Positions 1 through 64,000 of a stretch of DNA of 64,000 nt are shown here, in pieces. Positions within the stretch are counted from its first letter, which is position 1. Every line of letters starts with the position of its first letter. A program made the position numbers and the translations under genes. The DNA lies in assembly GCA_002784465.1 (NCBI GenBank), contig PFLE01000004.1, forward strand, positions 8,494-72,493, in the 5' to 3' direction. The DNA is from Candidatus Shapirobacteria bacterium CG_4_10_14_0_8_um_filter_39_15. Its GTDB lineage: Bacteria > Patescibacteriota > Microgenomatia > UM-FILTER-39-15. A model generated the notes under the pieces. That model had not been told where the DNA came from, did no database searches, and worked only from the letters and a program-made list of their open reading frames with translations.

Positions 1-845
1 CATTTTATCCCTTGCGAAACGGGGTGATTGCTGATTTTGACGCAACCCAGGCAATGCTGGAATATTATATAAGAAAAGTTCACGAGACGCCGGGCTGGAT
101 TCCGAAAATTCCTAAACCAAAAGTTGTTATCGGCGTTCCTTCCGGCGTGACCGAAGTGGAAAGACGGGCGGTTCAAGAAGCAGCCTTGAGTGCCGGAGCA
201 CGAAGGGCTTATTTAATTGAAGAGCCAATGGCGGCGGCGATTGGTATCGGCTTGCCCATTAATGATCCGTCGGGAATTTTTATTTGCGATATTGGCGGGG
301 GGACTTCGGAAATTGCCATTATTTCTTTGGGGGGAATTGTGATCAACCGGTCGGTTCGAGTGGCCGGTACGGAAATGGATGAAGCGATTGTCAATTTTTG
401 CCGGCTGAAATATTCACTGCTGATTGGTTTGCCGACGGCCGAAGAAGTGAAAATTACTTTAGGCAGCGTCTATCCGAAAAAAGAAGAAACGCAAGCGGTC
501 GTTCGGGGGCGGGATTTGGGTACCGGCTTGCCCAGATCCGTCAGAATTTCTTCCTCCGAAATCCGTGAAGCCTTGTCGCCGATTGCTTCGCAAATCGTTT
601 CCCATATCCATGATGTTTTGGAAGAAACGCCGCCGGAATTGGTTTCCGATATTATTAATCGCGGCTTGATTTTATGCGGAGGAACAAGCCAAATTGACGG
701 GTTTGACAAATTAGTGGCCGAGGCGACCAAAATGCCGGTTTGGGTAGCTGATGATCCGGCAACCGCGGTGGTCAAGGGTTGCGGCAAGGTTTTAGAAAAT
801 ACCAAGTTATTAGAAAGAGTGAAGATAACGGGAGGATTAAAATGA
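1..845 (+). CDS. mreB: Rod shape-determining protein MreB (5' partial, gene starts upstream of window)
   Basis: The translation from position 12 (RNGVIADFDATQAMLEYYIRKV ... DIGGGTSEIAIISLGG) matches the middle and C-terminal actin-like MreB fold. There is no in-frame stop before position 12, so the N-terminus lies outside the window. Confidence 0.9.
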   Translation, partial: FYPLRNGVIADFDATQAMLEYYIRKVHETPGWIPKIPKPKVVIGVPSGVTEVERRAVQEAALSAGARRAYLIEEPMAAAIGIGLPINDPSGIFICDIGGGTSEIAIISLGGIVINRSVRVAGTEMDEAIVNFCRLKYSLLIGLPTAEEVKITLGSVYPKKEETQAVVRGRDLGTGLPRSVRISSSEIREALSPIASQIVSHIHDVLEETPPELVSDIINRGLILCGGTSQIDGFDKLVAEATKMPVWVADDPATAVVKGCGKVLENTKLLERVKITGGLK

Positions 846-850
846 CATCA

Positions 851-948
851 GTCATCCTGAACATAGTGAAGGATCTAGGCTGAAAGCCGTAAACGCTTCG
901 CCAAGTCAGACTTGGTTTTGCTAGATTCCTCGCTACGCTCGGAATGAC
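851..948. repeat. Hairpin repeat family R, copy 1 (termini GTCATCCTGAAC ... GCTCGGAATGAC)
   Basis: Imperfect approximately 98-bp palindrome with nested inverted repeats (GAAGGATCTAG/CTAGATTCCTC and CAAGTCAGACTTG), lying between mreB and mreC. Confidence 0.8.
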
Positions 949-959
949 AAAAGAAAAAA

Positions 960-1733
960 ATGGAAAATACAAATAAGTCACCCATAAAAATATTCCTGAT
1001 ATTAATTTCCTTAAGTTTACTGATTTTTTTAGCTGACCGAGTTGGTATGTTGTCTTCTACCAAGGGTGTTCTGGAAAATATTTTTGTTCCGATTGAACGT
1101 TTTGTTTACCAGAAGAAAATTTCCTTGACTGTTGATTCCTCATCAGAAATCGCCCAATTACAAAAGGAAAACCGGAAACTGGTTAATCTGGTTGTTCAGT
1201 TGGAAACTTGTCAAAAAGAAAATAACGATATGCGCCGCCTGCTAAATGCGCCGTTGCCGTCGGAGTGGAAATTTCTGCCGGCCAAAATAATCGGTTTTAA
1301 TGAAGGAACAATTTTATTGGATAAAGGGTCGAATCAAAAACTTGGAAGCGGATCGATAGCTGTTTATGAAAATATTTATGTTGGGAAAATTTCCTATTTG
1401 GGAGAAAATTTTTCTCGGCTGATAACCCCCTTAAGTCCGTATTCCAAAATTTTGGCCGTTGTCAAGGATCCCCAGCAATCCGGATTTATCGCCCGCGGCT
1501 TGCTCATTTCCCAAAACAATAAACTCTATCTTCAAAAAATTTTACTGGAGGTTCATCCGCAAGTTAATGATTTGGTTCTGACTGATATACAAGGAGGATT
1601 GCCGCCGGATTTGCCGATTGGTAAAATCACGAAAATCAATAAAAAAGATAACGATATTTTTCAGGAGGCGGAAATCGAGCCGCTGGTCGGTTATCAGCGA
1701 ATAAGCAATCTTTTTTTAACCAATTTTGATTGA
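960..1733 (+). CDS. mreC: Rod shape-determining protein MreC
   Basis: 257 aa with an N-terminal TM helix and a coiled-coil, immediately downstream of mreB in the canonical mreBCD order. Confidence 0.8.
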   Translation: MENTNKSPIKIFLILISLSLLIFLADRVGMLSSTKGVLENIFVPIERFVYQKKISLTVDSSSEIAQLQKENRKLVNLVVQLETCQKENNDMRRLLNAPLPSEWKFLPAKIIGFNEGTILLDKGSNQKLGSGSIAVYENIYVGKISYLGENFSRLITPLSPYSKILAVVKDPQQSGFIARGLLISQNNKLYLQKILLEVHPQVNDLVLTDIQGGLPPDLPIGKITKINKKDNDIFQEAEIEPLVGYQRISNLFLTNFD

Positions 1734-2078
1734 ATGAACGCCTTTCTGATTTTTTTACTTTTCTTGATCGCCTGGAAAATGCCGGAAAAAATTTCTTTGA
1801 TCCTGGCCTTTTTGAGCGGTTTGACAATTGATCTTTTGTCCGGAACAACTTTGGGTTTTTCCTCTTTTATTTTTACCGCCGGAGTTTTTTTGGTTCTTCA
1901 ATATCGGCGGAAATTCAGTTTTTCTCATCCGTTAATTTTGCTTATCTTTTTTATTTTATTTAATTTTTCTTTACAATTGACAACCGGCAGCAAATTTTCC
2001 CTAATCGAACTAATCTTATTTTCTGTGGTTATTCAAGTGATTAATTTAGTTTTTTACCAACCGGAGATTAGATTGTGA
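1734..2078 (+). CDS. mreD: Rod shape-determining protein MreD (small polytopic membrane protein)
   Basis: 114 aa hydrophobic protein between mreC and the PBP2 gene, consistent with mreBCD-mrdA synteny. Confidence 0.65.
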   Translation: MNAFLIFLLFLIAWKMPEKISLILAFLSGLTIDLLSGTTLGFSSFIFTAGVFLVLQYRRKFSFSHPLILLIFFILFNFSLQLTTGSKFSLIELILFSVVIQVINLVFYQPEIRL

Positions 2079-3631
2079 ACAAAAGATATCTGCTTTTTTA
2101 TTCTTTATTAATAATCGGTTTTTTGATTTTGGTTGGTCGATTGGTTCAATTGACAATTATCGAAGGAGCGGTTAATCGGGGATCGGCGGACAATCAAAGA
2201 TTGCGTTTAAGAAAAATTTCCGCCTTAAGGGGTATTATTTACGACCGAAATGGTAATTCATTAGTCAGAAACACGCCGGTTTTTAAAATTTGTTCCGGAC
2301 AGCCTAATCAATGCCGGGAAATTGATCAACTGAAAGCTTTGCAGATGGAAGCCGCCAATCAAGATGCCAATTTAGTTATTGATAACGGGCGGCAATATCT
2401 TTATGGGCAAGCAACAGCTCATTTGTTAGGATATTTAAGTGAAGCGTCGGAAACCGAAGTGAGAAATGGGACGCGTGATGCGGGACAGAAAATAGGAAGA
2501 AGCGGGATGGAACAGCAATATAACCAAACATTAAAAGGAACGGACGGCGGAGAATTGGTGGAAGTTAATACTAATGGAGAAACCTTACGGGCAATCGGGA
2601 AAAAAGAGCCGGTGGCCGGTAAAGATCTTTATTTAACGGTTGATGCCAATTTGCAAAAGGTTGCTTATCAGGCATTAGAAGGAAAAAAGGGAGCGGTGGT
2701 TGCTTCCAATCCGAAAACTGGAGAAATATTAGCTCTAGTTTCTTCGCCAAGTTTTGATTCGTCGCAAATCGCTCAAGGCTTAAATGATTCGAATCTGCCG
2801 CTTTTTAATCGAGCTATTGGCGGGGTTTATCCGCCCGGGTCAACTTTCAAAATTATTGTGGCGGCAGCCGGTTTGGAAAGCGGAACCATCAATAGTCAGA
2901 TTTTGATCAATGACCCGGGTATTATTAATGTCAATGGCTATCATTACAGTAATTGGTATTTTACTCAATACGGAAAAACGGAAGGGTTAATTAATATCAC
3001 CACCGCGTTAAAAAGATCAACCGATACCTTCTTTTATCAACTGGGGGAAATGACTGGGGCGCCAAAAATTATTGATTGGGCAAAAAAATTCGGCGTTGGA
3101 AATTATACCGGTATTGATTTGGACGGGGAAACCACCGGATTTATGCCCGACCCGCAAACCGGAACCTGGTTTTTGGGCAACACTTATCATTTGTCAATCG
3201 GCCAGGGAGCTTTGGGATTAACGCCATTGCAGGTAAATCAAATGACGTCAGTGATCGCATCGGGGGGAAAACTTTGTAAGCCGACATTAATTTCAGATAA
3301 CCAGAATACCAGACAATCAGACTGCCAGAATATCGGAATAAAACCGGAGACAATAAAAATAATCACTGAAGGAATGAAAGAAGCGTGTTCAACCGGAGGG
3401 ACGGCCTTTCCTTTATTTGGTTTTCAGCCGGAAGTTGCCTGTAAAACCGGGACCGCGGAATATGGCGATCCTCAAGGAAAAACTCATGCCTGGTTAACCG
3501 CTTTCGCGCCCGCTGACAAACCGGAAATTGCGGTGACGGTTTTGGTTGAAGGAGGAGGAGGCGGTGGTGAAGGATCAGCCGTGGCCGCCCCGATTGCCAA
3601 AAAGGTTCTGGAAGAATACTTCAGAAAATAG
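2075..3631 (+). CDS. mrdA: Penicillin-binding protein 2 (transpeptidase)
   Basis: Carries SxxK (GSTFKII), SxN-like (YHYSNW) and KTG (KTGTAEY) transpeptidase motifs, with an N-terminal membrane anchor and a Gly-rich C-terminus. Confidence 0.85.
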   Translation: MNKRYLLFYSLLIIGFLILVGRLVQLTIIEGAVNRGSADNQRLRLRKISALRGIIYDRNGNSLVRNTPVFKICSGQPNQCREIDQLKALQMEAANQDANLVIDNGRQYLYGQATAHLLGYLSEASETEVRNGTRDAGQKIGRSGMEQQYNQTLKGTDGGELVEVNTNGETLRAIGKKEPVAGKDLYLTVDANLQKVAYQALEGKKGAVVASNPKTGEILALVSSPSFDSSQIAQGLNDSNLPLFNRAIGGVYPPGSTFKIIVAAAGLESGTINSQILINDPGIINVNGYHYSNWYFTQYGKTEGLINITTALKRSTDTFFYQLGEMTGAPKIIDWAKKFGVGNYTGIDLDGETTGFMPDPQTGTWFLGNTYHLSIGQGALGLTPLQVNQMTSVIASGGKLCKPTLISDNQNTRQSDCQNIGIKPETIKIITEGMKEACSTGGTAFPLFGFQPEVACKTGTAEYGDPQGKTHAWLTAFAPADKPEIAVTVLVEGGGGGGEGSAVAAPIAKKVLEEYFRK

Positions 3632-3639
3632 ACAAATGC

Positions 3640-3873
3640 TCACAGAATACTTCCTCCCCCGTGATAGGGAAAAAGTCCCGGAATTTGTGTCATCATTTGT
3701 TCGGTTTCCAACTCAGTTCGAGCAACCTCATCTGGTGTGGGGGATCGTTTGAGAATATCCGCCAGAAACGCCTTGGTAACGTTATCTCTGAATCTGGCAT
3801 AGATCTTGATGCTACCGGTAACGATCAAACAGCTAACTGCAAAACAGATGATCCCAGTAATAATTAAAGCCAT
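3640..3873 (-). CDS. Hypothetical small membrane protein
   Basis: 77 aa ORF with one TM helix and no recognisable motif. Confidence 0.3.
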   Translation of the reverse strand: MALIITGIICFAVSCLIVTGSIKIYARFRDNVTKAFLADILKRSPTPDEVARTELETEQMMTQIPGLFPYHGGGSIL

Positions 3874-4548
3874 TTGTCCCTCCTCTTTAGAAATACCTTA
3901 ATTTTTTTGGGATATTTAGTTGACGAAATTGACGCTAATACCTATTCGGCGCAAATGCAAAGATTGCGAAACCAGGGTTGGTATCAGCGGTCAACGGTTC
4001 AATCAACCATTTCCCGATTGCTTTCGGTAGGGGATATCGAAAAGACAATTAAAAATGGAAGAAGCTATTATCGCTTGACTTCCAAAGGGTCAGAAAGAAT
4101 AAAAGAAGATGTTCCTTTATTGAAATTAGCCGAAAAATCTTGGGATGGGAAGTGGAGAATGGTTATTTTTGACATCAAAGAAAAATATCGACGCCAAAGG
4201 GAAGGCTTAAGAAGGAAACTTTTGTCATTAGGTTTTGGCATGTGGCAGGAATCAGTTTATATTACCCCCTTTGATATTGCCCAAGAAGTAAATCAGTATC
4301 TTCTTTCCCAAAAACTTTTTCCCCATGCGATTTGTCTGGTGGCCAAAAGGAATGAAGTGGGGGATGAAAAAATTCTGGCGAATTATATCTGGAAATTAGA
4401 TAAGGAGATATTGTTCTCCAATGCCCAAGGCCCCAGCAGAAGGCTGACGGCAATTTCGAGAAACGAGAGCTCCTCGGGGGGATTAAGAAAGAGCTTTTTC
4501 ACTTTTCACCTCCTTTTTTGCGACCAACTTCTTAAATTGCTGACTTAG
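3874..4548 (+). CDS. PaaX-like winged-helix regulator, paralog 1 (C-terminal part degenerate)
   Basis: Shares the core WDGKWRMVIFDIKEKYRRQREGLRRKLLSLGFGMWQESVYITPFD with four other ORFs in this window. It has an N-terminal wHTH-like segment but lacks the C-terminal DDPxLP..LLP..W.G motif seen in the other paralogs. Confidence 0.6.
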   Translation: MSLLFRNTLIFLGYLVDEIDANTYSAQMQRLRNQGWYQRSTVQSTISRLLSVGDIEKTIKNGRSYYRLTSKGSERIKEDVPLLKLAEKSWDGKWRMVIFDIKEKYRRQREGLRRKLLSLGFGMWQESVYITPFDIAQEVNQYLLSQKLFPHAICLVAKRNEVGDEKILANYIWKLDKEILFSNAQGPSRRLTAISRNESSSGGLRKSFFTFHLLFCDQLLKLLT

Positions 4549-4585
4549 ATTGTTATAATTGTTAGATTGTTATAATGTTAGAATG
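4548..4585. repeat. AT-rich TTGTTATA / TTGCTATA motif element (copy upstream of dprA)
   Basis: GATTGTTATAATTGTTAGATTGTTATAATGTTAGAATG. Related copies occur at 5676-5760, 31498-31586 and 53687-53731. Confidence 0.6.
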
Positions 4586-5670
4586 TGACGAATGAAGAGA
4601 AAAAATATTGGATTGGGTTTTCCTGCGTGCCGGGAATTGGGCCAAAGAAATTTAAAACTTTATTAAAATATTTCGGGTCGGCGGAGAAGGCCTGGAAAGG
4701 GGACTTACGGGAAGTTGGATTTAAGGAAGAATCCATTAGGAATTTTAATAATTTTAGAGAAAAGTTTGACTTTTCTTCGTATTTCCTTCGGTTAGAAAAA
4801 CTGGGTGTAAATAGCCTAATACTAGAGGATAAAAATTACCCAGAAAGTTTGAAACAGCTGGAGGATGCCCCCTTTGTGATTTACCTGTTGGGAGAAATTT
4901 TACCGTCTGATGAATTGGCAATTGGAATTGTGGGAACCAGAAAGATTACGGGCTATGGAAAACAGGTGACCGAGAGTTTGACGGCCGATTTAGTCAGTAA
5001 TGGTTTAACAATCGTTTCCGGTTTGGCCTATGGAGTGGATTACGCGGCTCACTCAACCGCATTGGAAATGGGCGGCCGAACCATCGGGGTTTGGGCCGGC
5101 GGTTTGGATACGGTTAATGATGGATTTAGAAAATCTTTGGTGGAAAAAATTTTGAAGCAAAAACAGGGAACGATTATTTCCGAATATCCTTTAGGTTTTG
5201 AGCCGCGGCGGACGACTTTTCCCCAAAGAAACCGAATTATTTCCGGCTTGTCATTGGGAGTTTTGGTCACTGAAGCAGCCGAGGACTCGGGTTCCCTAAT
5301 AACCGCCAAATGTGCCGTAGAACAAGGACGAAAAGTTTTTGCTGTCCCGGGTCCAATTACTTCCTCGTTAAGTGCCGGTACCGCGAAGCTTCTAAAAGAA
5401 AAAGCAATTTTAGTTTATAATGTTAAAGATATTCTGGATGAAATTAATATCGCGGTTAGGGAAAAGGGGCTAGCGGCGAGGGAGATATTACCAGAGAACG
5501 AGAACGAGGAAAAAATTCTGGCGTCGTTGAAAAATGAGAACCGAAACATTGACGAGATTGCTAAAATAACTAGAATAGAAATAAGCCAACTTTCAGGGAT
5601 AATGGCGATTCTGGAATTAAAAGGTATAGTGGTAAATTTAGGGGGATCCGTTTTTGGTTTAGGAAGATAG
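4585..5670 (+). CDS. dprA: DNA processing protein DprA (Smf)
   Basis: Rossmann-like DprA core (GIVGTRKITGYGKQ ... VSGLAYGVDYAAH ... AVPGPI) plus a C-terminal wHTH. Confidence 0.85.
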   Translation: MTNEEKKYWIGFSCVPGIGPKKFKTLLKYFGSAEKAWKGDLREVGFKEESIRNFNNFREKFDFSSYFLRLEKLGVNSLILEDKNYPESLKQLEDAPFVIYLLGEILPSDELAIGIVGTRKITGYGKQVTESLTADLVSNGLTIVSGLAYGVDYAAHSTALEMGGRTIGVWAGGLDTVNDGFRKSLVEKILKQKQGTIISEYPLGFEPRRTTFPQRNRIISGLSLGVLVTEAAEDSGSLITAKCAVEQGRKVFAVPGPITSSLSAGTAKLLKEKAILVYNVKDILDEINIAVREKGLAAREILPENENEEKILASLKNENRNIDEIAKITRIEISQLSGIMAILELKGIVVNLGGSVFGLGR

Positions 5671-5675
5671 AGGAT

Positions 5676-5760
5676 GATTGCTATATTGCTATATTGCTAT
5701 ATTGTTAGCCTGCGGGTAGAAAATAACAATATAACAATCGTAACAATATAACAATTATTG
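5676..5760. repeat. AT-rich TTGCTATA motif element forming a long imperfect inverted repeat (dprA-topA intergenic)
   Basis: GATTGCTATATTGCTATATTGCTATATTGTTAGCC, a loop, then AACAATATAACAATCGTAACAATATAACAATTATTG. Confidence 0.6.
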
Positions 5761-5761
5761 T

Positions 5762-7771
5762 ATGGATTTAATTATAGTAGAATCACCAACAAAAGCGCGA
5801 ACGTTATCAAGATTCCTGGGGTCTGATTATCAGATCGAAGCCACCATGGGCCATATCCGTGATTTGCCGCAAAAAAAGTTTGCCATTAAAACCGATAAGG
5901 ATTTTGAACCGGAATATGCGGTTGTTCCCGGAAAAGAAGAAACCATTAAAAGATTGCAAACCTTAGCCAAAAAGGCTGGTAAAATTTATCTGGCAACAGA
6001 CCCCGATCGCGAGGGAGAAGCAATCGCATGGCATGCTCGCATTGCCTGCGAAAATCCGAAATCCGAAGCACGAAATTCGAAATTTGTGAGAGCAACCTTT
6101 CACGAAATTACTAAGACGGCAATTGAACACGCGCTGAAAAACCCACGTGATATTGATATGGCCCTAGTTAATGCCCAGCAGGCGAGGAGAGTTTTGGATC
6201 GGATTGTCGGTTACAAACTCTCGCCTCTTTTGTGGTTTAAAATCCGCAAGGGTTTATCGGCAGGTAGAGTCCAAACTGTCGCGGTCCGTTTAATCGTCGA
6301 GCGGGAAAGAGAAATTGAAAAATTCATTACAGTAGAATATTGGGAAATTTTCGTGGGTTTGAAAAAACATTTGGGCGGGATGATGCCGGATGCCTCGATT
6401 TTTAATGCCAAACTAATTTCTGAAAACGGCCAAAAATTGGAATTGCATAATCAGCAAGAATCGGATATTCGGGTAAGTGAGTTAAATGACGCTGGTTATG
6501 AAGTCCAAAATATTGAGAAAAAACTGGCCAAAAGACCGCCGCCCCCGCCATTTACGACTTCGACTTTACAACAGCAAGCCGCCAATCGTTTGGGTTGGCC
6601 GGCTAAAAAAACGATGAGCGTTGCCCAAAGTCTTTATGAAAAAGGTTTAATTACTTATCACCGGACCGATTCGACTAATTTGGCAATGGAGGCGGTGATT
6701 GCCGCCAGAGAATTTATTAAACAAAAATACGGAGAGAATTTTTTACCCGAAAAACCAAGGTTTTACAAAACAAAATCAAAAGTAGCGCAGGAAGCGCATG
6801 AAGCGATACGTCCAACTGAAGTTGGGTGGGAAGCGGGAAGCGGGAAGCTGCTTGCCCTGAGCGGAGTCGAAGGGGAAGTTGGATACGATGAACAAAAATT
6901 ATACGATTTGATTTGGAAAAGATTTACGGCCTGTCAAATGAGCGAGGCAGTTTTTGATGAGACAAAGTTATCAGTCTTGGCTACATCTAAAACTAACCAT
7001 TATGATTTGGAAACCTTGGGAAGAATAATCAAATTTGCCGGCTGGTTAACTTTGTACGGTAAGGGCGAGAGTGACGAAGACGGGCAATTGCAACTACCAG
7101 AATTGTTTATCGGCGATGAATTAGATTTGGTGAAAGTGAACCCGCTACAGAAATTTACCAAACCGCCGGCGAGATATAACGAGGCTTCTTTAATTAAAAC
7201 TTTGGAAGAATACGGAATTGGCCGGCCGTCAACTTATGCCCCGACGATTTCCACAATTCAAGACCGGATGTATGTTGAAAAAACAGAGAATAAATTTTCC
7301 CCAACTTCCTTGGGAATAGCGGTTAATGATTTCCTGCTGGAATATTTTCCGGACATTTTTGATTATCAATTTACTGCCCACATGGAAGACGATTTGGATG
7401 AAATTGCCAACGGAAAAAAGGAATGGGTGCCGGTAATTAGAGAATTTTTCGAACCATTTAACACGAAGTTGACCAGTGTTTCCAAAGTTTCCGAAAGAGT
7501 GGCTGTCGAAACGGAAGTCACAGACGAAAAATGTCCGCAGTGCGGCGCGCCCCTGGTAGTTCGTTTAGGCCGTTATGGTAAATTTCTTTCCTGCTCAAAA
7601 TTCCCGGAATGTAAATTCACGAAACCTTTCATAAAAGAAGCCGGTTTTAATTGTCCAAAATGCGGCGCACCGGTGGTTTTAAGAAAAACTAAAAAAGGGA
7701 AAACTTTTTACGGTTGTTCCAAATGGCCTAAGTGTGATTTTGCCACCTGGCGTAAACCAAACGTCAACTGA
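5762..7771 (+). CDS. topA: DNA topoisomerase I
   Basis: Toprim N-terminus (IIVESPTKARTL), a catalytic domain, and two C-terminal zinc ribbons (CPQCGAPLVVRLGRYGKFLSCSKFPEC and CPKCGAPVVLRKTKKGKTFYGCSKWPKC). Confidence 0.92.
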   Translation: MDLIIVESPTKARTLSRFLGSDYQIEATMGHIRDLPQKKFAIKTDKDFEPEYAVVPGKEETIKRLQTLAKKAGKIYLATDPDREGEAIAWHARIACENPKSEARNSKFVRATFHEITKTAIEHALKNPRDIDMALVNAQQARRVLDRIVGYKLSPLLWFKIRKGLSAGRVQTVAVRLIVEREREIEKFITVEYWEIFVGLKKHLGGMMPDASIFNAKLISENGQKLELHNQQESDIRVSELNDAGYEVQNIEKKLAKRPPPPPFTTSTLQQQAANRLGWPAKKTMSVAQSLYEKGLITYHRTDSTNLAMEAVIAAREFIKQKYGENFLPEKPRFYKTKSKVAQEAHEAIRPTEVGWEAGSGKLLALSGVEGEVGYDEQKLYDLIWKRFTACQMSEAVFDETKLSVLATSKTNHYDLETLGRIIKFAGWLTLYGKGESDEDGQLQLPELFIGDELDLVKVNPLQKFTKPPARYNEASLIKTLEEYGIGRPSTYAPTISTIQDRMYVEKTENKFSPTSLGIAVNDFLLEYFPDIFDYQFTAHMEDDLDEIANGKKEWVPVIREFFEPFNTKLTSVSKVSERVAVETEVTDEKCPQCGAPLVVRLGRYGKFLSCSKFPECKFTKPFIKEAGFNCPKCGAPVVLRKTKKGKTFYGCSKWPKCDFATWRKPNVN

Positions 7772-7789
7772 CAAGGTTAGACCTTGTCA
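7769..7789. repeat. REP-like 21-bp perfect palindrome TGACAAGGTTAGACCTTGTCA (copy 1; overlaps the topA TGA stop and the RAYT stop)
   Basis: Exact palindrome read directly from the sequence. Confidence 0.9.
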
Positions 7790-8502
7790 CTAATAGTATC
7801 AGCGTTGTCGAGAGCGAATTTACCTAATAGTTCTTCAGAATTTCCCGCATAGTCTTCAATAAATTTTTTATAAGAATTTATTTCTTTAGGAATAAGAAGA
7901 TTGGTGGAATCGAAATAATCAAGAATAATTTTTGGCTTAATCCAATCGGCAGATTTATTGCCTAGATAATAATTATAACTGGAGTAGGGAGAATTGACAG
8001 GGTTAAATCCTTTATTCGATAGTTCTTTAGGATTGAGATGAATATATCGAGATAAATGTAATAGATAAGAATCTTCCTGAATTAAAGCTGCCTTAAAGGC
8101 TCCTTGGAAAAGATGCCCAACTCTTTTATATCGACTATTGAAATACATAGAATAAGTTGTTAAAAGTCTTCTTAGTAATTTAGTCATTCCGTCTAAGGTC
8201 AATTGTTGTATGAGTAAATGAAAATGGTTCGGCATAAGACAATAGGCTAGTAAGATAACTTCGTTTTTTAGATTTTGGAGCGGTCGTAATCTGACAGGGT
8301 TAAACCCTGTCAGGATAAGATTAGCAAGTGGGTGTTGTTTTTGGTCGTTTTTGGTTTGCTCGGAGAGATAATACTTTAGTAGATGTAAAAAAACTCGATA
8401 ATCTTGGTCATCTAAAAAAATGTTACGTTTTTCAACTCCTCGATTGTAAACATGGTAGAATCCGTTTTCCACATACTGCTTAATAATATTTCTGGAGGGC
8501 AT
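7777..8502 (-). CDS. REP-associated tyrosine transposase (RAYT; IS200/IS605 TnpA-like Y1 HUH enzyme)
   Basis: HUH motif (LMPNHFHLLIQ) and the catalytic-Tyr region (SRYIHLNPKE) match the RAYT signature (YIHxNPV). The gene is bracketed by two copies of the 21-bp palindrome TGACAAGGTTAGACCTTGTCA. Confidence 0.8.
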   Translation of the reverse strand: MPSRNIIKQYVENGFYHVYNRGVEKRNIFLDDQDYRVFLHLLKYYLSEQTKNDQKQHPLANLILTGFNPVRLRPLQNLKNEVILLAYCLMPNHFHLLIQQLTLDGMTKLLRRLLTTYSMYFNSRYKRVGHLFQGAFKAALIQEDSYLLHLSRYIHLNPKELSNKGFNPVNSPYSSYNYYLGNKSADWIKPKIILDYFDSTNLLIPKEINSYKKFIEDYAGNSEELLGKFALDNADTISDKV

Positions 8503-8518
8503 ATTACCTACATTTTAT

Positions 8519-8539
8519 TGACAAGGTTAGACCTTGTCA
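8519..8539. repeat. REP-like palindrome TGACAAGGTTAGACCTTGTCA (copy 2; 17 bp upstream of the RAYT start)
   Basis: Exact palindrome read directly from the sequence. Confidence 0.9.
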
Positions 8540-8600
8540 AGTGGCGAAGAAAAAAAAGAGCCCCCGGCTTTGGAAAATACACAAAGCTAATGGCTCCCCT

Positions 8601-8864
8601 TTATCCTCGCAAAGAAATAGCCAATACCTCTATTGCCACCATAGTTACAAAACTTATAACACGGCGGTTTTTAGAAGCAACATTCAGAGAGGCCGCAATA
8701 AAAATCAACAAGAGTTTGGTTTCTATAATTAAACTTTTGTTTGTTGCGTCCCCAGCCCCTAAGATGATAAAGAACTGGATTAACCAAATACCCAGAAACC
8801 ATTGCAGAACTTGCACAAGTCTAGAGGTTTTGCACCCGAACCATTTTTCGATTTTCCCAGGCAT
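8601..8864 (-). CDS. Hypothetical small membrane protein
   Basis: 87 aa hydrophobic ORF adjacent to the RAYT; there is no homology signal. Confidence 0.3.
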   Translation of the reverse strand: MPGKIEKWFGCKTSRLVQVLQWFLGIWLIQFFIILGAGDATNKSLIIETKLLLIFIAASLNVASKNRRVISFVTMVAIEVLAISLRG

Positions 8865-8883
8865 ATGCCACCTCCTTTGACGG

Positions 8884-9147
8884 TTACATTCCGGAATTCT
8901 TTTGAACTTGATTGGCGATTTCTTCTGCGATCCTATCCAAGACTTTCATCGCCATGTGTTTGGCGAGTAAGGACAAAACTAATTCAACAATCATCAGGAA
9001 AAATCCAATCAAAAAGGCGGTACTTGAAAACGTGCTCGGGAAGAGAAGGGCGATGGTTCCAGCAAGAATGGTTATTATGCCCCAGCCGGTGGCCACGGGA
9101 TTTGCCCCAATCTCCCTAAATTCGTTGGTTAAAAGGATAAAAAACAC
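8884..9147 (-). CDS. Hypothetical small membrane protein (GTG start)
   Basis: 87 aa with two predicted TM helices. Confidence 0.35.
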   Translation of the reverse strand: MFFILLTNEFREIGANPVATGWGIITILAGTIALLFPSTFSSTAFLIGFFLMIVELVLSLLAKHMAMKVLDRIAEEIANQVQKNSGM

Positions 9148-9346
9148 AAAAATTAGCCCGATCCATCTCGGAGGATAGACGATCGCCAGAAATAGAAATC
9201 CAATGACAATAACCCGGAGTCCGTCAAAGATCCAAATCCAACGCTATTGTTTCTTGTTCCAAATCCAGCCCAGGATGATTATTCCCAGGCCGACAAACCG
9301 AACAATTTGGATTTCCATTTGACCTCCTTATGACTGGCGATTTTAA

Positions 9347-10267
9347 TTGATAAACCGAATTGGAAATGTGCGCAAAAAGGATTATACTCTTTTTGTGAAG
9401 CCTTATCAAAAAATTCTGTTTTTTCTTTTTTTAATCTCTCTTGGGTTGGTGATTGGCATTTTGGTTCGTTCAAAAAATAGTTATCCGTCAACCAATCCAA
9501 TTGAAACGGGGCAACCCGTTGCCACCCAATCTGCTTTTTCTACCGCAGTTGAAGAAGCTCAAAAGAAAGAAGAAGAGAAACAACGTCAGCAGGAAGAAAC
9601 TAAAAAATTTATCGCGACTTATGGTCCGTGTCGTTTTGTCCCAGTTTTAATGTATCATCATGTTGCCAACAAATCCGGTTCTCTTTATGTCAGACCGGAT
9701 ATTTTTGCCAGCCAAATGAATTATTTAAACCAAAAAGGTTATACCTCGGTTACGTTGTCCGATGTGATGGAAAGCCTGATTTCCGGTAAACCATTGCCGG
9801 CAAAACCGGTGATAATCACTTTCGATGATGGTTATAAAGATATCTATCAAAATGCTTACGGAGTTCTTAATTTCAATAACCAAAAAGCGACACTCTTTAT
9901 TATCACTCAATTGTTGGGTGGTAGTGACTATCTGAATTGGGAAGAGTTGAGAGAAATGGCGGGCAATCCATTGATAACAGTTGGTGATCACACATTATCA
10001 CACCGCAGCCTTACTTTAATTACGGCAGCGGAAGTGAAGAATGAAATTGTTTCAGCTAAAAGCATCCTTGAAGCAAACCTGGGCGTGACAGTAAATACTT
10101 TTGCCTATCCATATGGAACATTTAATGGGGAAGCGGAACAAATTTTAAGTCAGTCAGGTTTTGCCGCCGCCGTGACCACTCACTACGGCTTAACCTGCGC
10201 CAAACTGCCCTTTGAAATTCCCCGTGTTCGGGTTGGTAATTCCCAGTTATCAGCTTACGGATTGTGA
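9347..10267 (+). CDS. Polysaccharide deacetylase (NodB-homology domain), membrane-anchored
   Basis: N-terminal TM helix, a KE-rich linker, and NodB motifs (ITFDDGYKD, TVGDHTLSHRSL). Confidence 0.75.
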   Translation: MINRIGNVRKKDYTLFVKPYQKILFFLFLISLGLVIGILVRSKNSYPSTNPIETGQPVATQSAFSTAVEEAQKKEEEKQRQQEETKKFIATYGPCRFVPVLMYHHVANKSGSLYVRPDIFASQMNYLNQKGYTSVTLSDVMESLISGKPLPAKPVIITFDDGYKDIYQNAYGVLNFNNQKATLFIITQLLGGSDYLNWEELREMAGNPLITVGDHTLSHRSLTLITAAEVKNEIVSAKSILEANLGVTVNTFAYPYGTFNGEAEQILSQSGFAAAVTTHYGLTCAKLPFEIPRVRVGNSQLSAYGL

Positions 10268-10281
10268 TTTAGCCTCTTTAC

Positions 10282-10302
10282 TGACAAGGTCTAACCTTGT
10301 CG
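10282..10302. repeat. REP-like palindrome variant TGACAAGGTCTAACCTTGTCG (copy 3; opposite orientation with a CTA centre)
   Basis: Read directly; lies downstream of the polysaccharide deacetylase gene. Confidence 0.85.
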
Positions 10303-10466
10303 TGCGCGGTGACGGACCCAAGTTGACCGGTCATTAATTTCTTTTGCCTGATTCGGGGTGACTGATTCCTGTTTTCTTGGGGTTTGGTCTAAGCCGGCTT
10401 CTTCTGAACTCATAATTTCATTTTACCATATTTACAAAATGAAATTTTCCTTTAAACTTAATAATA

Positions 10467-12035
10467 ATGGCAGGCAAAAGGACAATTGACTTTACGGTTT
10501 TGGTCGATCAATATCTCCATCATGATGGTTGGAAAGCTAAAGCGACTTCTAATTCCAATTATTCCCTGTCTGGTCTAATTTCTCATACTTCGGCTTCGGT
10601 CTTGGCAAATTATGCCTTACAGAATATTTATTCACCTGCTGCCCGTAAAGCTCACGAACAAGGGATAATTCATATTCATGATTTGGCTCACTCTTTAGTC
10701 GGTTATTGTGCCGGCTGGTCGCTACAAAAATTATTAATGCAGGGATTCGGCGGGGTTGACGGGCAAATTGAAACTAAACCGGCAGCCCATTTTTCCACGG
10801 CGGTTCAGCACGTAGTTTATTTTCTAAAATCGATGTATCAGGAATGGGCGGGAGCACAGGCTTTTTCTTCTTTTGACACGATAATGGCCCCGTTTATTTT
10901 TTATGATGAATTAACTTACTCGCAAGTTTACCAAGAAATCCAAAAACTGGTCTATTCTATTAATTTGCCTAACCGCTGGGGATTTGAAATGACTTTTTCC
11001 AATTTAACTTTTGACTGGATTGTTTCTAATGATTTGGCTGACCAGCCGGCAATTATTGGCGGAAAATTAATGAAGAAAAAATATAAGGAATTTCAGAAAG
11101 AAGCAGACATGATCAACCGGGCTTTTTTGGAAGTAATGCTGAAAGGTGATAAGAATGGCCGGCCGTTTACTTTCCCAATTCCGACTTACAATATTACCAA
11201 AGAGTTTTTTGAAACCAATGGCGACAATCAAAAATTATTATTTCAGGTGACAGCAAAATATGGCTTACCGTATTTTCAAAATTATATTGGGTCAGGTTTA
11301 GATCCTTCTTCTATCCGGGCGATGTGCTGCCGGTTAAATATGAATTTAAATGAATTAATGAAGCAGCCGGGGAATCTTTGGGCAAAAGGGGATTCAACCG
11401 GATCGGTGGGGGTAGTGACGATTAATTTGAACCGACTTGCCTGGGAAGGGGCTAGCGGCAAGGGGCGAGCGGCTAGGGAAGAAAATGCCAAAAAGAAATT
11501 TTTTAAGCTGCTCAAAAAATATATTAATATTTCTGCCGATTCGTTGGAGAAAAAAAGAGAAGTAATCGAAAAAAGTATGAAAGACGGTTTGATGCCTTAT
11601 TCTAAATATTATTTGGGAACTTTTAGAAATCATTTTTCCACTATTGGGGTTTGCGGCGGTAATGAGGCCTGTTTGAATCTTCTGGGTCAGGATTTGACGA
11701 CTCCGGAAGGACAGAAATTTATCCAGGAAACCTTGAATTTTATGAAAGAGGAGATGGTTAAAATACAAAAAAAGACTGGTCATTTGTATAATTTGGAAGC
11801 GACCCCGGCCGAATCAACCGCTTACCGTTTTGCCCTGTTGGACCAGAAACTTTGTTCAGGAATAAAACTGGCAGGATCTTCTGATTCACCTTATTTGACT
11901 AACTCAACTCAACTGCCGGTAGATTTTAGTTCAGATCTTTGGGAAGCTCTCAATTTACAAAATGAAATTCAGGCGGCTTATACCGGCGGGACAATTTTCC
12001 ATACATTTTTAGGAGAAGAAATGGAAGATTGGTAA
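10467..12035 (+). CDS. nrdD: Anaerobic ribonucleoside-triphosphate reductase NrdD (class III), main body, terminated by an in-frame TAA
   Basis: Class III RNR catalytic core. The ORF ends ...GEEMEDW with TAA at 12033-12035, and the glycyl-radical domain continues in the same frame 9 nt later. Confidence 0.8.
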   Translation: MAGKRTIDFTVLVDQYLHHDGWKAKATSNSNYSLSGLISHTSASVLANYALQNIYSPAARKAHEQGIIHIHDLAHSLVGYCAGWSLQKLLMQGFGGVDGQIETKPAAHFSTAVQHVVYFLKSMYQEWAGAQAFSSFDTIMAPFIFYDELTYSQVYQEIQKLVYSINLPNRWGFEMTFSNLTFDWIVSNDLADQPAIIGGKLMKKKYKEFQKEADMINRAFLEVMLKGDKNGRPFTFPIPTYNITKEFFETNGDNQKLLFQVTAKYGLPYFQNYIGSGLDPSSIRAMCCRLNMNLNELMKQPGNLWAKGDSTGSVGVVTINLNRLAWEGASGKGRAAREENAKKKFFKLLKKYINISADSLEKKREVIEKSMKDGLMPYSKYYLGTFRNHFSTIGVCGGNEACLNLLGQDLTTPEGQKFIQETLNFMKEEMVKIQKKTGHLYNLEATPAESTAYRFALLDQKLCSGIKLAGSSDSPYLTNSTQLPVDFSSDLWEALNLQNEIQAAYTGGTIFHTFLGEEMEDW

Positions 12036-12044
12036 TCGGCTAAA

Positions 12045-12290
12045 GTGTTAGTCAAAAAAATCGCCGAAACCACAAAAATTCCCTATTTTACCATTACCCC
12101 GACTTTTTCTGTTTGCAAAAAAGATGGTAGAATGAAAGGCAAAGTTGAGAAATGTCCCAAGTGCGGAGGCGAAACGGAAATCTACTCAAGAATAGTCGGC
12201 TACCTGCGTCCTTTAAACCGTTGGAATCCGGGCAAGGCGGAAGAATTTAAAGAAAGAAAAACGTTTGAGATTACGAGTCATTCTGAGTGA
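12045..12290 (+). CDS. nrdD: NrdD C-terminal glycyl-radical / zinc-ribbon domain (same frame as 10467..12035, separated by one TAA)
   Basis: Carries CPKCG and the RIVGYL glycyl-radical motif. Its last codons and the stop lie inside a GTCATTCTGAG hairpin repeat. Confidence 0.7.
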   Translation: MLVKKIAETTKIPYFTITPTFSVCKKDGRMKGKVEKCPKCGGETEIYSRIVGYLRPLNRWNPGKAEEFKERKTFEITSHSE

Positions 12291-12387
12291 CCCTTACAGG
12301 GGTAAACGAAGAATCTAGCAAGGTCAAGCTAAGCTTGACTAAGCGCGCTGCTAGATCCTTCTCCGGCAAAGCCGGATTAGGATGACT
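12277..12387. repeat. Hairpin repeat R, copy 2
   Basis: GTCATTCTGAGTGACCCTTACAGGGGTAAACGAAGAATCTAGC ... GCTAGATCCTTC ... GGATGAC. It supplies the last codons and stop of the nrdD C-terminal ORF. Confidence 0.75.
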
Positions 12388-12395
12388 AACAAAAT

Positions 12396-12818
12396 ATGTT
12401 AGTTAAATTTAAAAAACTAAAACCGGAAGCGTCATTGCCTAGATATGCTTACCCGGGAGATACAGGAATGGATATTTTTTCTGCCGAGGATTTTATTTTA
12501 AATCCCGGAGAATGGCATAGTTTTTCTACCGGTCTTGCTTCGGAAATTTCCCCGGGGTTTTTTATAAGATTTGCTCCCAAAAGCGGGTTGGCGGTTAAAC
12601 ACGGGGTTGATACTTTGGCGGGGGTAATTGATAGTACTTATCGAGGAGAATGGATGGTGGTTTTGGTTAATCATGGTAAAGAGCCAAAAGAATTTAAAAT
12701 TGGAGATAAACTTGCCCAGGCAATTCTGCAACGGTTTGAAATGACAGAAAGATTAGAAGTTAGCGAATTATCCGGCTCGCAACGCGGTCAAGGCGGGTTT
12801 GGAAGCACTGGTAAGTAA
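12396..12818 (+). CDS. dut: dUTP diphosphatase
   Basis: dUTPase motifs (GLAVKHGVDTLAGVIDSTYRGE ... SQRGQGGFGSTGK). Confidence 0.9.
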   Translation: MLVKFKKLKPEASLPRYAYPGDTGMDIFSAEDFILNPGEWHSFSTGLASEISPGFFIRFAPKSGLAVKHGVDTLAGVIDSTYRGEWMVVLVNHGKEPKEFKIGDKLAQAILQRFEMTERLEVSELSGSQRGQGGFGSTGK

Positions 12819-12834
12819 CGATAATAACTATAGG

Positions 12835-12855
12835 TGACAAGGTTAGACCTTGTCA
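12835..12855. repeat. REP-like palindrome TGACAAGGTTAGACCTTGTCA (copy 4; between dut and thyX)
   Basis: Exact palindrome read directly from the sequence. Confidence 0.9.
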
Positions 12856-12929
12856 ATAAAACACTTTAATTCCTCGAACATTTGTGATATAAACGCAGAG
12901 GACATTAACATTAAAAAAGGAGGCTTCAA

Positions 12930-13649
12930 GTGAAAATCCTAAAAGGACAGGGGAGTTTTGAGATATATGAAACTCCAGAAGAGTTGAGAGTTCAGTTGTT
13001 GAAGATCGAAAGGGTCGGCCGAACGTGTTATCAGTCAGAAAGAGAACCGATAACGATGGAAACAGCGATCAAGTTTAGCCGGATGTTGGCCAGTCGTCAT
13101 CACTATTCCCTATGGAATTTTGGATTTATGACCGTAAAGTTCGTGCATTGTTCGCGGGGGTTCACTCACGAGTTAGTTCGCCATCGTCTTGCCGCTTATG
13201 CACAGGAATCAACTAGATACGTGGATTATTCTGGTGGGGATGAACCAGATTTGAAGCATTTCGAGCTTAAGTGTATTGTTCCTCCGCATCATGACGAGAA
13301 TGAGAAAATCACACTTGATGATGGACGAATAATGACTTGTTTAGAGATGCTGGGGGAAACAGAAAGGTTCTATCGAGGATTACGTTCTGCTGGTTGGCTT
13401 CCTGATGCCGCGCGGCAGCTTTTACCAACTGCTATCAAGGCAGACATCTGGATCGAGACGAACTTTACCGAATGGCGGCACATTTTCGAAATGCGAACAC
13501 AGCTAGCCGCCCACTGGGAAATCCGTGCCGTCATGTGTGCCTTGCTTGAAGCGGTTCAAAAGATTATACCTGTCATATTCGATGATTTTGTTTTGGCCGG
13601 TACGGACAAGAATGGTCTGCGATATTACGAGCTGGCAAAACAGTCATGA
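12930..13649 (+). CDS. thyX: Flavin-dependent thymidylate synthase ThyX
   Basis: ThyX RHRxxxxxxxS signature (LVRHRLAAYAQESTRY). Confidence 0.9.
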   Translation: MKILKGQGSFEIYETPEELRVQLLKIERVGRTCYQSEREPITMETAIKFSRMLASRHHYSLWNFGFMTVKFVHCSRGFTHELVRHRLAAYAQESTRYVDYSGGDEPDLKHFELKCIVPPHHDENEKITLDDGRIMTCLEMLGETERFYRGLRSAGWLPDAARQLLPTAIKADIWIETNFTEWRHIFEMRTQLAAHWEIRAVMCALLEAVQKIIPVIFDDFVLAGTDKNGLRYYELAKQS

Positions 13650-13717
13650 AGTCTGCAATGCGCAGTAATTTTATAGATACTTATAAAGTTGCTGCGCTTT
13701 TTTATATAATAGTTAAA

Positions 13718-14383
13718 ATGAAAGGAATTTATCTTGCTTTTGAGGGAGGAGAAGGTTTTGGAAAATCAACTCAGGCAAAAATATTGTTTGAAAAACTAAA
13801 AGAGAAATTTCCCAAAAGAAAAATTATTTTAACTCGGGAGCCGGGAGGCAGTTCAATTGCCGAAGAAGTAAGAGAAATAATATTAACTTCAAGAAAAGAC
13901 GAGCAAATCCAATTATTAACTGAAGCCTATTTGTTTGCAGCTGCCAGAGCCCAATCGCTTCGGGAAAGTGTTGTTCCGGTTTTGGAGGAAGGCGGAATTG
14001 TAATTTCCGATCGTACTTTTTATTCCAGCATTGCCTACCAAGGTTTTGGCAGGGAATTAGGATGGAAAAAAGTCTGGAAAATTAATCAGGAAGCAGTCGG
14101 TAAAATAAAGCCTGATTTAGTTTATTTATTTGATGGTGACCCAAAAATTGGTTTAGATAGAATTTGCAAAAATAAAAGAGAAACAAATCGTTTAGATAAA
14201 GAAAAACTCGAATTTCATAAGCGGGTAAGAAAAGGATTTTTATTTTTATGCGATAAAGAACCAAAACGTTTTGTGACCATTGATGGTTGTTCAAGTATTG
14301 AGAAGCAATCCGAAATTATTTGGGCACAGTTTTGCAGATTTAATAGACGATCGGCGTATGATTCTGCAAAGATGGTACAATAA
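13718..14383 (+). CDS. tmk: Thymidylate kinase
   Basis: P-loop [15 protein letters not shown] and the LID/REPGG region. The start is placed at MKGIY; the ORF track extends upstream to 13646, overlapping the end of thyX. Confidence 0.85.
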
Positions 14384-14387
14384 TAAT

Positions 14388-15743
14388 ATGGAAAATAAAA
14401 TTTTGCAACTAATTAAAAAAGAAGAACAAAGACAAGCTGATACGCTTATGATGATTCCCTCGGAAAATTATACTTATCCGGAAGTCCGGCAGGCGGTTGG
14501 GTCGGTTTTAATGCATAAATATGCGGAAGGCCAGCCTGGAAGAAGATATTATCAAGGAAATTCGGTGGCGGACCAGGTGGAAAGCGAATGCGAGAGATTA
14601 GCCCTGGAAGCCTTTGGATTAAATTCCGATCAGTGGGGTGTTAATGTCCAACCCTATTCCGGCTGTCCGGCTAATCTGGCGGTTTATAACGGAATACTCG
14701 ATATTGGAGATCGGATATTGGCTATGTATCTGCCTGATGGCGGGCATTTATCCCACGGGTGGCAAACTCCGGAGAAAAAAATCACTTTTGTTTCCAAAAT
14801 CTGGCAGGTGGAATTTTATCATGTAGATCCGAAAACCAGAGTTTTTGATTATGACCAAATTGAAAAACAAGCTTTAAAATTTAAACCAAAATTAATTATT
14901 TCCGGCGGAACGGCTTATCCACGGGAAATTGACTATCAACGTCTGTCGGGAATTGCAAAGTCTGTCGGAGCGTATTATATGGCCGATATTGCCCATGAAG
15001 CCGGATTAATTGCCGGTGGAGCCAATAAATCTCCTTTCCCTTATGCTGATGTGGTGACCATGACAACCCATAAAACTTTACGCGGTCCAAGAGGAGCGAT
15101 TATTATTTGTAAAAAAGAATTATTGGAAGCAATTGATCAGTCAATATTTCCTGGGTTGCAGGGAGGACCGCATTTACACACGATCGCCGGAATCGCCATT
15201 GCTTTGGAAAAAACCAAAACACCCGAATTTAAAAATTATGCTTTCCAAACAGTTAAGAACGCTCAAAGATTAGCCCAAAGACTAACGATTAAAGACTATG
15301 ACGTCGTCAGCGGGGGAACGGACAAACACCTTGTCTTGCTTGATTTAAGAAATAAAAATATCAGCGGTTGGTTTGTGGCTTGGGCTTTGGAAAAAGCGGG
15401 AATTATTATGAACCGAAACACCGTGCCAAACGACACCGGTTCGCCATTTTATCCATCTGGTTTACGAATGGGAACACCGGTCTTGACGGTGAGGGGGATG
15501 CGCGAAAAGGAGATGGATTTAATCGCGAGGTGGATAGATGAAGTGATACAGCACCTGGGTCCGAGAGAAATGCCGGAGAAGCAGCCCGCCTTGCTCGCCT
15601 CGCGGCGAAGCGGGCGGCGAGGCAGGGAAGCGAGAAGTAAGATGCGGGAGGAATTTAAAAAAGAAATTGAAAAAGATGAGTTTTTAAATAATATTAGTCT
15701 TCAGGTCAAAGACCTCTGCAATAAATTCCCCATACCAGGATAA
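14388..15743 (+). CDS. glyA: Serine hydroxymethyltransferase
   Basis: SHMT N-terminus ([37 protein letters not shown]) and the PLP-lysine region ([12 protein letters not shown]). There is a C-terminal extension containing a GA-rich repeat, and the stop lies within a hairpin repeat. Confidence 0.9.
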
Positions 15744-15795
15744 GTCATCCTGAGTGTTTATTCTGTAAAGGGGAGCGAAGGATCTAGCGTCAGCG
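15744..15795. repeat. Hairpin repeat R, copy 3 (left half only)
   Basis: GTCATCCTGAGTG ... GCGAAGGATCTAGCG, located after glyA. Confidence 0.6.
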
Positions 15796-15819
15796 TTAAA
15801 TAACAATTATTATTTTATT

Positions 15820-16089
15820 GTGTTTGTTTATATTCTTACTAATTTTACCAATACGGTTTTGTATACGGGAGTAACGAATAATTTGGAGCGAAGAATTTGG
15901 GAGCATAAAAACCATCTTTTTAAGAACTCTTTTACTGATAAATATAAAATATATAAACTACTTTGGTATCAGGAATTTAATTCTCCGGAAGAAGCAATAA
16001 CCGCCGAAAAGAAAATAAAAGGTTGGACCAGACAAAAGAAGATAAATTTAATAATGGAATTAAATCCAGAATTTAAAGAATTAGGTTGA
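15820..16089 (+). CDS. GIY-YIG nuclease family protein (standalone, 89 aa)
   Basis: GIY-YIG core (VYILTN ... LYTGVTNNLERRIWEHK), flanked on both sides by GTCATYCTGAG-type hairpin repeats. Confidence 0.75.
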   Translation: MFVYILTNFTNTVLYTGVTNNLERRIWEHKNHLFKNSFTDKYKIYKLLWYQEFNSPEEAITAEKKIKGWTRQKKINLIMELNPEFKELG

Positions 16090-16092
16090 TAA

Positions 16093-16208
16093 AGAAGATT
16101 CTTCGTTACACTCTGAATGACCTAAAGAGAAGATTCTTCACTTTGTTCAGAATGACACCGATTCGTCATCCCGAGCACATTCGACAAGCTCAGTGCGAGG
16201 GATCTTCC
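16093..16208. repeat. Hairpin repeat R, copy 4 (rearranged: two right halves then one left half)
   Basis: Two ...CTGAATGAC / ...CAGAATGAC right halves followed by GTCATCCCGAGC ... GGGATCTTCC, between the GIY-YIG gene and folD. Confidence 0.65.
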
Positions 16209-16228
16209 AAATATGGTAAAATCAAAAG

Positions 16229-17092
16229 ATGGCCATTATTTTTGACGGAAAAAAATTAGCGGGAGAATTGGCAGAAAAATTAGATCGTGATGTTACTGAA
16301 TTTAAAGTTAAAACCGGAATTACTCCTAAATTGGTGAGTATTTTAGTGGGTGATGACCCAGCCTCGGTGCTTTATACCAAAATAAAACAAAAAAAGGCAG
16401 AGAGCGTGGGGATAGACTTTATTAAGAAAGAATTTCCGGAGAATGTTGAGCCGGAGGAATTGATTTCTGTTATAGAACAGCTAAACAAGGATAATTCAGT
16501 GCATGGAATTATGATTCAGCTTCCACTTCCCCGACAATCCGTAATTCGTAATTCGCAATCCGTAATCGTAGATACAATCAATCCTCAAAAAGACGTTGAT
16601 TGTTTGACTTCTGTAAATCTGGAATTGGTTAAACAAGGGAAACCTCGATTTCTTCCGGCGACCGTTCAAGCTATTTTTAAGATTATTAACCAAATACCCC
16701 GAGGTGCAGGTACGAATTCACCTTTAAGGTGTGAACGTAGTTATTGCGTAGTGGGATCGAGTGGAATGGTGGGGAAACCGCTGGCGGATTATCTGGAAAA
16801 TCAAGGATATCAGGTCAATCTTTGTGATGAATTTACCCCCGATATTTCCGTTTTTACCAAACAAGCCGATATTTTGATTTCTGCGACCGGAATTCCCAAT
16901 CTGATTAAAAAAGAAATGGTTAAGGCCGGTGTAGTTGTAATTGACGTTGGTTCGCCGGTAGGGGATGTGGATTTTGAAAATGTTAGTCAGGTGGCGTCAT
17001 TTATTACCCCTGTTCCTGGTGGTGTCGGGCCGTTAACCGTAATTTCGCTTCTTGAAAATACTCTTCAAGCATGCTATAATGCGCTTGCTTGA
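16229..17092 (+). CDS. folD: Bifunctional methylenetetrahydrofolate dehydrogenase / cyclohydrolase
   Basis: FolD motifs (VGDDPASVLYTKIK, HGIMIQLPLP, VVGSSGMVGKPLA). Confidence 0.88.
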   Translation: MAIIFDGKKLAGELAEKLDRDVTEFKVKTGITPKLVSILVGDDPASVLYTKIKQKKAESVGIDFIKKEFPENVEPEELISVIEQLNKDNSVHGIMIQLPLPRQSVIRNSQSVIVDTINPQKDVDCLTSVNLELVKQGKPRFLPATVQAIFKIINQIPRGAGTNSPLRCERSYCVVGSSGMVGKPLADYLENQGYQVNLCDEFTPDISVFTKQADILISATGIPNLIKKEMVKAGVVVIDVGSPVGDVDFENVSQVASFITPVPGGVGPLTVISLLENTLQACYNALA

Positions 17093-17290
17093 CAGAATCA
17101 ATAGCGATTCTGATTCTTGCAGCCCGTAAGGGCAGTAGAAAATTGTTAAGCCGCGTAGTTTAACGGCAAAACAACGAAAGTTATGTAGGTTCGAATCCTA
17201 TCACGGCTTAGCATTTAGCAAAAGATTACTCACACTCGATATTGCTCCCTGAAACCATAATCGAGTGGGGGAATAAGGGAGCATTTACAA

Positions 17291-18010
17291 ATGGAAATTA
17301 GTTTAAAAGAATTATTGGAAGCCGGTTGTCATTTTGGCCACCAAACCGTCCGTTGGAATCCAAAAATGAAGCCGTATATTTTTACGGCGCGCGAAGGCGT
17401 GCATGTTTTTGATTTGGTTAAAACAAAAGAAGGACTAGAGGCCGCCTGCGACATTGCCAAAACTACGGTGAGCCAAGGTGGATTGATTCTTTTTGTCGGT
17501 TCCAAAAGACAAGCCAGAGATATTGTCAGCGAGGTTTGTCAAAAAATTGGTATGCCTTATGTGACGCAAAGATGGATGGGGGGAATGATTACCAATTGGG
17601 ACCAAGTAAAAAAAAGCGTCGAAAAAATGGCCCAGTTAAAAGAAGGCCGGGAAAAAGGCGAATATAAAACCTATACTAAAAAAGAACAATTATTAATTGA
17701 CCGGCAAATTATGAAACTGGAAAAATTCTTTGGCGGCGTCGCCGGCTTGAAGGAATTGCCGCAAGCGCTTTTTGTGGTTGATGCCAAAAGGGAACTTTCC
17801 GCGGTGAAAGAAGCCAACCGCCGGGGAATTCCGGTTATTTCCATGGTTGATACTAATTCCGACCCCGATTTAATTAATTATGTCATCCCGGTTAATGACG
17901 ACGCAGTGGCGTCAATAAAATTGATTGTGGAAAAAATGGGAGAGTCTATTCAAGAGGGAATAAAATTAAACAAGGACAAGAAACCTGCAAACACTGAAAC
18001 ACTGAAATGA
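17291..18010 (+). CDS. rpsB: 30S ribosomal protein S2
   Basis: S2 N-terminus (LLEAGCHFGHQTVRWNPKM) in the rpsB-tsf order, with a C-terminal tail containing an AACACTGAA repeat. Confidence 0.92.
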   Translation: MEISLKELLEAGCHFGHQTVRWNPKMKPYIFTAREGVHVFDLVKTKEGLEAACDIAKTTVSQGGLILFVGSKRQARDIVSEVCQKIGMPYVTQRWMGGMITNWDQVKKSVEKMAQLKEGREKGEYKTYTKKEQLLIDRQIMKLEKFFGGVAGLKELPQALFVVDAKRELSAVKEANRRGIPVISMVDTNSDPDLINYVIPVNDDAVASIKLIVEKMGESIQEGIKLNKDKKPANTETLK

Positions 18011-18471
18011 TAACCGTATCCGTTGATTTAATAAAAAAATTAAGAGAAGAGACAAATGCGCCGGTGATGGAGTGTAAATCGGCGTTGCAGGAAGCCAATG
18101 GAGATATAGAAAAAGCTAAAGAAATTCTCAAGAAAAAAGGGATGGAAAGAGCCGATAAAAAAGCCAGCCGGGAAACCAAAGCTGGTCTTGTCGAATCTTA
18201 TACCCATAACAACGGCCGGGTCGGGGTGATGGTGGAGGTTTTTTGTGAAACGGATTTTGTCGCCAGAAATGAAGAGTTTAAAAAACTTTGCCACGAATTA
18301 GCCTTGCAAATCGCTTCAATGAATCCGGAATCGGTTGCCGATTTATTTGCTCAACCATGGATTCGGGATGAAAGCAAAACGATTGAACAGCTGGTAAAAG
18401 AAACAATCGGAAAACTGGGAGAAAATATTAAAGTGAACAGATTTGTGAGATTTGAGCTTGGAGTTGACTAG
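18007..18471 (+). CDS. tsf: Elongation factor Ts (short form)
   Basis: UBA-like N-terminus (LIKKLREETNAPVMECKSALQEANGDIEKAKEILKKKG) and a dimerisation core. Confidence 0.85.
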   Translation: MITVSVDLIKKLREETNAPVMECKSALQEANGDIEKAKEILKKKGMERADKKASRETKAGLVESYTHNNGRVGVMVEVFCETDFVARNEEFKKLCHELALQIASMNPESVADLFAQPWIRDESKTIEQLVKETIGKLGENIKVNRFVRFELGVD

Positions 18472-18541
18472 TCATTCTGAGCCGTAGGCGAAGAATCCAG
18501 CGAAGCGTTGCTTCTGGATCCTTCGTTGCACTCAGGATGAC
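18471..18541. repeat. Hairpin repeat R, copy 5 (compact, near-perfect)
   Basis: GTCATTCTGAGCcgtagGCGAAGAATCCAGcgaagcgttgcttCTGGATCCTTCGttgcaCTCAGGATGAC, between tsf and frr. Confidence 0.85.
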
Positions 18542-18554
18542 AGGATAAAGCATT

Positions 18555-19109
18555 ATGAACTTAACTGACATTCGTCCTAAAATGGAAAAAGCCCTGGAAA
18601 TTCTTCAGGGAGAATTATCTTCAATCCGCACCGGACGGGCTACTTCTTCACTGGTTGAAAATATTGTCTGTTCTGTATATGGAGGAGCCCAAAAATTAAA
18701 AGTGGTTGAGTTGGGAATGATTGGTGTTTTGGATGCCAGAACTATTACCATAACTCCTTGGGACAATTCCATTGTTGGAGAAATCCGTCAGGGAATTTTA
18801 GCGGCCAACGTTGGATTAATGCCGATTATTGACGGAGCGGTGATTCGGGTGGCGGTTCCGGCGTTAACTTTGGAACGGCGCCAGGAATACATAAAATTAT
18901 TATCAAGACAATTAGAAAATGGTAAAATTATGATCCGCCAGGTGAGACATGAGAAAATGGCGGATATTAAAAACAGTTTTGAGAATAAGGAAATGGGGGA
19001 AGATGAGAAATTCAGACTGGAAGAAGAATTACAGAAAGTGACTGATGAATTTGTTAATAAAATAGATGAGATAGGAAAGAAAAAAGAAGAAGAACTCCTT
19101 ACTGTATAA
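18555..19109 (+). CDS. frr: Ribosome recycling factor
   Basis: 184 aa with typical RRF sequence (MEKALEILQGELSSIRTGRA ... ). Confidence 0.88.
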   Translation: MNLTDIRPKMEKALEILQGELSSIRTGRATSSLVENIVCSVYGGAQKLKVVELGMIGVLDARTITITPWDNSIVGEIRQGILAANVGLMPIIDGAVIRVAVPALTLERRQEYIKLLSRQLENGKIMIRQVRHEKMADIKNSFENKEMGEDEKFRLEEELQKVTDEFVNKIDEIGKKKEEELLTV

Positions 19110-19221
19110 CAGTTAAACAGTAAAACGGTAAAACAGTATTCTGTTGATCGGTATGCTATCTTACTGACTTACTGACTACTGATTTACTGATATACCGTTT
19201 AACCAATTTACCGAAAAAGAC

Positions 19222-20400
19222 ATGTTATCAACCCTACTTATTTTTTTAATAATCCTTTCAATCTTGGTTCTAGTTCACGAGCTGGGTCATTTCCTGGTTG
19301 CTAAAAAAGCCGGGATCAAAGTTGAAGAATTTGGTTTTGGATTGCCGCCAAGAATTTGGGGAAAGAAAATTGGGGAGACAATATATTCCATTAATGTTTT
19401 ACCAATTGGAGGATTCGTAAAAATGTACGGGGAAGAAGGGGAGGTTGGGAAGCGGGAAGCAAGAAGCGAGAAGTTAGAAAGAGCATTCTATGCCAAATCT
19501 AAAAAAGTTAGATTAGCGGTAGTGGCGGCAGGCGTAACGATGAATTTTCTGTTGGCGGTGGGTATTTTTTCCTTTGTTTATGCCAAATTAGGGATTCCGG
19601 TAAAGACGAACCAAGTGAGAGTGGTGGAAATTGCTCCAAACTCTCCGGCATCGGTCAGCGGTTTACAATTAGACGATGTGATTATTAAAGCGGGTGAGGA
19701 AAAAATAGATGACGCCTCGAAATTTATCCAAGCTACGAAAAAATTCGCCGGCCAAAAAATGCCTTTGGAAATTGATCGGGTTAACAATCCCTGTAAGTCT
19801 AACGTAATGGGGGCGACTCCAGGTTTGGTGATTGCCTGTAAGGATGGAAACATGCTTTTTTATGTGACCCCCAGACTTAATCCACCGGCGAATGAAGGAC
19901 CGCTTGGAGTGGCAATTTCCCAAATAGAAAATAAATTTTATCCTTGGCCGGAGCAAATAGTCCGCGGTTCAATAGAAGGATTCAAGGAAGCCTTTGGTTG
20001 GATCCAGTTGATTCTTTCGGGTTTGGGAACAATGTTAAGTCAACTTTTCCACGGATCAGTGCCCAAAGATGTGGCCGGACCGATAGGGATTTTTCAAGTT
20101 ACCGGCGAAGTTTCCAAGGGAGGAATTTTATCTTTATTGCAATTTTTAGGAATTTTGTCGGTAAATTTGGCGGTTATCAACATTTTGCCCCTGCCGGCCT
20201 TAGATGGCGGACGGGTTTTGTTTATTGTAATAGAAACAATAACCAAAAGAAAAGTAAATCAGGAATTAGAAACCAAAATTCATAACATTGGAATGATAGT
20301 TTTACTCACCTTAATTCTTCTTATTACGATAAATGATATTTCCAGAATTTTAACAACTTTCGGTATCTTATCTCGTCTCCGTTCGCTTCTTCCATTATAA
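19222..20400 (+). CDS. rseP: RIP metalloprotease RseP (site-2 protease) with PDZ domain
   Basis: HExxH motif in a TM helix (VHELGHFLVAKKAG), a PDZ domain, and a C-terminal LDGG motif. Confidence 0.85.
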   Translation: MLSTLLIFLIILSILVLVHELGHFLVAKKAGIKVEEFGFGLPPRIWGKKIGETIYSINVLPIGGFVKMYGEEGEVGKREARSEKLERAFYAKSKKVRLAVVAAGVTMNFLLAVGIFSFVYAKLGIPVKTNQVRVVEIAPNSPASVSGLQLDDVIIKAGEEKIDDASKFIQATKKFAGQKMPLEIDRVNNPCKSNVMGATPGLVIACKDGNMLFYVTPRLNPPANEGPLGVAISQIENKFYPWPEQIVRGSIEGFKEAFGWIQLILSGLGTMLSQLFHGSVPKDVAGPIGIFQVTGEVSKGGILSLLQFLGILSVNLAVINILPLPALDGGRVLFIVIETITKRKVNQELETKIHNIGMIVLLTLILLITINDISRILTTFGILSRLRSLLPL

Positions 20401-20518
20401 CAAAGACAAGGAAACTACGTTCACACCTTAAAGGTGGACTAGATTCACACCTGGATATATGGTATAATCTTTTCACCTGCTACTATATTGAGATTCACAA
20501 GGATAAGGAGGAATTCAG

Positions 20519-20701
20519 ATGGGGAATCAGGGTTCTTTTACAAATAAGGCCTTGGATGAGGCAATGGACCAGTTGGTTGCCGTTTGGGTGGTGATTTTCA
20601 GCTTTGTTTGGATTTTCTATCGTAATAAATTCAATCCCTGGAATTTGGTACAGAGATTTCTACGTGATCTTTTCGATGGAATCGCGGGAATAAAAGGATA
20701 A
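20519..20701 (+). CDS. Hypothetical small membrane protein
   Basis: 60 aa with one TM helix, preceded by a TGGTATAAT -10-like box and direct repeats of TTCACACCT. Confidence 0.3.
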   Translation: MGNQGSFTNKALDEAMDQLVAVWVVIFSFVWIFYRNKFNPWNLVQRFLRDLFDGIAGIKG

Positions 20702-20761
20702 GGAGGAAGAGAATGTTGAGTGATGGAATTAGGGCGATCATTGCCAGAAAAGCACCTTCTG

Positions 20762-22025
20762 TAACAAGAAATCTCAATTTTGACACTTTTAGGAAATCTG
20801 AATTTTGAAAAACTGAAGGGCAGGTTAAACCTTCAGTCTGAATTGGTAAATGATTTTACCCATTGATTCCAAAGATACTTTATCTCCCCTCAGGTAAAGC
20901 CAAACCCGACATGCTATATATCCTGGTGGAATTTTGTATCGGATTCCAAACAAAGAGATGGTCGAGTCGGTATACACAAACCTCCTTACGGTAATGGTTA
21001 AAAGTTCTTGTAATTCTTGTTTGGATTTTGTCCGTTCCGATGGCTGGTAGACTTCGGCTGGAGTTCTTTTGTGCATCCCTAACCCCTCGGACTTGAATTC
21101 TTCATTGAACTTAATTTGCCACTCGAAGAATCTTTTGTTTAGCTCTTCAAAAAATCTGACATCAAGATTTTCCCTAACAAAATCCCTTTGTAAAAATCTC
21201 CAGAATCTCTCAATTTTCCCTTTGGTTTGGGCTTTATGGGCAAAGATTAACTGTATTCCCAACTGTTTAGCATAATCCTGGTAAGTTGCTTCACCTTTAA
21301 GGTTGGTTGACCGGTATTGTGATCCCTTGTCCTGCAAAATGGCTTTTGGTAAACCCCACTGAAAAAGACAATGAGACCAAACCCGAAAAACATTCATCTG
21401 TGTTTGTTTGGAAAACCACTTTCCTCCGAGAACGAATCGGGAGCAATCGTCAATATTCGCAATCAGATACGCCCAACAGCCAATCTCTTTAGTGTAGGAA
21501 TTAACAAGACACGGAAAGAATATCTTCCCCATAATGTCAGCTTGCCACAGATCATTGGGAGATTGAGCCACAAACCGAGTGATGGGCTTAAGTCTTTCAA
21601 TGTTTAGATGACTTAAACCTTCTTCGACAAAAATCTGGTTTACTCTTCTTTGGGTAATTTGTTTTATGCCGGTCAGCTCGAGTACTTTTCTGGCTGATCT
21701 GAAAGATTTCTCTCTTTTCCTGGAAATAATCTCTGATCTTTGCCCGAGAGTTATTTTACAGAAATTAGAATGCCTGCCGTCCCTTAATGCTCCCAGGCCA
21801 TCTTTAACTGATTTTTTCAGATAGTTGTAAATTGTTTGCCGGCTACAGCTAAGCTCTTTTGCGGCTTGGGTTGGGGTAATTTTTCTTTTTAAAACCCTAC
21901 CAATTGTTAGTTTTTTGTTTTCAAGTTCTAACTTCTTCACTTTTCTCACCTCCAATCATTTGGAAATGAGTTTAGCGTAAAAGTTGAGATTTCGTTTATA
22001 TGTAAAAGTTTAGATTTCTCTTAAC
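20762..22025. mobile_element. IS481-like insertion sequence (imperfect terminal inverted repeats around GAGATTTCTYG)
   Basis: Contains a single 376-aa HTH plus rve (DDE) transposase gene. The left end AAGAAATCTCAATTTTGACACTTTT matches, as an inverted repeat, the right end TAAAAGTTGAGATTTCG / TAAAAGTTTAGATTTCTC. Confidence 0.5.
20825..21955 (-). CDS. DDE transposase (integrase core / rve domain), IS481-family-like
   Basis: N-terminal HTH (TPTQAAKELSCSRQTIYNYLKK) and an rve core (WQADIMGK ... AHKAQTKGKIERFWRFLQRDF). Confidence 0.75.
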   Translation of the reverse strand: MEVRKVKKLELENKKLTIGRVLKRKITPTQAAKELSCSRQTIYNYLKKSVKDGLGALRDGRHSNFCKITLGQRSEIISRKREKSFRSARKVLELTGIKQITQRRVNQIFVEEGLSHLNIERLKPITRFVAQSPNDLWQADIMGKIFFPCLVNSYTKEIGCWAYLIANIDDCSRFVLGGKWFSKQTQMNVFRVWSHCLFQWGLPKAILQDKGSQYRSTNLKGEATYQDYAKQLGIQLIFAHKAQTKGKIERFWRFLQRDFVRENLDVRFFEELNKRFFEWQIKFNEEFKSEGLGMHKRTPAEVYQPSERTKSKQELQELLTITVRRFVYTDSTISLFGIRYKIPPGYIACRVWLYLRGDKVSLESMGKIIYQFRLKV

Positions 22026-22038
22026 ACCTTCACGGGAA

Positions 22039-22515
22039 TTGACAGAGGAACAGGTTATCGCGATGATTGAGAAAACGCCAGGGTGGAGGATTGCCCGGCC
22101 AGGCAGGTTCACTATTCGTGAACGTGCAATAAAAATATATCCTCCTGGTTCAACCGGGTGGGTTGTTGAGAAATACTTGGTTGTTGGTGAACCGGTACGA
22201 TTGGTTTGGAAATGGAATCAGGAAATCGAGGAATTGATTGGCGAAAGACGCTTAACATTGATTCCCATGATAAACTGGGATTCCTGGGTGTGTGAGATGT
22301 GGGTAGATTCTAAGCCCGTTCTTGAAGCCAACGGAATCAAACCCAAGATTTTGATTCTTGAAGAGCAAGTCGTAGAATTGCCAATTCCTGCTTATATTTC
22401 GCGGGGGGAGACAACCTGTTGCCTGGTTTCCGAGATCAATCAGTTTGTTGATCCTCTTGACCAACAACTACAGGCAATACGGGGGTTAATCGCTGCAAAT
22501 GTATCGAGAGGATAG
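22039..22515 (+). CDS. Hypothetical protein (IS-adjacent)
   Basis: 158 aa with no recognisable motif; likely a non-ATG start. Confidence 0.3.
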   Translation: MTEEQVIAMIEKTPGWRIARPGRFTIRERAIKIYPPGSTGWVVEKYLVVGEPVRLVWKWNQEIEELIGERRLTLIPMINWDSWVCEMWVDSKPVLEANGIKPKILILEEQVVELPIPAYISRGETTCCLVSEINQFVDPLDQQLQAIRGLIAANVSRG

Positions 22516-22645
22516 ATTAAGGCAACAAAACACCTGGAGATAGGGTAAAAATACAAAGTTATCCAATTCTCCAGGTTTCTTTTTGTACAATTAGGTGTTG
22601 CAAATTATACCCCGATCGTGGTAATAATAGTAATAGATAAAGAAA

Positions 22646-23386
22646 ATGGCAAAGAATTTAAGAATTAGAGACTTTGTTCTTTTAGGATTAGCGATCGCTG
22701 GTGATACTTTTAGTGAATTTACTCAATCGCCTTCAATAAAACTTGGAAAAATCAAAGGTACTCTTCCTCCTAATTATGGTGTTACCAATTTCACCTCGGC
22801 AGTTTCTAAAATGCTCAAAACCGGTCAGATTGAAAAAATTATTAAAAAAGGTGAACCATATTTAAGATTGACTAATAATGGCAAAAAAATTTTAATCAGG
22901 GATTTCCCGTTGTTTAAATTGAGAAATCAGAAATGGAATGGTAAATGGAGGTTGGTATTTTATGATATTCCGGAAAAAATGAGAACGAAAAGGGAGTATT
23001 TACAGACAAAATTAAAAGAATTGGGTTTTGGCATGATTCAGGAAAGCGTTTATTTAAGTCCTTTTGATCTGGCGGAAGATTTAGAAGAATTTATTATCAG
23101 TCAAGGATTGCAGGATTATGTTTTTATTCACGTTGGAAAACAAATCATAGCAGGTGAAATAAAATCGTTGGTTGAAAAGCTTTGGAAAATCGAGAGCTTG
23201 GACAAGAGATACGAAGAAATTTTACTAAAGATTAAATCCAGGAAGGAACAAAACGAGATTTTCAAAGAATACGAAGAAATTTTAAAAGACGATCCCTGTT
23301 TACCTCTGGATTTGTTACCGAATAACTGGGTAGGGGAAAGAGTGAGGAAAGAAATGGGGTTACTTTTTAAACCACGATCGGGGTAA
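22646..23386 (+). CDS. PaaX-like winged-helix regulator, paralog 2
   Basis: Has a wHTH, the core KWNGKWRLVFYDIPEKMRTKREYLQTKLKELGFGMIQESVYLSPFD, and the C-terminal motif DDPCLPLDLLPNNWVGE. It is bracketed by 25-bp direct repeats at 22610-22634 and 23372-23396. Confidence 0.7.
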   Translation: MAKNLRIRDFVLLGLAIAGDTFSEFTQSPSIKLGKIKGTLPPNYGVTNFTSAVSKMLKTGQIEKIIKKGEPYLRLTNNGKKILIRDFPLFKLRNQKWNGKWRLVFYDIPEKMRTKREYLQTKLKELGFGMIQESVYLSPFDLAEDLEEFIISQGLQDYVFIHVGKQIIAGEIKSLVEKLWKIESLDKRYEEILLKIKSRKEQNEIFKEYEEILKDDPCLPLDLLPNNWVGERVRKEMGLLFKPRSG

Positions 23387-23435
23387 AATTAGTAATATTG
23401 TCTTTTTAAAAAATTAATTGGTATAATTATTATTA

Positions 23436-24662
23436 ATGCGTTATTCACAACTTTTTGGTAAAACTTTAAGGCAAGTTCCTAAAGAAGCGGAAGCAATTTC
23501 TCACCAATTACTAACCCGCGGCGGATTTATTGATAGGCAACTTACCGCCGGAGTTTATTCACTTCTTCCTCTCGGCTGGCGGGTCTATAAGAAAATTGAA
23601 AATATTATTCGGGAGGAAATGAATGCTATTGGCGGTCAAGAATTATTTTTGCCGGCGTTACAACCAAAAGAACTTTGGCTGCGTTCTAATCGCTGGGACA
23701 ATATGGATCCGCCTTTGTTTAAGTTTAAAGACCGACACGAAAAGGAATTAACAATTGCGCCTACCCACGAAGAAGTGATTACCGATTTGGCCAGTCGGAT
23801 GATTAATTCCTATCGCGATTTGCCATTGGCAATTTACCAAATTCAAAATAAATTTCGTAATGAAATGCGGGTTAATGGCGGGCTATTGCGAGTTCGGGAA
23901 TTTATGATGAAGGATTTGTACTCTTTCCACAGTTCGGTTGAAGATCTTGATCAATATTATCTGGAAGTGATTGACGCTTACAAAAATATTTTCAGCCGTT
24001 GCGGATTTCATGCCAAAATTGTCGAGTCCAGTTCGGGAACAATCGGGGGAGATCAATCAAACGAATTTCAAATGATTTGCGAAACCGGCGAGGATACGAT
24101 CGTTTGCTGCAAAACCTGCGATTGGGCGGCCAATGTGGAAAAAAGCAATCCGGAGCGGTGTCCGAAATGCGGTTCGGATATCGAAAGAGTTCATTCAATT
24201 GAAAACGGTCACGCCTTTAAATTGGGAACAAAATATGCGGAAAGTATGGGCGCATTTTTTACCGACGAATCAGGACACAGAAAACCTTTAATAATGGGTT
24301 GTTACGGAATCGGTTTGGGACGATTAATGGCGACGGTGGTCGAAGAATATCACGACGAAAAAGGAATTCTTTGGCCTCAAAATATTGCTCCGTATTTAGT
24401 TGATTTGGTTGATTTGGGTTTGAAAGAACGCGGGGGAGAAATCTACAATACTTTAACTCGTTTTGGCGCTGAAGTATTATGGGATGATCGGGATGTCACT
24501 GCCGGTAATAAATTTGCCGATGCTGATTTAATCGGTTTACCAATCAGATTGGTAGTTTCGGAAAAATCCGGAGACTTGGTCGAAATAAAAAGACGCGATG
24601 AACAACAAACAGAACTCCTTGATATTGAACAAATAGTTACCCGCCTGCAAGCGATGAAATGA
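23436..24662 (+). CDS. proS: Prolyl-tRNA synthetase (compact form without the INS editing domain)
   Basis: Class II aaRS motifs and a ProRS N-terminus (MRYSQLFGKTLRQVPKEAEAISHQLL); the C-terminal anticodon-binding domain is present. Confidence 0.85.
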   Translation: MRYSQLFGKTLRQVPKEAEAISHQLLTRGGFIDRQLTAGVYSLLPLGWRVYKKIENIIREEMNAIGGQELFLPALQPKELWLRSNRWDNMDPPLFKFKDRHEKELTIAPTHEEVITDLASRMINSYRDLPLAIYQIQNKFRNEMRVNGGLLRVREFMMKDLYSFHSSVEDLDQYYLEVIDAYKNIFSRCGFHAKIVESSSGTIGGDQSNEFQMICETGEDTIVCCKTCDWAANVEKSNPERCPKCGSDIERVHSIENGHAFKLGTKYAESMGAFFTDESGHRKPLIMGCYGIGLGRLMATVVEEYHDEKGILWPQNIAPYLVDLVDLGLKERGGEIYNTLTRFGAEVLWDDRDVTAGNKFADADLIGLPIRLVVSEKSGDLVEIKRRDEQQTELLDIEQIVTRLQAMK

Positions 24663-25675
24663 AAAAGAAAAAGATTGTGGTTATCGGCGGCGGATCCGGA
24701 ACTTACCAGGTCCTTCTGGGTTTAAAAAAATTTCCTTTAGATCTAACGGCGGTGGTCACGATGTCCGATTCCGGCGGGTCTTCGGGACGATTAAGGAAAG
24801 ATTTGGGAATTCTGCCTCCGGGTGATGTCCGGCGGGCGCTTTTGGCTTTGTCTAACCTTCATATTAAGAAAAACACTTTAAAAAAACTTTTTGATTTTCG
24901 TTTTAATAACGGCGAATTGGCCGGTCATTCCATTGGTAATTTATTACTGGCCGCTTTAACGCAAATTACCGGCCGGCCGGATTTAGCCATTTCCGAAGCC
25001 CAAAAAATCTTGGAAGTTTCCGGGCAAGTTTTGCCGGTGACGGTTGACAACACGGATTTGGTTGCCCGATTAGAGGACGGAACCATTATTAGGGGCGAAC
25101 ACGATATTGACGTTCGGGAGATCAAGCCGGATATTCCGATTGCCGAAGTTTATCTTTCACCAAATGCAAAAGTTTTTCCCGGGGCGCAAAAGGCAATCTG
25201 CCAAGCAGACTTAATTGTTTTAGGTCCGGGGGATTTATACACTTCAATCATTCCCAATTTATTGGTAACGGGTGTTAGCGAAGCAATTAACAAGTCAAAA
25301 TCAAAACTGGTTTATGTGTGTAATTTAATGACTAAGCACGGAGAGACAGATAATTTTACCACTACTGATTTTGTCCGCGAAATCAAAAAATATTTAAAAT
25401 TAGACAAAAAAATTCTGGATTATTTGGTTGTCAATGAGCAAATAAAATTGCCGGTGTCGGTTTCTTCCTGGTATAAAAAATATCATTCGGTACCGGTTAA
25501 AATCGAGCCGGATAATTTGGAAGGAACAAAATTAATTAAAGGTTCTTTTGTCCAGCCGGGAAAATTAATCAGACATGACCCGGCCAAGTTAGCCAAGACG
25601 ATTATGAAAATAATAAAAGATGAACAGTTAATCAGCAAAACAGGGAAAGTATATCGGAGAATGGAAGATCAGTAA
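24659..25675 (+). CDS. YvcK / CofD-family (UPF0052) gluconeogenesis factor-like protein
   Basis: N-terminal GGGSGT motif (VVIGGGSGTYQVL ... MSDSGGSSGRLR) typical of the CofD/YvcK family. Confidence 0.75.
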   Translation: MKKKKIVVIGGGSGTYQVLLGLKKFPLDLTAVVTMSDSGGSSGRLRKDLGILPPGDVRRALLALSNLHIKKNTLKKLFDFRFNNGELAGHSIGNLLLAALTQITGRPDLAISEAQKILEVSGQVLPVTVDNTDLVARLEDGTIIRGEHDIDVREIKPDIPIAEVYLSPNAKVFPGAQKAICQADLIVLGPGDLYTSIIPNLLVTGVSEAINKSKSKLVYVCNLMTKHGETDNFTTTDFVREIKKYLKLDKKILDYLVVNEQIKLPVSVSSWYKKYHSVPVKIEPDNLEGTKLIKGSFVQPGKLIRHDPAKLAKTIMKIIKDEQLISKTGKVYRRMEDQ

Positions 25676-25724
25676 ACAGGAAACTAATCTCTAATCTCTG
25701 TTCTCTTATCCAGATTATACTGAT

Positions 25725-26591
25725 TTGCTGATATTCTATTCTATGGTAAAACTAATTGTTACCCATATAAATCCTGATCTAGATGCCTTATCCAGTATTT
25801 GGTTGATTAAGCGTTTTTTTCCGACCTGGGAAAAGGCTGATATGCAATTTGTTCCGGCGGGAAAAACTTTTCGGGGTGCACCTCCGGATGACGATCAAGA
25901 AATTATTCATGTTGATACCGGTTTTGGTAAATACGACCATCACCAAACCGCTAAATTTACCTGCGCGGCGGAATTGGTTTACAAGGAAGTAAAAAAAAGA
26001 CAAAAATTATCGGAAGACAACCAAAAAGCTTTGGAAAGATTTATCAAAGTTAATGTGGAATTGGATTCTGGTCGGGATATTAGTTGGGAAGATGCTCAAA
26101 ATGATCGATACGAATTTATGGTAAGTAATTTTATGGCTAGCATTAAGTTTTCCCAAGAAAAAAAAGATGAAGAAAAAGTCAATTATTTTTTACCGATTAT
26201 TGATGCTATTTTTCAAACAATAAAAAATAAAATTAAGGCAGAAAACGAAATTAAAAAAGGAAAAGAATTTGAAACTCTCTGGGGAAAGGGGATTGGAATG
26301 GAAACCGGTTTGGATGATGTTTTAACAGTTGGAGAGAAAATGGGCTATTCTTTGGTTGTCAAAAAAAATCCCAAGGATGGTCATGTCAGAATTTTTGGGC
26401 GTTGGGACAAAAAAATAGATTTAACCAAAGCTTTTGGAAAATTTCAGAAAAAAGATCCCATGGCCTCTTGGTATCTTCACCCAAGTAAGTGTTTGCTTTT
26501 AAACGGTTCCCGTTCAGATCCGGACATGGTTCCCACAAAACTTTCTTTGGAAGAAATTATTAAAATTGTGGGAAAGAAAAAACCGTCCTAA
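25725..26591 (+). CDS. DHH-family phosphoesterase
   Basis: DHH motifs (HINPDLDAL; VDTGFGKYDHHQ). Confidence 0.65.
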   Translation: MLIFYSMVKLIVTHINPDLDALSSIWLIKRFFPTWEKADMQFVPAGKTFRGAPPDDDQEIIHVDTGFGKYDHHQTAKFTCAAELVYKEVKKRQKLSEDNQKALERFIKVNVELDSGRDISWEDAQNDRYEFMVSNFMASIKFSQEKKDEEKVNYFLPIIDAIFQTIKNKIKAENEIKKGKEFETLWGKGIGMETGLDDVLTVGEKMGYSLVVKKNPKDGHVRIFGRWDKKIDLTKAFGKFQKKDPMASWYLHPSKCLLLNGSRSDPDMVPTKLSLEEIIKIVGKKKPS

Positions 26592-26619
26592 CGGTGGTTT
26601 GTTAGAACGGTTTAGTAGA

Positions 26620-27021
26620 TCAATCAAAACATCTTGAATTAAGATCATTGGTTGAACCGGTAATTCTCTGGAGCATCGGCGGATAGAACTGCTGACCAAC
26701 CGAAAAGGCCAGAGCTCGGAGCTGAAATTCCAGAGTGGTTGCCCAGTCCTGCTCGTCATGATCAAGGGTGAACAGTTCTGTGCTGATGGCATCTATCTTT
26801 CTGGCAACATTGCACAGATAGCGCCTTTTGTTTTCGGTTAATACGCGGGCATAATTCCGAATGTCCGCAGTAGCTCTTACAATTGAATCCCAGTTGTTAG
26901 GATCCATCTGGATAACAACATCCTCTTCAATGACTTTGAATCGGAATTCAATCAAACCAACGGCCGGGATTTGGTTCGGGGCTGCAATCGCTGCCCTCAA
27001 CAGACTCGGATTTACGTTCAT
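26620..27021 (-). CDS. Hypothetical protein (opposite strand to neighbours; visibly higher GC)
   Basis: 133 aa ORF with no recognisable motif. Its codon usage is richer in GCC/GGC than its neighbours. Confidence 0.35.
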   Translation of the reverse strand: MNVNPSLLRAAIAAPNQIPAVGLIEFRFKVIEEDVVIQMDPNNWDSIVRATADIRNYARVLTENKRRYLCNVARKIDAISTELFTLDHDEQDWATTLEFQLRALAFSVGQQFYPPMLQRITGSTNDLNSRCFD

Positions 27022-27132
27022 CTCCTGCCTCCTTTTGTTGATAAGTTAATCTTGCAACCGAATTCCTTGATTCTGGGTGATATTATAAGCCTCTGAACTT
27101 CCAAAAGCAAACCAAAATTTGTATGATATAAT

Positions 27133-27489
27133 ATGTCTATGGAAAACTGTGTTTTTTGTAAAATTATTGCGGGAGAGATGCCGGCAAAATTTGTTTATCA
27201 GGATGATTTGATAGTTGCTTTTCCAGATATCAAACCTTCGGCGCCGGTGCACATTTTAATTGTTCCCAAGAAACATACGGAATCTTTGAAAACCACCAGT
27301 GAGGAAGATCAGGTTTTGCTGGGAAAAATGTTGTTAATCGCCGGAAAGATTGCTAAAGACCTGGGAATTTCTGAATCCGGATTCAAAGTTGTAATCAATA
27401 ATGGACCGGACGCCGGACAATTAGTAAAACATTTGCATTTTCATTTACTTGGCGGATGGGCCAAGAACGAAGGGCGGGTGACTATTTAA
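27133..27489 (+). CDS. HIT-family (histidine triad) protein
   Basis: HxHxHxx motif (HLHFHLLGG). Confidence 0.85.
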   Translation: MSMENCVFCKIIAGEMPAKFVYQDDLIVAFPDIKPSAPVHILIVPKKHTESLKTTSEEDQVLLGKMLLIAGKIAKDLGISESGFKVVINNGPDAGQLVKHLHFHLLGGWAKNEGRVTI

Positions 27490-27492
27490 TTT

Positions 27493-27681
27493 ATGGCAAC
27501 CATTGTTAAGAAAAAACCAGGTCAAACCGACGATCAGTTAATTGCCCAATTTAAGAAAAAAGTTCTCTATGAAGAAATTATCGAAGAAGTGAGGGAAAGA
27601 GAATTCTATACCAAACCTTCCCGAAAAAGATATGAACGGGAAAGGGCGAATAAAAACAGAAAACCCTCTAGGTACTATTGA
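27493..27681 (+). CDS. rpsU: 30S ribosomal protein S21
   Basis: 62 aa basic protein (KPGQTDDQLIAQFKKKV ... RKRYERERANKNRKPS). Confidence 0.8.
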   Translation: MATIVKKKPGQTDDQLIAQFKKKVLYEEIIEEVREREFYTKPSRKRYERERANKNRKPSRYY

Positions 27682-27778
27682 TGGGTTAGGTTATTGGGTT
27701 AGGGTGAGGCAGTTGGTATGGTCATAAGGTAAGGTTAATAGGAATTTTCCACCTTACCATAACCATTTCCCAAACTAA

Positions 27779-28261
27779 TTGCTTAACCCTTACCTTGGCC
27801 AGAATAAATACAATATGCTACAAGAGCAACTCAAAACTGATCTAATAATTGCTATGAAAGCGAAAGACCCGGAAAGAGTTTCGACTTTACGGTTTTTGCT
27901 TTCGGCGATAAATAATAAACAGATTGAATTACAGCGGGATTTAACGGATGAGGATGTGGTAGGGGTAATTGGTCACCAAATTAAAGAAAGGAAAGAATCA
28001 ATTGAAGCGTTTACCGCCGGTAACCGTCAGGACTTGGTTGATAAAGAAAAACACGAAATGGAAATTTTGTCCGGCTATATGCCGGAACAGATGCCGGAAA
28101 GGGAACTGGAACAAGTTGTCAACCAAGTAATTAAAGAAACAGGAGCATCAAGCCCAGCTGATTTTGGAAAAGTAATGGGAATGGTGATGGCAAGAGTTAA
28201 GGGAAAAGCGGATGGGAATAAAGTAGGAGGAATTGTTAAGAAACAACTAAAGTCATTCTGA
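27779..28261 (+). CDS. GatB/YqeY domain protein
   Basis: YqeY-like sequence (LKTDLIIAMKAKDPERVSTLRFLLSAI ...). The stop codon lies inside a hairpin repeat. Confidence 0.7.
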   Translation: MLNPYLGQNKYNMLQEQLKTDLIIAMKAKDPERVSTLRFLLSAINNKQIELQRDLTDEDVVGVIGHQIKERKESIEAFTAGNRQDLVDKEKHEMEILSGYMPEQMPERELEQVVNQVIKETGASSPADFGKVMGMVMARVKGKADGNKVGGIVKKQLKSF

Positions 28262-28330
28262 GCCAGCAGGCGAAGAATCTAGCGAAGCGTGCGGCCTGCG
28301 GCCTAGATCCTTCACTTTATTCAGGATGAC
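28252..28330. repeat. Hairpin repeat R, copy 6
   Basis: GTCATTCTGAGCcagcagGCGAAGAATCTAG ... CCTAGATCCTTC ... TCAGGATGAC. It supplies the stop codon of the GatB/YqeY gene. Confidence 0.85.
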
Positions 28331-28353
28331 ATTTTTCTTATTGACAACTCTAC

Positions 28354-28725
28354 ATGATAAGCGTTTTAATATCTTCAGAGTCCCGATACCGGATTGATCG
28401 CCAGAAAATTAAAAAAGGTATTGAGGATTTCCTCGGGCAGGTAGGAATGAATGAAGTTGAAGTCAGTGTGGCAGTGGTCGGCGGCCGGAAAATCCGGTCT
28501 CTGAATAAAACCTACCGTCAGCTTGACGAGTCAACCGATGTTCTTTCCTTTCCTCAAGAAGGTTCCCGAGACCCGGATGGAATTTTAAGATTGGGTGATA
28601 TTCTGGTTTGTTATCCGCAAGCAATTGAACAGGCGGTTGAGGAAGATAAAATGGTGGATGAGAAGATTAATGAATTAGTGGAGCATGGATTAAGACATTT
28701 GTTGGGAATTCACCACCCTGAATAA
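28354..28725 (+). CDS. ybeY: rRNA maturation endoribonuclease YbeY
   Basis: C-terminal HxxxHxxGxxH-type motif (VEHGLRHLLGIHH). Confidence 0.7.
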   Translation: MISVLISSESRYRIDRQKIKKGIEDFLGQVGMNEVEVSVAVVGGRKIRSLNKTYRQLDESTDVLSFPQEGSRDPDGILRLGDILVCYPQAIEQAVEEDKMVDEKINELVEHGLRHLLGIHHPE

Positions 28726-28737
28726 TTTGAAATCCCT

Positions 28738-28798
28738 GTCATCCTGAGCAAAGCGAAGGATCTTCTCAAGAAGATTCCTCGACTGCGTCTCGGAATGA
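28738..28798. repeat. Hairpin repeat R, copy 7
   Basis: GTCATCCTGAGCaaaGCGAAGGATCTTCTcaaGAAGATTCCTCGactgcgtCTCGGAATGAC, between ybeY and dnaX. Confidence 0.8.
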
Positions 28799-28811
28799 CT
28801 ATTTTAAAAAC

Positions 28812-30344
28812 ATGTCAGATTTTACTGCCAAATACCGGCCACAAACAAATTCCGAATTGGATTTAACTTTTGCCCGCGAGCAGATCTCGAAGATCTTTTC
28901 TTCGGGAAAGGTTCCCCATGCTTTGTTATTTTCTGGCCCTCGTGGTATTGGCAAGACATCGGCGGCTCGGATTGTGGCGAAAACAGTGAATTGCCTGGAA
29001 CCGACAAAAGAAGGGGAACCCTGCAATAAATGCGATCAGTGTGTTTCGATTACCAACGGAAGTAACCTTGATATATTGGAAATTGACGCGGCCTCAAACA
29101 GGGGAATTGACGACATCCGCGATTTGAAAGAAAAGATTAAACTCGCCCCGACCAGAGCGAAATATAAAGTTTACATAATTGATGAGGTTCACATGTTAAC
29201 GACTGAAGCCTTTAATGCCTTGTTAAAAACTTTGGAGGAACCGCCGGAACACGCTATTTTTATTTTATGCACGACGGCGCCGGAAAAATTACCGGAAACG
29301 ATTACCTCCCGTTGTCTGCAAATAAATTTCAAAAGAGCCAGCGAAAAAGAAATTATTGAAAAATTGGAGAAAATTTCCAAGGAGGAAAAAATTGAAATCG
29401 AAAAAGAAGCTTTGGCTAAAATCGCAAAAGCAGTCAACGGCAGTTTCCGCGACGCGACGAAGATTTTGGAGCAGCTTTCTTTTGCCAAAGAGAAAATTAC
29501 GGTCGATTTCGTGGCGGAAATTTTAGGTCAGATAACCGGTTTGGGACCGGAAAAATTATTAGTTTTATTGGTGGATAAAGATACGGTTGACGGAATTAAA
29601 GAAATTGACCGGATTGTCGAAAGCGGGGGTAATCTGCGTGTTTATACTGAACAGCTTTTGGAATTATTGCGATTGGGAATGTTGGCAAAACTTGGTGTCA
29701 CAGATATCACTGAGATACAACAGATTACACTGAGTATTGAAGATTATAAAAGACTAATTGAGATTTTTGCTAAAGCCGGTTTGGAGTTGAAAGACGCAGT
29801 TATACCACAACTTCCATTAGAGATGGCGGTTGTTGAGTGGTGTGTAGAAGGACAAGAGAAGCGAGATGTTGGAAGCAAGAAGCGGGAAGAAGAGGACGAG
29901 AATCAGAAAAAAAAGGAACCAGAATCTCGCATCTCACCTCTCGCATCTCACCTCTCAACCGTATCATCATCCTCCAGTATTTCCTTAGAATCGATTCAAA
30001 ACAAATGGCCGGAGGTGCTGAAAGGGGTTAAGCCGAAAAATCACTCGGTTGAGGCGTTGCTGCGGGCGACCAGACCCTTGGAAGTCAAAAATAATTTTTT
30101 GATTCTGGAGGTTTTTTACAAATTTCATAAGGATAAATTGGAAAGCGAAAAATGCCGGCAGATTTTGGAAGATACAATCAATGAAGTTTACGGAGAACCA
30201 ATTCAAATCAGATGTGTTTTGGGAGAACGGAAACCTGCTAACACTGAATCACTGAAGGAAACTGAAACACTGAAAGATGCCGAAACACAGAATGATGATA
30301 TTATTAAATCGGCCGAAGAAATTTTTAGTGTTTCGGTAGAGTAA
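28812..30344 (+). CDS. dnaX: DNA polymerase III subunit gamma/tau
   Basis: AAA+ P-loop (GPRGIGKTSAARIVAK), a zinc module (CNKCDQC), and the clamp-loader SRC region. The linker carries in-frame tandem repeats. Confidence 0.9.
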   Translation: MSDFTAKYRPQTNSELDLTFAREQISKIFSSGKVPHALLFSGPRGIGKTSAARIVAKTVNCLEPTKEGEPCNKCDQCVSITNGSNLDILEIDAASNRGIDDIRDLKEKIKLAPTRAKYKVYIIDEVHMLTTEAFNALLKTLEEPPEHAIFILCTTAPEKLPETITSRCLQINFKRASEKEIIEKLEKISKEEKIEIEKEALAKIAKAVNGSFRDATKILEQLSFAKEKITVDFVAEILGQITGLGPEKLLVLLVDKDTVDGIKEIDRIVESGGNLRVYTEQLLELLRLGMLAKLGVTDITEIQQITLSIEDYKRLIEIFAKAGLELKDAVIPQLPLEMAVVEWCVEGQEKRDVGSKKREEEDENQKKKEPESRISPLASHLSTVSSSSSISLESIQNKWPEVLKGVKPKNHSVEALLRATRPLEVKNNFLILEVFYKFHKDKLESEKCRQILEDTINEVYGEPIQIRCVLGERKPANTESLKETETLKDAETQNDDIIKSAEEIFSVSVE

Positions 30345-30357
30345 GGAGGTGATTTAA

Positions 30358-30642
30358 TTGTTTGATAAATTTAAACAAATTTCGGAATTAAAAAGAATGC
30401 GCGATCAGGCCATGCGGATGCAAAAAGAGTTGGCATTGGAGGAAATTATTCATGAAGAAAACGGGATTAAAGTCGTGATGTCAGGCGATCAAAAAGTCCG
30501 CCAAATAATTATTGGCAGTCAAAATGACGAACGGATTGTCAAAGCGGTTAATAAAGCAATAGAAAAATCCCAGCAAGTGGCGGCTAAAAAAATCCAAAGT
30601 ATGGGAGGATTAGGGGGATTGGGAGGAATGCTGGGGAATTAG
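30358..30642 (+). CDS. ybaB: Nucleoid-associated protein YbaB/EbfC
   Basis: 94 aa; it sits immediately downstream of dnaX, the canonical dnaX-ybaB-recR neighbourhood, and has a Gly-rich C-terminus. Confidence 0.75.
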   Translation: MFDKFKQISELKRMRDQAMRMQKELALEEIIHEENGIKVVMSGDQKVRQIIIGSQNDERIVKAVNKAIEKSQQVAAKKIQSMGGLGGLGGMLGN

Positions 30643-30698
30643 AAAGAAGAACAGAAAATCTCGCATCTCGTTTCCCGCATCACGCACCCCTTGTTCAT

Positions 30699-31496
30699 AT
30701 GGGTAAAATTGATATAGCAGTTATCGGTGGTTCCGGATTTTACAATTTATTGAATAAGCCAGAATTAATTAAGGTGGAAACCCCCTATGGTCCGCCTTCG
30801 GCCAAACTAGCGGTTGGCAAGGTTGGTGAGAGAAAAGTCGTTTTTCTACCGCGGCATGGTTACGATCATGAGTTACCGCCAAGCCAGATTCCTTACAAAG
30901 CCAATTTATGGGCTTTTAAATCTTTAGGCGTGGAAAGAATAATTGCGATTACTGCTTGCGGTTCACTTCAGACCAAAATGAAAAGAGGAGATTTTGTAGT
31001 TGTTGACCAATTCGTGGACCGCACGCGCCATCGCGATGATACATTTTTCCAAGGTCCCCTGACAACTCATATTTCCAGCGCTTATCCGTATTGTGAACAA
31101 CTTTCAAAAATTGCTTACCAGACAGGAAGAAAACTCAATATCGGAATCCATCAAAATGGGACCTTAGTAATAATTGAAGGCCCCAGATTTTCTACCAAAG
31201 CGGAGAGTGAATGGTTTACCAAAATGGGTTGGGATATTATCAACATGACCGGTTATCCGGAAGTCACGCTGGCTAAAGAATTGGAACTTTGTTACTGCGC
31301 GATTGCTTTAGTAACTGATTATGATGTGGGAATCGTTACCAAAGAAAAAATTAAACCGGTTTCTATGGGTGAAATTACGAAAGTTTTTAAAGAAAATAAT
31401 CAAAAAGCGCAGAAATTGGTTTTGGAAATGATTAGGAAAATACCAGATGAAAGAAGTTGCGAATGTGGAAAAGTGTTGGAAGGAGCGAGAATATAA
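30699..31496 (+). CDS. Purine nucleoside / 5'-methylthioadenosine phosphorylase (PNP family 2)
   Basis: PNP/MTAP-like sequence (AVIGGSGF ... FLPRHG ... ITACGSL). Confidence 0.75.
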   Translation: MGKIDIAVIGGSGFYNLLNKPELIKVETPYGPPSAKLAVGKVGERKVVFLPRHGYDHELPPSQIPYKANLWAFKSLGVERIIAITACGSLQTKMKRGDFVVVDQFVDRTRHRDDTFFQGPLTTHISSAYPYCEQLSKIAYQTGRKLNIGIHQNGTLVIIEGPRFSTKAESEWFTKMGWDIINMTGYPEVTLAKELELCYCAIALVTDYDVGIVTKEKIKPVSMGEITKVFKENNQKAQKLVLEMIRKIPDERSCECGKVLEGARI

Positions 31497-31497
31497 A

Positions 31498-31586
31498 CAA
31501 TTGTTACATTGTTATATTGCTAGATTGCTAGAATGAAGACGACTGAAAACATTATAGCAATTTAACATTATAGCATTCTAACAATG
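31498..31586. repeat. AT-rich TTGTTATA motif element with inverted partner (upstream of apt)
   Basis: CAATTGTTACATTGTTATATTGCTAGATTGCTAGAATG, a spacer, then AACATTATAGCAATTTAACATTATAGCATTCTAACAATGG. Confidence 0.6.
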
Positions 31587-32009
31587 GAAAAAATCAATCT
31601 CAAAAATAAGATCGCCGATATTCCTAATTTCCCCAAAAAGGGGATTGTGTTTCGGGATATAACTCCTTTGCTGCTGGATTCTGTTTATTTTAATGAAACA
31701 ATAGAAAGAATGAAGTGGGAAGTGAGAAGTTTGAAAATAGAAGCGATTCTTGGGATAGAATCCAGAGGGTTTATATTCGGAGCAACATTAGCGCGTGAAT
31801 TGGGAGTCGGTTTCGTGCCGGTAAGAAAAATCAATAAACTGCTTCCCAGAAAAACCGTGGAACAAACTTATGATTTGGAATACGGGAAAGATGGCGTAAA
31901 AATTCACGCGGATTCGGTTCAACCTGGTCAGCGGGTTTTGATTGTGGAAAGGTCACTGCTTTTCTATTCCTCAACGAACTTTGCTATCTTCATCCCAGAA
32001 AGGCATTAA
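31584..32009 (+). pseudogene. apt: Adenine phosphoribosyltransferase, 3'-truncated
   Basis: The APRT N-terminus is intact up to GQRVLIV. The PRPP-binding loop (expected VDDLLATGGT) is then replaced by unrelated residues and an early stop, with no continuation in the other frames. Confidence 0.6.
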
Positions 32010-32109
32010 AAGGATATAAAGTCATATCTCTTGTAAAATATAGAAAATAAAAGCGGCCGTTTCTTGATTTTGTAATGCAATCAAGGCGTACCGCTTTATT
32101 GGTGGATCA

Positions 32110-32418
32110 TTAAGCCGACTCGAAATTGACGAATCGGATTCTGAAAGGGAATTGGTCACCCCAGAGTTGTCTGAGTTCATTCAGGAGATTTTTCCTTAAT
32201 GTCTTATCATTAAATTCCCCGTCGTGATAGATCACAATCATTCCTTGTCTTCCGGGGGTGAAGTTTCCAACTCGAACTGTTTCTACTCGAACGGGAATGA
32301 CTTGAACTACGATTTCATGCCTCCCTACACATAGTTGGATTGTTGCCAGTAATTCGTTGCACAACCTTACTTGTTTCAGAGGATCAATTTGGGAAAGTTG
32401 GACGTTAGCCAGAATCAT
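32110..32418 (-). CDS. Hypothetical protein (orphan, opposite strand)
   Basis: 102 aa with no recognisable motif, located in the island between the truncated apt and PaaX-like paralog 3. Confidence 0.3.
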   Translation of the reverse strand: MILANVQLSQIDPLKQVRLCNELLATIQLCVGRHEIVVQVIPVRVETVRVGNFTPGRQGMIVIYHDGEFNDKTLRKNLLNELRQLWGDQFPFRIRFVNFESA

Positions 32419-32550
32419 TCGATTCCTCCTTTTTGGAACTTATGGTAACGAGCGAATTACGGTAGGAGAATATTACCAGAATTGAATAGGAAAATCAATT
32501 ATTATAAGGTATTGCATATTTATATGCTGGAGCGTTAGAATATGTAATAT

Positions 32551-33285
32551 ATGGGGAAGAAATTAAGAATTAGAGATAAATTACTTCTTGGAGCGGCAAT
32601 GTCCGGTGATCTGTTTTTTGAATTTGTACAACCTATGTCGGTTCAGTTGGGGAAAATGAGAGGAGCACTGCCTCCTAATTATAAACTTACTAATTTTACG
32701 GTTTCGGTTTCCAGAATGTTGACAACCGGATATTTAGAGAAAGTGATAAAAAACGGGGAACCGTATTTAAGATTAACAGGAAGAGGGCAAAAAGCATTGG
32801 TAAGAGATTATCCAATGTTTAGTTTTAAAAACAAAAGGTGGGATGAAAAATGGAGAATTGTATTTTATGATATTCCTGATACCAAGAAGGGTATTAGAGA
32901 TAGTTTAAAATCAAAACTAAAAGAATTGGGATTGGGGATGATTCAGGAAAGTATTTATATTACGCCATATGATATTGCGCAAGATTTAAAAGAGTTTATC
33001 GAGGCACAAAAGCTTGAAAAATATGTGTTTGTAGGTGAAATTAATAACCTATTGATAGGGGATCAAGAAGCTCTTGCGGAACAAATTTGGAAGGTGAAAG
33101 AAATAAACAATAAATATTATGATTTAATGGACAAAATAAATACTAAACAGTCAAAGAGCGAAATCCTTTCAGACTATGAAGTAATTTTAAAAGAAGATCC
33201 TTGCTTGCCAAAAGAACTGCTTCCAAGCAATTGGTTAGGGGATAATGTTTACAAAGAAGTAAAACAGTTATTAACGAGAGATTAA
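32551..33285 (+). CDS. PaaX-like winged-helix regulator, paralog 3
   Basis: Close paralog of 22646..23386, with the core KRWDEKWRIVFYDIPDTKKGIRDSLKSKLKELGLGMIQESIYITPYD and C-terminal EDPCLPKELLPSNWLGD. It is bracketed by approximately 45-bp direct repeats. Confidence 0.7.
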   Translation: MGKKLRIRDKLLLGAAMSGDLFFEFVQPMSVQLGKMRGALPPNYKLTNFTVSVSRMLTTGYLEKVIKNGEPYLRLTGRGQKALVRDYPMFSFKNKRWDEKWRIVFYDIPDTKKGIRDSLKSKLKELGLGMIQESIYITPYDIAQDLKEFIEAQKLEKYVFVGEINNLLIGDQEALAEQIWKVKEINNKYYDLMDKINTKQSKSEILSDYEVILKEDPCLPKELLPSNWLGDNVYKEVKQLLTRD

Positions 33286-33720
33286 TTATTGCATATTTAT
33301 ATGCTGGAGCGTGAGATTATGTAATATTGAAGAATAAAAACGAGGTGGTGGTTTCTCGAATTGGTATTGCAATCGAGGCCGTTCCGCCTTTCTAAATCAT
33401 TCTTGTTTGCTGCGGCGCCTGGCTCGAAGGAGGTCACAAATCTTGAAGTACTCGTGAAAGGTCCAAATCAACACACATGTGGGTTTGTTTCGTCGGTGCG
33501 GTAACCACAAAATGAATAGAACATGATAGAAAAGGTTTAAGCAGATTGAGAATCCAGATTCTCCAGATCATGGGAAGTTCTTTCTCTGTTTCCAAAATGA
33601 CTAACGACCCATCGCCCCAGGAAGAAATGAAACTTACCTTCTTCCCGAGAGCTTCAAGGTATCGGTCGAGCTTGGGTGAAGTAACCCCTACACCTTAATC
33701 GTATTGATCATCTTTCCTCC

Positions 33721-33936
33721 TTATGGATCGAATGGAGCTAGACCTAGAAAAAGCAGAAGAATACTCACCAAAAGGAGAGTCACGCCTGGGCTAGAGATCA
33801 TTTCTCCTTTATTGTCAAACCAAATTCTCCACAATCCTAGTTTTTCCACAAACAACAGGCGATAGAGAGCGATTACCCAAAAGATAGCCGCACCAACCAG
33901 ATATGGTGTGGAACTATCCCAAAATTCCCAATTCAT
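33721..33936 (-). CDS. Hypothetical small membrane protein
   Basis: 71 aa with two TM helices. Confidence 0.3.
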   Translation of the reverse strand: MNWEFWDSSTPYLVGAAIFWVIALYRLLFVEKLGLWRIWFDNKGEMISSPGVTLLLVSILLLFLGLAPFDP

Positions 33937-34025
33937 ACTTCCTCCTTGTATGTTAAGGTACTAAGGTTCTGGAGCAGTTTTATTGCAGGCATCCAGATTT
34001 TATCACAATTTGGTATAATTTATTA

Positions 34026-34658
34026 ATGAATCTTCCTAGGCCAATCAGAAAATTGATTGAATCTTTTGAAAAATTACCGGGGATTGGGCCGAAAAGCGCA
34101 GCCAGGCTGACTTTCTACCTGCTTCATGTGCCTCAAGAGCAACTGGATGAATTTGCCAATTCATTGACCGGGTTAAAAAAGAATACGGTTTTATGTTCCA
34201 CCTGTTTTAATGTTTCCGAAGCTGATCCTTGTCCAATATGTTCTGATTCTTCCCGTGATCAAAGTATTATTTGTGTGGTGGAACAACCCCTGGATGTTTT
34301 GGCTATCGAGAAAACAGGTCGGTATAAAGGGTTATATCATGTGTTACATGGCGTTATTTCCCCGCTGGATAATATTGGCCCTGATGAATTATATATAAAA
34401 CAGTTGTTGGATCGACTGACAAGGTCTAACCTTGTCAACGAAGTGATCCTGGCAATGAACCCAAATATGGAAGGGGAAGCGACCTCGATGTACCTTGCCA
34501 AAAAGGTAAAAGGGCACTTACAGGGTAAACAAGAAGGCGAGAGAGCAGGAGGGATAAAAATTACTAGGTTGGGACAGGGGTTGCCGATAGGAGGGGATTT
34601 GGAGTATGCTGATGAAGTGACACTTACTCGCGCTTTAGAGGGAAGGCGAGAGTATTAA
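34026..34658 (+). CDS. recR: Recombination protein RecR
   Basis: HhH N-terminus (LIESFEKLPGIGPKSAARL), a C4 zinc finger (CSTCFNVSEADPCPIC), and a Toprim domain. A REP-like palindrome is embedded in-frame. Confidence 0.9.
   Translation: MNLPRPIRKLIESFEKLPGIGPKSAARLTFYLLHVPQEQLDEFANSLTGLKKNTVLCSTCFNVSEADPCPICSDSSRDQSIICVVEQPLDVLAIEKTGRYKGLYHVLHGVISPLDNIGPDELYIKQLLDRLTRSNLVNEVILAMNPNMEGEATSMYLAKKVKGHLQGKQEGERAGGIKITRLGQGLPIGGDLEYADEVTLTRALEGRREY
34427..34447. repeat. REP-like palindrome TGACAAGGTCTAACCTTGTCA (copy 5; in-frame inside recR, encoding RLTRSNLV)
   Basis: Exact palindrome with a CTA centre, located inside a CDS. Confidence 0.9.
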
Positions 34659-34756
34659 TAATTTAAAAGTCAAAAGGCAAAATGTAAAAGTGTGGTCAGC
34701 ACTTCGTGCTGGAATTGATAATTTTTACTTTTGACTTGTAATTTTGAATTTCAACG

Positions 34757-35212
34757 ATGCCTAATCCATTACCACAAGCATTTCTAAATCAAATCAAACA
34801 AACCGCTCAAGATTCGGTTGAAACGGTTAAGCAAACCGTAGATAGCGGTATGGAACAAATTGGTTTACAAACTCGTCCGCTTTCGCAGGCAAAATTACTT
34901 TTTCCTGATCAATATGGTCAACCAACCGACGGTCTTCCTCAAAAAGAGAAAAACGACTTTAAACGGATGGTTGAAATTGGTCAGTTGCAAAAAAAGTTGA
35001 ATGCTGAAATTGCTAATGCGCAACAACAGAGAACAAAAGAATTACAACAAAGAAGAGAACCCCCAAAACAGACGCCGCAAATAAAGGAAATGACGCCGAC
35101 GATTGAAACCAGCGCGCCGCAAAAGGGAAAGCCTGGAGCCAATAATAGGAAAGTTGAAGCAGCTAAAAAACAGTCACAGCCGGAAACGTCGGGACAAAGA
35201 CAATCAGGTTAA
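34757..35212 (+). CDS. Hypothetical Q/K-rich low-complexity protein
   Basis: 151 aa, flanked by AT-rich inverted repeats. Confidence 0.35.
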   Translation: MPNPLPQAFLNQIKQTAQDSVETVKQTVDSGMEQIGLQTRPLSQAKLLFPDQYGQPTDGLPQKEKNDFKRMVEIGQLQKKLNAEIANAQQQRTKELQQRREPPKQTPQIKEMTPTIETSAPQKGKPGANNRKVEAAKKQSQPETSGQRQSG

Positions 35213-35324
35213 GTCAAAAATCAAAAGTTAAAAATTAAAATTTCAAGTTAAAATCCAAAAGTTTAGAACTCAATTTTGACTTTTGAATTGTATTTTTGAA
35301 TTTTGCCTTTTGCATTTTGAATTT

Positions 35325-36770
35325 ATGCTTAAACTATACAATACTTTATCGCATAAACTGGAAGAATTTAAACCAATAAATCCTGATCAAATAGGTGTCT
35401 ATTCTTGCGGCCCGACAGTTTATTGGAACCAGCATATTGGCAATATGTATGCTTTTGTTCAATGGGACGCGATGGTTCGGTTTCTGCGTTTTCTTGGTTG
35501 GAATGTTAAATGGGTAATGAATATTACGGATGTTGGTCATATGACTTCCGACGAAGATTCCGGTGAGGATAAAATGGAAAAAGGGGCCAAAAGAGAAGGA
35601 ATGACTCCTTGGGAAATCGCCGATAAATATTTAGGTCAATTTAAAGAGAGCATTGATTTATTGAACATTAAGCCAGATTTGTTGCCGAGAGCTACAGAAC
35701 ATATACAAGAGCAAATTGATTTGATTAAGAAAATAGAGGATCGAGGTTTTGCTTATAAAACAAAAACCGGATTGGTTTTCAATACGGCTAAATTTCCGGG
35801 TTACGCGGATTTTGCGCGATTAGATCTTTCAAAACAAGAAGCCGGTTCTCGGGTTGAAGTTGATCCGGAAAAGAAAAACCCCTGGGATTTTCTTCTTTGG
35901 GTAACAAATCAGCCTAATCATATTATGCTTTGGGATTCACCGTGGGGAAAAGGTTTTCCGGGTTGGCACATTGAATGCACGGCAATGTCAACGAAATATT
36001 TAGGAGAAACTTTTGACATTCATACCGGCGGCAAAGAGCATATTCCGGTTCACCATACTAATGAAGTGGCCCAAGGATTCGGCGCGTTTGGTCATCAAAC
36101 CGCTAATTTCTGGCTTCATAATGAGTGGTTGTCAATAAAGGGAGAAAAAGCAAGCAAGAGTTCGGGAAATTTTTATTTGGTAACTGACTTAGTGGAAAAA
36201 GGATATGATCCGTTAGCTTTTCGCTATTTGGTTTTAACTTCGCAATATCATTCCGGATTGGATTTTTCATTCGAGGCGTTAACCGGCGCGCAAACCACAT
36301 TATTCCGTTTGCGGGATCTGGTCGTTGGATGGAAACAGACCAAAGATGAAACCGGTTTTTCCCGGGAAACAATCGATAAGACGCAAGATTACCGCCAGAA
36401 ATTTATTGACGCGGTGAGCAACGATTTGAACTTTCCGGCCGGATTGGCCGTGGTTTGGGAAATGGCCAAATCGAATATCAATAGCGAAGACAAGCTGGAT
36501 TTAATACTGGAATTTGATAAAGTTATGGGATTAAGACTGGCAGAAGCAGGAAGCGAGAAGCGGGAAACATCGTCGGAAGTTGAGGAACTGGCGCAGAAAA
36601 GGGAAGTATTGAGAAAGCAAAAAAAATGGGAAACGGCGGATGAGGTACGGAAAGAGATTGAAAAGCTGGGTTACACGATAGAAGATAAAGCTGACGGATA
36701 CGTTTTAAAACATTGTCATTCCGAGCTTGTTTACACTGAGCGAAGCGAATGTGATTCAGAATCTATATAG
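35325..36770 (+). CDS. cysS: Cysteinyl-tRNA synthetase
   Basis: HIGH (HIGNMYA) and KMSKS (KSSGN variant KASKSSGN) motifs plus zinc-binding Cys residues. The C-terminal tail runs into a hairpin repeat. Confidence 0.88.
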
Positions 36771-36808
36771 ATTCCCGCTTTCCCTTACAGGGTAAACGCG
36801 GGAATGAC
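36715..36808. repeat. Hairpin repeat R, copy 8 (translated as the CysS C-terminal tail)
   Basis: GTCATTCCGAGC ... CCCTTACAGGGTAAACGCGGGAATGAC. Confidence 0.75.
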
Positions 36809-37472
36809 AGAGAAATCAAATTTATATATGCCTGACCGTCTACTTAAATTACTCCCTCAAATTTTAATTACAATAATTATTGTCAATGTTGTCTTTTTGG
36901 ATTTTTATTTAGGCGCCATAAGAAAGACAGAAACACCGGCGGAATCTTTGGTTCCGGTTGTTCAACCGACAGCGATACCGATTCAAGCAACCGAGAATTG
37001 TTCTTCCTGCCAGGCAATTGTTGAAAAAGAAGTTGCCAAACAAATTTCTTTGATTCCCAGTCCTACTTTGACTAAAACCCCAACGCCAACTTTAACTTTC
37101 GTAAATAGTCCAAAGGTTTTTTATATTCCTTTAGTTAACACCGGCTCGACTGTTTTAACCGAGTGGACTGATATTCCAGGGTCTGATTTTTATTTTAATT
37201 TGACTGATTATTCCGGCGCAAAAAGCGTTCAATGGGAAGCTTCTCTAAAGTCGGTAAACAGTCCGGCACGGGCAATGGTGAGATTGTATGATGTAACCAA
37301 TAAGAGAGGAGTAGATTATAGTGAATTACAAACGCAATCCATTACATATGCTTTGCTTCAATCTTCAGCAATCACCATTTGGAGGGGAAATAATCTATAT
37401 CGAGTCCAATTAAAAGCGGATAACGGTACCCAGGCGGATTTGGGAGCGGGAAGATTAAAGATAATATATTGA
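36804..37472 (+). CDS. Hypothetical membrane-anchored extracytoplasmic protein
   Basis: N-terminal TM helix, a Pro/Thr linker, and a beta-rich C-terminus. Confidence 0.35.
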   Translation: MTEKSNLYMPDRLLKLLPQILITIIIVNVVFLDFYLGAIRKTETPAESLVPVVQPTAIPIQATENCSSCQAIVEKEVAKQISLIPSPTLTKTPTPTLTFVNSPKVFYIPLVNTGSTVLTEWTDIPGSDFYFNLTDYSGAKSVQWEASLKSVNSPARAMVRLYDVTNKRGVDYSELQTQSITYALLQSSAITIWRGNNLYRVQLKADNGTQADLGAGRLKIIY

Positions 37473-37499
37473 TTTTTTTCTCTTGACAAATTATTATAA

Positions 37500-37796
37500 T
37501 TGTATTATTTTGGTAATATGAATAGAACAGTTTTGCAGATACCGGTTTCAAAAAATTTAAGAATAAAAGCCGAGGAAGCGGCATTAGCTTATGGTTTTTC
37601 TTCTTTACAGGAAGTTCTTAGGGTTTTTATGAATCGGTTGGCAAATAAATCGGTTGAGGTTTCTTTCCAGCCGATTATCAATCTTTCTACTGCGTCAGCC
37701 GCCAGACTAGAGAAGATGGACAAGGACTTTGAGGATAATAAAAATATTTTTATTGCCAAGGATTTAGATGATTTGAAAAGAAAACTTGCTAAATGA
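37500..37796 (+). CDS. Hypothetical protein, possible antitoxin partner of the downstream RelE/ParE remnant
   Basis: Approximately 93 aa (probable start at MNRTV) and 4-bp overlap with a degraded RelE/ParE-like ORF. Confidence 0.3.
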   Translation: MYYFGNMNRTVLQIPVSKNLRIKAEEAALAYGFSSLQEVLRVFMNRLANKSVEVSFQPIINLSTASAARLEKMDKDFEDNKNIFIAKDLDDLKRKLAK

Positions 37797-37993
37797 GAAT
37801 CGTTTATCATAAGCTATTTGAAAAGCACTTCAAAGAGAGGATTGCTTCGAATAAAAAGTTACGGGAGAAATTTTTTCAATGCTTGGATCTATTAATCGAA
37901 AATCCCCAAGATGAAATTTTAAGATGCCATCAACTTAGAGGATGAAACATTGTTTTTGTATGACATTGGTTCCCATGCCCAGGTATATTAACT
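37793..37993 (+). pseudogene. RelE/ParE-family toxin remnant (frameshifted and internally deleted)
   Basis: MRIVYHKLFEKHFKERIASNKKLREKFFQCLDLLIENPQDEILRCHQLRG then stops. A second frame continues DETLFLYDIGSHAQVY, which resembles a RelE/ParE C-terminus. Confidence 0.4.
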
Positions 37994-38029
37994 CTTGTTA
38001 TCTCTTGCTTCTTTTTGTATAATATTGCC

Positions 38030-38311
38030 ATGAGGAAATATGAATTGACCGTGATTTTGCCTGCTGATCTAGAAAAGGAAGATAACGAAAAACTACTGGG
38101 GAAAATAAAAAAAGCCATCGAAGACGGCAAGGGAAAAATTGAAAAAGCCGACGATTGGGGAAAGAAAGATTTTGCCTACGAAATTAAGAAATTAAAAGAA
38201 GGTAATTATTATTATTGGGAATTTTCGGTTGAACCTTCGCAATTATTCGATATTGATCGTAAAATAAAAGCAGAAGAAAAAATACTAAGATATCTTTTAG
38301 TTAAAGTCTAA
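38030..38311 (+). CDS. rpsF: 30S ribosomal protein S6
   Basis: S6-like sequence (MRKYELTVILPADLEKEDNEKLLGKIKKAIEDGKGKIEKADDWGKKDFAYEI) in the rpsF-ssb-rpsR order. Confidence 0.88.
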   Translation: MRKYELTVILPADLEKEDNEKLLGKIKKAIEDGKGKIEKADDWGKKDFAYEIKKLKEGNYYYWEFSVEPSQLFDIDRKIKAEEKILRYLLVKV

Positions 38312-38332
38312 GAAAACAATCTAAGCAAATAT

Positions 38333-38881
38333 ATGTCAACCAGATCGTTAAATAAAGTTCAATTAATCGGGAACATGACTCGGGATCCGGAATTGCGGTA
38401 TACGCCCCAAGGAACAGCTGTCTGTACTTTTGGATTAGCCACCAATCGGTCTTGGATAACCGATAACGGTGAGAAAAAAGAAGAAACCGAATTTCACAAG
38501 ATTGTCGTTTGGAATAAACTGGCCGAACTTTGTTCTCAATTGCTTTTTAAAGGCCGGAGGATTTATGTTGAAGGGCGATTGCAAACCCGATCGTGGACCG
38601 GTCAAGACGGAGTTGCTCATCAAACAACGGAAATTGTTATTTCTGATATGCTGATTCTGGATAATAAGCGGGCCGAAGGAGTTGGGGGAGCGGGGGCGGT
38701 TGTACCAGAAGCCGAAGAGGTTGTTGAACCTGTGGTAGCAGAATCGGTTGAGAAGCGAGAGGCGGGAAGCGAGAAAAAGACGGAAAAGGCCAAAAAAGAG
38801 GAAAAGCCCGAAAAATCGGAAGAACAACCTAAGGAAACAGAAGAAGGCGAAACTGTCAAAAAAGAAGACATTCCTTTTTGA
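38333..38881 (+). CDS. ssb: Single-stranded DNA-binding protein
   Basis: OB fold (VQLIGNMTRDPELRYTPQGTAVCTFGLATNRSW) and a long charged tail ending DIPF. Confidence 0.9.
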   Translation: MSTRSLNKVQLIGNMTRDPELRYTPQGTAVCTFGLATNRSWITDNGEKKEETEFHKIVVWNKLAELCSQLLFKGRRIYVEGRLQTRSWTGQDGVAHQTTEIVISDMLILDNKRAEGVGGAGAVVPEAEEVVEPVVAESVEKREAGSEKKTEKAKKEEKPEKSEEQPKETEEGETVKKEDIPF

Positions 38882-39126
38882 GATATATGATAAGACGAAA
38901 AACCATCAGACGTTTAAAATCAACCGAAAAATGTTATTTTTGCGTGGATAAATCTCTGCCTGATTATAAAAAGCCGGAAATTCTTGGTAAATTTATCAGC
39001 GATCGGGGAAAAATCCACAGCCGGAATCGGACCGGAATTTGTGCAAAGCATCAGAGAAAACTGGCGACCCAAATGAAACGAGCCCGCCACCTGGCATTTC
39101 TTCCGTTTATCACGCAAGTGCAATGA
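38878..39126 (+). CDS. rpsR: 30S ribosomal protein S18
   Basis: S18-like sequence (YFCVDKSLPDYKKPEILGKFISDRGKIHSRNRTGICAKHQRKLATQMKRARHLAFLPF). Confidence 0.88.
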   Translation: MRYMIRRKTIRRLKSTEKCYFCVDKSLPDYKKPEILGKFISDRGKIHSRNRTGICAKHQRKLATQMKRARHLAFLPFITQVQ

Positions 39127-39842
39127 ATTCAAATTTTCAGCCTGCCAACTTTAAGTTGAAAATTCCCATTTTTACGGGTGATAATATTTTAGTCAAGGTT
39201 GGGGAAAAAGTTAAACCCGAGCAACTTCTTTTTTCCGGTGACAGACAGGGTCCTTTGGTCGAAATCAACTTAGATGATAAAACATTAACCAGCCCTTTGG
39301 GTTCTAAAGTGGTTAAAGACCAGGTGATTGTCAAAACAAAATCGTTTTTAGGTGGAGGAAAAGAAATGAAAAGCCCATCCGACGGATTTCTGGAATCATT
39401 AACCGAAAGCGGAATATTAAAAATCAGAACCAAGGGTGAGCAGGAAAATTACCGTTGTCCGGCCGAAGGAAAAATTGAAGAAATCAGTGAGGCGATTTTA
39501 ATTGAATTCAAAGGTGTTAAGTTGGAAGCAGCTGACGGCTGGGGAAAGGGCAATTGGGGAATTTTGAAATTTCAAAAAGATATTTCGGTTGATGATCAGG
39601 GAGCAATTTTGGCGGTTCGGGAAAAACCGGATTTGGTTTTTTGTAATAAGGCTGAAGCCATTGAAGCCGGCGGTTTAATTTGTGGTAAAATAGCCGAAGG
39701 GCAAGGGAAAGATTTATCCTGTTTGATAATGGGTAGTGAAGAAGGCATAATTCCGGCAGAAATTTGGGAAGAATTGAAAAAATTTGAAGGCCAAAATGTC
39801 TATCTTGGCGGGAAAGAAAAAATTTTGTTTATTCCAAAATGA
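39123..39842 (+). CDS. Hypothetical protein (in the position where rplI often follows rpsR; not L9-like)
   Basis: Approximately 239 aa from MNSNFQ, with no recognisable motif. Confidence 0.3.
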   Translation: MNSNFQPANFKLKIPIFTGDNILVKVGEKVKPEQLLFSGDRQGPLVEINLDDKTLTSPLGSKVVKDQVIVKTKSFLGGGKEMKSPSDGFLESLTESGILKIRTKGEQENYRCPAEGKIEEISEAILIEFKGVKLEAADGWGKGNWGILKFQKDISVDDQGAILAVREKPDLVFCNKAEAIEAGGLICGKIAEGQGKDLSCLIMGSEEGIIPAEIWEELKKFEGQNVYLGGKEKILFIPK

Positions 39843-41083
39843 AAATTAAAATGTCCTTATCACAAATTAAGAAATTCATCATTTATTTAGCGGTTGTGGT
39901 TTTGGCAATTGGTTTTGGATATCGGTTGGGTCAATCCAAGGTTACGGTTTCGCTTAATTCCGGAAAATCTCTAATTAAAATTGATAGCAATCTTCCGGCG
40001 GATAAATCCAACATTGATTTTTCTTTATTTTGGCAGGTTTGGGATCGTTTGGAAGCAAATTATTTGCGGAAGGAAGGTCTAGACCCGCAAAAAATGATTT
40101 ATGGAGCAATTTCCGGCATGGCTTCCGCTTTAGGTGATCCATATACGGTTTTCTTGCCCCCGACAGAACAAAACTTATCAAAAGCCGATCTTGCCGGCAC
40201 TTTTGACGGCGTGGGGATTGAACTTGGTTATAAAGAGAGCAAGCTTGCGGTTGTTTCACCGCTTAAAGATTCGCCGGCGGAAAAAGCCGGCGTTAAGTCC
40301 GGTGATTTTATTGCTTGGATTAAAGATAGTCAGAAAAAAATTGATAAAACGACCCAAGGAATGACTTTGCCGGAGGCGGTTGAAATTATTCGGGGGGTTT
40401 CAGGATCTGAAGTAATTTTAACTTTGGTCCGGGATCAAGTCGAGAAACCTTTGGAAGTGACTTTAAAAAGAGCGCCGATTGTGGTTAAAAGCATTGAGTT
40501 AAGTTTTGATGATGATAAACAAATTGCCAAAATTAAGCTAATGCGTTTCGGCGAGCAAACCAATCGGGGGTGGGATTCAGAGGTGACGGCCATCTTAGGT
40601 CATAGTCCGCAAGTTAAGGGCATTGTTTTGGATTTAAGAAACAATCCGGGAGGATTTCTCCAGGGAGCAATTTATATTGCCAGCGAATTTATTGCTGATG
40701 GACCGGTGGTAAAGCAGGAAAATGCCGGTAATCGGGGAACTGATGTCTATAACGTTGATCGGAAAGGATTATTGACCAAAATACCCTTGGTGGTTCTTAT
40801 AAATGAAGGCTCTGCTTCTGCCTCGGAGATTTTATCAGGGGCCTTAAGAGAAAGGGTTAAAGCAAAATTAGTTGGTCAAAAATCGTTCGGCAAGGGAACG
40901 GTTCAGGAAGCGGAAGAATTTCCCGGCGGTTCTGGTTTACACATTACCATTGCCCGTTGGCTGCTGCCAAGCGGTAAATCAATTGACAAAGAAGGGATTA
41001 CTCCGGATTATTTAGTGGCGATGGACGATAAGGACTCAACGAAAGATCCGCAAATGGATAAAGCCATCGAATTATTAAGGTAA
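39839..41083 (+). CDS. ctpA: Carboxyl-terminal processing protease (S41) with PDZ domain
   Basis: N-terminal TM helix, a PDZ domain, and the S41 catalytic region (LDLRNNPGGFLQGAIYIASEF ... GSASASEI). Confidence 0.8.
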   Translation: MKIKMSLSQIKKFIIYLAVVVLAIGFGYRLGQSKVTVSLNSGKSLIKIDSNLPADKSNIDFSLFWQVWDRLEANYLRKEGLDPQKMIYGAISGMASALGDPYTVFLPPTEQNLSKADLAGTFDGVGIELGYKESKLAVVSPLKDSPAEKAGVKSGDFIAWIKDSQKKIDKTTQGMTLPEAVEIIRGVSGSEVILTLVRDQVEKPLEVTLKRAPIVVKSIELSFDDDKQIAKIKLMRFGEQTNRGWDSEVTAILGHSPQVKGIVLDLRNNPGGFLQGAIYIASEFIADGPVVKQENAGNRGTDVYNVDRKGLLTKIPLVVLINEGSASASEILSGALRERVKAKLVGQKSFGKGTVQEAEEFPGGSGLHITIARWLLPSGKSIDKEGITPDYLVAMDDKDSTKDPQMDKAIELLR

Positions 41084-41135
41084 TTCTCAGAATTAAGTAA
41101 TAAATTTTAATCATTGTCATCATAACAAACTAATT

Positions 41136-42317
41136 ATGAACAGGTTTAAAAGATTATTAACTATTTCAGCCTTGGTGATTGTTCTGGTTGTAGCGATTTT
41201 AGGCGGGGCAATTTCTGATCGGATTTTCGGTTATCGGGTTTTGGATCGGATTTTTCCGCGATCGAATTCCAGCAACTTATCTCAATTGCCATTTAGTCAA
41301 AAGGTTGTTAATGAAGAATCAGTGGTGATCGATGTGGTTGATAGAGTTTCTCCCAGCGTAGTTACCATTAATTTGAGTACAACTCAAACTACACCCGATC
41401 TCTCGCAATTTTTTGGTTTACCTTTTTCTTTTGGCTTTCCGCAAAATACTCAACCGCAGAATGTCACCCAAGACATTGCTACAGGATTTATTGTTTCAAA
41501 AGACGGTTTGATTGTTACCAATAAGCATGTGGTTTCGGATACGAGTGGAAAATATAAGGTCATTACTAAAGATAATAAATCCTATGATGTTCAAAAAATT
41601 TACCGCGATCCGGCCAATGACACCGCGATTTTAAAAATAAACCCTTCGATAAGCTCAGGGCAAGCGCTTATACCAGTGGAAATGGGGGATTCGTCAAAGT
41701 TGAAAGTTGGCCAGTTTGTAATTGCCATTGGAACAGCCTTGGGTGAGTTTCGCAATACGGTGACAACTGGAGTAGTTTCTGGTATTGGTCGTTCCATTAC
41801 CGCCGGATCTCCTTATCAAGGAACAGCCGAACAACTTGACAATGTAATTCAGACCGATGCGGCGATCAACCCAGGCAATTCCGGTGGTCCTTTGATTAAC
41901 TCTTCCGGCCAGGTGATTGGTGTTAATGCCGCGGTTTCCCAAGGCAGCCAAAATATTGGCTTTGCGCTCCCAATTAATTTAATAAAAGACTCGCTCAATA
42001 ATTTTAATAAAACTGGTCAATTCTCCCGACCTTTCTTGGGAATTCGTTACCAAATGATCAGTAAGGAAGTAGCGATAATGAATGAGGTTCCGGAGGGGTC
42101 TTATGTGATTGAAATTGTTTCCGGCTCACCTTCAGAAAAAGCCGGTTTAAAAAGAGGGGATATTATTACCAAAATGGATGGTCAGAAATTATCCGATACG
42201 GTAAGCATTGCTGATTTAATTAGCAAAAAGAAAGTTGGGGATACCGTAGAACTAAATATTTGGCGCAATAATCAGAACCAAACCGTTAAGGTTATTTTGG
42301 AAGAAGTAAGTCAATAA
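41136..42317 (+). CDS. HtrA/DegP-family serine protease with PDZ domain
   Basis: Catalytic triad context (TNKHVV; DTAILKI; GNSGGPLINSSGQVIGVN) plus a C-terminal PDZ domain. Confidence 0.85.
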   Translation: MNRFKRLLTISALVIVLVVAILGGAISDRIFGYRVLDRIFPRSNSSNLSQLPFSQKVVNEESVVIDVVDRVSPSVVTINLSTTQTTPDLSQFFGLPFSFGFPQNTQPQNVTQDIATGFIVSKDGLIVTNKHVVSDTSGKYKVITKDNKSYDVQKIYRDPANDTAILKINPSISSGQALIPVEMGDSSKLKVGQFVIAIGTALGEFRNTVTTGVVSGIGRSITAGSPYQGTAEQLDNVIQTDAAINPGNSGGPLINSSGQVIGVNAAVSQGSQNIGFALPINLIKDSLNNFNKTGQFSRPFLGIRYQMISKEVAIMNEVPEGSYVIEIVSGSPSEKAGLKRGDIITKMDGQKLSDTVSIADLISKKKVGDTVELNIWRNNQNQTVKVILEEVSQ

Positions 42318-42406
42318 TAACTTCCCAATCTTCAAGAAACTTTCTTACCAAAATTTAGGATATCCATAAAATTGTCATTGTTATTTAAATGTGATATGGT
42401 ATTTGT

Positions 42407-43066
42407 ATGGAAGACGAAAAAATAAGTGAACTGGCGGAAAAATTAAAAATCACTTTGGAGGAAGAGCAGAAAAAAGATTTTATAGATAAAACAAAAGAAA
42501 TTCTAAAATATCCTAAAGTTAAACTGGTTTTGGCCTTATTGGGTGTTGGTAGTGTCGTAGTGTTGGCCGTAGTTGCTCCCGGCGTTGGGTTGGCATTCAA
42601 AGGTGCTAGCAAAATTCTTGAGGACCAAAGCGATAAAGAATGGAAAAAATATAATCAGGGATTATTGCGTCGAACTCTTGATCGGCTTAATAAAAGAAAA
42701 ATGGTGGAATATGATCAGCAAGGGGACAAGGTGATTGTTAAATTAACCGAAGCGGGAAAGAAAATGATTCTTAAATATTCCCTTGATAATCTTGAGATTA
42801 AACGGCCGAAAATTTGGGATAAGCAATGGCGTTTGATTATTTATGATGTCCCTTATGGCAAAAGAAGGTGGGCTGATATTTTTGGGCGATGGCTGAAAAA
42901 TCTAGGGATGTATCGGATACAGAAAAGTGTTTTTCTTTACCCGTTTCCGTGTGATAATGAAGTTCAATTTCTAAGGGAATATTTAGGAATAGGGAAGCAT
43001 GTTTGGTTAATGAAAGTAACCAAGATGGAAAACGAATCGGTTCTTAAAGAATATTTTGGTCTGTAA
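42407..43066 (+). CDS. PaaX-like regulator, paralog 4 (with a predicted N-terminal TM helix)
   Basis: Core KIWDKQWRLIIYDVPYGKRRWADIFGRWLKNLGMYRIQKSVFLYPFP. It is bracketed by the direct repeat AATTTAGGATATCCAYRAAATTG. Confidence 0.6.
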   Translation: MEDEKISELAEKLKITLEEEQKKDFIDKTKEILKYPKVKLVLALLGVGSVVVLAVVAPGVGLAFKGASKILEDQSDKEWKKYNQGLLRRTLDRLNKRKMVEYDQQGDKVIVKLTEAGKKMILKYSLDNLEIKRPKIWDKQWRLIIYDVPYGKRRWADIFGRWLKNLGMYRIQKSVFLYPFPCDNEVQFLREYLGIGKHVWLMKVTKMENESVLKEYFGL

Positions 43067-43164
43067 ATTACGACAGAATTTAGGATATCCACGAAATTGG
43101 TAATGTAATAATTACAAAATATAAAAAAATAAAAACGGTTGGAAAAAAATTCTCTCTTAAATTT

Positions 43165-43422
43165 TTAAATCACTAGAAGGGAGTAGTGATTTTGTAAAGT
43201 TTTTCTCATCCTTGGCCGCTTGTGGTTCAATTCCTTTAGTTTCTCAACGATGATCTCAAGAGTCATTGTTTGTTCGGCGAGAAGTACTGGGTAGCCGGTT
43301 TCCAGAATTTCACCAGAGACGACAACTGCCCTTACTTGATTGGCAACATCCTGATTTGCACACATCAAGTGGATAAACTCTTTGGTGCTTTGCTCCAGGG
43401 GTTTGGAATAGAGGAAGTCCAT
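43165..43422 (-). CDS. Hypothetical protein
   Basis: 85 aa with no recognisable motif. Confidence 0.25.
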   Translation of the reverse strand: MDFLYSKPLEQSTKEFIHLMCANQDVANQVRAVVVSGEILETGYPVLLAEQTMTLEIIVEKLKELNHKRPRMRKTLQNHYSLLVI

Positions 43423-43559
43423 TCAAAGATGGCAACTGAGCCATCGGTTAAAAGGAACCCCCTTGCTTCGCAATCATATGGATTTCGGTTAGGTGAAAAG
43501 ACAAAGATCGCAATTTTTACTAAATGAAACTATACCATACGATAAGGCTAATTTCAAAT

Positions 43560-44258
43560 TTACAATGAAGAAGATTGAAGAAGGGATAGAATCGGTTGAA
43601 GGTTACCCTCAATAATTTTATCCAAATTATGCCAAGATTTATTAAGACGGTGATCAGTTACCCGGTTTTGTGCATAATTATACGTGCGAATTTTTTCAGC
43701 TCTCATGCCCCTGCCAATAGGCGAGCGGTAGCCGGCTTGGGTAGTTTCTTTTTCCAATTCCGATTTTTCCCAAAGTTTGGATCTTAAAATGGCCATCGCC
43801 AATTCGCGGTTTCGTTCTTGAAACCTTTCCTGCTGGGCCTGAACAACAATGCCGCTTGGAATATGGCGCAGTCGAACAGCCGTTGAAACCTTCTGGACAT
43901 TGTGACCACCGTGAGAAGAAGCGCGGTAAAATTCCCAAGCAATGTCCGCCGGGTTAATTTGAATCTCCTGTTCGCTGATTTCCGGCAGGACCGCAACGGT
44001 TGCTGTTGAGGTATGAATTCGGCCATAGCGTTCGGTTTGAGGAACCCGTTGGACACGATGAACACCCGATTCATGCTGCAACAACACAAAAGCGTTGGTT
44101 CCCTGGATTTTTATTACTCCGTCATCAATATCAAAAACTTTCCATCCTTGGGAATTGGCATATCTGGTATACATGCGCAGAAGATCATCTGCCCAGATTT
44201 TGGCTTCATCACCGCCGGTTCCGGGTCTGGCTTCAATGATGGCAACATCGGTTTTCAC
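43560..44258 (-). CDS. prfA: Peptide chain release factor 1-like protein lacking domain 1, with GGH in place of GGQ (possible pseudogene)
   Basis: Strong RF1 similarity ([29 protein letters not shown] with a PxT-type motif PQT; [15 protein letters not shown]). The catalytic motif reads SSHGGHNVQ (codon CAC). The ORF begins at the domain 2 equivalent, and the upstream part of the gene is in the rpmE reading frame. Confidence 0.7.
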
Positions 44259-44572
44259 TGTTTCTTTTCAAACAAACCTCGAAGATTTTGTGGTCTTTCT
44301 TTTTCTTTTGCTTCTTCTTCCAAGCGGCGCAATCTTCTTTTTTCAACTTTTTTGACGATTTTGGTGGTTGAGGCCTTGCTTTGTCTGGCTTGAAATTTTT
44401 CTACCATGCCGGCCGTATCAATTAATTTCATTTCCCCGGTAAAGAACGGATGGCACTTTGAACAGACATCAACATGAATTTCCGGCTTGGTTGAACCGAC
44501 GGTAAAAGTATTCCCGCAAATGCAGGTAATTTTAGCATCAGGATACCATTTGGGATGGATATCTTTTTTCAT
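44255..44572 (-). CDS. rpmE: 50S ribosomal protein L31 with an approximately 38-aa C-terminal extension resembling the end of RF1 domain 1
   Basis: The L31 core ([46 protein letters not shown]) is followed by ...[24 protein letters not shown], which resembles the RF1 motif ELREAKEK...LLLPKDP. Confidence 0.75.
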
Positions 44573-44584
44573 TTGAAGATAATT

Positions 44585-45847
44585 TTACAACATTGAGAGT
44601 TCTTTTACAAGCTCGTCTGAGGGTATAGTTTTTTGAGTTCTTGATTTTAAGTCTTTTAGGGTTACTTGATTGGATTGAATTTCATCAGGACCAAGAATAA
44701 TCGCATACGGAATATTTTTCTGATCTGCGTATTTAAGTTGCTTATCTAATTTGGTTTCAGGGATAAGATAAACTTCAGTATTAATAGAATTTTGGCGCAG
44801 TTGATTTGCTATTTCCAGGGATTTATCAAACAAATTAGCAGAAAAAACAGTGACTAAGATTTTTGTAACAGAATCAAAATTGGGTAGTAAATTAAGTTCT
44901 TCAAGGGCTTCTAGTGTTCGGTCAAATCCGAAAGCAATTCCTGTAGCGGGAATATCTTTACCGGTAATTCTTTTGAACATACCATCATATCTTTCGCCTC
45001 CACCAACTGAGCCGGCAAAAGTATTGGTTGAATAACCGGAAATTGTCATTTCCCAAATAGGTCCTTCTGAATAGGACAATGACCGGCAAAGTGTTGGTTC
45101 GAATCGATAATAAGATTCATCAAGTCCGGCATTTTTTAGGTAATCAAAAATAATCTTTATTTTTTCATCCGGTTTAAGATTTTCTACCTTGTTTAAATAT
45201 TCCAAAGCCATTTTTTTAGAAATTCCTTTCTTTTGCATAACCTCAATTACACCATCTTTTCCAATTTTTTTAAGCTGGTCAATGGCCGCGATTGCAGGAT
45301 AGGGGATTCCCGCCAGTAAATCTCGATTATTTATAATTGCCACGGGTTGTTTGAAACCTAACGATTTGTACAAATCAATACTGACGGCAATACATTCGGC
45401 ATCGGCAATCGGTGATTTAATTCCATAAATGTCAATATCGGCTTGGGTAAATTCTCGATAGCGACCTTTTTGGGGTTTTTCTGCTCGGAAAGTTGATTGA
45501 ATTTGATAACGGCGAAAAGGAAAAGTAATTTCGTCTGCGTATTGGCCAACAACACGGCAAGATGGAACGGTTTGGTCATAGCGTAAAGCCACTTTTCGTC
45601 CGCCCGGATCTTCGAATTTGAAAAATAATTTTTCATCTTCGCCAATTTCCCCCTCAAAAAGTTCTAAAGATTCAACCGTAGGACTTTCCAAAGGTTCATA
45701 CCCCCATTTTTCAAATACTTTGACCATTTGGTCTTCTAACCACTGTCTTTTCTGAGCCTCCTCGGGTAAAAAATCCCGGAAGCCTTTTAATGGTTGTAGT
45801 TTGGTATCCATATTTGTAATCATATCATTCATGTTATTGGTTAACAA
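44585..45847 (-). CDS. hisS: Histidyl-tRNA synthetase
   Basis: Class II motifs and the HisRS N-terminus (LKGFRDFLPEEAQKRQWLEDQMVKVFEKWGYEPLESPTVE). Confidence 0.9.
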   Translation of the reverse strand: MLTNNMNDMITNMDTKLQPLKGFRDFLPEEAQKRQWLEDQMVKVFEKWGYEPLESPTVESLELFEGEIGEDEKLFFKFEDPGGRKVALRYDQTVPSCRVVGQYADEITFPFRRYQIQSTFRAEKPQKGRYREFTQADIDIYGIKSPIADAECIAVSIDLYKSLGFKQPVAIINNRDLLAGIPYPAIAAIDQLKKIGKDGVIEVMQKKGISKKMALEYLNKVENLKPDEKIKIIFDYLKNAGLDESYYRFEPTLCRSLSYSEGPIWEMTISGYSTNTFAGSVGGGERYDGMFKRITGKDIPATGIAFGFDRTLEALEELNLLPNFDSVTKILVTVFSANLFDKSLEIANQLRQNSINTEVYLIPETKLDKQLKYADQKNIPYAIILGPDEIQSNQVTLKDLKSRTQKTIPSDELVKELSML

Positions 45848-46245
45848 CCGAGAGCAACTACTTTTGCCGAAACTCTTATTTTATTTTGCTTATTTTCCAC
45901 ATAAATTGATTCACCCGTTGGTTGGATAATTTTATTGATACCCAAAATAATATTTGTAGCGATACTTGCTGATCCGCAAGCAGTCTCTTTGAACAAAGAA
46001 TTAGTTTGTTTTACATACACATAGGGTTCAATCCTGTTTTCATCTGTTAATACAATTCCAAAAGCCGGAAGTCTATACTCGTTTGTAAGTTCCAACAAAC
46101 TCCTTCTAGTAATTCTAATTTTTTCCTTAGTAACTAAAAAACCTATTCCGGACAATAAAACAAAACCATTACAAAACCGATTTGTTCGACCGATCCTAAG
46201 TAGTTTTTTACTAAATTCTTTCTTTGACTTAACGGACAATTCCAC
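45841..46245 (-). CDS. DapF-like (diaminopimelate epimerase C-terminal domain-like) fragment
   Basis: 134 aa with an ACGSASIA motif resembling the DapF second-domain Cys motif. It is about half the length of DapF. Confidence 0.3.
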   Translation of the reverse strand: MELSVKSKKEFSKKLLRIGRTNRFCNGFVLLSGIGFLVTKEKIRITRRSLLELTNEYRLPAFGIVLTDENRIEPYVYVKQTNSLFKETACGSASIATNIILGINKIIQPTGESIYVENKQNKIRVSAKVVALGC

Positions 46246-46333
46246 ACTAAAAGAGTAGAGTTACCCCCAGCGATTAAAAATTTTTAAGCCTGAGTTTGTT
46301 TATCATAGTTTTTTAATGATATTTGCATTATTT

Positions 46334-46408
46334 TGGGTGGCTGACGGGAATTGAACCCGCAACATCCAGTTCCACAAACTGGCGCTCTGCCATTGAGCTA
46401 CAACCACC
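46334..46408 (-). tRNA. tRNA-His (anticodon GTG) with the G-1 extra 5' nucleotide
   Basis: Reverse complement is G-GTGGTTG TA GCTC AATGGC AGAGC G CCAGT TTGTGGA ACTGG ATGTT GCGGG TTCAATT CCCGT CAGCCAC C. The cloverleaf folds with one G-U pair in the acceptor stem, and G-1 is paired with C73. Confidence 0.85.
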
Positions 46409-46927
46409 ACGTAAAATTTCTTCGAAAATTAACGTGGTTAGTCGCGTTTAAATCTTAAAGACTTATTACACGACACCATCCTTGACAACATCCTCCGCAT
46501 CTTAGCACTCAGCTTTTCAGTATTATTCATACACGCTTCGTGTTGCGATTGCTGGAGGATTGGATCTTCATGCGACAAACTTTTCGTTATTAACTCCAGT
46601 TTGTCTGGAAGATCACAAAAAAACCTCTCGTTCTTTGCATTTGTCGACAATGACAAAAACAAGGAACGAGAGGCCTTCGACTTACCCGCCCATCCTTATT
46701 CCCTGTACCGTTACTGGTACGGGGCTCTCAGGTCGGCTCTACTTTGCGGTGACACCGACTGTTGGATTTTACGGTTCAACTTCCGTCGAGTATTTGGCTC
46801 GCTGCCCGTGGATCGTGACTCCACTTAACGCTTTCTAAATATTAAACTTGTATTATTATACAAGAAATAATTTTAATGTCAAATTTACATATTTGACAAA
46901 CGGCCGCTAAGGAAGTATTGTAAAAAT

Positions 46928-47707
46928 ATGGGTAGGAATAGAACGACGAAAGAGAAAGTTGAGGAGTTTTCCAAAGGAGTTTTGGAAACGTCGATGGATA
47001 TGAGTTTGTTTATTGTTGGTTTGGGAATTCAAAGCTATAGTATTAGTTCTGGAAGAACCGATTTTTTCAAGGCGCTGGAAAATTCTGGAGATTTTGTTAA
47101 ATCTGTTAAGAAAAATTATTTACGAAGGGGAGTTTATTCTGCCACTCAAAAAAAGTATTTAGAGAAAAACGAAAATGGTTGGCAGTTAACAAATGAAGGA
47201 CAAATAAGATTAGACGAGATATTGCCTAAATATCATCGCAAACGACTTTGGGATGGAAAAATATATCTTATTACTTATGATGTTCCTGAAAGTAAACGAA
47301 AAGATAGAGATTTATTAAGAGGTTATCTTAAAAGAATTGGTTGCGGTATGTTTCAGGCTTCTGTTTGGTTAACTCCTTACGATCCAGCAGAACAACTCAC
47401 CCGTTTTATAAAAGATTTTCGAATTTCAGGTTTTATCGCTGTATCAAATATTGGGCGCGATGGAAATGTTGGTCGTATGTCTGTAAAGGATTTAGTCCAG
47501 AGTGTATATTGTTTGGATCGTCTAAATGAAAGATACCGATATTTTTTAATCGAAAGCCAGAAACAAAGAATGACGCTGATTGAAACAAATTTCCATTTCC
47601 TCTCAATTCTTAAAGATGACCCGCAACTTCCTTTTTCTTTATTACCTGATGGTTGGTTAGGGGATAAAGCTTTTAATGTTTACAATACTTTAATAGCGGC
47701 CGCATAA
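46928..47707 (+). CDS. PaaX-like winged-helix regulator, paralog 5
   Basis: Core RLWDGKIYLITYDVPESKRKDRDLLRGYLKRIGCGMFQASVWLTPYD and C-terminal DDPQLPFSLLPDGWLGDK. Confidence 0.65.
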   Translation: MGRNRTTKEKVEEFSKGVLETSMDMSLFIVGLGIQSYSISSGRTDFFKALENSGDFVKSVKKNYLRRGVYSATQKKYLEKNENGWQLTNEGQIRLDEILPKYHRKRLWDGKIYLITYDVPESKRKDRDLLRGYLKRIGCGMFQASVWLTPYDPAEQLTRFIKDFRISGFIAVSNIGRDGNVGRMSVKDLVQSVYCLDRLNERYRYFLIESQKQRMTLIETNFHFLSILKDDPQLPFSLLPDGWLGDKAFNVYNTLIAAA

Positions 47708-48000
47708 AAAGTATCGTAATTTTGATTATCGGGTATATAGCGGTTGTAAAAGGTTCCAAAGACTATCTTGTGTACTTATGAGCAGACAAATAAGGATTAC
47801 TGTAAACATTTTGTTGCCGTGGCGATAATATGAGACAAACAAAGACATTTTTCCCTTCCGTCTTCGGATGAAATTAAGAATTTATGTTGAGTGTGTTGAA
47901 AGAGATTTGACATCACTAACTTGTTGTTAGGATTATTTTCCAGGATTTCTTTACAACGGCTATCATTCCTGGTGTGTACGAACGTAAATGATCTTAAAAA

Positions 48001-48780
48001 TTATTCCGTTGGAGTTGGGGTAGCCTTGGGGGATTTTGTCGGAGTTGGTGTTGAATTTGATAAACCCGGGATAATATGAATCCTGGTAGCTGTTAATATT
48101 CCGTTATCGGTTTTTTGAATTCCGATCGCCGTAACCCAATCATTTACACCAATTTTGTCAAAAGTAATTGGGGTTATTTTTCCATTGACCATTTGGGTAA
48201 TAATCGTTGACGTTCCCACCTGAATTTTGATTGCCAGATTTGGGTTGGGTTTGGTAATGGTTACAATCTTAGTGCCTTTCTCGATTTTGGTTATCGGTCC
48301 GGAAAGGGCATTTCTGGTCAGTGACGGTTTGGGGGCAGTTGCCAAAACAATAATTCTTTTTCCGTCGAGGTTGCCGTTTTCCTGCCAAAGCCCTAAAGCA
48401 ATTAGATAGTTGCCAATTTCCAAATCGTTAATTTTAACCGCTTTTTTATTCGTCGTTAGAAAAGCTGTTGAGGAATCGGTTTTAATTCTTTTTTCTCCAT
48501 CAGTTGAATCAAGAATCAAAGTTGCGTTTGTTATATTTTTTAAAGTTCCCCAAAAAGCTTTTTGCTGGCTTTCGGTTGCCAGATTATTAATTCTTTCCTG
48601 AACCTTTTGCTTAATATTTTCCGCCGGGGTCGAAGTAGGGGTTAGGGGAGGAGTAGACGTTACCGCCAGAACTGGCGTCACGAAGAAACTTAAAAACACA
48701 AAACCTAAAATAATTTTGCATTTTGCATTTTGCATTTTGATTTTCGTATTAGATTCCTTCCTTTGAATAAACCAGGCCAA
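48001..48780 (-). CDS. Hypothetical secreted protein with Pro/Thr-rich linkers
   Basis: Signal/TM N-terminus, TPPLTPTSTP and TPTPTKSPKATPTPTE segments, and a beta-rich core. Confidence 0.4.
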   Translation of the reverse strand: MAWFIQRKESNTKIKMQNAKCKIILGFVFLSFFVTPVLAVTSTPPLTPTSTPAENIKQKVQERINNLATESQQKAFWGTLKNITNATLILDSTDGEKRIKTDSSTAFLTTNKKAVKINDLEIGNYLIALGLWQENGNLDGKRIIVLATAPKPSLTRNALSGPITKIEKGTKIVTITKPNPNLAIKIQVGTSTIITQMVNGKITPITFDKIGVNDWVTAIGIQKTDNGILTATRIHIIPGLSNSTPTPTKSPKATPTPTE

Positions 48781-49225
48781 TTTTTTTTGTCACTTGATTA
48801 CCATTTTGGCTATAAACCGTGACGGAAATATCGTTGACTCCGGAAATCAAGCTGACTTCATCGTCAAAATTCCCGGCAGAATCGCTTTGAATAATATCTT
48901 CTCCATTTTCCCAAATGAGCACTACCGGGAGGTTGGGCAAAGTATTGCCGGAAACAACAATCTGATTAGTATTACTGATGCTTTGATTTTCCGGTTTAAT
49001 AATCGTTAAAAAGAAAGGTGATAAGGTTGGCGTTGGGCTGACATTCACTAGCGGTTGAGATTTACTATTGATCTTTGGATTTTTTCCTTTCTGGAGATTC
49101 AGGGCATTGTTGGCGGTCCAAACACCACCCGTGATGACTAACCCTAAAATAAAACTGCCAAGGATTACCACCAAGAGTTCTTTTTTCATCGGTTTGACTA
49201 TAGCTAAAAATAGTTGTCTTGTCAA
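48749..49225 (-). CDS. Hypothetical membrane-anchored or secreted protein
   Basis: N-terminal TM helix followed by a beta-rich extracytoplasmic domain. Confidence 0.35.
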   Translation of the reverse strand: MTRQLFLAIVKPMKKELLVVILGSFILGLVITGGVWTANNALNLQKGKNPKINSKSQPLVNVSPTPTLSPFFLTIIKPENQSISNTNQIVVSGNTLPNLPVVLIWENGEDIIQSDSAGNFDDEVSLISGVNDISVTVYSQNGNQVTKKIGLVYSKEGI

Positions 49226-49253
49226 GGAAAACGTTTTTTGATATGATGCCTGT

Positions 49254-49766
49254 ATGGAAATTGTTTATTATGGTTGTTTATCTTTTCGCATAAAAGGCAA
49301 AAATGTTTCAATCGCGACCGATCTTTTGGGAAAAGTGGAAGTTGAGGATAGTGGTTCTGTTTTTCCGATTCAGCATCCGGGAGAATACGAAATTAAAGGC
49401 GCTTCGATTTTTGGATTTAGCACTTCGGAAAATAATATTTGCTACCTGTTCGAGTTGGAAGGTTTGCGGCTTTTTCATTTAGGTAATATCAAGGGAAAAT
49501 TGACGGATAAGCAATTGGGGGAAATCGGTGAGGTTGATGTTCTTTTTGTTCCGGTTGGTGGAAAAGATACTTTGGTACCAAAAGAAGCGATGGAAGTGAT
49601 TTCCCAAGTCGAACCAAAAATCGTAATTCCGATGAATTTTGACTCGCTGGACGAATTCTTAAAGGAAGAAGGGGATGGCGCGGAAACCTTGCCGAAATTA
49701 ACGATTTCGAAATTGGATTTGCCGATCGAAACAAAAACCGTTATTTTAGAAAGAAAAAGTGGCTGA
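49254..49766 (+). CDS. Hypothetical protein
   Basis: 170 aa with no recognisable motif. Confidence 0.25.
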   Translation: MEIVYYGCLSFRIKGKNVSIATDLLGKVEVEDSGSVFPIQHPGEYEIKGASIFGFSTSENNICYLFELEGLRLFHLGNIKGKLTDKQLGEIGEVDVLFVPVGGKDTLVPKEAMEVISQVEPKIVIPMNFDSLDEFLKEEGDGAETLPKLTISKLDLPIETKTVILERKSG

Positions 49767-52332
49767 AACTCGTATTCCTCCGCATTCAGACGAGGCGGAA
49801 AAATCCGTTCTCGGCGCCTGCCTGATTGATAAAGACGCTATTATTGACGTAGCGGAGTTTTTGCGGCCGGAACATTTTTACAGTGATGCCCACGGGGATA
49901 TTTTTAAAGCGATTTTGAGTTTATACGAAAACCGGTTGCCGGTGGATTTGGTGACCTTGGCAGATAAGCTTCGGAAACAAAAAGATTTAGAGAAAGTCGG
50001 CGGGGCGGCTTATCTTTCTGAACTGGCTTCAATGGTGCCGACGGCGGCCAATGTCGCGCATTACGGACAAATTATTAAAGATTCTTATATCAAGCGGATG
50101 TTAATTTCTTCGGCCGGTAAAATTTCCGAAATGGCTTTCGATGAAGGCAATGAGGCGTCTTTTATTTTAGATAAAGCCGAACAAAATATTTTCAGTTTAT
50201 CCCAATCTCATTTAAAGCAGGTTTTTATCCCGATCAGCGCTGCTTTGGCCGAAAGTTTTGACCGTTTGGACGAATTATACAAAAAGGCTGGCGGATTAAG
50301 AGGGGTGCCGACCGGATTTAAAGATTTGGATAATATGCTGGCCGGATTCCAGCAGTCAAATTTAATCGTTCTGGCGGCTCGTCCGGGTATCGGGAAAACC
50401 GCCCTGGCTTTAAATATGGCCAGACATATTGCCGTTGAAGAAAAAATGACGGTGGGGATGTTTTCCTTGGAAATGAGTAAGGAAGAATTATTAGACCGTT
50501 TGTTGATTACCCAAGCCGATATTGACGCTTGGAAATTGAAGACCGGAAAACTAGATGAAGAAGACTTTACCCGGCTTTCCGATGCCATGGGAATTCTAAA
50601 CGAAGCACCGTTTTTTATTGACGATACACCGGCCATTTCGGTTTTGGAAATGAGAACCAAAGCCAGAAGATTACAGGTGGAACACGATTTAAAATTAATT
50701 ATTATCGATTATATGCAGTTGGTCCGCGGACGAAATTTGGAAAACCGTGTTCAGGAAGTTTCGGAAATTTCTCAAGGCTTAAAAAATTTGGCTAGAGAAT
50801 TAAAAATTCCGGTCATTGCCGTTTCCCAGTTAAATCGGTCGGTTGAAGTCCGCGGGGGAGCCAGACCAAGATTAGCGGATTTGCGGGAAAGCGGCTGTCT
50901 TGTGGGGGAAACGTTAATAATGCGGGTTGATACGGGAGAACTGGTGACAATTAAGCAATTGGCAGAATCTGGAGGAAAAATTCCCGTTTTTGCCATGGAT
51001 AATAATTTGAAACTGAAAGTTTGTCCAATGGTGAAAGCTTTTTCGAGCGGAAAGAAAAAGATTTATCGTTTATCTTTGCGTTCTGGCAGGGAAATAAGAG
51101 CTTCTTCTAATCATAAATTTTATACTTTGTTTGGGTGGACAAGTCTGGACAAACTTAAAATTAACGAAAGGTTAGCTGTTCCGAGAATTATTCCCTTTTT
51201 CCAAAAATTAATTAATTTTTCTGAAGATAAATTAATCCTATTGGCTCATTTTATTGGGGATGGTTGTTATTTAAAAAACCAACCTCTTCATTATACGAGT
51301 GGTAGTCTTGCCAATTTATCGGCAGTGGAAAAAGCGGCCAAGGGTGGTTTTGGATTATCCGGACGAAGAGTAAAACAAGAGAATTGGTATCATATTTACT
51401 TTTCCGGTAATCAAAAAGAGGGTCTCAAAAACCCGATTTCCCAGTGGTTCAAAGAATTGGGGATTTTTAATCAAAGGTCTTACGAAAAAGAGATCCCCAA
51501 AATAATTTTTACTCTTCCTAATTCCCAGCTTTCAATTTTTTTAAGTCATCTTTGGGCAACCGATGGAAATTTTAGCAAAGCATCGGAAGGCGGATATGCG
51601 ATTTATTACGCATCTACCAGTTTTAAATTGGTTAAAGGAGTTCAACATCTTCTTTTAAGATTTGGAATTTTGTCGCAAATTCGCAAGACAAAAAAGGAAG
51701 GTTATCGGGGTGGATTTATCGTTGATATTTCAGGAAAAGTTAATCAATCAGTTTTTCTTAAAATAATTAGTGTTTATGGTCGAGAAAACGAAGGCAAAAA
51801 AGCTTTGGAAAAACTGGAAATTATTAAAGAAAATCCCAACCTTGATGTTATTCCTAAAGAGGTTTGGGAATTAATTGAAAAACAAAGAGAAAAACAGGGA
51901 TTGTCAACCAGAGAGTTTCATCAGAAATTGGACTGGGCATATAGCGGGACACAAAGGCATAAAAATGGAGTTAGTAGAGAAAGATTAAACCACATATTGC
52001 AGGTGTTAGAAAACCAGACGCTTAAGAATTTGGCTAATTCAGATTTATATTGGGATGAAATTCTGAAAATAGAGGAAGAGGGCATAGAGGAAGTTTACGA
52101 TGCGACGGTTGAAAGTTCCCATAACTTTTTGGCTAATGATATTATTGTTCATAATAGTATTGAGCAAGATGCCGACGTGGTGATTTTTCTTTATAAGGAA
52201 GATGAGGATAATCCGGAAAATATTACCGCGGAAATTGCCAAACACCGCAACGGTCCGACTGGTTTTCTAAAATTGAGATTTGTTCCCAACCGAATTTCTT
52301 TCTTCGGAGTGGAAACTAAAAGAAAAGAATAG
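49759..52332 (+). CDS. dnaB: Replicative DNA helicase DnaB containing a 420-aa intein
   Basis: DnaB N-domain, Walker A (ARPGIGKTALALN) and Walker B (LIIIDYMQLV). The conserved RPRLADLRESG / SIEQDADVV element is split by a Cys...His-Asn insertion. Confidence 0.92.
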   Translation: MAETRIPPHSDEAEKSVLGACLIDKDAIIDVAEFLRPEHFYSDAHGDIFKAILSLYENRLPVDLVTLADKLRKQKDLEKVGGAAYLSELASMVPTAANVAHYGQIIKDSYIKRMLISSAGKISEMAFDEGNEASFILDKAEQNIFSLSQSHLKQVFIPISAALAESFDRLDELYKKAGGLRGVPTGFKDLDNMLAGFQQSNLIVLAARPGIGKTALALNMARHIAVEEKMTVGMFSLEMSKEELLDRLLITQADIDAWKLKTGKLDEEDFTRLSDAMGILNEAPFFIDDTPAISVLEMRTKARRLQVEHDLKLIIIDYMQLVRGRNLENRVQEVSEISQGLKNLARELKIPVIAVSQLNRSVEVRGGARPRLADLRESGCLVGETLIMRVDTGELVTIKQLAESGGKIPVFAMDNNLKLKVCPMVKAFSSGKKKIYRLSLRSGREIRASSNHKFYTLFGWTSLDKLKINERLAVPRIIPFFQKLINFSEDKLILLAHFIGDGCYLKNQPLHYTSGSLANLSAVEKAAKGGFGLSGRRVKQENWYHIYFSGNQKEGLKNPISQWFKELGIFNQRSYEKEIPKIIFTLPNSQLSIFLSHLWATDGNFSKASEGGYAIYYASTSFKLVKGVQHLLLRFGILSQIRKTKKEGYRGGFIVDISGKVNQSVFLKIISVYGRENEGKKALEKLEIIKENPNLDVIPKEVWELIEKQREKQGLSTREFHQKLDWAYSGTQRHKNGVSRERLNHILQVLENQTLKNLANSDLYWDEILKIEEEGIEEVYDATVESSHNFLANDIIVHNSIEQDADVVIFLYKEDEDNPENITAEIAKHRNGPTGFLKLRFVPNRISFFGVETKRKE
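50896..52155 (+). mobile_element. DnaB intein with LAGLIDADG homing-endonuclease domain
   Basis: Begins CLVGETLIMRVD at Cys380 and ends IIVHN, followed by +1 Ser. Two LAGLIDADG-like blocks are present (LLAHFIGDGCYL and LSHLWATDGNFS). Removing it restores a DnaB of about 437 aa. Confidence 0.88.
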
Positions 52333-52493
52333 TTAGGGGGTTAGGGTGAGGCAGTTGGTATGGTGAGGAGGTAAAGGTAATGGGGAAGCGGAAAGAGATT
52401 TACCCTGAGCGAATGGTGAGCGTAGTCGAACCAGAGTCGAGGGGAAAAACATGGCCACAGAAGAGCAAGAATAATTTTCTGTGGCCAAGTATG

Positions 52494-52832
52494 TTATTTC
52501 TTAGGTGGACAGCGTTCTGACCAGAAATCAGCCCCTGATTCATATTCATAGACAGAAAGGAATTCGAGACGGGATGGACTATTCGATGTAGGGTAAGCTA
52601 CATAGATTCCTCCGGTTATTGACGGATTAACGCTGATACTTACGTGTGGTGAGCAGTCCCAATCAGGCAGATAGTTCTTTACCGATACGGATGGTTGGGA
52701 TAATTGGTGGAATATCTGATTACTCCTGGTGACCAACATATAAGCCCCTATCAACATGAGTATCACGATGAGTGTCATAATTAAGGCTAAGATCTTTTTT
52801 TCCCAATCTGTCGTAGGTAGAAAACGTTTCAT
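52494..52832 (-). CDS. Hypothetical membrane protein
   Basis: 112 aa with one TM helix. Confidence 0.3.
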   Translation of the reverse strand: MKRFLPTTDWEKKILALIMTLIVILMLIGAYMLVTRSNQIFHQLSQPSVSVKNYLPDWDCSPHVSISVNPSITGGIYVAYPTSNSPSRLEFLSVYEYESGADFWSERCPPKK

Positions 52833-52974
52833 TTAGAACCTCCTTATAATAAAGTGAAAGAACAACGATTTTTGTGATTCTGAGAAGAAGTATACCAGAA
52901 AAGGGCGAGAAGTCAAGAAGGCCCTTCGACTACTCAGGGTAAACAAGAGAGCAGAAAGGAAGAGAATGATTTTG

Positions 52975-53056
52975 TGCCAAAGGGGAGACTCGAACTCCCA
53001 AGCCTTGCGGCACACGATTTTGAGTCGTGCGTGTTTACCAATTTCACCACATTGGC
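52975..53056 (-). tRNA. tRNA-Leu (anticodon CAA), type II with long variable arm
   Basis: Reverse complement is GCCAATG TGGTGAAATTGGTAAACAC GCACGA CTCAAAA TCGTGTG CCGCAAGGC TGGGAG TTCGAGT CTCCC CTTTGGC A. The anticodon loop is CTCAAAA, the T-arm is GGGAG/CTCCC, and there is one mismatch in the acceptor stem. Confidence 0.75.
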
Positions 53057-53118
53057 ATTAAAACAAGTTTATCATCTTCAGCCTTGTTTTTCAAGGCAAA
53101 AATGAATATAATAAAATC

Positions 53119-53682
53119 CTGACGATTTCTGTTAATGAATTAAAAAACGGGGCGACATTTAAATTTGATAACCAGCCGTTTATTGTTTTGAATTATGAAC
53201 ACATAAAGCTTGGCCGCGGTTCGGCGTGGATTAAAGTCAAAATCCGTAATCTTTTGACCGGTTCGGTGACCGAGAAAAGCTTTATTTCCGGAAACCGGGT
53301 TGAACCAATTGAAACCTCTAGAAAGAAATACCAATACTTGTATCACGACAGCACCGGATATGTATTCATGGAACCAAAAACTTTTGAACAGATATCTTTG
53401 GTCTCGCAGGTTCTGGCTGACCAGGTCGGATATCTCAAAGATGGGGTAACCGCGGATATTCTTTTTTTGGATGACAAACCGTTAACAATTGAATTACCTC
53501 AAAAAATGGAATTTTTGGTTAAGGAAGCTGATCCTGGTGTAAAAGGCGATTCCGCCAGCAACTTTTTGAAAGACGCGGTTTTAGATAACGGCTTGAAAGT
53601 CAGGGTTCCGCTTTTTATTGAAGAAGGAGAGAAAATTATTATTAATACGAAAAACGGGGAATATGTGGAACGGGTAAAATAA
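53119..53682 (+). CDS. efp: Elongation factor P (start codon uncertain; probably non-ATG)
   Basis: EF-P homology (ISVNELKNGATFKFDNQPFIVLNYEHIKLGRGSAWIKVKIRNLLTGSV) begins about 20 codons upstream of the TTG at 53188 used by the ORF track. There is no in-frame ATG, so the candidate starts are ATC 53116, CTG 53119 and ATT 53125. Confidence 0.75.
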   Translation: MTISVNELKNGATFKFDNQPFIVLNYEHIKLGRGSAWIKVKIRNLLTGSVTEKSFISGNRVEPIETSRKKYQYLYHDSTGYVFMEPKTFEQISLVSQVLADQVGYLKDGVTADILFLDDKPLTIELPQKMEFLVKEADPGVKGDSASNFLKDAVLDNGLKVRVPLFIEEGEKIIINTKNGEYVERVK

Positions 53683-53686
53683 AACT

Positions 53687-53731
53687 AATTGTTATATTGT
53701 TATATTGTTAGATTGCTATAATGTTAAGATG
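53687..53731. repeat. AT-rich TTGTTATA motif element (downstream of efp)
   Basis: AATTGTTATATTGTTATATTGTTAGATTGCTATAATGTTAAGATG, which includes a TATAAT box. Confidence 0.6.
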
Positions 53732-54224
53732 ATAGGAGCCAGAAGCAGAGAATGACCACGACGACTTGGGTTAAAACTCCCCAGGGAAGATCCAAATTCC
53801 ACTGTAATTTCTTTTGAACATGCATTAATTTGCTTAGATATTTATTTTTAATCCCAAAAAAGAAATAAGGTGATTCAAATAAATCCGGTAGAACGCCAAG
53901 AAAACATCCCAGCAAAACCACCATTGTTTTTTGAACATTCGGTAAAAAATGGGTGGCGATAATTGAGCCGACAATCAGGGAAATAAATGTATCTACCAAA
54001 ATAAATCTTCTTGTACCCGATCGTAAATGGTTTTCGGTTTCCATTTCCTGGGTGATCTGCGGATTCCAATGGGGAAGTAGATCGGCCGCGAAATGGGACA
54101 AAAAAGCTAAAGGTAAAGCTAACCAGGGAGATCCAATTTTGGCGGCGATGGTGGCGCCGACGATCGTGTGAGGTAATAAAAGCATATAGTTAAAAAGTAT
54201 ATTATGATATACTAAACATGTCAA
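53724..54224 (-). CDS. Hypothetical polytopic membrane protein
   Basis: 166 aa with four predicted TM helices. Confidence 0.35.
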   Translation of the reverse strand: MTCLVYHNILFNYMLLLPHTIVGATIAAKIGSPWLALPLAFLSHFAADLLPHWNPQITQEMETENHLRSGTRRFILVDTFISLIVGSIIATHFLPNVQKTMVVLLGCFLGVLPDLFESPYFFFGIKNKYLSKLMHVQKKLQWNLDLPWGVLTQVVVVILCFWLLSS

Positions 54225-54946
54225 TGCTGCCTTATATTTTAGAAATCGATTCTCTAAAAATATCGACCTTTGGTTTTTTTGCCGCTTTAGCCTTTTTTGC
54301 GGCTTCGTTTTTGCTTTGGAAACAGCTTCGGGACGATTATTCGGAAGAAGATATTTTGACTTTTACGATTGATCTTTTCTTAGCAGGAATAATTGGCGCC
54401 CGATTACTATTTGTTTTGGAAAATATTTCCTATTTTGGAATAAATTTTATTCATTGGTTTCTTTGGGGAAAATACCCCGGATTTACTCTTCCGGGAGCGA
54501 TTTTAGGCGCGGCCGCTTTTTGTTATTATTGGGCAAAGAAAAAAAATTGGGATTTATGGTTGACGGCGGATAAAATGGTAATCGTTTTTTTTCTGGTTCA
54601 GGCAATTGGGGGAATCGGATTGGTTTTATCAACCGGTAATCATTTTGATTTAGTTCGCCTTATAATTAGTTTTGTCTTTCTGCCGATCAGTGTTCTCCTT
54701 GCTAAAAATTATCGAAAATTTCTCTGGTATAAAAGCGGCAAGGTTGGTTTTGTTGCCGGATCCAGTTTTGGTTTCTATTTCCTGCTTTTAGGACTACTTG
54801 AATTTCTTAAAACAAATAGTATATACTTAGATCGAATCCTATACTTTCTTTTTTCCTTGATTTGTTTTTATTTGATTTATAAACGGTCGGAGAGAAACTG
54901 GAAGGAGGACTTAACTAATGCTAAAACAAAATTTATTTCCCGCTAA
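54218..54946 (+). CDS. Hypothetical polytopic membrane protein
   Basis: 242 aa with multiple TM helices. Confidence 0.35.
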   Translation: MSMLPYILEIDSLKISTFGFFAALAFFAASFLLWKQLRDDYSEEDILTFTIDLFLAGIIGARLLFVLENISYFGINFIHWFLWGKYPGFTLPGAILGAAAFCYYWAKKKNWDLWLTADKMVIVFFLVQAIGGIGLVLSTGNHFDLVRLIISFVFLPISVLLAKNYRKFLWYKSGKVGFVAGSSFGFYFLLLGLLEFLKTNSIYLDRILYFLFSLICFYLIYKRSERNWKEDLTNAKTKFISR

Positions 54947-55289
54947 TATTTTAAAGCCAATTGCTCGCTTTCTTCATTTGGAAGAAAAAAAGTTGGAGGA
55001 AAGAAAGAAAACTTTTGAAAAAGAAGATCCATTTTCCAATTCCGATCGGGTATCGGATAACGCGGCGATTGATACGGATGCGGCCGAGCAGTTTGATCAC
55101 TCCCGCATGGAGGCGATGAAAAAGGAAATTGATCGGAAATTGATTGGAATTAAAAAGGCATTAGCAATGATTAAAATTGGTAAGTATGGGATTTGTGAAT
55201 CCTGTGGAAAGATGATTGACACCGATCGGTTGATGATTAAGCCGGAAGCGACGTTGTGCGTTAAGTGCGAAAAAGAGAAAGAGAAATAA
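54918..55289 (+). CDS. DksA/TraR-family C4 zinc-finger protein
   Basis: C-terminal CxxC-17-CxxC finger (CESCGKMIDTDRLMIKPEATLCVKC) after a coiled-coil. Confidence 0.75.
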   Translation: MLKQNLFPANILKPIARFLHLEEKKLEERKKTFEKEDPFSNSDRVSDNAAIDTDAAEQFDHSRMEAMKKEIDRKLIGIKKALAMIKIGKYGICESCGKMIDTDRLMIKPEATLCVKCEKEKEK

Positions 55290-55376
55290 AACCATTGTTA
55301 TTTCGAGCGAAGCGAGAAACAAGCTTTGCTTATATTGCTAAAACCGCCAGGAGCGGTTTTTTGATACAATAAATAT

Positions 55377-56123
55377 ATGGAGCCAAAGATTATTTTTGAA
55401 GATGATTATCTGCTTGTTTTGGACAAACCTTCTGGTTGGGTAGTTAATGATGCGGAAACTACTAAAGGGCAAAAAACTGTACAGGACTGGCTTCGCCAGA
55501 ATTTTCAATTTTCAATTTTCAGTTTTCAAGAAATGCGGAATGGAATTGTGCATCGTTTAGATAAGGAAACTTCTGGAATATTGCTGGTTGCCAAAACACC
55601 GGAAGCATTTGTGGAACTCCAACGCCAATTCAAGGAAAGAATTGTCAAAAAAACCTATTTTGCTTTGGTGCATGGGAAGGTTGAACCGGCTGAAGGGGAA
55701 ATCAACGCGCCGGTAGGCAGAACTTCTTGGAATCGCGAGCGGTTTGGTATTACCTTGGAAGGAAAAGAAGCCAAGACAAAGTATAAAGTTCTATCCCGCT
55801 TCACGCGTCTTGTTTACCCTGTAAGGGCTTCTTGTTTCTCTTTAGTTGAGCTTTATCCCGAGTCAGGAAGAACACATCAGATACGGGTTCATATGCAATA
55901 CCGCGGTTATCCGCTGGTCGGCGATGAATTTTATGCCGGAAAAAAAACCGCGGCCGAAGACCGGAAATGGTGCCCGAGAGTTTTTCTCCATGCCGCCAAG
56001 ATTTCTTTCTTGAATCCAAAAACTGGTAAACCAGTTGAATTTAAATCGTCATTACCAGAGGAATTGGAAAACGTCTTGTCGTCATTCCGAGTGAAATCCT
56101 TACAGGGTAAACGAGGAATCTAA
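55377..56123 (+). CDS. RluA-family pseudouridine synthase
   Basis: Catalytic HRLDKETSGILLVAK motif. The C-terminal tail is encoded by a hairpin repeat, and an in-frame AATTTTC x3 repeat encodes NFQFSIFSFQ. Confidence 0.85.
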   Translation: MEPKIIFEDDYLLVLDKPSGWVVNDAETTKGQKTVQDWLRQNFQFSIFSFQEMRNGIVHRLDKETSGILLVAKTPEAFVELQRQFKERIVKKTYFALVHGKVEPAEGEINAPVGRTSWNRERFGITLEGKEAKTKYKVLSRFTRLVYPVRASCFSLVELYPESGRTHQIRVHMQYRGYPLVGDEFYAGKKTAAEDRKWCPRVFLHAAKISFLNPKTGKPVEFKSSLPEELENVLSSFRVKSLQGKRGI

Positions 56124-56184
56124 CGAAGTCAAGTCAGACTTGGCGAAGCGTTGCCACTAGATCCTTCGCTACGCCCAGGATGAC
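56081..56184. repeat. Hairpin repeat R, copy 9 (translated as the RluA C-terminal tail)
   Basis: GTCATTCCGAGTGAAATCCTTACAGGGTAAACGAGGAATCTAACG ... CAAGTCAGACTTGG ... CTAGATCCTTCGCTACGCCCAGGATGAC. It shares modules with copies 1, 2 and 8. Confidence 0.8.
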
Positions 56185-56231
56185 ATTACTCTGATTGACT
56201 GCTTGCTTGATCTGGTTTAGTATAGTATTTA

Positions 56232-57926
56232 ATGCCCGATACGGTTCTTGCTTTTAATCTTCTGGCGATTTTGATATTAGCCTTAATCGGCGGCTTGATT
56301 GCCAAAAAAATCCGCCAACCGCTAATTTTAGGTTATGTTCTTTCCGGAATTCTGTTGGGCGGATTAATTATTCGGACGGCTCAAGGTCAGCAGGCGATTG
56401 GCAGCTTGGCGGAAATCGGCGTTGCCCTATTAATGTTTTCCATTGGGGTTGAATTCTCTTTTTCCCGCTTAAGCAAAGTTAGAAACATTGCCTTTTGGGG
56501 TGCCTTAATTCAAATTTTACTGACAATTTTGTTTGGTGTGGTGGTTTTTCCAAAATTTGGTTTTGATTTTTATACCTCATTATTTTTAGGGTCTTGTTTT
56601 TCCCTTTCCTCAACGGCGATCGTGACCAAAATTCTGGCCGAAAAGGGCGAGTTGGATACCTTACCCGGGGAAATTATGATTGGTTGGTTGTTAGTTCAAG
56701 ATTTAGCGGTTTTGCCAATGGTTTTAATATTACCCCAGATTTTCGCTCTGGGAAGTCTTGGTTTGAGTAATATTCTTTTGACAATTGGAAAAATTATTTT
56801 TTTGTTGGGTTTATGTTTAGTTTTAGGCCGGGCTTTAATTCCTCGATTGATGGACAAGGTAGCGGCGGTTAATTCAAGAGAAATTCTTATTTTGACGGTT
56901 GTCACTTTATGCCTACTTTCCGCTTTCGGGACTTCCGTTTTGGGTTTGTCTTTCGCTCTGGGAGCGTTTTTGGCCGGTATATTAATTTCCGAATCGGCCC
57001 AAAATCACGCGGTTTTTTCCGAAATTCGGCCATTGCGGGATGTTTTTTCGATTGTCTTTTTTGTTTCTTTGGGCCTGATGCTGACCCCGTCGTTTTTTCT
57101 GGCCAATTTACGATTGATTTTGGGACTGGCTTTAATGATAATCTCGGTGAAGTTTGTTATTTGTTTGATCGTCTCTCTCTTTTTAGGCTATCACTTTAAA
57201 GTTTCCTTTCTGGTGGCCGCCGGATTGGTCCAAATCGGAGAATTTTCCTTTGTTTTGGGCCGGCTCGGGTTGGGGCAAAATTTAATTTCAACGGAAACCT
57301 ATTCACTGATAATTTCCGTGGCCTTAGTTACCATTACCCTCACGCCGTTTATTTTTAATTGGGCGCCGAAAATTTACAGATATTTAATCAAATCCCGCTT
57401 CCGGCCTTATCTTTTGAAAAACGATTGCGGGAGTTTAGGAGACCAGCTTCAATTGGAAAACCATATTGTCATTTGCGGCTACGGCCGGGTAGGGGGTTGG
57501 CTGGGAAGAGCCTTGATGCTTTGCCAAATTCCTTTTGTGGTGGTTGATTATAATCACGAAGTCGTAAAAGATTTGAGAAATAAAGGTGTACCGGTTGTTT
57601 ATGGCGATCCGGTGGATATCGAAGTTTTGAATTATGCTCGGGTCGATCGGGCAAGAGTGGTTGTCATTGCAATCCCGGATCAACATACTCAAGAGATGGT
57701 GGTGGTGAATGCTCTTGGGTTAAACCCGAAAATTAAAATCGTTTGCCGGACCCACCATCAGGAAAATCGGAATCGGCTTAAGGCTTTGGGAGTGCAAACC
57801 ATTATTCAACCGGAATTTGAGGCTTCTTTGTCGATTATTCATCGGATTGTTCAGGATATGGGATATACCAGCGAGGAAGTTTCCGGCAAAATTAAACGGA
57901 TCAGGTTGGAATATTCTTCCGAATGA
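56232..57926 (+). CDS. Kef-type (CPA2) monovalent cation:proton antiporter with C-terminal RCK/TrkA-N domain
   Basis: About 12 TM helices followed by a Rossmann GxGxxG motif (IVICGYGRVGGWLGRAL). Confidence 0.8.
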   Translation: MPDTVLAFNLLAILILALIGGLIAKKIRQPLILGYVLSGILLGGLIIRTAQGQQAIGSLAEIGVALLMFSIGVEFSFSRLSKVRNIAFWGALIQILLTILFGVVVFPKFGFDFYTSLFLGSCFSLSSTAIVTKILAEKGELDTLPGEIMIGWLLVQDLAVLPMVLILPQIFALGSLGLSNILLTIGKIIFLLGLCLVLGRALIPRLMDKVAAVNSREILILTVVTLCLLSAFGTSVLGLSFALGAFLAGILISESAQNHAVFSEIRPLRDVFSIVFFVSLGLMLTPSFFLANLRLILGLALMIISVKFVICLIVSLFLGYHFKVSFLVAAGLVQIGEFSFVLGRLGLGQNLISTETYSLIISVALVTITLTPFIFNWAPKIYRYLIKSRFRPYLLKNDCGSLGDQLQLENHIVICGYGRVGGWLGRALMLCQIPFVVVDYNHEVVKDLRNKGVPVVYGDPVDIEVLNYARVDRARVVVIAIPDQHTQEMVVVNALGLNPKIKIVCRTHHQENRNRLKALGVQTIIQPEFEASLSIIHRIVQDMGYTSEEVSGKIKRIRLEYSSE

Positions 57927-58840
57927 AAAAGAATTATCGGTTTTTGTTTTGGATTATTATTGCGCTTATCTTGGTGCCCTTGGGTTTGAAAATATTTTAT
58001 TCGTTTTCCCGCAGCGTGTGGGATGGTAAACAAAGAATTAATTTCGTAATCGAAAATTCGCGAATAAACCTTGTTTCCTATTCACCAACCAATCAAGAAT
58101 TGACATTGATTACTCTTCCGGACGAACTTTTATTAAATGTGCCTCGGGGTTATGGTGAATTTACCGCCAGAGCTTTGCCAAAGTTGGTGAGTCAGGAAAA
58201 AAGGCCGGAATTATTAAAAGAAACAATTCAAGAAAATTTTGCCGTTCCGGTTGACGGCTGGATAAATGTTAGTAATTTTGGAAAAGAAAATAATCCCAGA
58301 AATCGTGTCACCGATGCTTTTATAGCGGCGCTGAAATTAAACGGATTGACAAATCTATCAGATTGGGACCTGATTAGGTTTTGGTGGGCAGCTCGGGCGG
58401 TCAGAAGCAGTAATATTCAATCGATCGACCTTTCGGATTACCGATGTTTGGTGGAAGGAAAACTTCCGGATGGCACGCCGATTTTTAAATTGAATCAGGA
58501 AATGCTTGACTCGGTGATTCAAAAATATTTTCCGGATGATTCCCTGCGCGCCTCTAACTTAACCGTTCAGATTTTAAACGGAACTGATCATTCCGGTTTG
58601 GGTCAATCGGCCTCAAGAATTCTTACCAATATGGGAATAAAGATTATTGATGTTGGCAATATGGGGAACGGAATTGAGAAGTGCGAAGTGAGAGGCGGGG
58701 AGGAATTAAAGAATTCTTATATCGTCAAAAAAATATCGGGAATATTTAATTGCGACTGGTTGGAGTTAACCGAAAAAGGCCGGTCGGATATTATCGTTGT
58801 TATTGGTGAAAATTATTGGAGAAAATTAAATATCAAATAA
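57923..58840 (+). CDS. LytR-CpsA-Psr (LCP)-family protein with LytR_C-like C-terminal domain
   Basis: N-terminal TM helix, a LCP-like core, and a C-terminal NLTVQILNGTDHSGLGQSASRILTNMGIKI segment. Confidence 0.45.
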   Translation: MKKNYRFLFWIIIALILVPLGLKIFYSFSRSVWDGKQRINFVIENSRINLVSYSPTNQELTLITLPDELLLNVPRGYGEFTARALPKLVSQEKRPELLKETIQENFAVPVDGWINVSNFGKENNPRNRVTDAFIAALKLNGLTNLSDWDLIRFWWAARAVRSSNIQSIDLSDYRCLVEGKLPDGTPIFKLNQEMLDSVIQKYFPDDSLRASNLTVQILNGTDHSGLGQSASRILTNMGIKIIDVGNMGNGIEKCEVRGGEELKNSYIVKKISGIFNCDWLELTEKGRSDIIVVIGENYWRKLNIK

Positions 58841-59668
58841 CTATTCTTCCAAATTATGGTCCAGCGGTTCTTCTTCAGGCGTTTCATCATTTTTGTCGTC
58901 ATCGGTTTTTTCATCACTGCCTTCAGCATCGGCCATTTCCGGTCGGGTTTCGTGTACCAGGTCAGGTGGGACGAAAGCGGAATAAGCAATTTCCTGGGGA
59001 GGAAACGAGGATAAATTGACGAATTTTTTTGAGCGAAAAATTTCCCGAATGAAAATTTTTATTTCTCCGGGTTCGATTGATTTGATATTCACTTCGTATT
59101 TGTTTCCACCCTTTAAGAAAGAAATCAACCTTAAGGATAAGTCGTCGGCCAATTTGCCCAAATAAACGCCTTTTTTGGTGGTGGCAACAATCGTTCTTTT
59201 TTTGGGGACAATTTCAATTTCATCGCCGATTGAAAGAGAAAGAACAATTTCTTTTTCGGCGATTTCAACCAAAGAAGTAGTTTTCGTTTTCCCGGGATCT
59301 TCCAAAAAGAGATTGGGATTTAAAGGCGCTTTGGATTCGCATTTGGAGAATTTTTTTGTGGCGATCGTCAATAAGTTTTTTTGAGCAATTTGATTATAAG
59401 GATCTAGTTTCAGAACCTTGTTGAAATATTTTTTGGCGGTTTCGGCCTTGCCCAATTCCAGGTAAGCATGACCGAGGCGATTCAAAGCCTCAATATTTTC
59501 CGGATTGGCTTTAACGATTTGTTCGTTACATTTAACCGCTTCTTTCCAATCCTGAACTAAAGCGGCGGTGATGGCTTGTTGCGTTAGGTCGTCAGTCATA
59601 TTAATTAAGCTAGTTAATTTTATAAGGGTTGTCAAGCCCGAATTTCGGTAATTATCCCTTGACATCAT
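58841..59668 (-). CDS. TPR-repeat protein with acidic C-terminal tail
   Basis: TPR units (EALNRLGHAYLELGKAETAKKYFNKVLKLDPYNQIAQ) and a C-terminal DDDKNDETPEEEP tail. Confidence 0.55.
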   Translation of the reverse strand: MMSRDNYRNSGLTTLIKLTSLINMTDDLTQQAITAALVQDWKEAVKCNEQIVKANPENIEALNRLGHAYLELGKAETAKKYFNKVLKLDPYNQIAQKNLLTIATKKFSKCESKAPLNPNLFLEDPGKTKTTSLVEIAEKEIVLSLSIGDEIEIVPKKRTIVATTKKGVYLGKLADDLSLRLISFLKGGNKYEVNIKSIEPGEIKIFIREIFRSKKFVNLSSFPPQEIAYSAFVPPDLVHETRPEMADAEGSDEKTDDDKNDETPEEEPLDHNLEE

Positions 59669-59673
59669 GTAAT

Positions 59674-60375
59674 ATGAAAGATAAATTTAGCCTCGGTGGT
59701 TTTCTTAAGAAATATAGAAATGATGAGGTTTGTTTAGAGTATCTTGTTAAGATTAAACATCCTTCCGGAATCTTTTGTAAGAAGTGTCAAAAAATAACAA
59801 ATTTTACTAAGGTTAAAGACAGACCGGTTTATCAATGTTCCTGCGGGTATCAAATATCTCCTCTTTCTGGAACTATCTTTGAAAAGACAACCACTCCTCT
59901 TCAGTATTGGTTCTATGCCATATTTATTATGAGTGTAACAAGGTCGGGGGTATCAGCTAAACAATTACAAAGAGAATTAGGAGTAACATATAAAACTGCG
60001 TGGAGAATCTTTAAAATGAAATACCAAAGGAAGTAGTCATGGGGATGATAAAAAGATCGAATACCGGGAAGGGTGGAGAAAAAGCATACCTTAAACATAT
60101 TCCCAATACAGGCAAATGGTTTCTTCTTCAGCAAATTAAAGATCATATAGACCCTAAGGCCAGAGTTATCACTGATGAATATTACGGATATACCCAACTT
60201 AAAAGATACGGATACAATCAATGGAGTATATAGAGTTGTTTCTAAAAAGTATTTACAGGCATATATTGATAAGTATAGTTGGAGATACAATAACAGAATG
60301 TTTAAAGACAGAATGTTTGAAAGGTTACTTGGTGAAATCGTAAATGTTAAAGCTTTTCCAGTAAGAATTATTTAA
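59674..60375 (+). pseudogene. IS1595-family (ISXO2-like) transposase, frameshifted into three ORFs and internally shortened
   Basis: N-terminal zinc-ribbon/HTH (EVCLEYLVKIKHPSGIFCKKCQK ... CSCGYQISPLSGTIF ... LQRELGVTYKTAWRIFKMK), an RVITDEYYGY block, and the C-terminal YIDKYSWRYNNR motif typical of IS1595 transposases. These are spread over 59674..60036, 60039..60233 and 60175..60375. Confidence 0.6.
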
Positions 60376-60451
60376 TTTACATGTTCTTATATTTATATAA
60401 GAATGAAGAATCTGTATTTTTATCATAATTGGCTTCAAAAACATTAATTTT

Positions 60452-62014
60452 TTGTACCCACACGTAGGTACTATTTGCTTCTTAACTTTTTGTTTGATAC
60501 ACTTAAATTTGAGACATATGGAAGAAGAGAATATTAATCAAGAACAATTAGTAGTGAATCAGGTTAGGGATCAAGGGAATCAAACAATTTCTTTAAAAAA
60601 AAGAGGATATCTTTTCCTGATTGTTAGTCTAATATTAGTTTCGTTTCTTATTGGTGGTGCATATTATTTAGGAATGAATAATACCAAACAAACGCCAACT
60701 TCATTTTCTTCCTTTAATCAAAGTACCCCACAACCCACAGTTAATCAGTTACCACAAGGGTCAAAAATATTAATTCAGGAAGGAAATGGACCATCGGGCA
60801 ATTCAACATTTTCTATACTTGATTTGGAAACAAAACAAAAAAGCCTAATTATACCTTCGGATTTATCCCCTAATAATCAGCAAGAACCAAGTTTTGTAAT
60901 TTCTCCCGATAAAAGATACGTAGGAGTAATGACAAGTACAAGTACGTCAAAAACTCAAGAATCTGATCTATATATTTTCTCATTAATCGATCATAGTTCT
61001 AAAAAATTGGCAAGCAATTTAAATCCTCCACCTTTTGATATTGTCTTTACCAATGGCATGACTGTATATTCTGGTCTTACCTGGTCACCAGATAGCCATA
61101 AAATTGTATTTTTATCTGGGGTAACGAGAAAACCAGAGTTGTGGATGGTTGATATTGATGGAAATAATTTAAAACGGATAACGAATGATGGTACATTTAA
61201 AGTTAATTTACAGTGGTCACCGGATGGTACAAAAATTTTATATAGATCTCTCGCAAACAACAATTTAACCGGAACGGTTTATCTATATGATGTTAACACT
61301 GGAAATAATACCCAACTGAATGTGAGTTCTAATAGTTTTCTTCAAAAGCTGTTGAAAGATGATAATGATTATCGAATACCTTATATATGGATAGATTCTG
61401 ACACTTTATTGATTACTGTTCCTTCCTTTTCTGTTAATCAAAAAGCAGATCTTCAAGGATTATGGCTTTTAACAGTTTCAACTGTTCAGACCAAAAGGAT
61501 AGTTTCGAAACCATTATCCCCGAATGATCAGTTGTATATTAGTCCTGATAAAAAACAAGTAGTTTTTGTTAGAAACGAAGAAAAAACCGGAGCGATAGGT
61601 ATGACATATAACAGTTGGTTGTCCAATTTAGACGGGACAGGACTTACCGATTTAGGAGTAAGAATAAATTCTGTGAGTTGGTCGCCAGACAGTAACTCTT
61701 TTGTTTATGCTACTACCCCAAATAATAACATGATAGGTTTGTGGATTTACAATATTGCTACAAAAAACACAAATAAAATTTTGGGGTTAGATGGCATGAA
61801 GAGTACATATCTGTCTAATATTACTTGGTCACCTGACTCAAAGAGATTATTGCTCCAAGAGATTGTGGTGACAGGAGAAGGTTCTAATGGACCAAGTATA
61901 TCTCAAGAAGAAAATGACAAGCAAGGAGTTTGGTTAGTAAATAACGATGGAACGAATCTACAAAAGATTACAGATTTCGGAAATACCTTAATAACTCCCT
62001 TACTTTGGTATTGA
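60452..62014 (+). CDS. WD40-like (TolB-type PD40) beta-propeller repeat protein with N-terminal TM helix
   Basis: Repeated WSPD motifs (LTWSPDSHKIVF, LQWSPDGTKILY, VSWSPDSNSFVY, ITWSPDSKRLLL). The gene is very AT-rich. Confidence 0.65.
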   Translation: MYPHVGTICFLTFCLIHLNLRHMEEENINQEQLVVNQVRDQGNQTISLKKRGYLFLIVSLILVSFLIGGAYYLGMNNTKQTPTSFSSFNQSTPQPTVNQLPQGSKILIQEGNGPSGNSTFSILDLETKQKSLIIPSDLSPNNQQEPSFVISPDKRYVGVMTSTSTSKTQESDLYIFSLIDHSSKKLASNLNPPPFDIVFTNGMTVYSGLTWSPDSHKIVFLSGVTRKPELWMVDIDGNNLKRITNDGTFKVNLQWSPDGTKILYRSLANNNLTGTVYLYDVNTGNNTQLNVSSNSFLQKLLKDDNDYRIPYIWIDSDTLLITVPSFSVNQKADLQGLWLLTVSTVQTKRIVSKPLSPNDQLYISPDKKQVVFVRNEEKTGAIGMTYNSWLSNLDGTGLTDLGVRINSVSWSPDSNSFVYATTPNNNMIGLWIYNIATKNTNKILGLDGMKSTYLSNITWSPDSKRLLLQEIVVTGEGSNGPSISQEENDKQGVWLVNNDGTNLQKITDFGNTLITPLLWY

Positions 62015-62606
62015 AGTTTCAAAATAATTAATCAGCTATTTATTGAGACTTATTTCTTCTTATCAAATGGTTTATGTTTTGTACTTTCCTTTATTAGCTT
62101 ATTAAAATCACTTCTTTCTATTTCTTTTGTTTCGATGATTTTGTGTAATTTATTGTCCTTAGGATTATTTTTATGTCTTTGTAGAATTCCTTTTAATGTG
62201 AGTGGTTTCAGTTTGATCATATTGTTATTATATCAAATTTAACTTTCTTAAATCTTTCCCCTCCTTATATATAAGGATATAGAAGTAAGACTTTTTGCTC
62301 ATTTAGCTTCATTTTTGGTCCAAAACAGTACAAACACGCTTGTACTAAATATCTGGTTATTTTACATGACGTTTAGGGATACGTGTCCGAATTTCTGTGT
62401 AGCAGAAACGCGGGCGTAGACCCCGTAGACACGCCCTTGCGATGCGTGGATGTAAACCACGGGAGCAAGAAAGTATTCTACTGGGGTCAAGGGGTATTAG
62501 TTTTCTGGTTGGTTGGTTTACTGGTTATCTGGTTATTTTTTCTACCAGAATGCCAGACAACCAGCCAACTAGATAACTAAGTAATTTTCTGGTAAAATAA
62601 TAGATT

Positions 62607-63338
62607 ATGTCGGGACATTCAAAATGGGCAACCATTCATCGCGATAAAGAAATCACCGATGCCAAAAAAGGTCAAGCTTGGACGCGGATTACCAACGCGA
62701 TTATTGTCGCGGTTAGGGAATCCGGCGGCATGACCGATCCGGAAAAGAATTTTAAATTAAGATTAGCCATGGACAAGGGCCATGAAGTAAATATGCCCAA
62801 AGATAATATTGATCGGGCAATTGCTCGTGGAAGTGGAGAAGTGGGAAGTGAGAAGTGGGAAGAAGTTACGTACGAGGGTTATGGTCCCGGTGGAGTAGCG
62901 ATTATGATAGAGACAACCACGGATAATAAAAACCGGACGGCTCAAGAAGTTAAAAATATTTTTGAACGGGGCGGGGGATCATTGGCCAGCCGCGGGGCGG
63001 TAGCTTTTCAATTTGCTTCCAAAGGGTATATCGTTTTGGAAAAACCGGCTAATTCCGAAGAAGCGATTTTAAAAATTATGGATTTAGGGGTGGAGGATGT
63101 GGAGGAAGAGGATGACGCGATTGAAATTTATACTCAACCGGAAGATCTGCAAAAAATTAAAGCCGGTTTGCTGGAAGCTGGTTATCAAGTGAAAAGCTAT
63201 GAATTGGCTTTAAAACCAACGGTTGTGGTTCCCATAAGCGATCAAGCTACGTCTGCTAAAATTTTGACCCTGATGGAAAACTTAGAGAGCCAAAGTGACG
63301 TTCAAAAAGTCTACGCCAATTTTGATATCATCGGTTAG
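62607..63338 (+). CDS. yebC: YebC/PmpR-family transcriptional regulator
   Basis: MSGHSKWATIHRDKEITDAKKGQAWTRITNAIIVAVRESGGMTDPEKNFKLRLAMDKG matches the YebC N-terminus. A GA-rich in-frame repeat sits in a loop. Confidence 0.88.
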   Translation: MSGHSKWATIHRDKEITDAKKGQAWTRITNAIIVAVRESGGMTDPEKNFKLRLAMDKGHEVNMPKDNIDRAIARGSGEVGSEKWEEVTYEGYGPGGVAIMIETTTDNKNRTAQEVKNIFERGGGSLASRGAVAFQFASKGYIVLEKPANSEEAILKIMDLGVEDVEEEDDAIEIYTQPEDLQKIKAGLLEAGYQVKSYELALKPTVVVPISDQATSAKILTLMENLESQSDVQKVYANFDIIG

Positions 63339-63345
63339 ATCCTCA

Positions 63346-64000
63346 TGTCCAAAAGACAAAAATTTATTTTAACTTCGGCGATTCTTTCTTTGGGAATGTT
63401 TTTTGTTCAGGAAATTGACATTAATTTCCGTTATCTGGTTATTTTTATCCTTTCGGGATTGGGGATTGGGTTGACTTTCTGGTCTTTAGCTGAAGCTTTA
63501 TCTGGCATTAGTTGGTTGACAACCGTGATTTTGCCAACACTTTTTACCGCCGGCGTCGGTTATTTTTATTTTTTGCTTCCACAAAATTTACTAGCAAGAA
63601 TTGTTATTTCAATTCTTTACGCGGTCGGTATTTATGCCCTTCTTTTGACAGAAAATATTTTTTCAGTGGCGGCGATTAGAACCATTCAGCTTTTCCGGGC
63701 AGCTCAAGCAGTTGGCTTTATTTTGACTCTTTTTACTTTCTTTTTAATCACCGATACTATTTTTTCTTTAGGACTTAATTTTTATGATAATTTTTTCCTG
63801 GTATTTCTATTTAGTTTCCCGCTATTTATCCAAGGGTTGTGGAGCATCAATTTAGAAAATCATTTATCAAAGAAAATCATTGTTTATGGTTTATTTCTGG
63901 CTCTGGCTGTGGCCCAAATAGCCGTGGTTCTATCTTTTTGGCCTTTAACGATTACCATCAGGGCAGTGGGAGTGACGACTTTGGCATACGTGCTTTTGGG
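63346..64000 (+). CDS. Hypothetical polytopic membrane protein (3' partial, runs off window)
   Basis: The ORF from ATG 63346 (MSKRQKFILTSAILSLGMFF...) has no stop before the window end and contains multiple TM helices. Confidence 0.4.

Follow-up and report, generated by a model that had tools for sequence, protein, structure and literature searches.

Paired palindromic direct repeats flank PaaX-like genes of a candidate-phyla-radiation bacterium and its relatives and are candidate operators of the encoded proteins

The operator of Escherichia coli PaaX is TGATTC-N27-GAATCA, and by steric hindrance canonical PaaX represses Px, the promoter of its own gene (PMC9493321). A search for literature on regulation by the PaaX-fold family in candidate-phyla-radiation bacteria returned none. 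Recognisable transcription factors are believed to be scarce in these bacteria, and we know of no second operator copy at the 3′ end of the gene for canonical PaaX. In lambdoid phages, cI is located between OL and OR, with a specificity private to each immunity type, and looping tightens autoregulation; the phage operators hold outward-facing active promoters and control large regulons. LacI bound at O3, at the 3′ end of lacI, reportedly stalls RNA polymerase and feeds back on repressor synthesis.

In the window, the whole 64-kb stretch of DNA that was analyzed, five genes code for PaaX-like proteins (P1 to P5), and P2, P3, P4 and P5 each lie between two matching direct repeats (Table 1). The first-pass annotation had described P2, P3 and P4 as bracketed by their own palindrome-containing direct repeats, which was confirmed, the quoted sequences being at most 1 to 2 nt off. 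The P3 repeat is 41 nt long (39/41 identical) and that of P4 23 nt (21/23). When 64 window genes were compared for matching flanks on their two sides, P3 ranked 1st, P4 4th and P2 5th. No third copy of the P2, P3 or P4 repeats was found within the 64 kb, and loci taken with ±3 kb had just two site copies each. A bracket was called at a flank-repeat score of at least 15, using neighboring genes as controls (n = 248). By this measure, 39 of 78 homologous loci of other genomes were bracketed, compared with 3 of the 248 neighbors (Fisher p = 4e-25); a clear pair was absent in about one-third of homologous PaaX-like loci. The bracket is general across the PaaX-like family, including dozens of relatives of this candidate-phyla-radiation bacterium. 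No description of it was found in the searchable literature.

P5 had been thought to lack a flanking repeat. It has a pair at 46889-46923 and 47685-47719, 71% identical, with the core CGGCCG/GCGGCCGC, and its positional ortholog (L016) carries the same core on both sides, with TTGACAAGCGGCCGCTA upstream. The two "perfect palindromes" reported upstream of P5 turned out to be inverted repeats at 46847-46864 and 46877-46898, their arms 4 and 6 nt apart; the TTGACA -35 box comes from the second. A flanking pair was looked for around P1 and not found; it is present around the intact positional ortholog of P1 (L014).

Table 1. Coordinates of the PaaX-like genes and their flanking sites in the window
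Feature	Coordinates	Strand	Details
P1, degraded PaaX-like paralog	3874..4548	+	Homology stops near residue 170
P2 upstream site	22598..22636	+	TTGCAA 22598-22603, -35-like and left half-site; core CCCCGATCGTGG; CGATCG 22613-22618; right half-site GTAAT 22630-22634; ATG at 22646
P2, PaaX-like, 246 aa	22646..23386	+	Predicted winged helix, Cas2-like central domain, PaaX_C tail
P2 downstream site	23360..23398	+	TTACTT (degraded -35); core CCACGATCGGGG; CGATCG 23375-23380; GTAAT 23392-23396
P2 repeat pair	22605..22635 and 23367..23397		31 nt, 26/31 identical
P3 upstream site	32510..32550	+	TTGCAT 32512-32517; center GCTGGAGC 32526-32533; -10 box TAGAAT 32536-32541; GTAAT 32544-32548; ATG at 32551 abuts site
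P3, PaaX-like, 244 aa	32551..33285	+	Positional orthologs in L088 and L007, upstream of recR
P3 downstream site	33288..33328	+	Between P3 and minus-strand ORFs
P4 upstream site	42352..42374	+	AATTTAGGATATCCATAAAATTG; GGATATCC at 42358-42365; just 5′ of TTGTCA-17-TATGGT-6-ATG
P4, short PaaX-like, 219 aa	42407..43066	+	Without PaaX_C; N-terminal helix transmembrane-like
P4 downstream site	43077..43099	+	AATTTAGGATATCCACGAAATTG
P5 upstream site	46881..46927	+	TTGACA 46893-46898; CGGCCG 46901-46906 in spacer; -10 box TATTGT 46916-46921; ATG at 46928
P5, PaaX-like, 259 aa	46928..47707	+	Profile match
P5 downstream site	47680..47719	+	40-nt quasi-palindrome about GCGGCCGC; overlaps last codons and stop

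All five paralogs scored over the curated cut-off for the central, Cas2-like PaaX_M domain (PF20803; 52-80 bits versus 24), P2 with an E value of 1.9e-22. PaaX_C (PF08223) was over its cut-off in P2 and P3 (25.6 and 27.6 bits versus 22), just under it in P5 (21.7) and absent from P4 and P1 in the Pfam profile search. The profile of the N-terminal winged helix (PF07848) gave a sub-cut-off match in P1 only (20 bits versus 24.8); in the AF2 model of P2, residues 29-75 form three successive helices and then a beta hairpin (pLDDT 65-79). The model has a mean pLDDT of 80.6 and E. coli PaaX (8a39) as its top Foldseek match (whole-chain E = 1e-9), and its central domain, with the conserved Asp present, matches Cas2 folds. 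Sequence matches in the PDB were PaaX 8a39 (E = 1e-7 for P2) and Rv0674 (3kfw), the same entries that came top by fold. The PaaX-fold family comprises about 5,000 clusters at 50% identity (E ≤ 1e-10) and was not found in viral-contig or phage collections. P2 is labeled Cas2 at NCBI. A stand-alone Cas2 of about 90-110 aa was rejected, as the proteins have 219-259 aa and three domains; the Cas2 profile (PF09827) scored 21-24 bits, at or below its cut-off of 23.8, with half of the model covered. TRF detected no CRISPR array in the window, and no cas1 was present among the annotated window genes (about 50 of about 75 ORFs). There are no paa genes among the Pfam-annotated window genes or the annotated loci; the proteins are therefore PaaX-fold regulators but probably not phenylacetate regulators. 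Database labels that name them Cas2 or phenylacetate regulators are corrected accordingly. At the sequence level, a long bipartite inverted-repeat candidate operator overlaps their own promoter.

The upstream copy overlaps a predicted promoter of leaderless type, with the -10 box 6-9 nt 5′ of the ATG and without a Shine-Dalgarno sequence, and the commonest position of its palindrome center is 28-31 nt 5′ of the ATG. A TANNNT box is found 4-10 nt 5′ of the ATG in 64% of PaaX-like genes compared with 34% of neighbors (p = 3e-5); just 7% of PaaX-like genes have a Shine-Dalgarno sequence. The downstream copy begins at the stop codon, and its -10 or -35 is usually gone. TANNNT is retained at the matching offset in 2 of 21 downstream copies, TTGCAA of the P2 site has become TTACTT, and both mismatches of the P3 pair fall inside the -10 box (TAGAAT to GAGATT downstream). 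The downstream repeat copy of P2 reaches back over the stop and the final five codons of the gene; in its ortholog L087 the upstream site is identical to that of P2, and the downstream site carries CCACGGTCGGGG. The downstream copy is retained even where a solid next gene is convergent (at least 9 independent loci), and in a diverged Terrimicrobiaceae ortholog (L037) the downstream palindromes are conserved islands. The downstream copy is under purifying selection, and we regard it as a probably functional but promoter-dead predicted site.

Each repeat is one bipartite palindrome of about 40 bp, in which outer half-sites at about ±13-17 surround a central core that is often CGRYCG, an arrangement reminiscent of the E. 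coli PaaX operator TGATTC-N27-GAATCA. Close to the center (k = 1-6), symmetry is high, as is the identity between the upstream and downstream copies. Both fall at k = 8-12 (64% paired), rise to a second maximum at k = 13-17 (80% paired; p = 8e-7) and are at background level beyond k = 22. Continuous symmetry amounts to just 6-12 bp at the window sites; at some loci (L073, Terrimicrobiaceae) the palindromes are perfect over 40-54 nt. For P3, the symmetry of the full site is centered between GCTG and GAGC, with the half-sites ATTGCA...TGTAAT, and not on the GCATATTTATATGC noticed earlier.

The repeats had also been described as unrelated between paralogs, which is incorrect for P2 and P3. Their sites are homologous and align over their whole length, with the outer half-sites TTGC(A/T)T...GTAAT common to both and the central ~14 nt private. 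The sites of P2, P3, L088 and L007 can all be aligned, having in common the outer half-sites and copy-specific flanks, with ATATTG after every downstream copy; their central ~14 nt vary between cassettes and agree within each cassette. Across orthologs and paralogs, the central core is altered in both copies together and the copy-specific flanks are retained, a pattern also displayed by the positional orthologs of P1 and P5. At three loci (L073, L055 and L043) the copies differ in their outer arms, yet each is a perfect palindrome. Double changes between copies were "within-copy," i.e., palindrome preserving, in 27 cases and "cross," i.e., chimeric and att-like, in 9 (p of about 0.002). Within-copy arm changes are not predicted by a simple sequence-specific reading by one protein, and they hint at hairpin or cruciform formation or template-switch correction.

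We propose that both repeats of a bracket are cognate operators of the PaaX-like protein whose gene they enclose, which we consider probable from the sequences. The protein would bind as a dimer to the ~40-bp palindrome, its Cas2-like central domain mediating dimerization as in canonical PaaX. The outer half-sites, about three helical turns apart, would be common within a subfamily, and the core, often CGRYCG, would be paralog specific. As the upstream copy overlaps the -35/-10 of the gene's own promoter, the protein would repress its own transcription, in line with the behavior of canonical PaaX. The downstream copy would be a second operator that has lost promoter function and kept the binding site, most likely for cooperative looping with the upstream copy or for blocking RNA polymerase at the 3′ end, the weakest step of the explanation. 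With looping or a roadblock, feedback would be tighter and the cassette would be shielded from neighboring transcription. The bracket would be inherited as a unit upon duplication or movement of the cassette, the core of both copies then co-evolving with the protein. The earlier suggestion of private operators is favored by the PaaX-type bipartite palindromes, the promoter overlap, the conserved promoter-dead downstream copy and the core co-variation. The word "private" needs qualifying because the P2/P3 subfamily has outer half-sites in common, and for the same reason cross-binding between P2 and P3 sites may be possible. One argument against the operator reading is the lack of an obvious output for a regulator whose detectable sites in the 64-kb window are all next to its own gene.

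The repeats are almost certainly neither coincidental matches nor AT-rich promoter or terminator sequence of a generic kind, the latter envisaged in the first-pass annotation as occurring at many unrelated genes. The genome is AT-rich, and an unrelated gene (34757-35212) has similar AT-rich flanks, but the difference between PaaX-like loci and neighbors (39/78 versus 3/248; p = 4e-25), the absence of further copies in the window and the specific GC-rich palindromes at the cores refute this. It is also quite unlikely that the repeats are cassette-insertion junctions without present function, be they att-like products of site-specific recombination, scars of a duplication or a long duplicated target. 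Insertion did occur at P2: in most of 80 related loci, all of them devoid of a PaaX-like gene, the M50 peptidase gene directly adjoins that of ProRS, and the P2 cassette, with hyp158, sits inside this junction; the cassette as a whole is a lineage-specific insertion. As an account of the repeats, the earlier alternative of insertion or duplication junctions finds no support. The repeats are in direct orientation, non-palindromic sequence included; in the P2 pair, CCcCGATCGtGG is the reverse complement of CCaCGATCGgGG, a chimeric pattern; and L040 has lost about 110 nt between two downstream copies, so copies can recombine. Nevertheless, the downstream copies are conserved islands in diverged orthologs, and both a recent scar and wholesale conversion are ruled out because cores change together while copy-specific flanks and promoter-killing changes persist. 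P1, P3 and P5 have stable positional orthologs, with 55-67% protein identity. Each cassette occurs once and is unaccompanied by a recombinase or transposase, palindrome-preserving double changes outnumber chimeric ones (27 versus 9), and the family was not detected in the viral-contig or phage collections. A mobile element (IS or integrative cassette) was rejected on the grounds of single copy number, positional conservation and lack of a recombinase, the P2 insertion relative to distant relatives notwithstanding.

The palindromes might instead be hairpins (mRNA-end stem-loops, terminators, processing sites or DNA cruciforms) rather than duplex operators, in keeping with the 27-to-9 excess of palindrome-preserving differences (p of about 0.002) and the perfect 40-54-nt palindromes of L073 and Terrimicrobiaceae. 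We find this unlikely, as the upstream copy overlaps a leaderless-type -35/-10 and so would not be transcribed, and the bipartite profile with its k = 8-12 dip fits two half-sites and a core better than a continuous stem. Moreover, G:T-type mismatches (59) are without clear excess over A:C-type ones (41), no T-tract follows the downstream copies, and the window sites have their short continuous symmetry of 6-12 bp. The downstream copy as a regulated promoter of the next gene (ProRS, recR, dprA and others), with the PaaX-like protein as a local neighbor regulator, is similarly improbable. The next gene is co-directional at about half of the loci, the PaaX-dprA (P1-type) and PaaX-recR (P3-type) loci are conserved, and the downstream copy of L044 retains TATAAT 5′ of dprA. 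Nonetheless, the downstream genes are solid and convergent at 9 or more independent loci, minus-strand ORFs face the P3 downstream copy, and the -10 box is gone in 19 of 21 downstream copies. In the window, ProRS and recR have their own TATAAT 6-8 nt 5′ of the ATG, downstream of the site.

A more radical idea, which we regard as very unlikely, is that the bracketed unit is a semi-autonomous "self-bracketing" cassette whose Cas2-like domain, with its conserved Asp, nicks, handles hairpins or recombines at the CGRYCG core of the two palindromes. If it were true, the repeat-gene-repeat unit could duplicate or relocate and would represent an extant relative of the repeat-flanked state thought to be the source of the Cas2 of CRISPR adaptation. 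Under the operator reading, the family displays each protein's probable binding site twice beside its gene, and dozens of natural protein/predicted-operator pairs could make a recognition code readable, with common outer half-sites and a private core. Such pairs would form a catalogue for an almost unstudied regulator family, with candidates for orthogonal repressors, and offer a testable model of how autoregulation could be insulated in compact leaderless-type genomes.

Canonical PaaX (E. coli, Pseudomonas; 8a39, 3l09) has the same succession of winged helix, Cas2-like and helical C-terminal domains, a long bipartite inverted-repeat operator and autorepression, the winged helix and the last two being predicted here from sequence or model. 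It differs in size (~310 aa versus 160-270 aa) and has ~20% identity to the proteins described here, which retain the Cas2-type YDIP motif, are encoded by many paralogs within one small genome, away from any paa genes, and have candidate operators with an extra central core and a promoter-dead copy at the gene 3′ end. As in the lambdoid immunity region, the regulator gene is flanked by its own, here candidate, operators; in contrast, the flanks here are direct repeats, a promoter is missing from the downstream one, and the family was not found in phage collections. LacI O3 similarly extends into the 3′ end of the gene for the repressor that binds it, but it is a single well-studied case rather than family-wide, and it loops to the lac promoter, not to that of lacI. 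Insertion sequences also consist of a gene tightly bracketed by sites presumably bound by its own product, one over the promoter and the other at the stop codon, in many distinct "private" versions. Unlike them, the cassettes have no multicopy identical elements, stable orthologous positions, non-palindromic parts that are direct rather than inverted, no transposase fold and no target duplications. Finally, Cas2 with CRISPR repeat-spacer-repeat units shares the ferredoxin fold with its conserved Asp, and palindromic direct repeats of CRISPR-repeat length flank the gene, whereas here the protein is of the three-domain PaaX type, the "spacer" is a gene of 0.5-0.8 kb, and there is neither an array nor an annotated cas1.

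Five PaaX-like paralogs (P1 to P5) were identified with phmmer in the window, which has a G+C content of about 39% and most of its genes on the plus strand. All five contain the PaaX central Cas2-like domain (PF20803). PaaX_C scored above the cut-off in P2 and P3 and slightly under it in P5, and the C-terminus of P1 is degraded. P2 matched E. coli PaaX (8a39, E=1e-7) and Rv0674 (3kfw) in sequence, and the same two proteins were the top fold matches of its AlphaFold2 model (mean pLDDT 80.6), of which the central domain alone aligned with Cas2 structures. NCBI labels P2 as 'CRISPR-associated endonuclease Cas2'; the window yielded no CRISPR array, and its annotated genes include no cas1. P4 is devoid of PaaX_C, and its residues 38-56, ahead of the winged helix, form an N-terminal helix of strong hydrophobicity (Kyte-Doolittle 2.67). 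A few relatives in other genomes (loci L071, L054, L077 and L080) look similar, and these proteins may be membrane-anchored variants. The family is large: with the cut-off at E<=1e-10, a profile search of 50%-identity representatives gave 5,158 clusters, and with E<=1e-30 it gave 458. Literature searches (PaaX with CPR, Patescibacteria or Cas2/Cas2-like; COG3327) returned no description of the CPR family or of the repeats that bracket its genes.

Coordinates of the PaaX-like genes (phmmer paralog search) and of other features, as window positions
Feature	Position	Strand	Remarks
P1	3874-4548		Positional orthologs L014, L044, L008 (PBP-PaaX-dprA order)
P2	22646-23386		Ortholog L087 (87% identity)
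P3	32551-33285		Positional orthologs L088, L007 (PaaX-recR order); promoter-like layout TTGCAT-18-TAGAAT-9-ATG
P4	42407-43066		Promoter-like layout TTGTCA-17-TATGGT-6-ATG, palindrome immediately upstream
P5	46928-47707		Positional ortholog L016; promoter-like layout TTGACA-17-TATTGT-6-ATG, CGGCCG within spacer
P5 flanking pair	46889-46923 and 47685-47719		
IS200-like Y1 transposase gene	7777-8502	minus	Within 7767-8537
Further 21-nt hairpin copies	near 12843 and 34425		Intergenic region and inside recR coding sequence
IS with rve integrase	20825-21955	minus	Between M50 peptidase gene and P2 cassette
ProRS and recR start regions	23397-23438 and 33990-34028		TATAAT 6-8 nt before ATG
P3-recR gap	33330-34025		
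71-aa ORF in P3-recR gap	33721-33936	minus	
Release-factor gene	43560-44258	minus	PCRF and RF-1 domains
ORF-poor stretch	46440-46840		22-bp stem at 46624-46673
DnaB helicase gene	49759-52332		Intein
Tandem arrays	4545-4586, 5677-5755, 19104-19190, 35272-35324, 48713-48744, 53688-53726		7-8-nt units

The first-pass annotation had reported direct repeats around P2, P3 and P4 and palindromes upstream of P5, and all of these were recovered, displaced by at most 1-2 nt. Its view that P5 has no flanking repeat was mistaken: this gene has a pair that is 71% identical, with the centre CGGCCG/GCGGCCGC and a downstream copy that forms a 40-nt quasi-palindrome. For P1, no flanking pair was found. In a comparison of the 110 nt surrounding the start with the 130 nt surrounding the stop, run on 64 window genes, P3 ranked 1st, P4 4th and P2 5th; the remaining high scorers were the Y1 transposase gene, which is flanked by hairpins, and a gene whose flanks are AT-rich. 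None of the sites occurs a third time in the window, and a regulon search yielded no additional copies there or in the ±3 kb loci.

Scanning one genome per species gave 80 loci encoding PaaX-like relatives, mostly from Patescibacteria, with Terrimicrobiaceae, one Omnitrophota genome and a few others. A flank score of at least 15 was reached by 39 of 78 PaaX-like loci versus 3 of 248 neighbouring genes at the same loci (Fisher p=4e-25), which excludes chance as the origin of the repeats. Their centres are nearly always palindromic (CGATCG, CGGCCG or CGGTCG, more rarely GCCATGGC, CCTCGAGG, GCAGCTGC, GCATATGC or TGATCA), and the palindrome arms vary between loci. Agreement between recognition-helix residues and core sequence was found at the subfamily level only, where it is confounded by shared ancestry. 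Terrimicrobiaceae excepted, every ±3 kb locus contains two copies and no more. In that non-CPR family (L031, L033-L038, L040), a 34-46-nt palindrome (ACCAAAAATTTGGACGATCGTCCAAATTTTTGGT) is present once upstream and one to three times downstream, at a spacing of about 110 nt, and copy number differs among close relatives.

Other repeated elements are present in the window. The identical 21-nt hairpin on either side of the Y1 transposase gene (TGACAAGGT-NNN-ACCTTGTCA) recurs elsewhere, including a copy in recR that encodes LTRSNLV within a variable stretch, and the transposase gene itself contains a variant; together they look like a REP/RAYT-type system. The tandem arrays, with units such as ATTGCTAT, ATAACAAT, GTAAAACA, CTTACTGA, AATTTTG, ATTTTGC and ATTGTTAT, are intergenic and lie just upstream of genes, and TTAGATTGTTATAAT is duplicated ahead of dprA. 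The DnaB intein carries a LAGLIDADG homing-endonuclease domain. The release-factor gene immediately follows ribosomal protein L31; its product, at just 232 aa, is missing the N-terminal part normally present.

To obtain a site profile, we superimposed 37 non-redundant pairs by their centres. Symmetry within copies and identity between upstream and downstream copies followed one profile, which was high over positions 1-6 counted from the centre, dipped over 8-12 (64% paired), recovered over 13-17 (80% paired, p=8e-7) and was at background past position 22. A count of best-hexamer half-site spacings was set aside owing to tie-breaking bias. Because the profile peaks, dips, peaks again and fades beyond position 22, the site unit is predicted to be a bipartite palindrome that spans about 40 bp and whose outer half-sites are separated by roughly three helical turns. 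The 41-nt repeat of P3 makes up one such site, ATTGCA-N26-TGTAAT around a centre between GCTG and GAGC, and its entire stretch is therefore conserved.

The cores vary between orthologs yet agree inside each cassette, that is, a gene with its pair of sites (GCTGGAGC, GTAACGGTCGTTAC and GACGATCGCTC in the P3 group, TGACGCGGTCGCAAC and TTCTCGGCCGAGAA in the P1 group). The repeats had been thought unrelated between paralogs, which is contradicted by nine aligned sites of the P2 and P3 types: they have in common the outer half-sites TTGC(A/T)T...GTAAT and copy-specific features, with ATATTG directly after every downstream copy, and each cassette has its own central ~14 nt. We infer from this alignment that the bracket is older than the P2/P3 split, that wholesale homogenisation of the copies has not happened and that the core was altered in step in both copies, as co-evolution with a binding protein would predict.

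P2 (58% identity) and P3 (56-61%) are about equally close to the recR-linked orthologs. Because 80 ProRS loci from related metagenomes contain no PaaX-like gene, and the M50 peptidase gene and ProRS are immediate neighbours in most of them, the P2 cassette and a 158-aa ORF are considered a lineage-specific insertion. The cassette is most likely a duplicate of a recR-linked one, with both sites carried along. Other inserts at the M50-ProRS junction are unrelated genes, none of them PaaX-like. In other CPR genomes (L103, L117, L118, L125, L130, L132, L135, L139, L142), this junction is occupied by other genes or by a different conserved ORF of ~120 aa (MKI..P..LNP..V.RRAGYG...YPRFH.Y...INLHLDQKQASYEG), and it seems to receive insertions repeatedly. 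The rve-integrase IS is missing from the 87%-identical relative L087. A phage or plasmid origin of the cassettes was dropped, as viral contigs and a phage database gave no match to the PaaX-like family.

The centre of the upstream palindrome is most commonly located 28-31 nt 5' of the ATG. Shine-Dalgarno sequences precede just 7% of PaaX-like genes, and a TANNNT box is found 4-10 nt before the ATG in 64% of them compared with 34% of their neighbours (p=3e-5). These features and the layouts at P3, P4 and P5 suggest that the upstream copy overlaps the core of a predicted leaderless-type promoter. ProRS and recR also lack a Shine-Dalgarno sequence, small minus-strand ORFs in the window have strong GGAGG sites, and the genome seems to contain both leaderless-type genes and genes led by a Shine-Dalgarno sequence.

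The intergenic DNA beside the cassettes has some features of its own. The P3-recR gap measures ~700 nt versus 85-212 nt in orthologs L007 and L088, and its minus-strand ORF is membrane-like with a strong Shine-Dalgarno sequence. Rfam searches of ORF-poor stretches beside P3 and P5 detected nothing but tRNA-His. The stretch adjoining this minus-strand tRNA gene has a higher G+C content and no Rfam match, and it may be an undescribed structured RNA.

The left edge of the downstream copy usually falls between -20 and +10 nt relative to the end of the stop codon. That such copies control the next gene has a modest probability. However, solid neighbour genes are convergent at at least 9 independent loci, and the P3 downstream copy faces minus-strand ORFs. 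TANNNT at the upstream-equivalent offset is kept in only 2 of 21 downstream copies; the sole two mismatches of the P3 pair turn TAGAAT into GAGATT, and the -35 box TTGCAA of P2 has become TTACTT. A role in the next gene's expression, as promoter or operator, was thus rejected as a general rule. In L037, the Terrimicrobiaceae ortholog that has diverged most, the downstream palindromes stand out as conserved islands amid scrambled intergenic DNA. The loss of promoter boxes alongside this conservation argues that the downstream copy is a maintained, putative binding site devoid of promoter activity.

It is also modestly probable that the repeats are pure insertion junctions, and the P2 pair fits the att-like chimeric pattern expected of these, which is kept in L087. 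This pair nevertheless belongs to a minority, as double differences across loci comprise 27 symmetry-preserving and 9 chimeric changes (~p=0.002), and att-like chimeric sites were rejected as the explanation. In L073, L055 and L043, the copies differ in their outer arms and each is still a perfect palindrome. Together with the 27 changes, these copies point to possible hairpin or cruciform formation, or template-switch correction of quasi-palindromes, on top of protein binding. Nucleic-acid hairpins as the whole explanation have likewise a modest chance of being right; the asymmetry between G:T and A:C mismatches is weak (59 versus 41), giving no clear RNA signal, and the upstream copy sits inside the promoter, so that an RNA hairpin was rejected. 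L040 is missing the ~110 nt that separated two of its downstream copies, and the copies can therefore recombine.

On sequence evidence, the best explanation of the flanking repeats is a predicted cognate PaaX-type operator present in two copies. The upstream copy would combine promoter and operator, leading to autoregulation, and the downstream copy, at the 3' end, would serve as a second operator that is promoter-dead, with looping or roadblock as candidate roles. The gene and both sites would be inherited as one cassette, now and then duplicated. Canonical PaaX autorepresses at Px (PMC9493321), and the upstream copy here occupies the classical position for autorepression. The bipartite palindrome of the PaaX-like cassettes also resembles the E. 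coli PaaX operator, TGATTC-N27-GAATCA (PMC9493321).

Follow-up and report, generated by a model that had tools for sequence, protein, structure and literature searches.

The recR gene in the window, that is, the whole 64,000-nt stretch of DNA that was analysed, contains within its reading frame a 21-nt hairpin which, on the evidence of sequence, is best regarded as a bona fide member of a RAYT-associated family of REP hairpins in Patescibacteria. In textbooks, REPs are described as extragenic. In RecR, the element replaces seven codons, corresponding to an equally long native linker (V-x5-V), and adds none, and the hairpin is old and has been kept across species at the level of the nucleic acid, because orthologues with 74-79% identity keep a hairpin at the same codons by compensatory changes. 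The finding amounts to more than a "tolerated insertion", and the codon-replacing, hairpin-keeping REP of recR typifies a Patescibacteria-wide habit of the family. As a family-level explanation, it is on balance probable that REP copies overwrite coding sequence that tolerates them and are kept as hairpins thereafter. The features concerned are collected in Table 1.

Table 1. Features of the window, hairpins at the corresponding codons of orthologous recR genes, and REP copies inside other proteins (L numbers denote loci; length changes are from alignments with solved homologues).
Feature	Position or locus	Strand	Description
topA (DNA topoisomerase I)	5762..7771	+	stop codon is the first three bases of a REP
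REP copy	7769..7789	-	topA TGA stop (+ strand); DKV codons and TAA stop of the transposase (- strand)
RAYT-like Y1 (IS200-like, HUH) transposase	7777..8502	-	241 aa; REP copies on either side (7769, 8519)
Half-decayed REP ATAAAGGATTTAACCCTGTCA, transposase site B	7993..8013	-	between YIHLNP and SPYSSY
Variant REP TGACAGGGTTTAACCCTGTCA, transposase site A	8292..8312	-	arms TGACAGGG/CCCTGTCA; encodes LTGFNPV, frame as in the recR copy
REP copy	8519..8539	-	16 nt upstream of the transposase ATG
REP copy, 1 mismatch	10282..10302	+	intergenic, 15 nt past the stop of ORF 9347-10267
REP copy	12835..12855	-	intergenic, 17 nt past the stop of ORF 12396-12818 (dUTPase-like by eye), upstream of ORF 12930-13649
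recR	34026..34658	+	full length; Pfam: HhH, C4 zinc finger, Toprim, C-terminal domain
In-frame REP copy in recR, TGACAAGGTCTAACCTTGTCA	34417..34437	+	9-bp stem, loop CTA
recR hairpin	window/L008/L001		left TGACAAGG, loop region TCTAA, right CCTTGTCA
recR hairpin	L005		left TGACAGGA, loop region TCAGA, right TCCTGTCA
recR hairpin	L007/L190/L009/L010		left TGACAGGG, loop region ACGGA, right CCCTGTCA
recR hairpin	L002		left TGACAAGG, loop region ATGAA, right CCCTGTCA; one A-C mismatch
recR hairpin	L192		left TGACCCCG, loop region CCAAA, right CGGGGTCA
recR hairpin	L193		left TGACCCCG, loop region CTAAG, right CGGGGTTA; one G-U pair
REP copy in Nth	L103		MTRSDLV on native LSFEELV; length change 0
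REP copy in LigA	L097		LTRLNLV on native FLRLNEE; length change 0
REP copy in DeoC	L149		MTRLDLV on native TTQEQVE; length change 0
REP copy in UvrC	L111		LTRFNLV on native LKEIGKD; length change 0
REP copy in Obg	L155		MTRCDLV on native SEE-ERF; length change +1

Codons 131-137 of RecR (LTRSNLV) constitute the 21-mer, which together with the preceding Arg codon reads R-LTRSNLV. A preliminary description of this DNA had reported the hairpin in frame within the Toprim region of RecR, encoding RLTRSNLV, and the open reading frame and the Pfam domains bear this out. The hairpin exists, but its true position is 10 nt upstream of the 34427-34447 given there, and what had been called a perfect palindrome consists of 9-bp arms around an asymmetric 3-nt loop. 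The designation of RecR as an essential protein has to be dropped, since RecR is dispensable in model bacteria. RNA folding of the recR hairpin yields -13.5 kcal/mol (z = -3.05). No intrinsic terminator and no T-run were found at the site, and an Rfam scan of the window returned three tRNAs only, the hairpin matching no Rfam family.

Six copies of the repeat, starting at 7769, 8292, 8519, 10282, 12835, and 34417, are present in the window (39.6% G+C), where none is expected from dinucleotide shuffles, and five of them cluster within 5.1 kb around the transposase gene. Three copies are intergenic, two are intragenic, and one overlaps two stop codons. The recR copy is identical at 21/21 positions to those at 7769, 8519, and 12835, and the extragenic consensus is the same as the recR copy, loop included. 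The copy at 7769-7789 is the reverse complement of the recR copy; as had been claimed in the preliminary description, it supplies the stop codons of both topA and the transposase. It begins with the TGA of topA, and the TAA stop of the transposase, which ends ...SDKV*, lies inside its loop. A search for further degenerate copies in the window with up to 4 arm mismatches found none, and the other window stems of at least 8 bp are unrelated singletons. A longer repeat unit is ruled out, as the flanks of the six copies have nothing in common outside the 21 nt.

The transposase passes the Pfam Y1_Tnp model (35.5 bits; cutoff, 23) and fails the curated RAYT model NCBIfam NF047646 REP_Tyr_transpos (38.5 bits; cutoff, 80). 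The HUH (NHFHLL) and YIHLNP motifs are visible in its sequence, which is 100% identical to a protein of Candidatus Shapirobacteria bacterium CG08_land_8_20_14_0_20. Among 120 homologues of the transposase, two conserved protein segments are translations of the hairpin, namely site A, HPL..LTGFNPVRLRPL, and site B, YIHLNP-x-E-LTG-x-NPV-x-YPYSSY, the latter being the NPVRAGLV...YPWSS region of classical RAYTs. Site A of the window is a perfect variant hairpin (fold, -17.4 kcal/mol), and site B matches the site A copy at 17/21 positions, with the loop and the 3' arm intact and the 5' arm decayed. Residues 3 and 6 of site B covary in the homologues (G-P, 49; R-L, 18; G-L, 7; R-P, 4; Fisher P = 1e-8, phylogeny uncorrected), and this covariation reflects a switch of base pair 6-16 from G-C to A-T or back.

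Regarding the way in which RecR accommodates the element, the segment from GPDE to ILA has 26 residues in the window protein and 25-28 in most of 120 relatives. In the alignment with the RecR of T. tengcongensis (PDB 3VDP; E = 1e-64), "drltrsnlvnevila" falls on "erv-rdgsvkevila", so that LTRSNLV lies on V-RDGSV with a net change of +1, and REP-free relatives of equal length have linkers of the DR-VQESGRV-KE or DR-VRDGRV type. The REP-encoded residues align to residues of REP-free RecRs and not to a gap, which argues for replacement instead of insertion; a 7-codon insertion is ruled out by the linker lengths and the alignment to the solved RecR. In an AlphaFold (AF2) model of RecR (pLDDT 69.5), residues 121-133 form a helix, 134-138 a loop, and 139-143 (EVILA) a strand, and REP residues 131-133 are accordingly predicted at the end of the helix, followed by the loop that precedes the EVILA strand. 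The preliminary description had held that the spacing before EVILAMNP was unchanged, which stands with the +1 relative to T. tengcongensis. It had left open whether the palindrome had been tolerated or had replaced sequence, and had proposed an alignment of RecR orthologues and a mapping on a RecR structure; the alignment indicates that the seven residues replace native ones, and the mapping places them, in the model, at the helix end and loop. Mere tolerance does not fit, since the hairpin is kept with compensatory changes.

Such changes came to light when the DNA of the nearest RecR relatives was codon-aligned to the window recR and a hairpin was sought at the same codons (Table 1). The L002 sequence is an apparent intermediate. 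In L009 and L010, the left arm is duplicated (9 nt); L195 has a different hairpin, ACCTCC/GGAGGT; L194 retains a 6-of-8 remnant; and the hairpin is absent from L191 (RLTGSRVN), which is one codon shorter. In this alignment (A2), 91.4% of the cells pair and five of the nine pairs have changed on both sides, while at most 42% of the cells pair in slid controls. The covariation score of 0.383, compared with 0.118 in shuffles, was reached by none of 500 shuffles. The changes of paired bases lead to radical residue swaps (Arg/Leu, Gly/Pro, and Pro/Gly). Codon choice is fixed: the codon of Val137 is GTC in 8/9 sequences, as against 12% usage elsewhere (P = 3e-7), and for Thr132 every A-type sequence uses ACA and the two C-type ones use ACC. 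Between genes that share 74-79% of their DNA and about 50% of their third positions, the 21-mer with its loop shows 0/21 differences, and this 21/21 identity holds for two discrete alleles, that of the window and L001 and that of L007, L190, and L009.

The shuffles, the covariation, and the codon usage rule out a chance or protein-driven match, in which RecR requires LTRSNLV and its codons happen to spell the REP. Similar residues (RLT-x4-V) are indeed encoded by relatives, but a 21/21 match faces an expectation of 0 in shuffles, the stem stays paired even though the amino acids encoded at its paired positions are exchanged for very different ones (R/G with L/P, P with G), and the codon choice runs contrary to the usage of the gene. 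REP-free orthologues encoding the same residues had been named in the preliminary description as a sign of a chance match; this argument does not apply here, where orthologues with similar residues carry the palindrome too.

It is highly improbable that the recR copy is a passive relic, that is, one ancient 21-bp REP insertion offset by a compensating 7-codon deletion and then inherited neutrally, which is close to the view of the preliminary description. Variation of the linker in length and sequence among relatives, as well as the duplicated left arm at the site in L009, would suit such a history. However, a neutral copy would decay, yet all 21 positions are identical within each of the two allele classes amid near-saturated synonymous sites, and the stems change only in pairs. 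The exact compensating deletion would also have to recur, given that four more proteins are length-preserved and Obg has gained a single residue.

The distribution of the family was investigated by scanning one genome per species for TGACAAGGTNNNACCTTGTCA, which yielded 99 loci with 116 copies, compared with about 9 expected for random sequence. Most matches belong to Patescibacteria (Woese-, Beckwith-, Nomura-, Gottesman-, and Chisholmbacteria, Paceibacterota, and Saccharibacteria), and the remaining ones to Nanoarchaeota, Thiodubiliella/Bathymodiolus symbionts, and gamma-labelled MAGs. Of the 99 REP-bearing 8-kb loci, 10 contain a RAYT homologue (35-57% identity), compared with an expectation of about 0.8. 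Inside ORFs of at least 150 aa lie 59 of the 116 copies, 46 of them in the TR frame, (L/M/V)TR-x-(D/N/H)LV, and 13 in the DKV frame, DKV-x-PC(Q/H); the third reading frame opens with TGA. In Patescibacteria genomes with several copies, the share inside ORFs is roughly two thirds. Orthologous genic copies recur in LigA (L097/L123), UvrC (L111/L175), DeoC (L149/L172), and ComEA (L108/L178), and the AGGG/CCCT stem variant also has extragenic copies (L099 and L133). Some other copies resemble added tandem units, for example, LTRSDLVSKQGPTF.

The loops are homogeneous within a genome across different genes: GCG/CGC accounts for 9/10 copies in Beckwithbacteria, seven of these genic, and a single loop accounts for 24/24 copies in Thiodubiliella, 4/4 in JBBTRT, and 4/5 in MGHG. 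The loop of the window, CTA/TAG, is shared by all five consensus copies here, recR included, and by none of the 116 copies elsewhere; the 99 loci of the species-representative scan also include no recR copy. Such genome-specific loops imply that genic copies stem from the master sequence of their own genome and not from independent convergence by point mutation. In DeoC, the loop common to the copies of two related MAGs is the minority form in one of them, which is the expectation under plain vertical inheritance and counts against the best explanation.

Genic copies that leave protein length unchanged, occupy tolerant sites, and in many cases lie in genes for repair or replication (RecR, Nth, LigA, UvrC, and ComEA), together with a stem common to many Patescibacteria lineages, are also what would be seen if the motif were a preferred signal for DNA uptake or recombination and accumulated in coding DNA through point mutation and biased transformation. 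The USS of Haemophilus and the DUS of Neisseria occur about once per kb, as single units that are not hairpins, and are not known to have an associated transposase gene. They are said, in work of Davidsen from 2004 and of Findlay and Redfield from 2009, to lie in genes without length change and to be enriched in genome-maintenance genes. The window repeat resembles them as a short motif in coding DNA that causes no length change and sits at tolerant positions in preferred frames, and differs from them in being a hairpin with a linked transposase gene. An origin of this kind is nevertheless very unlikely. Instead of a roughly even spacing at about 1 per kb, the density is low, at 6 per 64 kb, with five copies crowded near the transposase; RAYT-like genes are flanked by copies in several genomes, whereas known uptake sequences have no tie to a transposase; and a hairpin with an asymmetric loop that varies between genomes is the pattern expected of REP subfamilies.

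A further question is whether the hairpin serves recR itself. Under such a reading, an RNA or DNA stem-loop would have been selected at this site, for example, to pause ribosomes or aid folding, to be cut by an RNase, or to bind a protein, and its REP identity would be secondary, an already-required hairpin having been recruited or converted. At the same codons, no fewer than four different stems form a hairpin, among them TGACCCCG/CGGGGTCA of L192 and L193 and ACCTCC/GGAGGT of L195. For the former, the CCCG type, no extragenic counterpart of the inner stem was present in the data and no "LTP..GV" was found at RAYT site B. The CCCG-type and L195 hairpins fit selection for a hairpin as such at the recR site. 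A recR-specific function is all the same considered unlikely, because the same 21-mer family is also found, with length preserved, in many unrelated genes, four other proteins share genic copies between orthologues, recR carries the REP loop specific to its genome, and the site has neither a terminator nor an Rfam match. The hairpin is, moreover, lost or decayed in the close relatives L191 and L194, and a survey of 80 recR loci with 49-66% identity, in 68 of which the linker was readable, found no hairpin of at least 8 bp at the site. These loci, the only relatives returned by a metagenome scan with RecR, were used as negative controls. In a rough NJ tree (173 columns), hairpin-bearing "DRLT..." linkers are interspersed with unrelated ones, such as ERVKGEEGRVKE. 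The short contigs of the recR relatives, including those of 11-28 kb, showed no other REP copies with which the recR hairpins could be compared, which counts against the best explanation, and scans of viral contigs for both recR 21-mer alleles gave no matches.

Under the favoured reading of REPs written over tolerant coding sequence, the current REP of the genome would be copied over pre-existing, partly similar coding DNA. A likely route would be for RAYT to act on single-stranded hairpins, cleaving them and exchanging the strands of a REP with those of a quasi-REP; another would be the annealing of freed REP single strands at the replication fork. The survivors would be only those copies in stop-free frames where L-T-(R/G)-x-(N/D)-(L/P)-V suits a helix end or loop, purifying selection filtering for open frames and peptide-tolerant sites, and the upkeep of the hairpin would be due to the same family-level process instead of a recR-specific function. 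Since we know of no RAYT activity that replaces DNA length for length, the overwriting step is one that we infer. The more specific proposal, that a RAYT-type HUH enzyme of gene-dense Patescibacteria or a process coupled to it overwrites genes in a templated and length-preserving manner with the current REP, generating a family that lies largely in housekeeping and repair genes (the RAYT gene among them), encodes a convergent seven-residue peptide, and is re-homogenised over evolution, is tentative and rather doubtful at present.

Known intragenic REPs add residues, whereas codons are replaced one-for-one here; base pairing is kept in the copies even where radical amino-acid swaps result, and the copies last at the same site across species. 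Taken together, the one-for-one replacement, the covariation, and the persistence imply that nucleic-acid constraints of a repeat family shape conserved proteins in genomes that are nearly devoid of intergenic space. If the overwriting is true, it would represent a new activity tied to HUH/Y1 enzymes, and the convergent peptides could mislead analyses of homology and selection. Close relatives carry several discrete hairpin alleles at the recR site, which thus provides a natural test bed.

Intragenic REPs as such are already known; what appears to be undescribed is length-preserving, covarying copies common to orthologues. The literature search found no account of REP/RAYT in Patescibacteria, of genic REPs that preserve length, or of a REP that covaries within the coding sequence of orthologues. 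The window family resembles REP/RAYT systems (REPtrons and REPINs; Nunvar 2010, PMC2817692; Bertels and Rainey 2011, PMC3116915; Messing 2012, PMC3479197) in its short stem-loop with a shared consensus, in the copies located on either side of a Y1 HUH transposase gene, as in a REPtron, in the intergenic copies located 15-17 nt past stop codons, and in its genome-specific subfamilies. At 21 nt, the unit falls within the 20-40 bp of short imperfect palindromes, and it is multicopy both in the window and, with the same stem, in other genomes. In contrast to these systems, no GTAG tag is found in or beside any window copy, the transposase scores under the NCBIfam RAYT cutoff, the units are single 21-mers and not REPIN doublets, and the RAYT gene holds two conserved internal copies. 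Instead of being predominantly extragenic near 3' ends, about half of the copies lie within ORFs (2/6 in the window are intragenic). The repeat unit ends in ...TTGTCA, an ending similar to TGTC, a variant reported for the CGTC tag.

Palindromic repeats that lie in frame within genes are also represented by the Rickettsia palindromic elements (RPEs), of which RPE-1 is about 100-150 bp long and adds tens of residues to the protein as an extra surface segment. To our knowledge, neither a length-preserving replacement nor a linked transposase is known for RPEs. RecR, Nth, LigA, DeoC, and UvrC have gained no length from the REP, and Obg has gained one residue. Proteins carrying RPEs are still functional (Ogata 2000, cited in PMC3733652).

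Further parallels are found in Di Nocera 2013 (PMC3733652), where CGTC REP families include TGTC-ended variants with 8-9 bp stems and 4-5 nt loops. According to the same paper, GTAG and CGTC REPs also occur inside genes, some of them at the same site in orthologues, as in Xanthomonas recB; recR is not mentioned in the main text. The window family shares with these REPs, as they are presented there, the location inside genes and at the same site in orthologues. The intragenic REPs of that account are described as inserted decorations of the protein, and over half are dimers or clusters that add 20-30 or more residues. In the family considered here, a single unit takes the place of seven codons, protein length changes by 0 or +1, and the stems show compensatory changes in orthologues.

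In the recR linker, the codons that hold the REP element before the EVILA strand of the Toprim domain, the left arm of the hairpin is duplicated in tandem over 9 nt (CTGACAGGA CTGACAGGG, translated as LTG-LTG) in two loci encoding the RecR relative P0013 (L009 8298-8327, and L010), and an intact hairpin adjoins the duplication. This duplication shows that slippage occurs at the recR hairpin site. The recR of P0008, a close RecR relative (L195 1090-1140), lacks the REP, and the hairpin in its linker is of another kind, formed by ACCTCC and GGAGGT around a 14-nt loop, inside which lies the palindrome GAAGCTTC. The Toprim domain of RecR has a second tolerant insertion point, the GHLQGKQEGERAGG region (34503-34560, residues about 160-178), where an 11-residue segment is absent from solved RecRs and varies in length among relatives.

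REP-derived sequence is also found in frame in other genes. In GTDB loci recovered by scanning one genome per species for the REP stem (L121, L141, L158, L169, and L189), LTRSDLVSKQGPTF-like segments lie within unrelated ORFs of 189-792 aa. In these segments a complete REP precedes part of a second unit, and they seem to have been genuinely added in frame instead of replacing codons. The RAYT-like transposase gene (ORF 7777-8502, minus strand) itself contains two in-frame REP-derived segments, sites A and B, which are listed below with the tRNA genes of the window. Both sites correspond to conserved motifs among 120 homologues of the RAYT-like protein, in which the residues of site B covary as G-P or R-L, mirroring one base pair.

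REP-derived segments within the RAYT-like gene and tRNA genes of the window
Feature	Position	Strand	Description
Site A	8292-8312	-	Perfect variant hairpin; translation LTGFNPV
Site B	7993-8013	-	Half-decayed REP; translation KGFNPV
tRNA	17149-17209	+	Rfam; low score, 39 bits over 61 nt
tRNA	46336-46407	-	Rfam
tRNA	52975-53056	-	Rfam

Upstream of the transposase, the REP and its flank (8503-8545, minus strand) read cTGACA, a 17-nt spacer, and, immediately ahead of the ATG, TAAAAT. By eye inspection only, this stretch would be a sigma-70-like promoter, the -35 box of which would be supplied by the REP.

Gammaproteobacterial Bathymodiolus symbionts (Candidatus Thiodubiliella endoseptemdiera, loci L093-L173) also have this REP stem together with a RAYT homologue; in them, all 24 of the 24 REP copies share the loop CGA and the majority lie outside long ORFs. 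Both are also present in MAGs labelled "Pseudomonadales" (L098, L108, L149, and L178), among which the ComEA, DeoC, and RAYT genes are alike. The occurrence of REP and RAYT in these symbionts and MAGs points to either horizontal transfer of the system or mislabelled bins.

Follow-up and report, generated by a model that had tools for sequence, protein, structure and literature searches.

The window, i.e. the whole 64-kb stretch of DNA analysed here, derives from a genome of Candidatus Shapirobacteria (Microgenomates, CPR) and carries three genes in a row, hisS, rpmE and prfA, all on the minus strand. The histidyl-tRNA synthetase gene hisS (44585..45847) lies directly upstream of rpmE, and the Pfam domains tRNA-synt_His and HGTP_anticodon match the identical gene of sibling contigs. 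The rpmE ORF (44255..44572) encodes a ribosomal protein L31 of 105 aa, in which a core of residues 1-63 (44384..44572; Pfam Ribosomal_L31, PF01197, E=8.5e-29) is followed by a lineage-specific, charged and helix-like C-terminal extension of residues 64-105 (44258..44383), with the motif RPQNLRGLF (44296..44270) as its conserved end. The release factor 1 (RF1) gene prfA spans 43560..44258, starting with GTG (44258..44256) and stopping with TAA (43562..43560), and its product of 232 aa consists of domains 2, 3 and 4 without domain 1. As read from the sequence, the TGA stop of L31 (44257..44255) and the GTG start of RF1 together form a GTGA overlap at 44255..44258. Within RF1, a PQT tripeptide (44034..44042) represents the RF1-type PxT 'anticodon' motif, and alignment to RF1 structures places GGH (43902..43910) at the position of the catalytic GGQ, with the His codon CAC (43904..43902) encoding residue H119. 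The hisS-rpmE-prfA locus is intact in this Shapirobacteria genome. Rfam searches and promoter/terminator scans of the operon and of the 490-bp gap 3' of prfA gave nothing above chance.

The identity of the minus-strand ORF as RF1, already recognized in the original prediction, is borne out by Pfam, by the NCBIfam prfA family and by structure alignments. The RF-1 domain (PF00472, E=8.4e-33) is covered over its full model, and PCRF (PF03462, E=1e-31) is matched at model positions 102-194 only, i.e. its C-terminal half. The top NCBIfam family is prfA (NF001859, 298.4 bits, model positions 106-339), followed by prfB, prfH and ArfB at 198.8, 63 and 47 bits, respectively. Both prfA scores fall short of the equivalog cut-offs (298.4 vs 400 for NF001859; 288.6 vs 423.25 for TIGR00019), because a third of the model, corresponding to the missing domain, is unmatched. 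The protein aligns unambiguously with residues 85-320 of T. maritima RF1 and residues 111-337 of E. coli RF1, the alignments to the T. thermophilus and E. coli factors beginning at approximately residue 107-111. The earlier assignment of PQT to the PxT position likewise holds, as the tripeptide (44042..44034) aligns with PVT in T. maritima and PAT in E. coli, and P-x-T is found in 120/120 of the best homologs; RF2 carries SPF at this position.

Two other members of the release factor family were considered and rejected. PrfH is matched by TIGR03072 at 63 bits against a cut-off of 166.65, in the GGQ domain only, and rpmE rather than rtcB lies upstream. For ArfB, the match to NF006718 extends over 36 residues only and scores 47 bits (cut-off 100), and the PCRF decoding domain is present.

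Among 39 related loci from GTDB species representatives, rpmE is found immediately upstream of prfA in 35, for short and N-domain-bearing RF1 alike. Since rpmE directly precedes both forms of RF1, the short protein is best understood as the positional ortholog of prfA and not as an extra paralog. Furthermore, the RF1 of the window agrees with the family in the columns that are at least 95% conserved, 91 in number, except at residue 119, and this single deviation argues against a gene in decay; the decaying paralog considered in the original prediction is thus unlikely. A tblastn search of the 64-kb window and its flanks of up to 10 kb, a small part of the genome, with approximate E. coli queries gave no match to a second RF1, to RF2 or RF3, to PrmC or to L11.

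The absence of domain 1, as previously noted, is evident from both the PCRF match, which begins at model position 102, and the E. coli alignment, which begins at residue 111. The extent of the missing part, earlier put at about 65 N-terminal residues, is larger and amounts to the whole of domain 1, or approximately 105-110 residues relative to E. coli and approximately 84 relative to T. maritima. A TGA located four codons 5' of the GTG closes the RF1 frame, and hence there is no hidden in-frame extension of RF1. In a six-frame translation of the 64-kb window, a domain-1 HMM found nothing, the best E-value being 3.4.

The best 120 homologs are all 224-251 aa in length and share the N-terminal starting point of the window RF1. 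Their aligned N-termini read MNxx[VI]AI[IL]E..., and they begin 4-8 residues ahead of the motif (I/L)(I/L)E(I/A)R(P/G)G(T/V)GG, as does the protein described here. The named sources comprise Shapirobacteria, Woesebacteria, Gottesmanbacteria, Microgenomates and the 'Patescibacteria group'. In the set of GTDB loci, 38 could be scored, one being cut by a contig end. Domain 1 is missing in 28 of these, with at most 23 open codons upstream of the RF1 match, and the remaining 10 keep a reduced N-domain of 66-76 aa (approximately 70), which corresponds in alignment to the C-terminal half of domain 1 in E. coli, in the region of the DPEL..LA.EE motif. Short, intermediate and canonical RF1 classes are all seen among the representatives of clusters at 50% identity. 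Taken together, the compared homologs indicate that RF1 domain 1 forms a reduction series within the clade, from a canonical domain of approximately 105-118 aa via approximately 70 aa to none, and that the short RF1 is the normal form of the lineage, its domain 1 having been lost in evolution, rather than a lesion.

These observations bear directly on the model put forward in the original prediction, according to which a recent deletion took part of domain 1 and left rpmE fused, across a frame break, to what remained of RF1. The prfA gene would then be a pseudogene or a paralog in decay, and the tail of L31 a leftover of domain 1. This model is compatible with the charged, helix-like character that the tail shares with the final helix of domain 1, and with ORFs that abut out of frame. 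The comparison with sister genomes that had been suggested as a check speaks against it, however, as conservation over many genera holds for the short RF1 and for the long L31 tail separately, and hundreds of relatives normally carry a short RF1 that begins at the same point, which refutes a recent deletion. The near-complete agreement of RF1 with the conserved columns of its family (one deviation in 91), the properties of the tail and the common type of the junction (see below) also disagree with such a model, which we consider refuted by the comparative data.

The L31 protein belongs to type A, as shown by NF000612 (96.5 bits against a cut-off of 70), and two Cys pairs, C17xC19 and C37xxC40, presumably for zinc, are visible in the translation. 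That the ORF runs on past a normal L31 end was correctly pointed out before: the L31 models cover residues 1-63/68 of 105, leaving a C-terminal extension of approximately 40 aa. This tail can be aligned over 26 L31 proteins of related CPR genomes, where it displays the motif (R/K)P(K/R/Q)(T/S/N)L(K/R)EM(L/F). The resemblance to the last helix of RF1 domain 1 that had been proposed for it is, in contrast, not recovered by any of the methods applied. BLASTP of the tail against domain 1 of E. coli or CPR RF1 returns no hit with the threshold relaxed to E<=100, a profile-profile comparison of tail and domain 1 by hhalign yields a probability of 0.07%, and the domain-1 HMM is negative on the tail too. 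Moreover, the RPxxL tail is present together with an RF1 that keeps its N-domain in at least six loci (L028, L029, L031, L033, L035 and L057), and short RF1 is accompanied by short Lys-rich L31 tails in loci L044-L056. Tail type and domain-1 status are accordingly independent of one another. Judged by this distribution and by the profile comparisons, the tail is a conserved Microgenomates-specific extension that is unrelated to RF1. L31 is among the ribosomal proteins described as enlarged in CPR (Tsurumaki et al., bioRxiv 10.1101/2022.01.07.475337), and the 40-aa tail is an instance of such enlargement; neither the RPxxL(K/R)EM(L/F) motif nor its distribution is described in that paper, and release factors are not mentioned.

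Turning to the junction, the two ORFs are indeed offset, as stated in the original prediction, although what was taken for a frame break is the 4-nt GTGA stop/start overlap. In the 34 related loci compared, prfA begins anywhere from -8 to +110 nt relative to the end of rpmE, all three frame relations occur, and the -4 overlap of the window recurs in five other loci. The GTGA junction fits ordinary operon packing with translational coupling, and prfA translation may well be coupled to that of rpmE through the overlap.

Programmed frameshifting at AAACAGUGA was weighed as an alternative, in which an L31-RF1 fusion would be produced and the tail would substitute for domain 1 in cis. The overlap of the L31 and RF1 ORFs, offset by one base, speaks for such a mechanism. 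Nevertheless, spacing and frame vary freely among the 34 relatives, intervening stops included, which excludes a conserved frameshift site or fusion product; no slippery site is conserved, and the relatives have starts of their own at the homologous N-terminus. In addition, L31 is situated at the bridge between the central protuberance and the 30S head, far from the L11 stalk region bound by domain 1. The chance that this alternative applies is, in our estimate, vanishingly small. Read-through of the TGA, as in code 25, was likewise considered and rejected, since TGA ends 20/68 ORFs of the window and reading past the L31 TGA enters a frame that is not that of RF1.

A further alternative is a split RF1, with domain 1 encoded by a small gene of its own and acting in trans, or an L31 extension that co-evolved to compensate for the loss of the domain. 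The strongly conserved adjacency and coupling of rpmE and prfA would agree with this, and the same idea has been raised for the upstream gene of RF-H (PMC1586002). The domain-1 HMM, however, has no match in either the 64-kb window or the L31 tail, and the independent variation of tail type and domain-1 status is at odds with co-evolution. Proximity of rpmE and prfA is also common among ordinary bacteria such as B. subtilis, which weakens the adjacency argument. We therefore give little weight to either version.

The sole position at which RF1 departs from its conserved columns is the catalytic loop, which reads GGH as compared to SGHGGQYVNK in T. maritima. The original prediction was right that GGH replaces GGQ; the codon, which it placed at 43909-43911, is CAC at 43904..43902. 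The deviant base is 43902, a G on the plus strand and a C on the coding strand, corresponding to an A-to-C change relative to relatives. GGQ is present in 119/120 of the best homologs, the exception, PIY66172.1, being the NCBI entry of the same MAG. The exact GGH protein, in its 232-aa and 226-aa forms, is on record in no other assembly. The invariant GGQ is thus lost in the window, and this departure is private to one assembly.

The same locus was recovered from other samples in ENA, Logan and JGI. Nineteen contigs, whose identity over stretches of up to 4 kb amounts to 99.7-99.98%, invariably have CAA as the codon. Eight longer extracts, partly from the same contigs as the 19, cover positions 33526..54258 of the window, and all 27 locus extracts (19 + 8) read CAA, i.e. 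Gln. Over these 20.7 kb, there is a single site, 43902, at which the window has a base seen in none of the eight long contigs. One of them (L059; ERZ27293407 k141_318520) is identical to the window over 20,699 bp except at 43902, and carries the haplotype of the window at every other polymorphic site.

From this comparison, GGH is probably a consensus or assembly error, or else a transient, deleterious minor variant picked up by the assembler, and most likely characterizes neither the organism nor its lineage. An error is favoured because a real change at the invariant Gln should be purged by selection, whereas errors are blind to selection. The assembly artefact that had been offered as one explanation is accordingly the most likely reading of GGH, as inferred from the contigs compared.

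We also considered a genuine GGH that dominates in the population sampled, either as a hypomorph, with RF2 covering UAA and few genes ending in TAG, or as a functional variant. The base stands in the deposited MAG (PIY66172.1), and in 20.7 kb it is precisely the catalytic codon that holds the sole private change. For a random error to strike that very codon is improbable (about 1e-4), a figure weakened by ascertainment, as the window was flagged for exactly this anomaly. Several substitutions of the Gln are said to have kept release activity in vitro in work by Shaw and Green from 2007. The Gln of the GGQ motif is normally N5-methylated. Its side chain has been described as packing in the peptidyl-transferase centre and helping to coordinate the hydrolytic water, rather than as the sole catalytic group (PMC5799190), which is in line with some tolerance at this site. 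Conversely, the 27/27 CAA extracts, including the one otherwise identical over 20.7 kb, the 119/119 other homologs with GGQ and the expected removal by selection of a change at a universally invariant residue all point away from a real GGH. So does stop codon usage: the 68 ORFs of the window end in TAA (37), TGA (20) and TAG (11), and the use of all three stop codons implies the standard code and a need for RF1 function. Persistent use of TAG as a stop had been correctly noted before, and RF2 is implied elsewhere in the genome as TGA and TAG are both used. On balance, a real and dominant GGH seems unlikely, and the stricter proposition that such an allele is still functional, so that a class-I release factor would operate in nature with His at the catalytic Gln position, in a lineage already without domain 1, is distinctly improbable. 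The GGH is best treated as a private base from which no biology should be drawn without read support.

Based on these analyses, we propose with fairly high confidence that the locus comprises a normal short RF1, an rpmE gene coupled to it, an L31 tail unrelated to RF1 and a private GGH base. Fusion, frameshifting and a decaying paralog are all dismissed, and the case illustrates that a 4-nt stop/start overlap in combination with a lineage-typical domain loss can mimic gene damage to an automated reader. In the proposed mechanism, the short RF1 would read UAA and UAG by means of domains 2 and 4 with the PxT motif, and domain 3 would deliver GGQ to the peptidyl-transferase centre. By analogy with E. 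coli, a CPR RF1 without domain 1 would terminate translation without RF3-assisted recycling. According to the passages of PMC1586002 that cite Mora et al. 2003, neither codon recognition nor hydrolysis requires domain 1 in E. coli, whereas stimulation of RF3 does, and a truncated RF1 is functional in vivo; small genomes lack RF3 (PMC1586002). RF3-independent termination is thus to be expected if, as suggested by E. coli, domain 1 is needed only for the interplay with RF3 and the L11 stalk. Altered contacts to the L11/L7-L12 stalk of the reduced CPR ribosome are predicted as well. That CPR as a group terminates with a domain-1-less RF1, and hence without RF3 coupling, appears more probable than a functional GGH.

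Compared to canonical RF1, as represented by T. maritima (1RQ0/2FVO), E. coli and T. thermophilus (4V63/4V7P), the window RF1 has the same domains 2-4, with approximately 55% identity to the T. maritima protein. It shares the PxT motif, the context of the GGQ loop, the C-terminal RTYN(F/Y)xQxRVTDHR sequence and the place 3' of rpmE. It differs in lacking the N-terminal helical domain 1, which interacts with the GTPase/RF3, in two small deletions in domain 2, and, in one assembly, in GGH.

The closest functional parallel is provided by the engineered E. coli RF1 and RF2 without domain 1 (Mora, Zavialov, Ehrenberg, Buckingham 2003), which have the same architecture of domains 2-4 and, as related where PMC1586002 refers to them, keep stop-codon specificity and peptide release. 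These are laboratory constructs in an RF3-bearing host, whereas the CPR truncation, known from sequence, is natural, fixed and lineage-wide. The short CPR RF1 is a counterpart in nature to the truncations made experimentally in E. coli.

PrfH, or RF-H, resembles the window RF1 in being a natural class-I release factor homolog without domain 1, with a codon-recognition-type domain and GGQ, and in being translationally coupled to an upstream gene (PMC1586002; PMC6514570). It differs in its own divergent 'anticodon' region and in being always paired with RtcB, whereas the window RF1 has PxT and rpmE upstream. ArfB (YaeJ), ICT1 and C12orf65 are truncated family members that keep the GGQ domain as well. 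They are devoid of a codon-recognition domain, and a C-terminal basic tail probes the empty mRNA channel, while the window RF1 retains the full PCRF/PxT decoding domain.

In a large part of the Candidate Phyla Radiation, then, the canonical RF1 ortholog appears to be naturally without domain 1, with sister lineages holding an intermediate of approximately 70 aa, and the short CPR RF1s represent potential minimal RF1s for structural and synthetic-biology work. We could not find the trait, i.e. a domain-1-less canonical RF1 in CPR, described in the literature covered, with subscription-only papers outside that coverage; the sequences themselves are already public. Short RF1s are annotated there as 'peptide chain release factor 1', 'release factor-like protein' or 'PCRF domain-containing protein'.

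Truncation of the release factor is graded among relatives of the window organism, in which the short RF1 (43560..44258, minus strand) lies directly behind the L31 gene rpmE. In 10 related CPR loci, carried in records labelled Amesbacteria, Levybacteria and others (L028, L029, L031, L033, L035, L038, L039, L042, L043 and L057), RF1 has a total length of about 293-338 aa and retains a reduced N-domain of 66-76 aa that matches the C-terminal half of canonical RF1 domain 1. These proteins are intermediates in a domain-loss series. Among the representatives of 50%-identity clusters of RF1 homologs, two RF1-like proteins of about 480 aa were also encountered, P0124 (477 aa) and P0125 (481 aa), which align to the window RF1 in two separate stretches and may represent RF1 with a fusion, an insertion or an intein in related organisms.

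In the rpmE-prfA locus L032, labelled 'Paceibacterota', the short prfA has no ATG start, and the space between the two genes, at about 3953..4000, contains a strong hairpin with a run of T after it (CAGACACTCTTGGAGTGTCTTTTTTTT). Co-transcription of the pair is therefore apparently not universal, i.e. rpmE and prfA are apparently not transcribed together in every case. We note that many clearly CPR-type rpmE-prfA loci originate from TPA_asm MAG records titled 'uncultured Gammaproteobacteria/Pseudomonadales bacterium' (L021-L023, L026, L029-L031, L033-L035, L038-L043 and L058), and that L025 comes from a record with the title 'Bathyarchaeia archaeon'. The taxonomic assignments given in these records look unreliable.

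The same population has been sampled repeatedly, at an identity of >99.95%, in ENA, JGI and Logan assemblies. Sites 39986, 41946 and 44324 are polymorphic, separating a haplotype shared by the window and the sibling contig L059 from the other sibling contigs (L060-L066), with the change at 44324 being a synonymous CGC/CGT exchange within the C-terminal L31 tail.

The hisS-rpmE-prfA string is flanked on both sides by plus-strand PaaX_M-domain genes of 219 aa (42407..43066) and 259 aa (46928..47707), as assigned through Pfam matches on sibling contigs, and these two genes are possibly the 'paralog' named in the original prediction. The former is convergent with prfA and separated from it by a 490-bp gap (43067..43559), unusually long given the compactness of the genome, in which the Rfam scan returned nothing above chance and the terminator scan no clear terminator; an 85-aa ORF in this gap is placed on different strands depending on the gene caller. 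Further away, a tRNA-like element (17149..17209, plus strand; Rfam match, 39 bits, E=4e-7 locally) is located in the intergenic space that separates ORF 16229..17092 from ORF 17291..18010. Its acceptor stem, D arm and T arm are present, 7 nt stand in place of the 17-nt anticodon arm, and ARAGORN makes no tRNA call for it. Finally, the plus-strand gene at 49759..52332 encodes an intein-interrupted DnaB helicase of 857 aa, the identical dnaB-type gene on sibling contigs matching the Pfam families DnaB, DnaB_C, Intein_splicing and LAGLIDADG_3.
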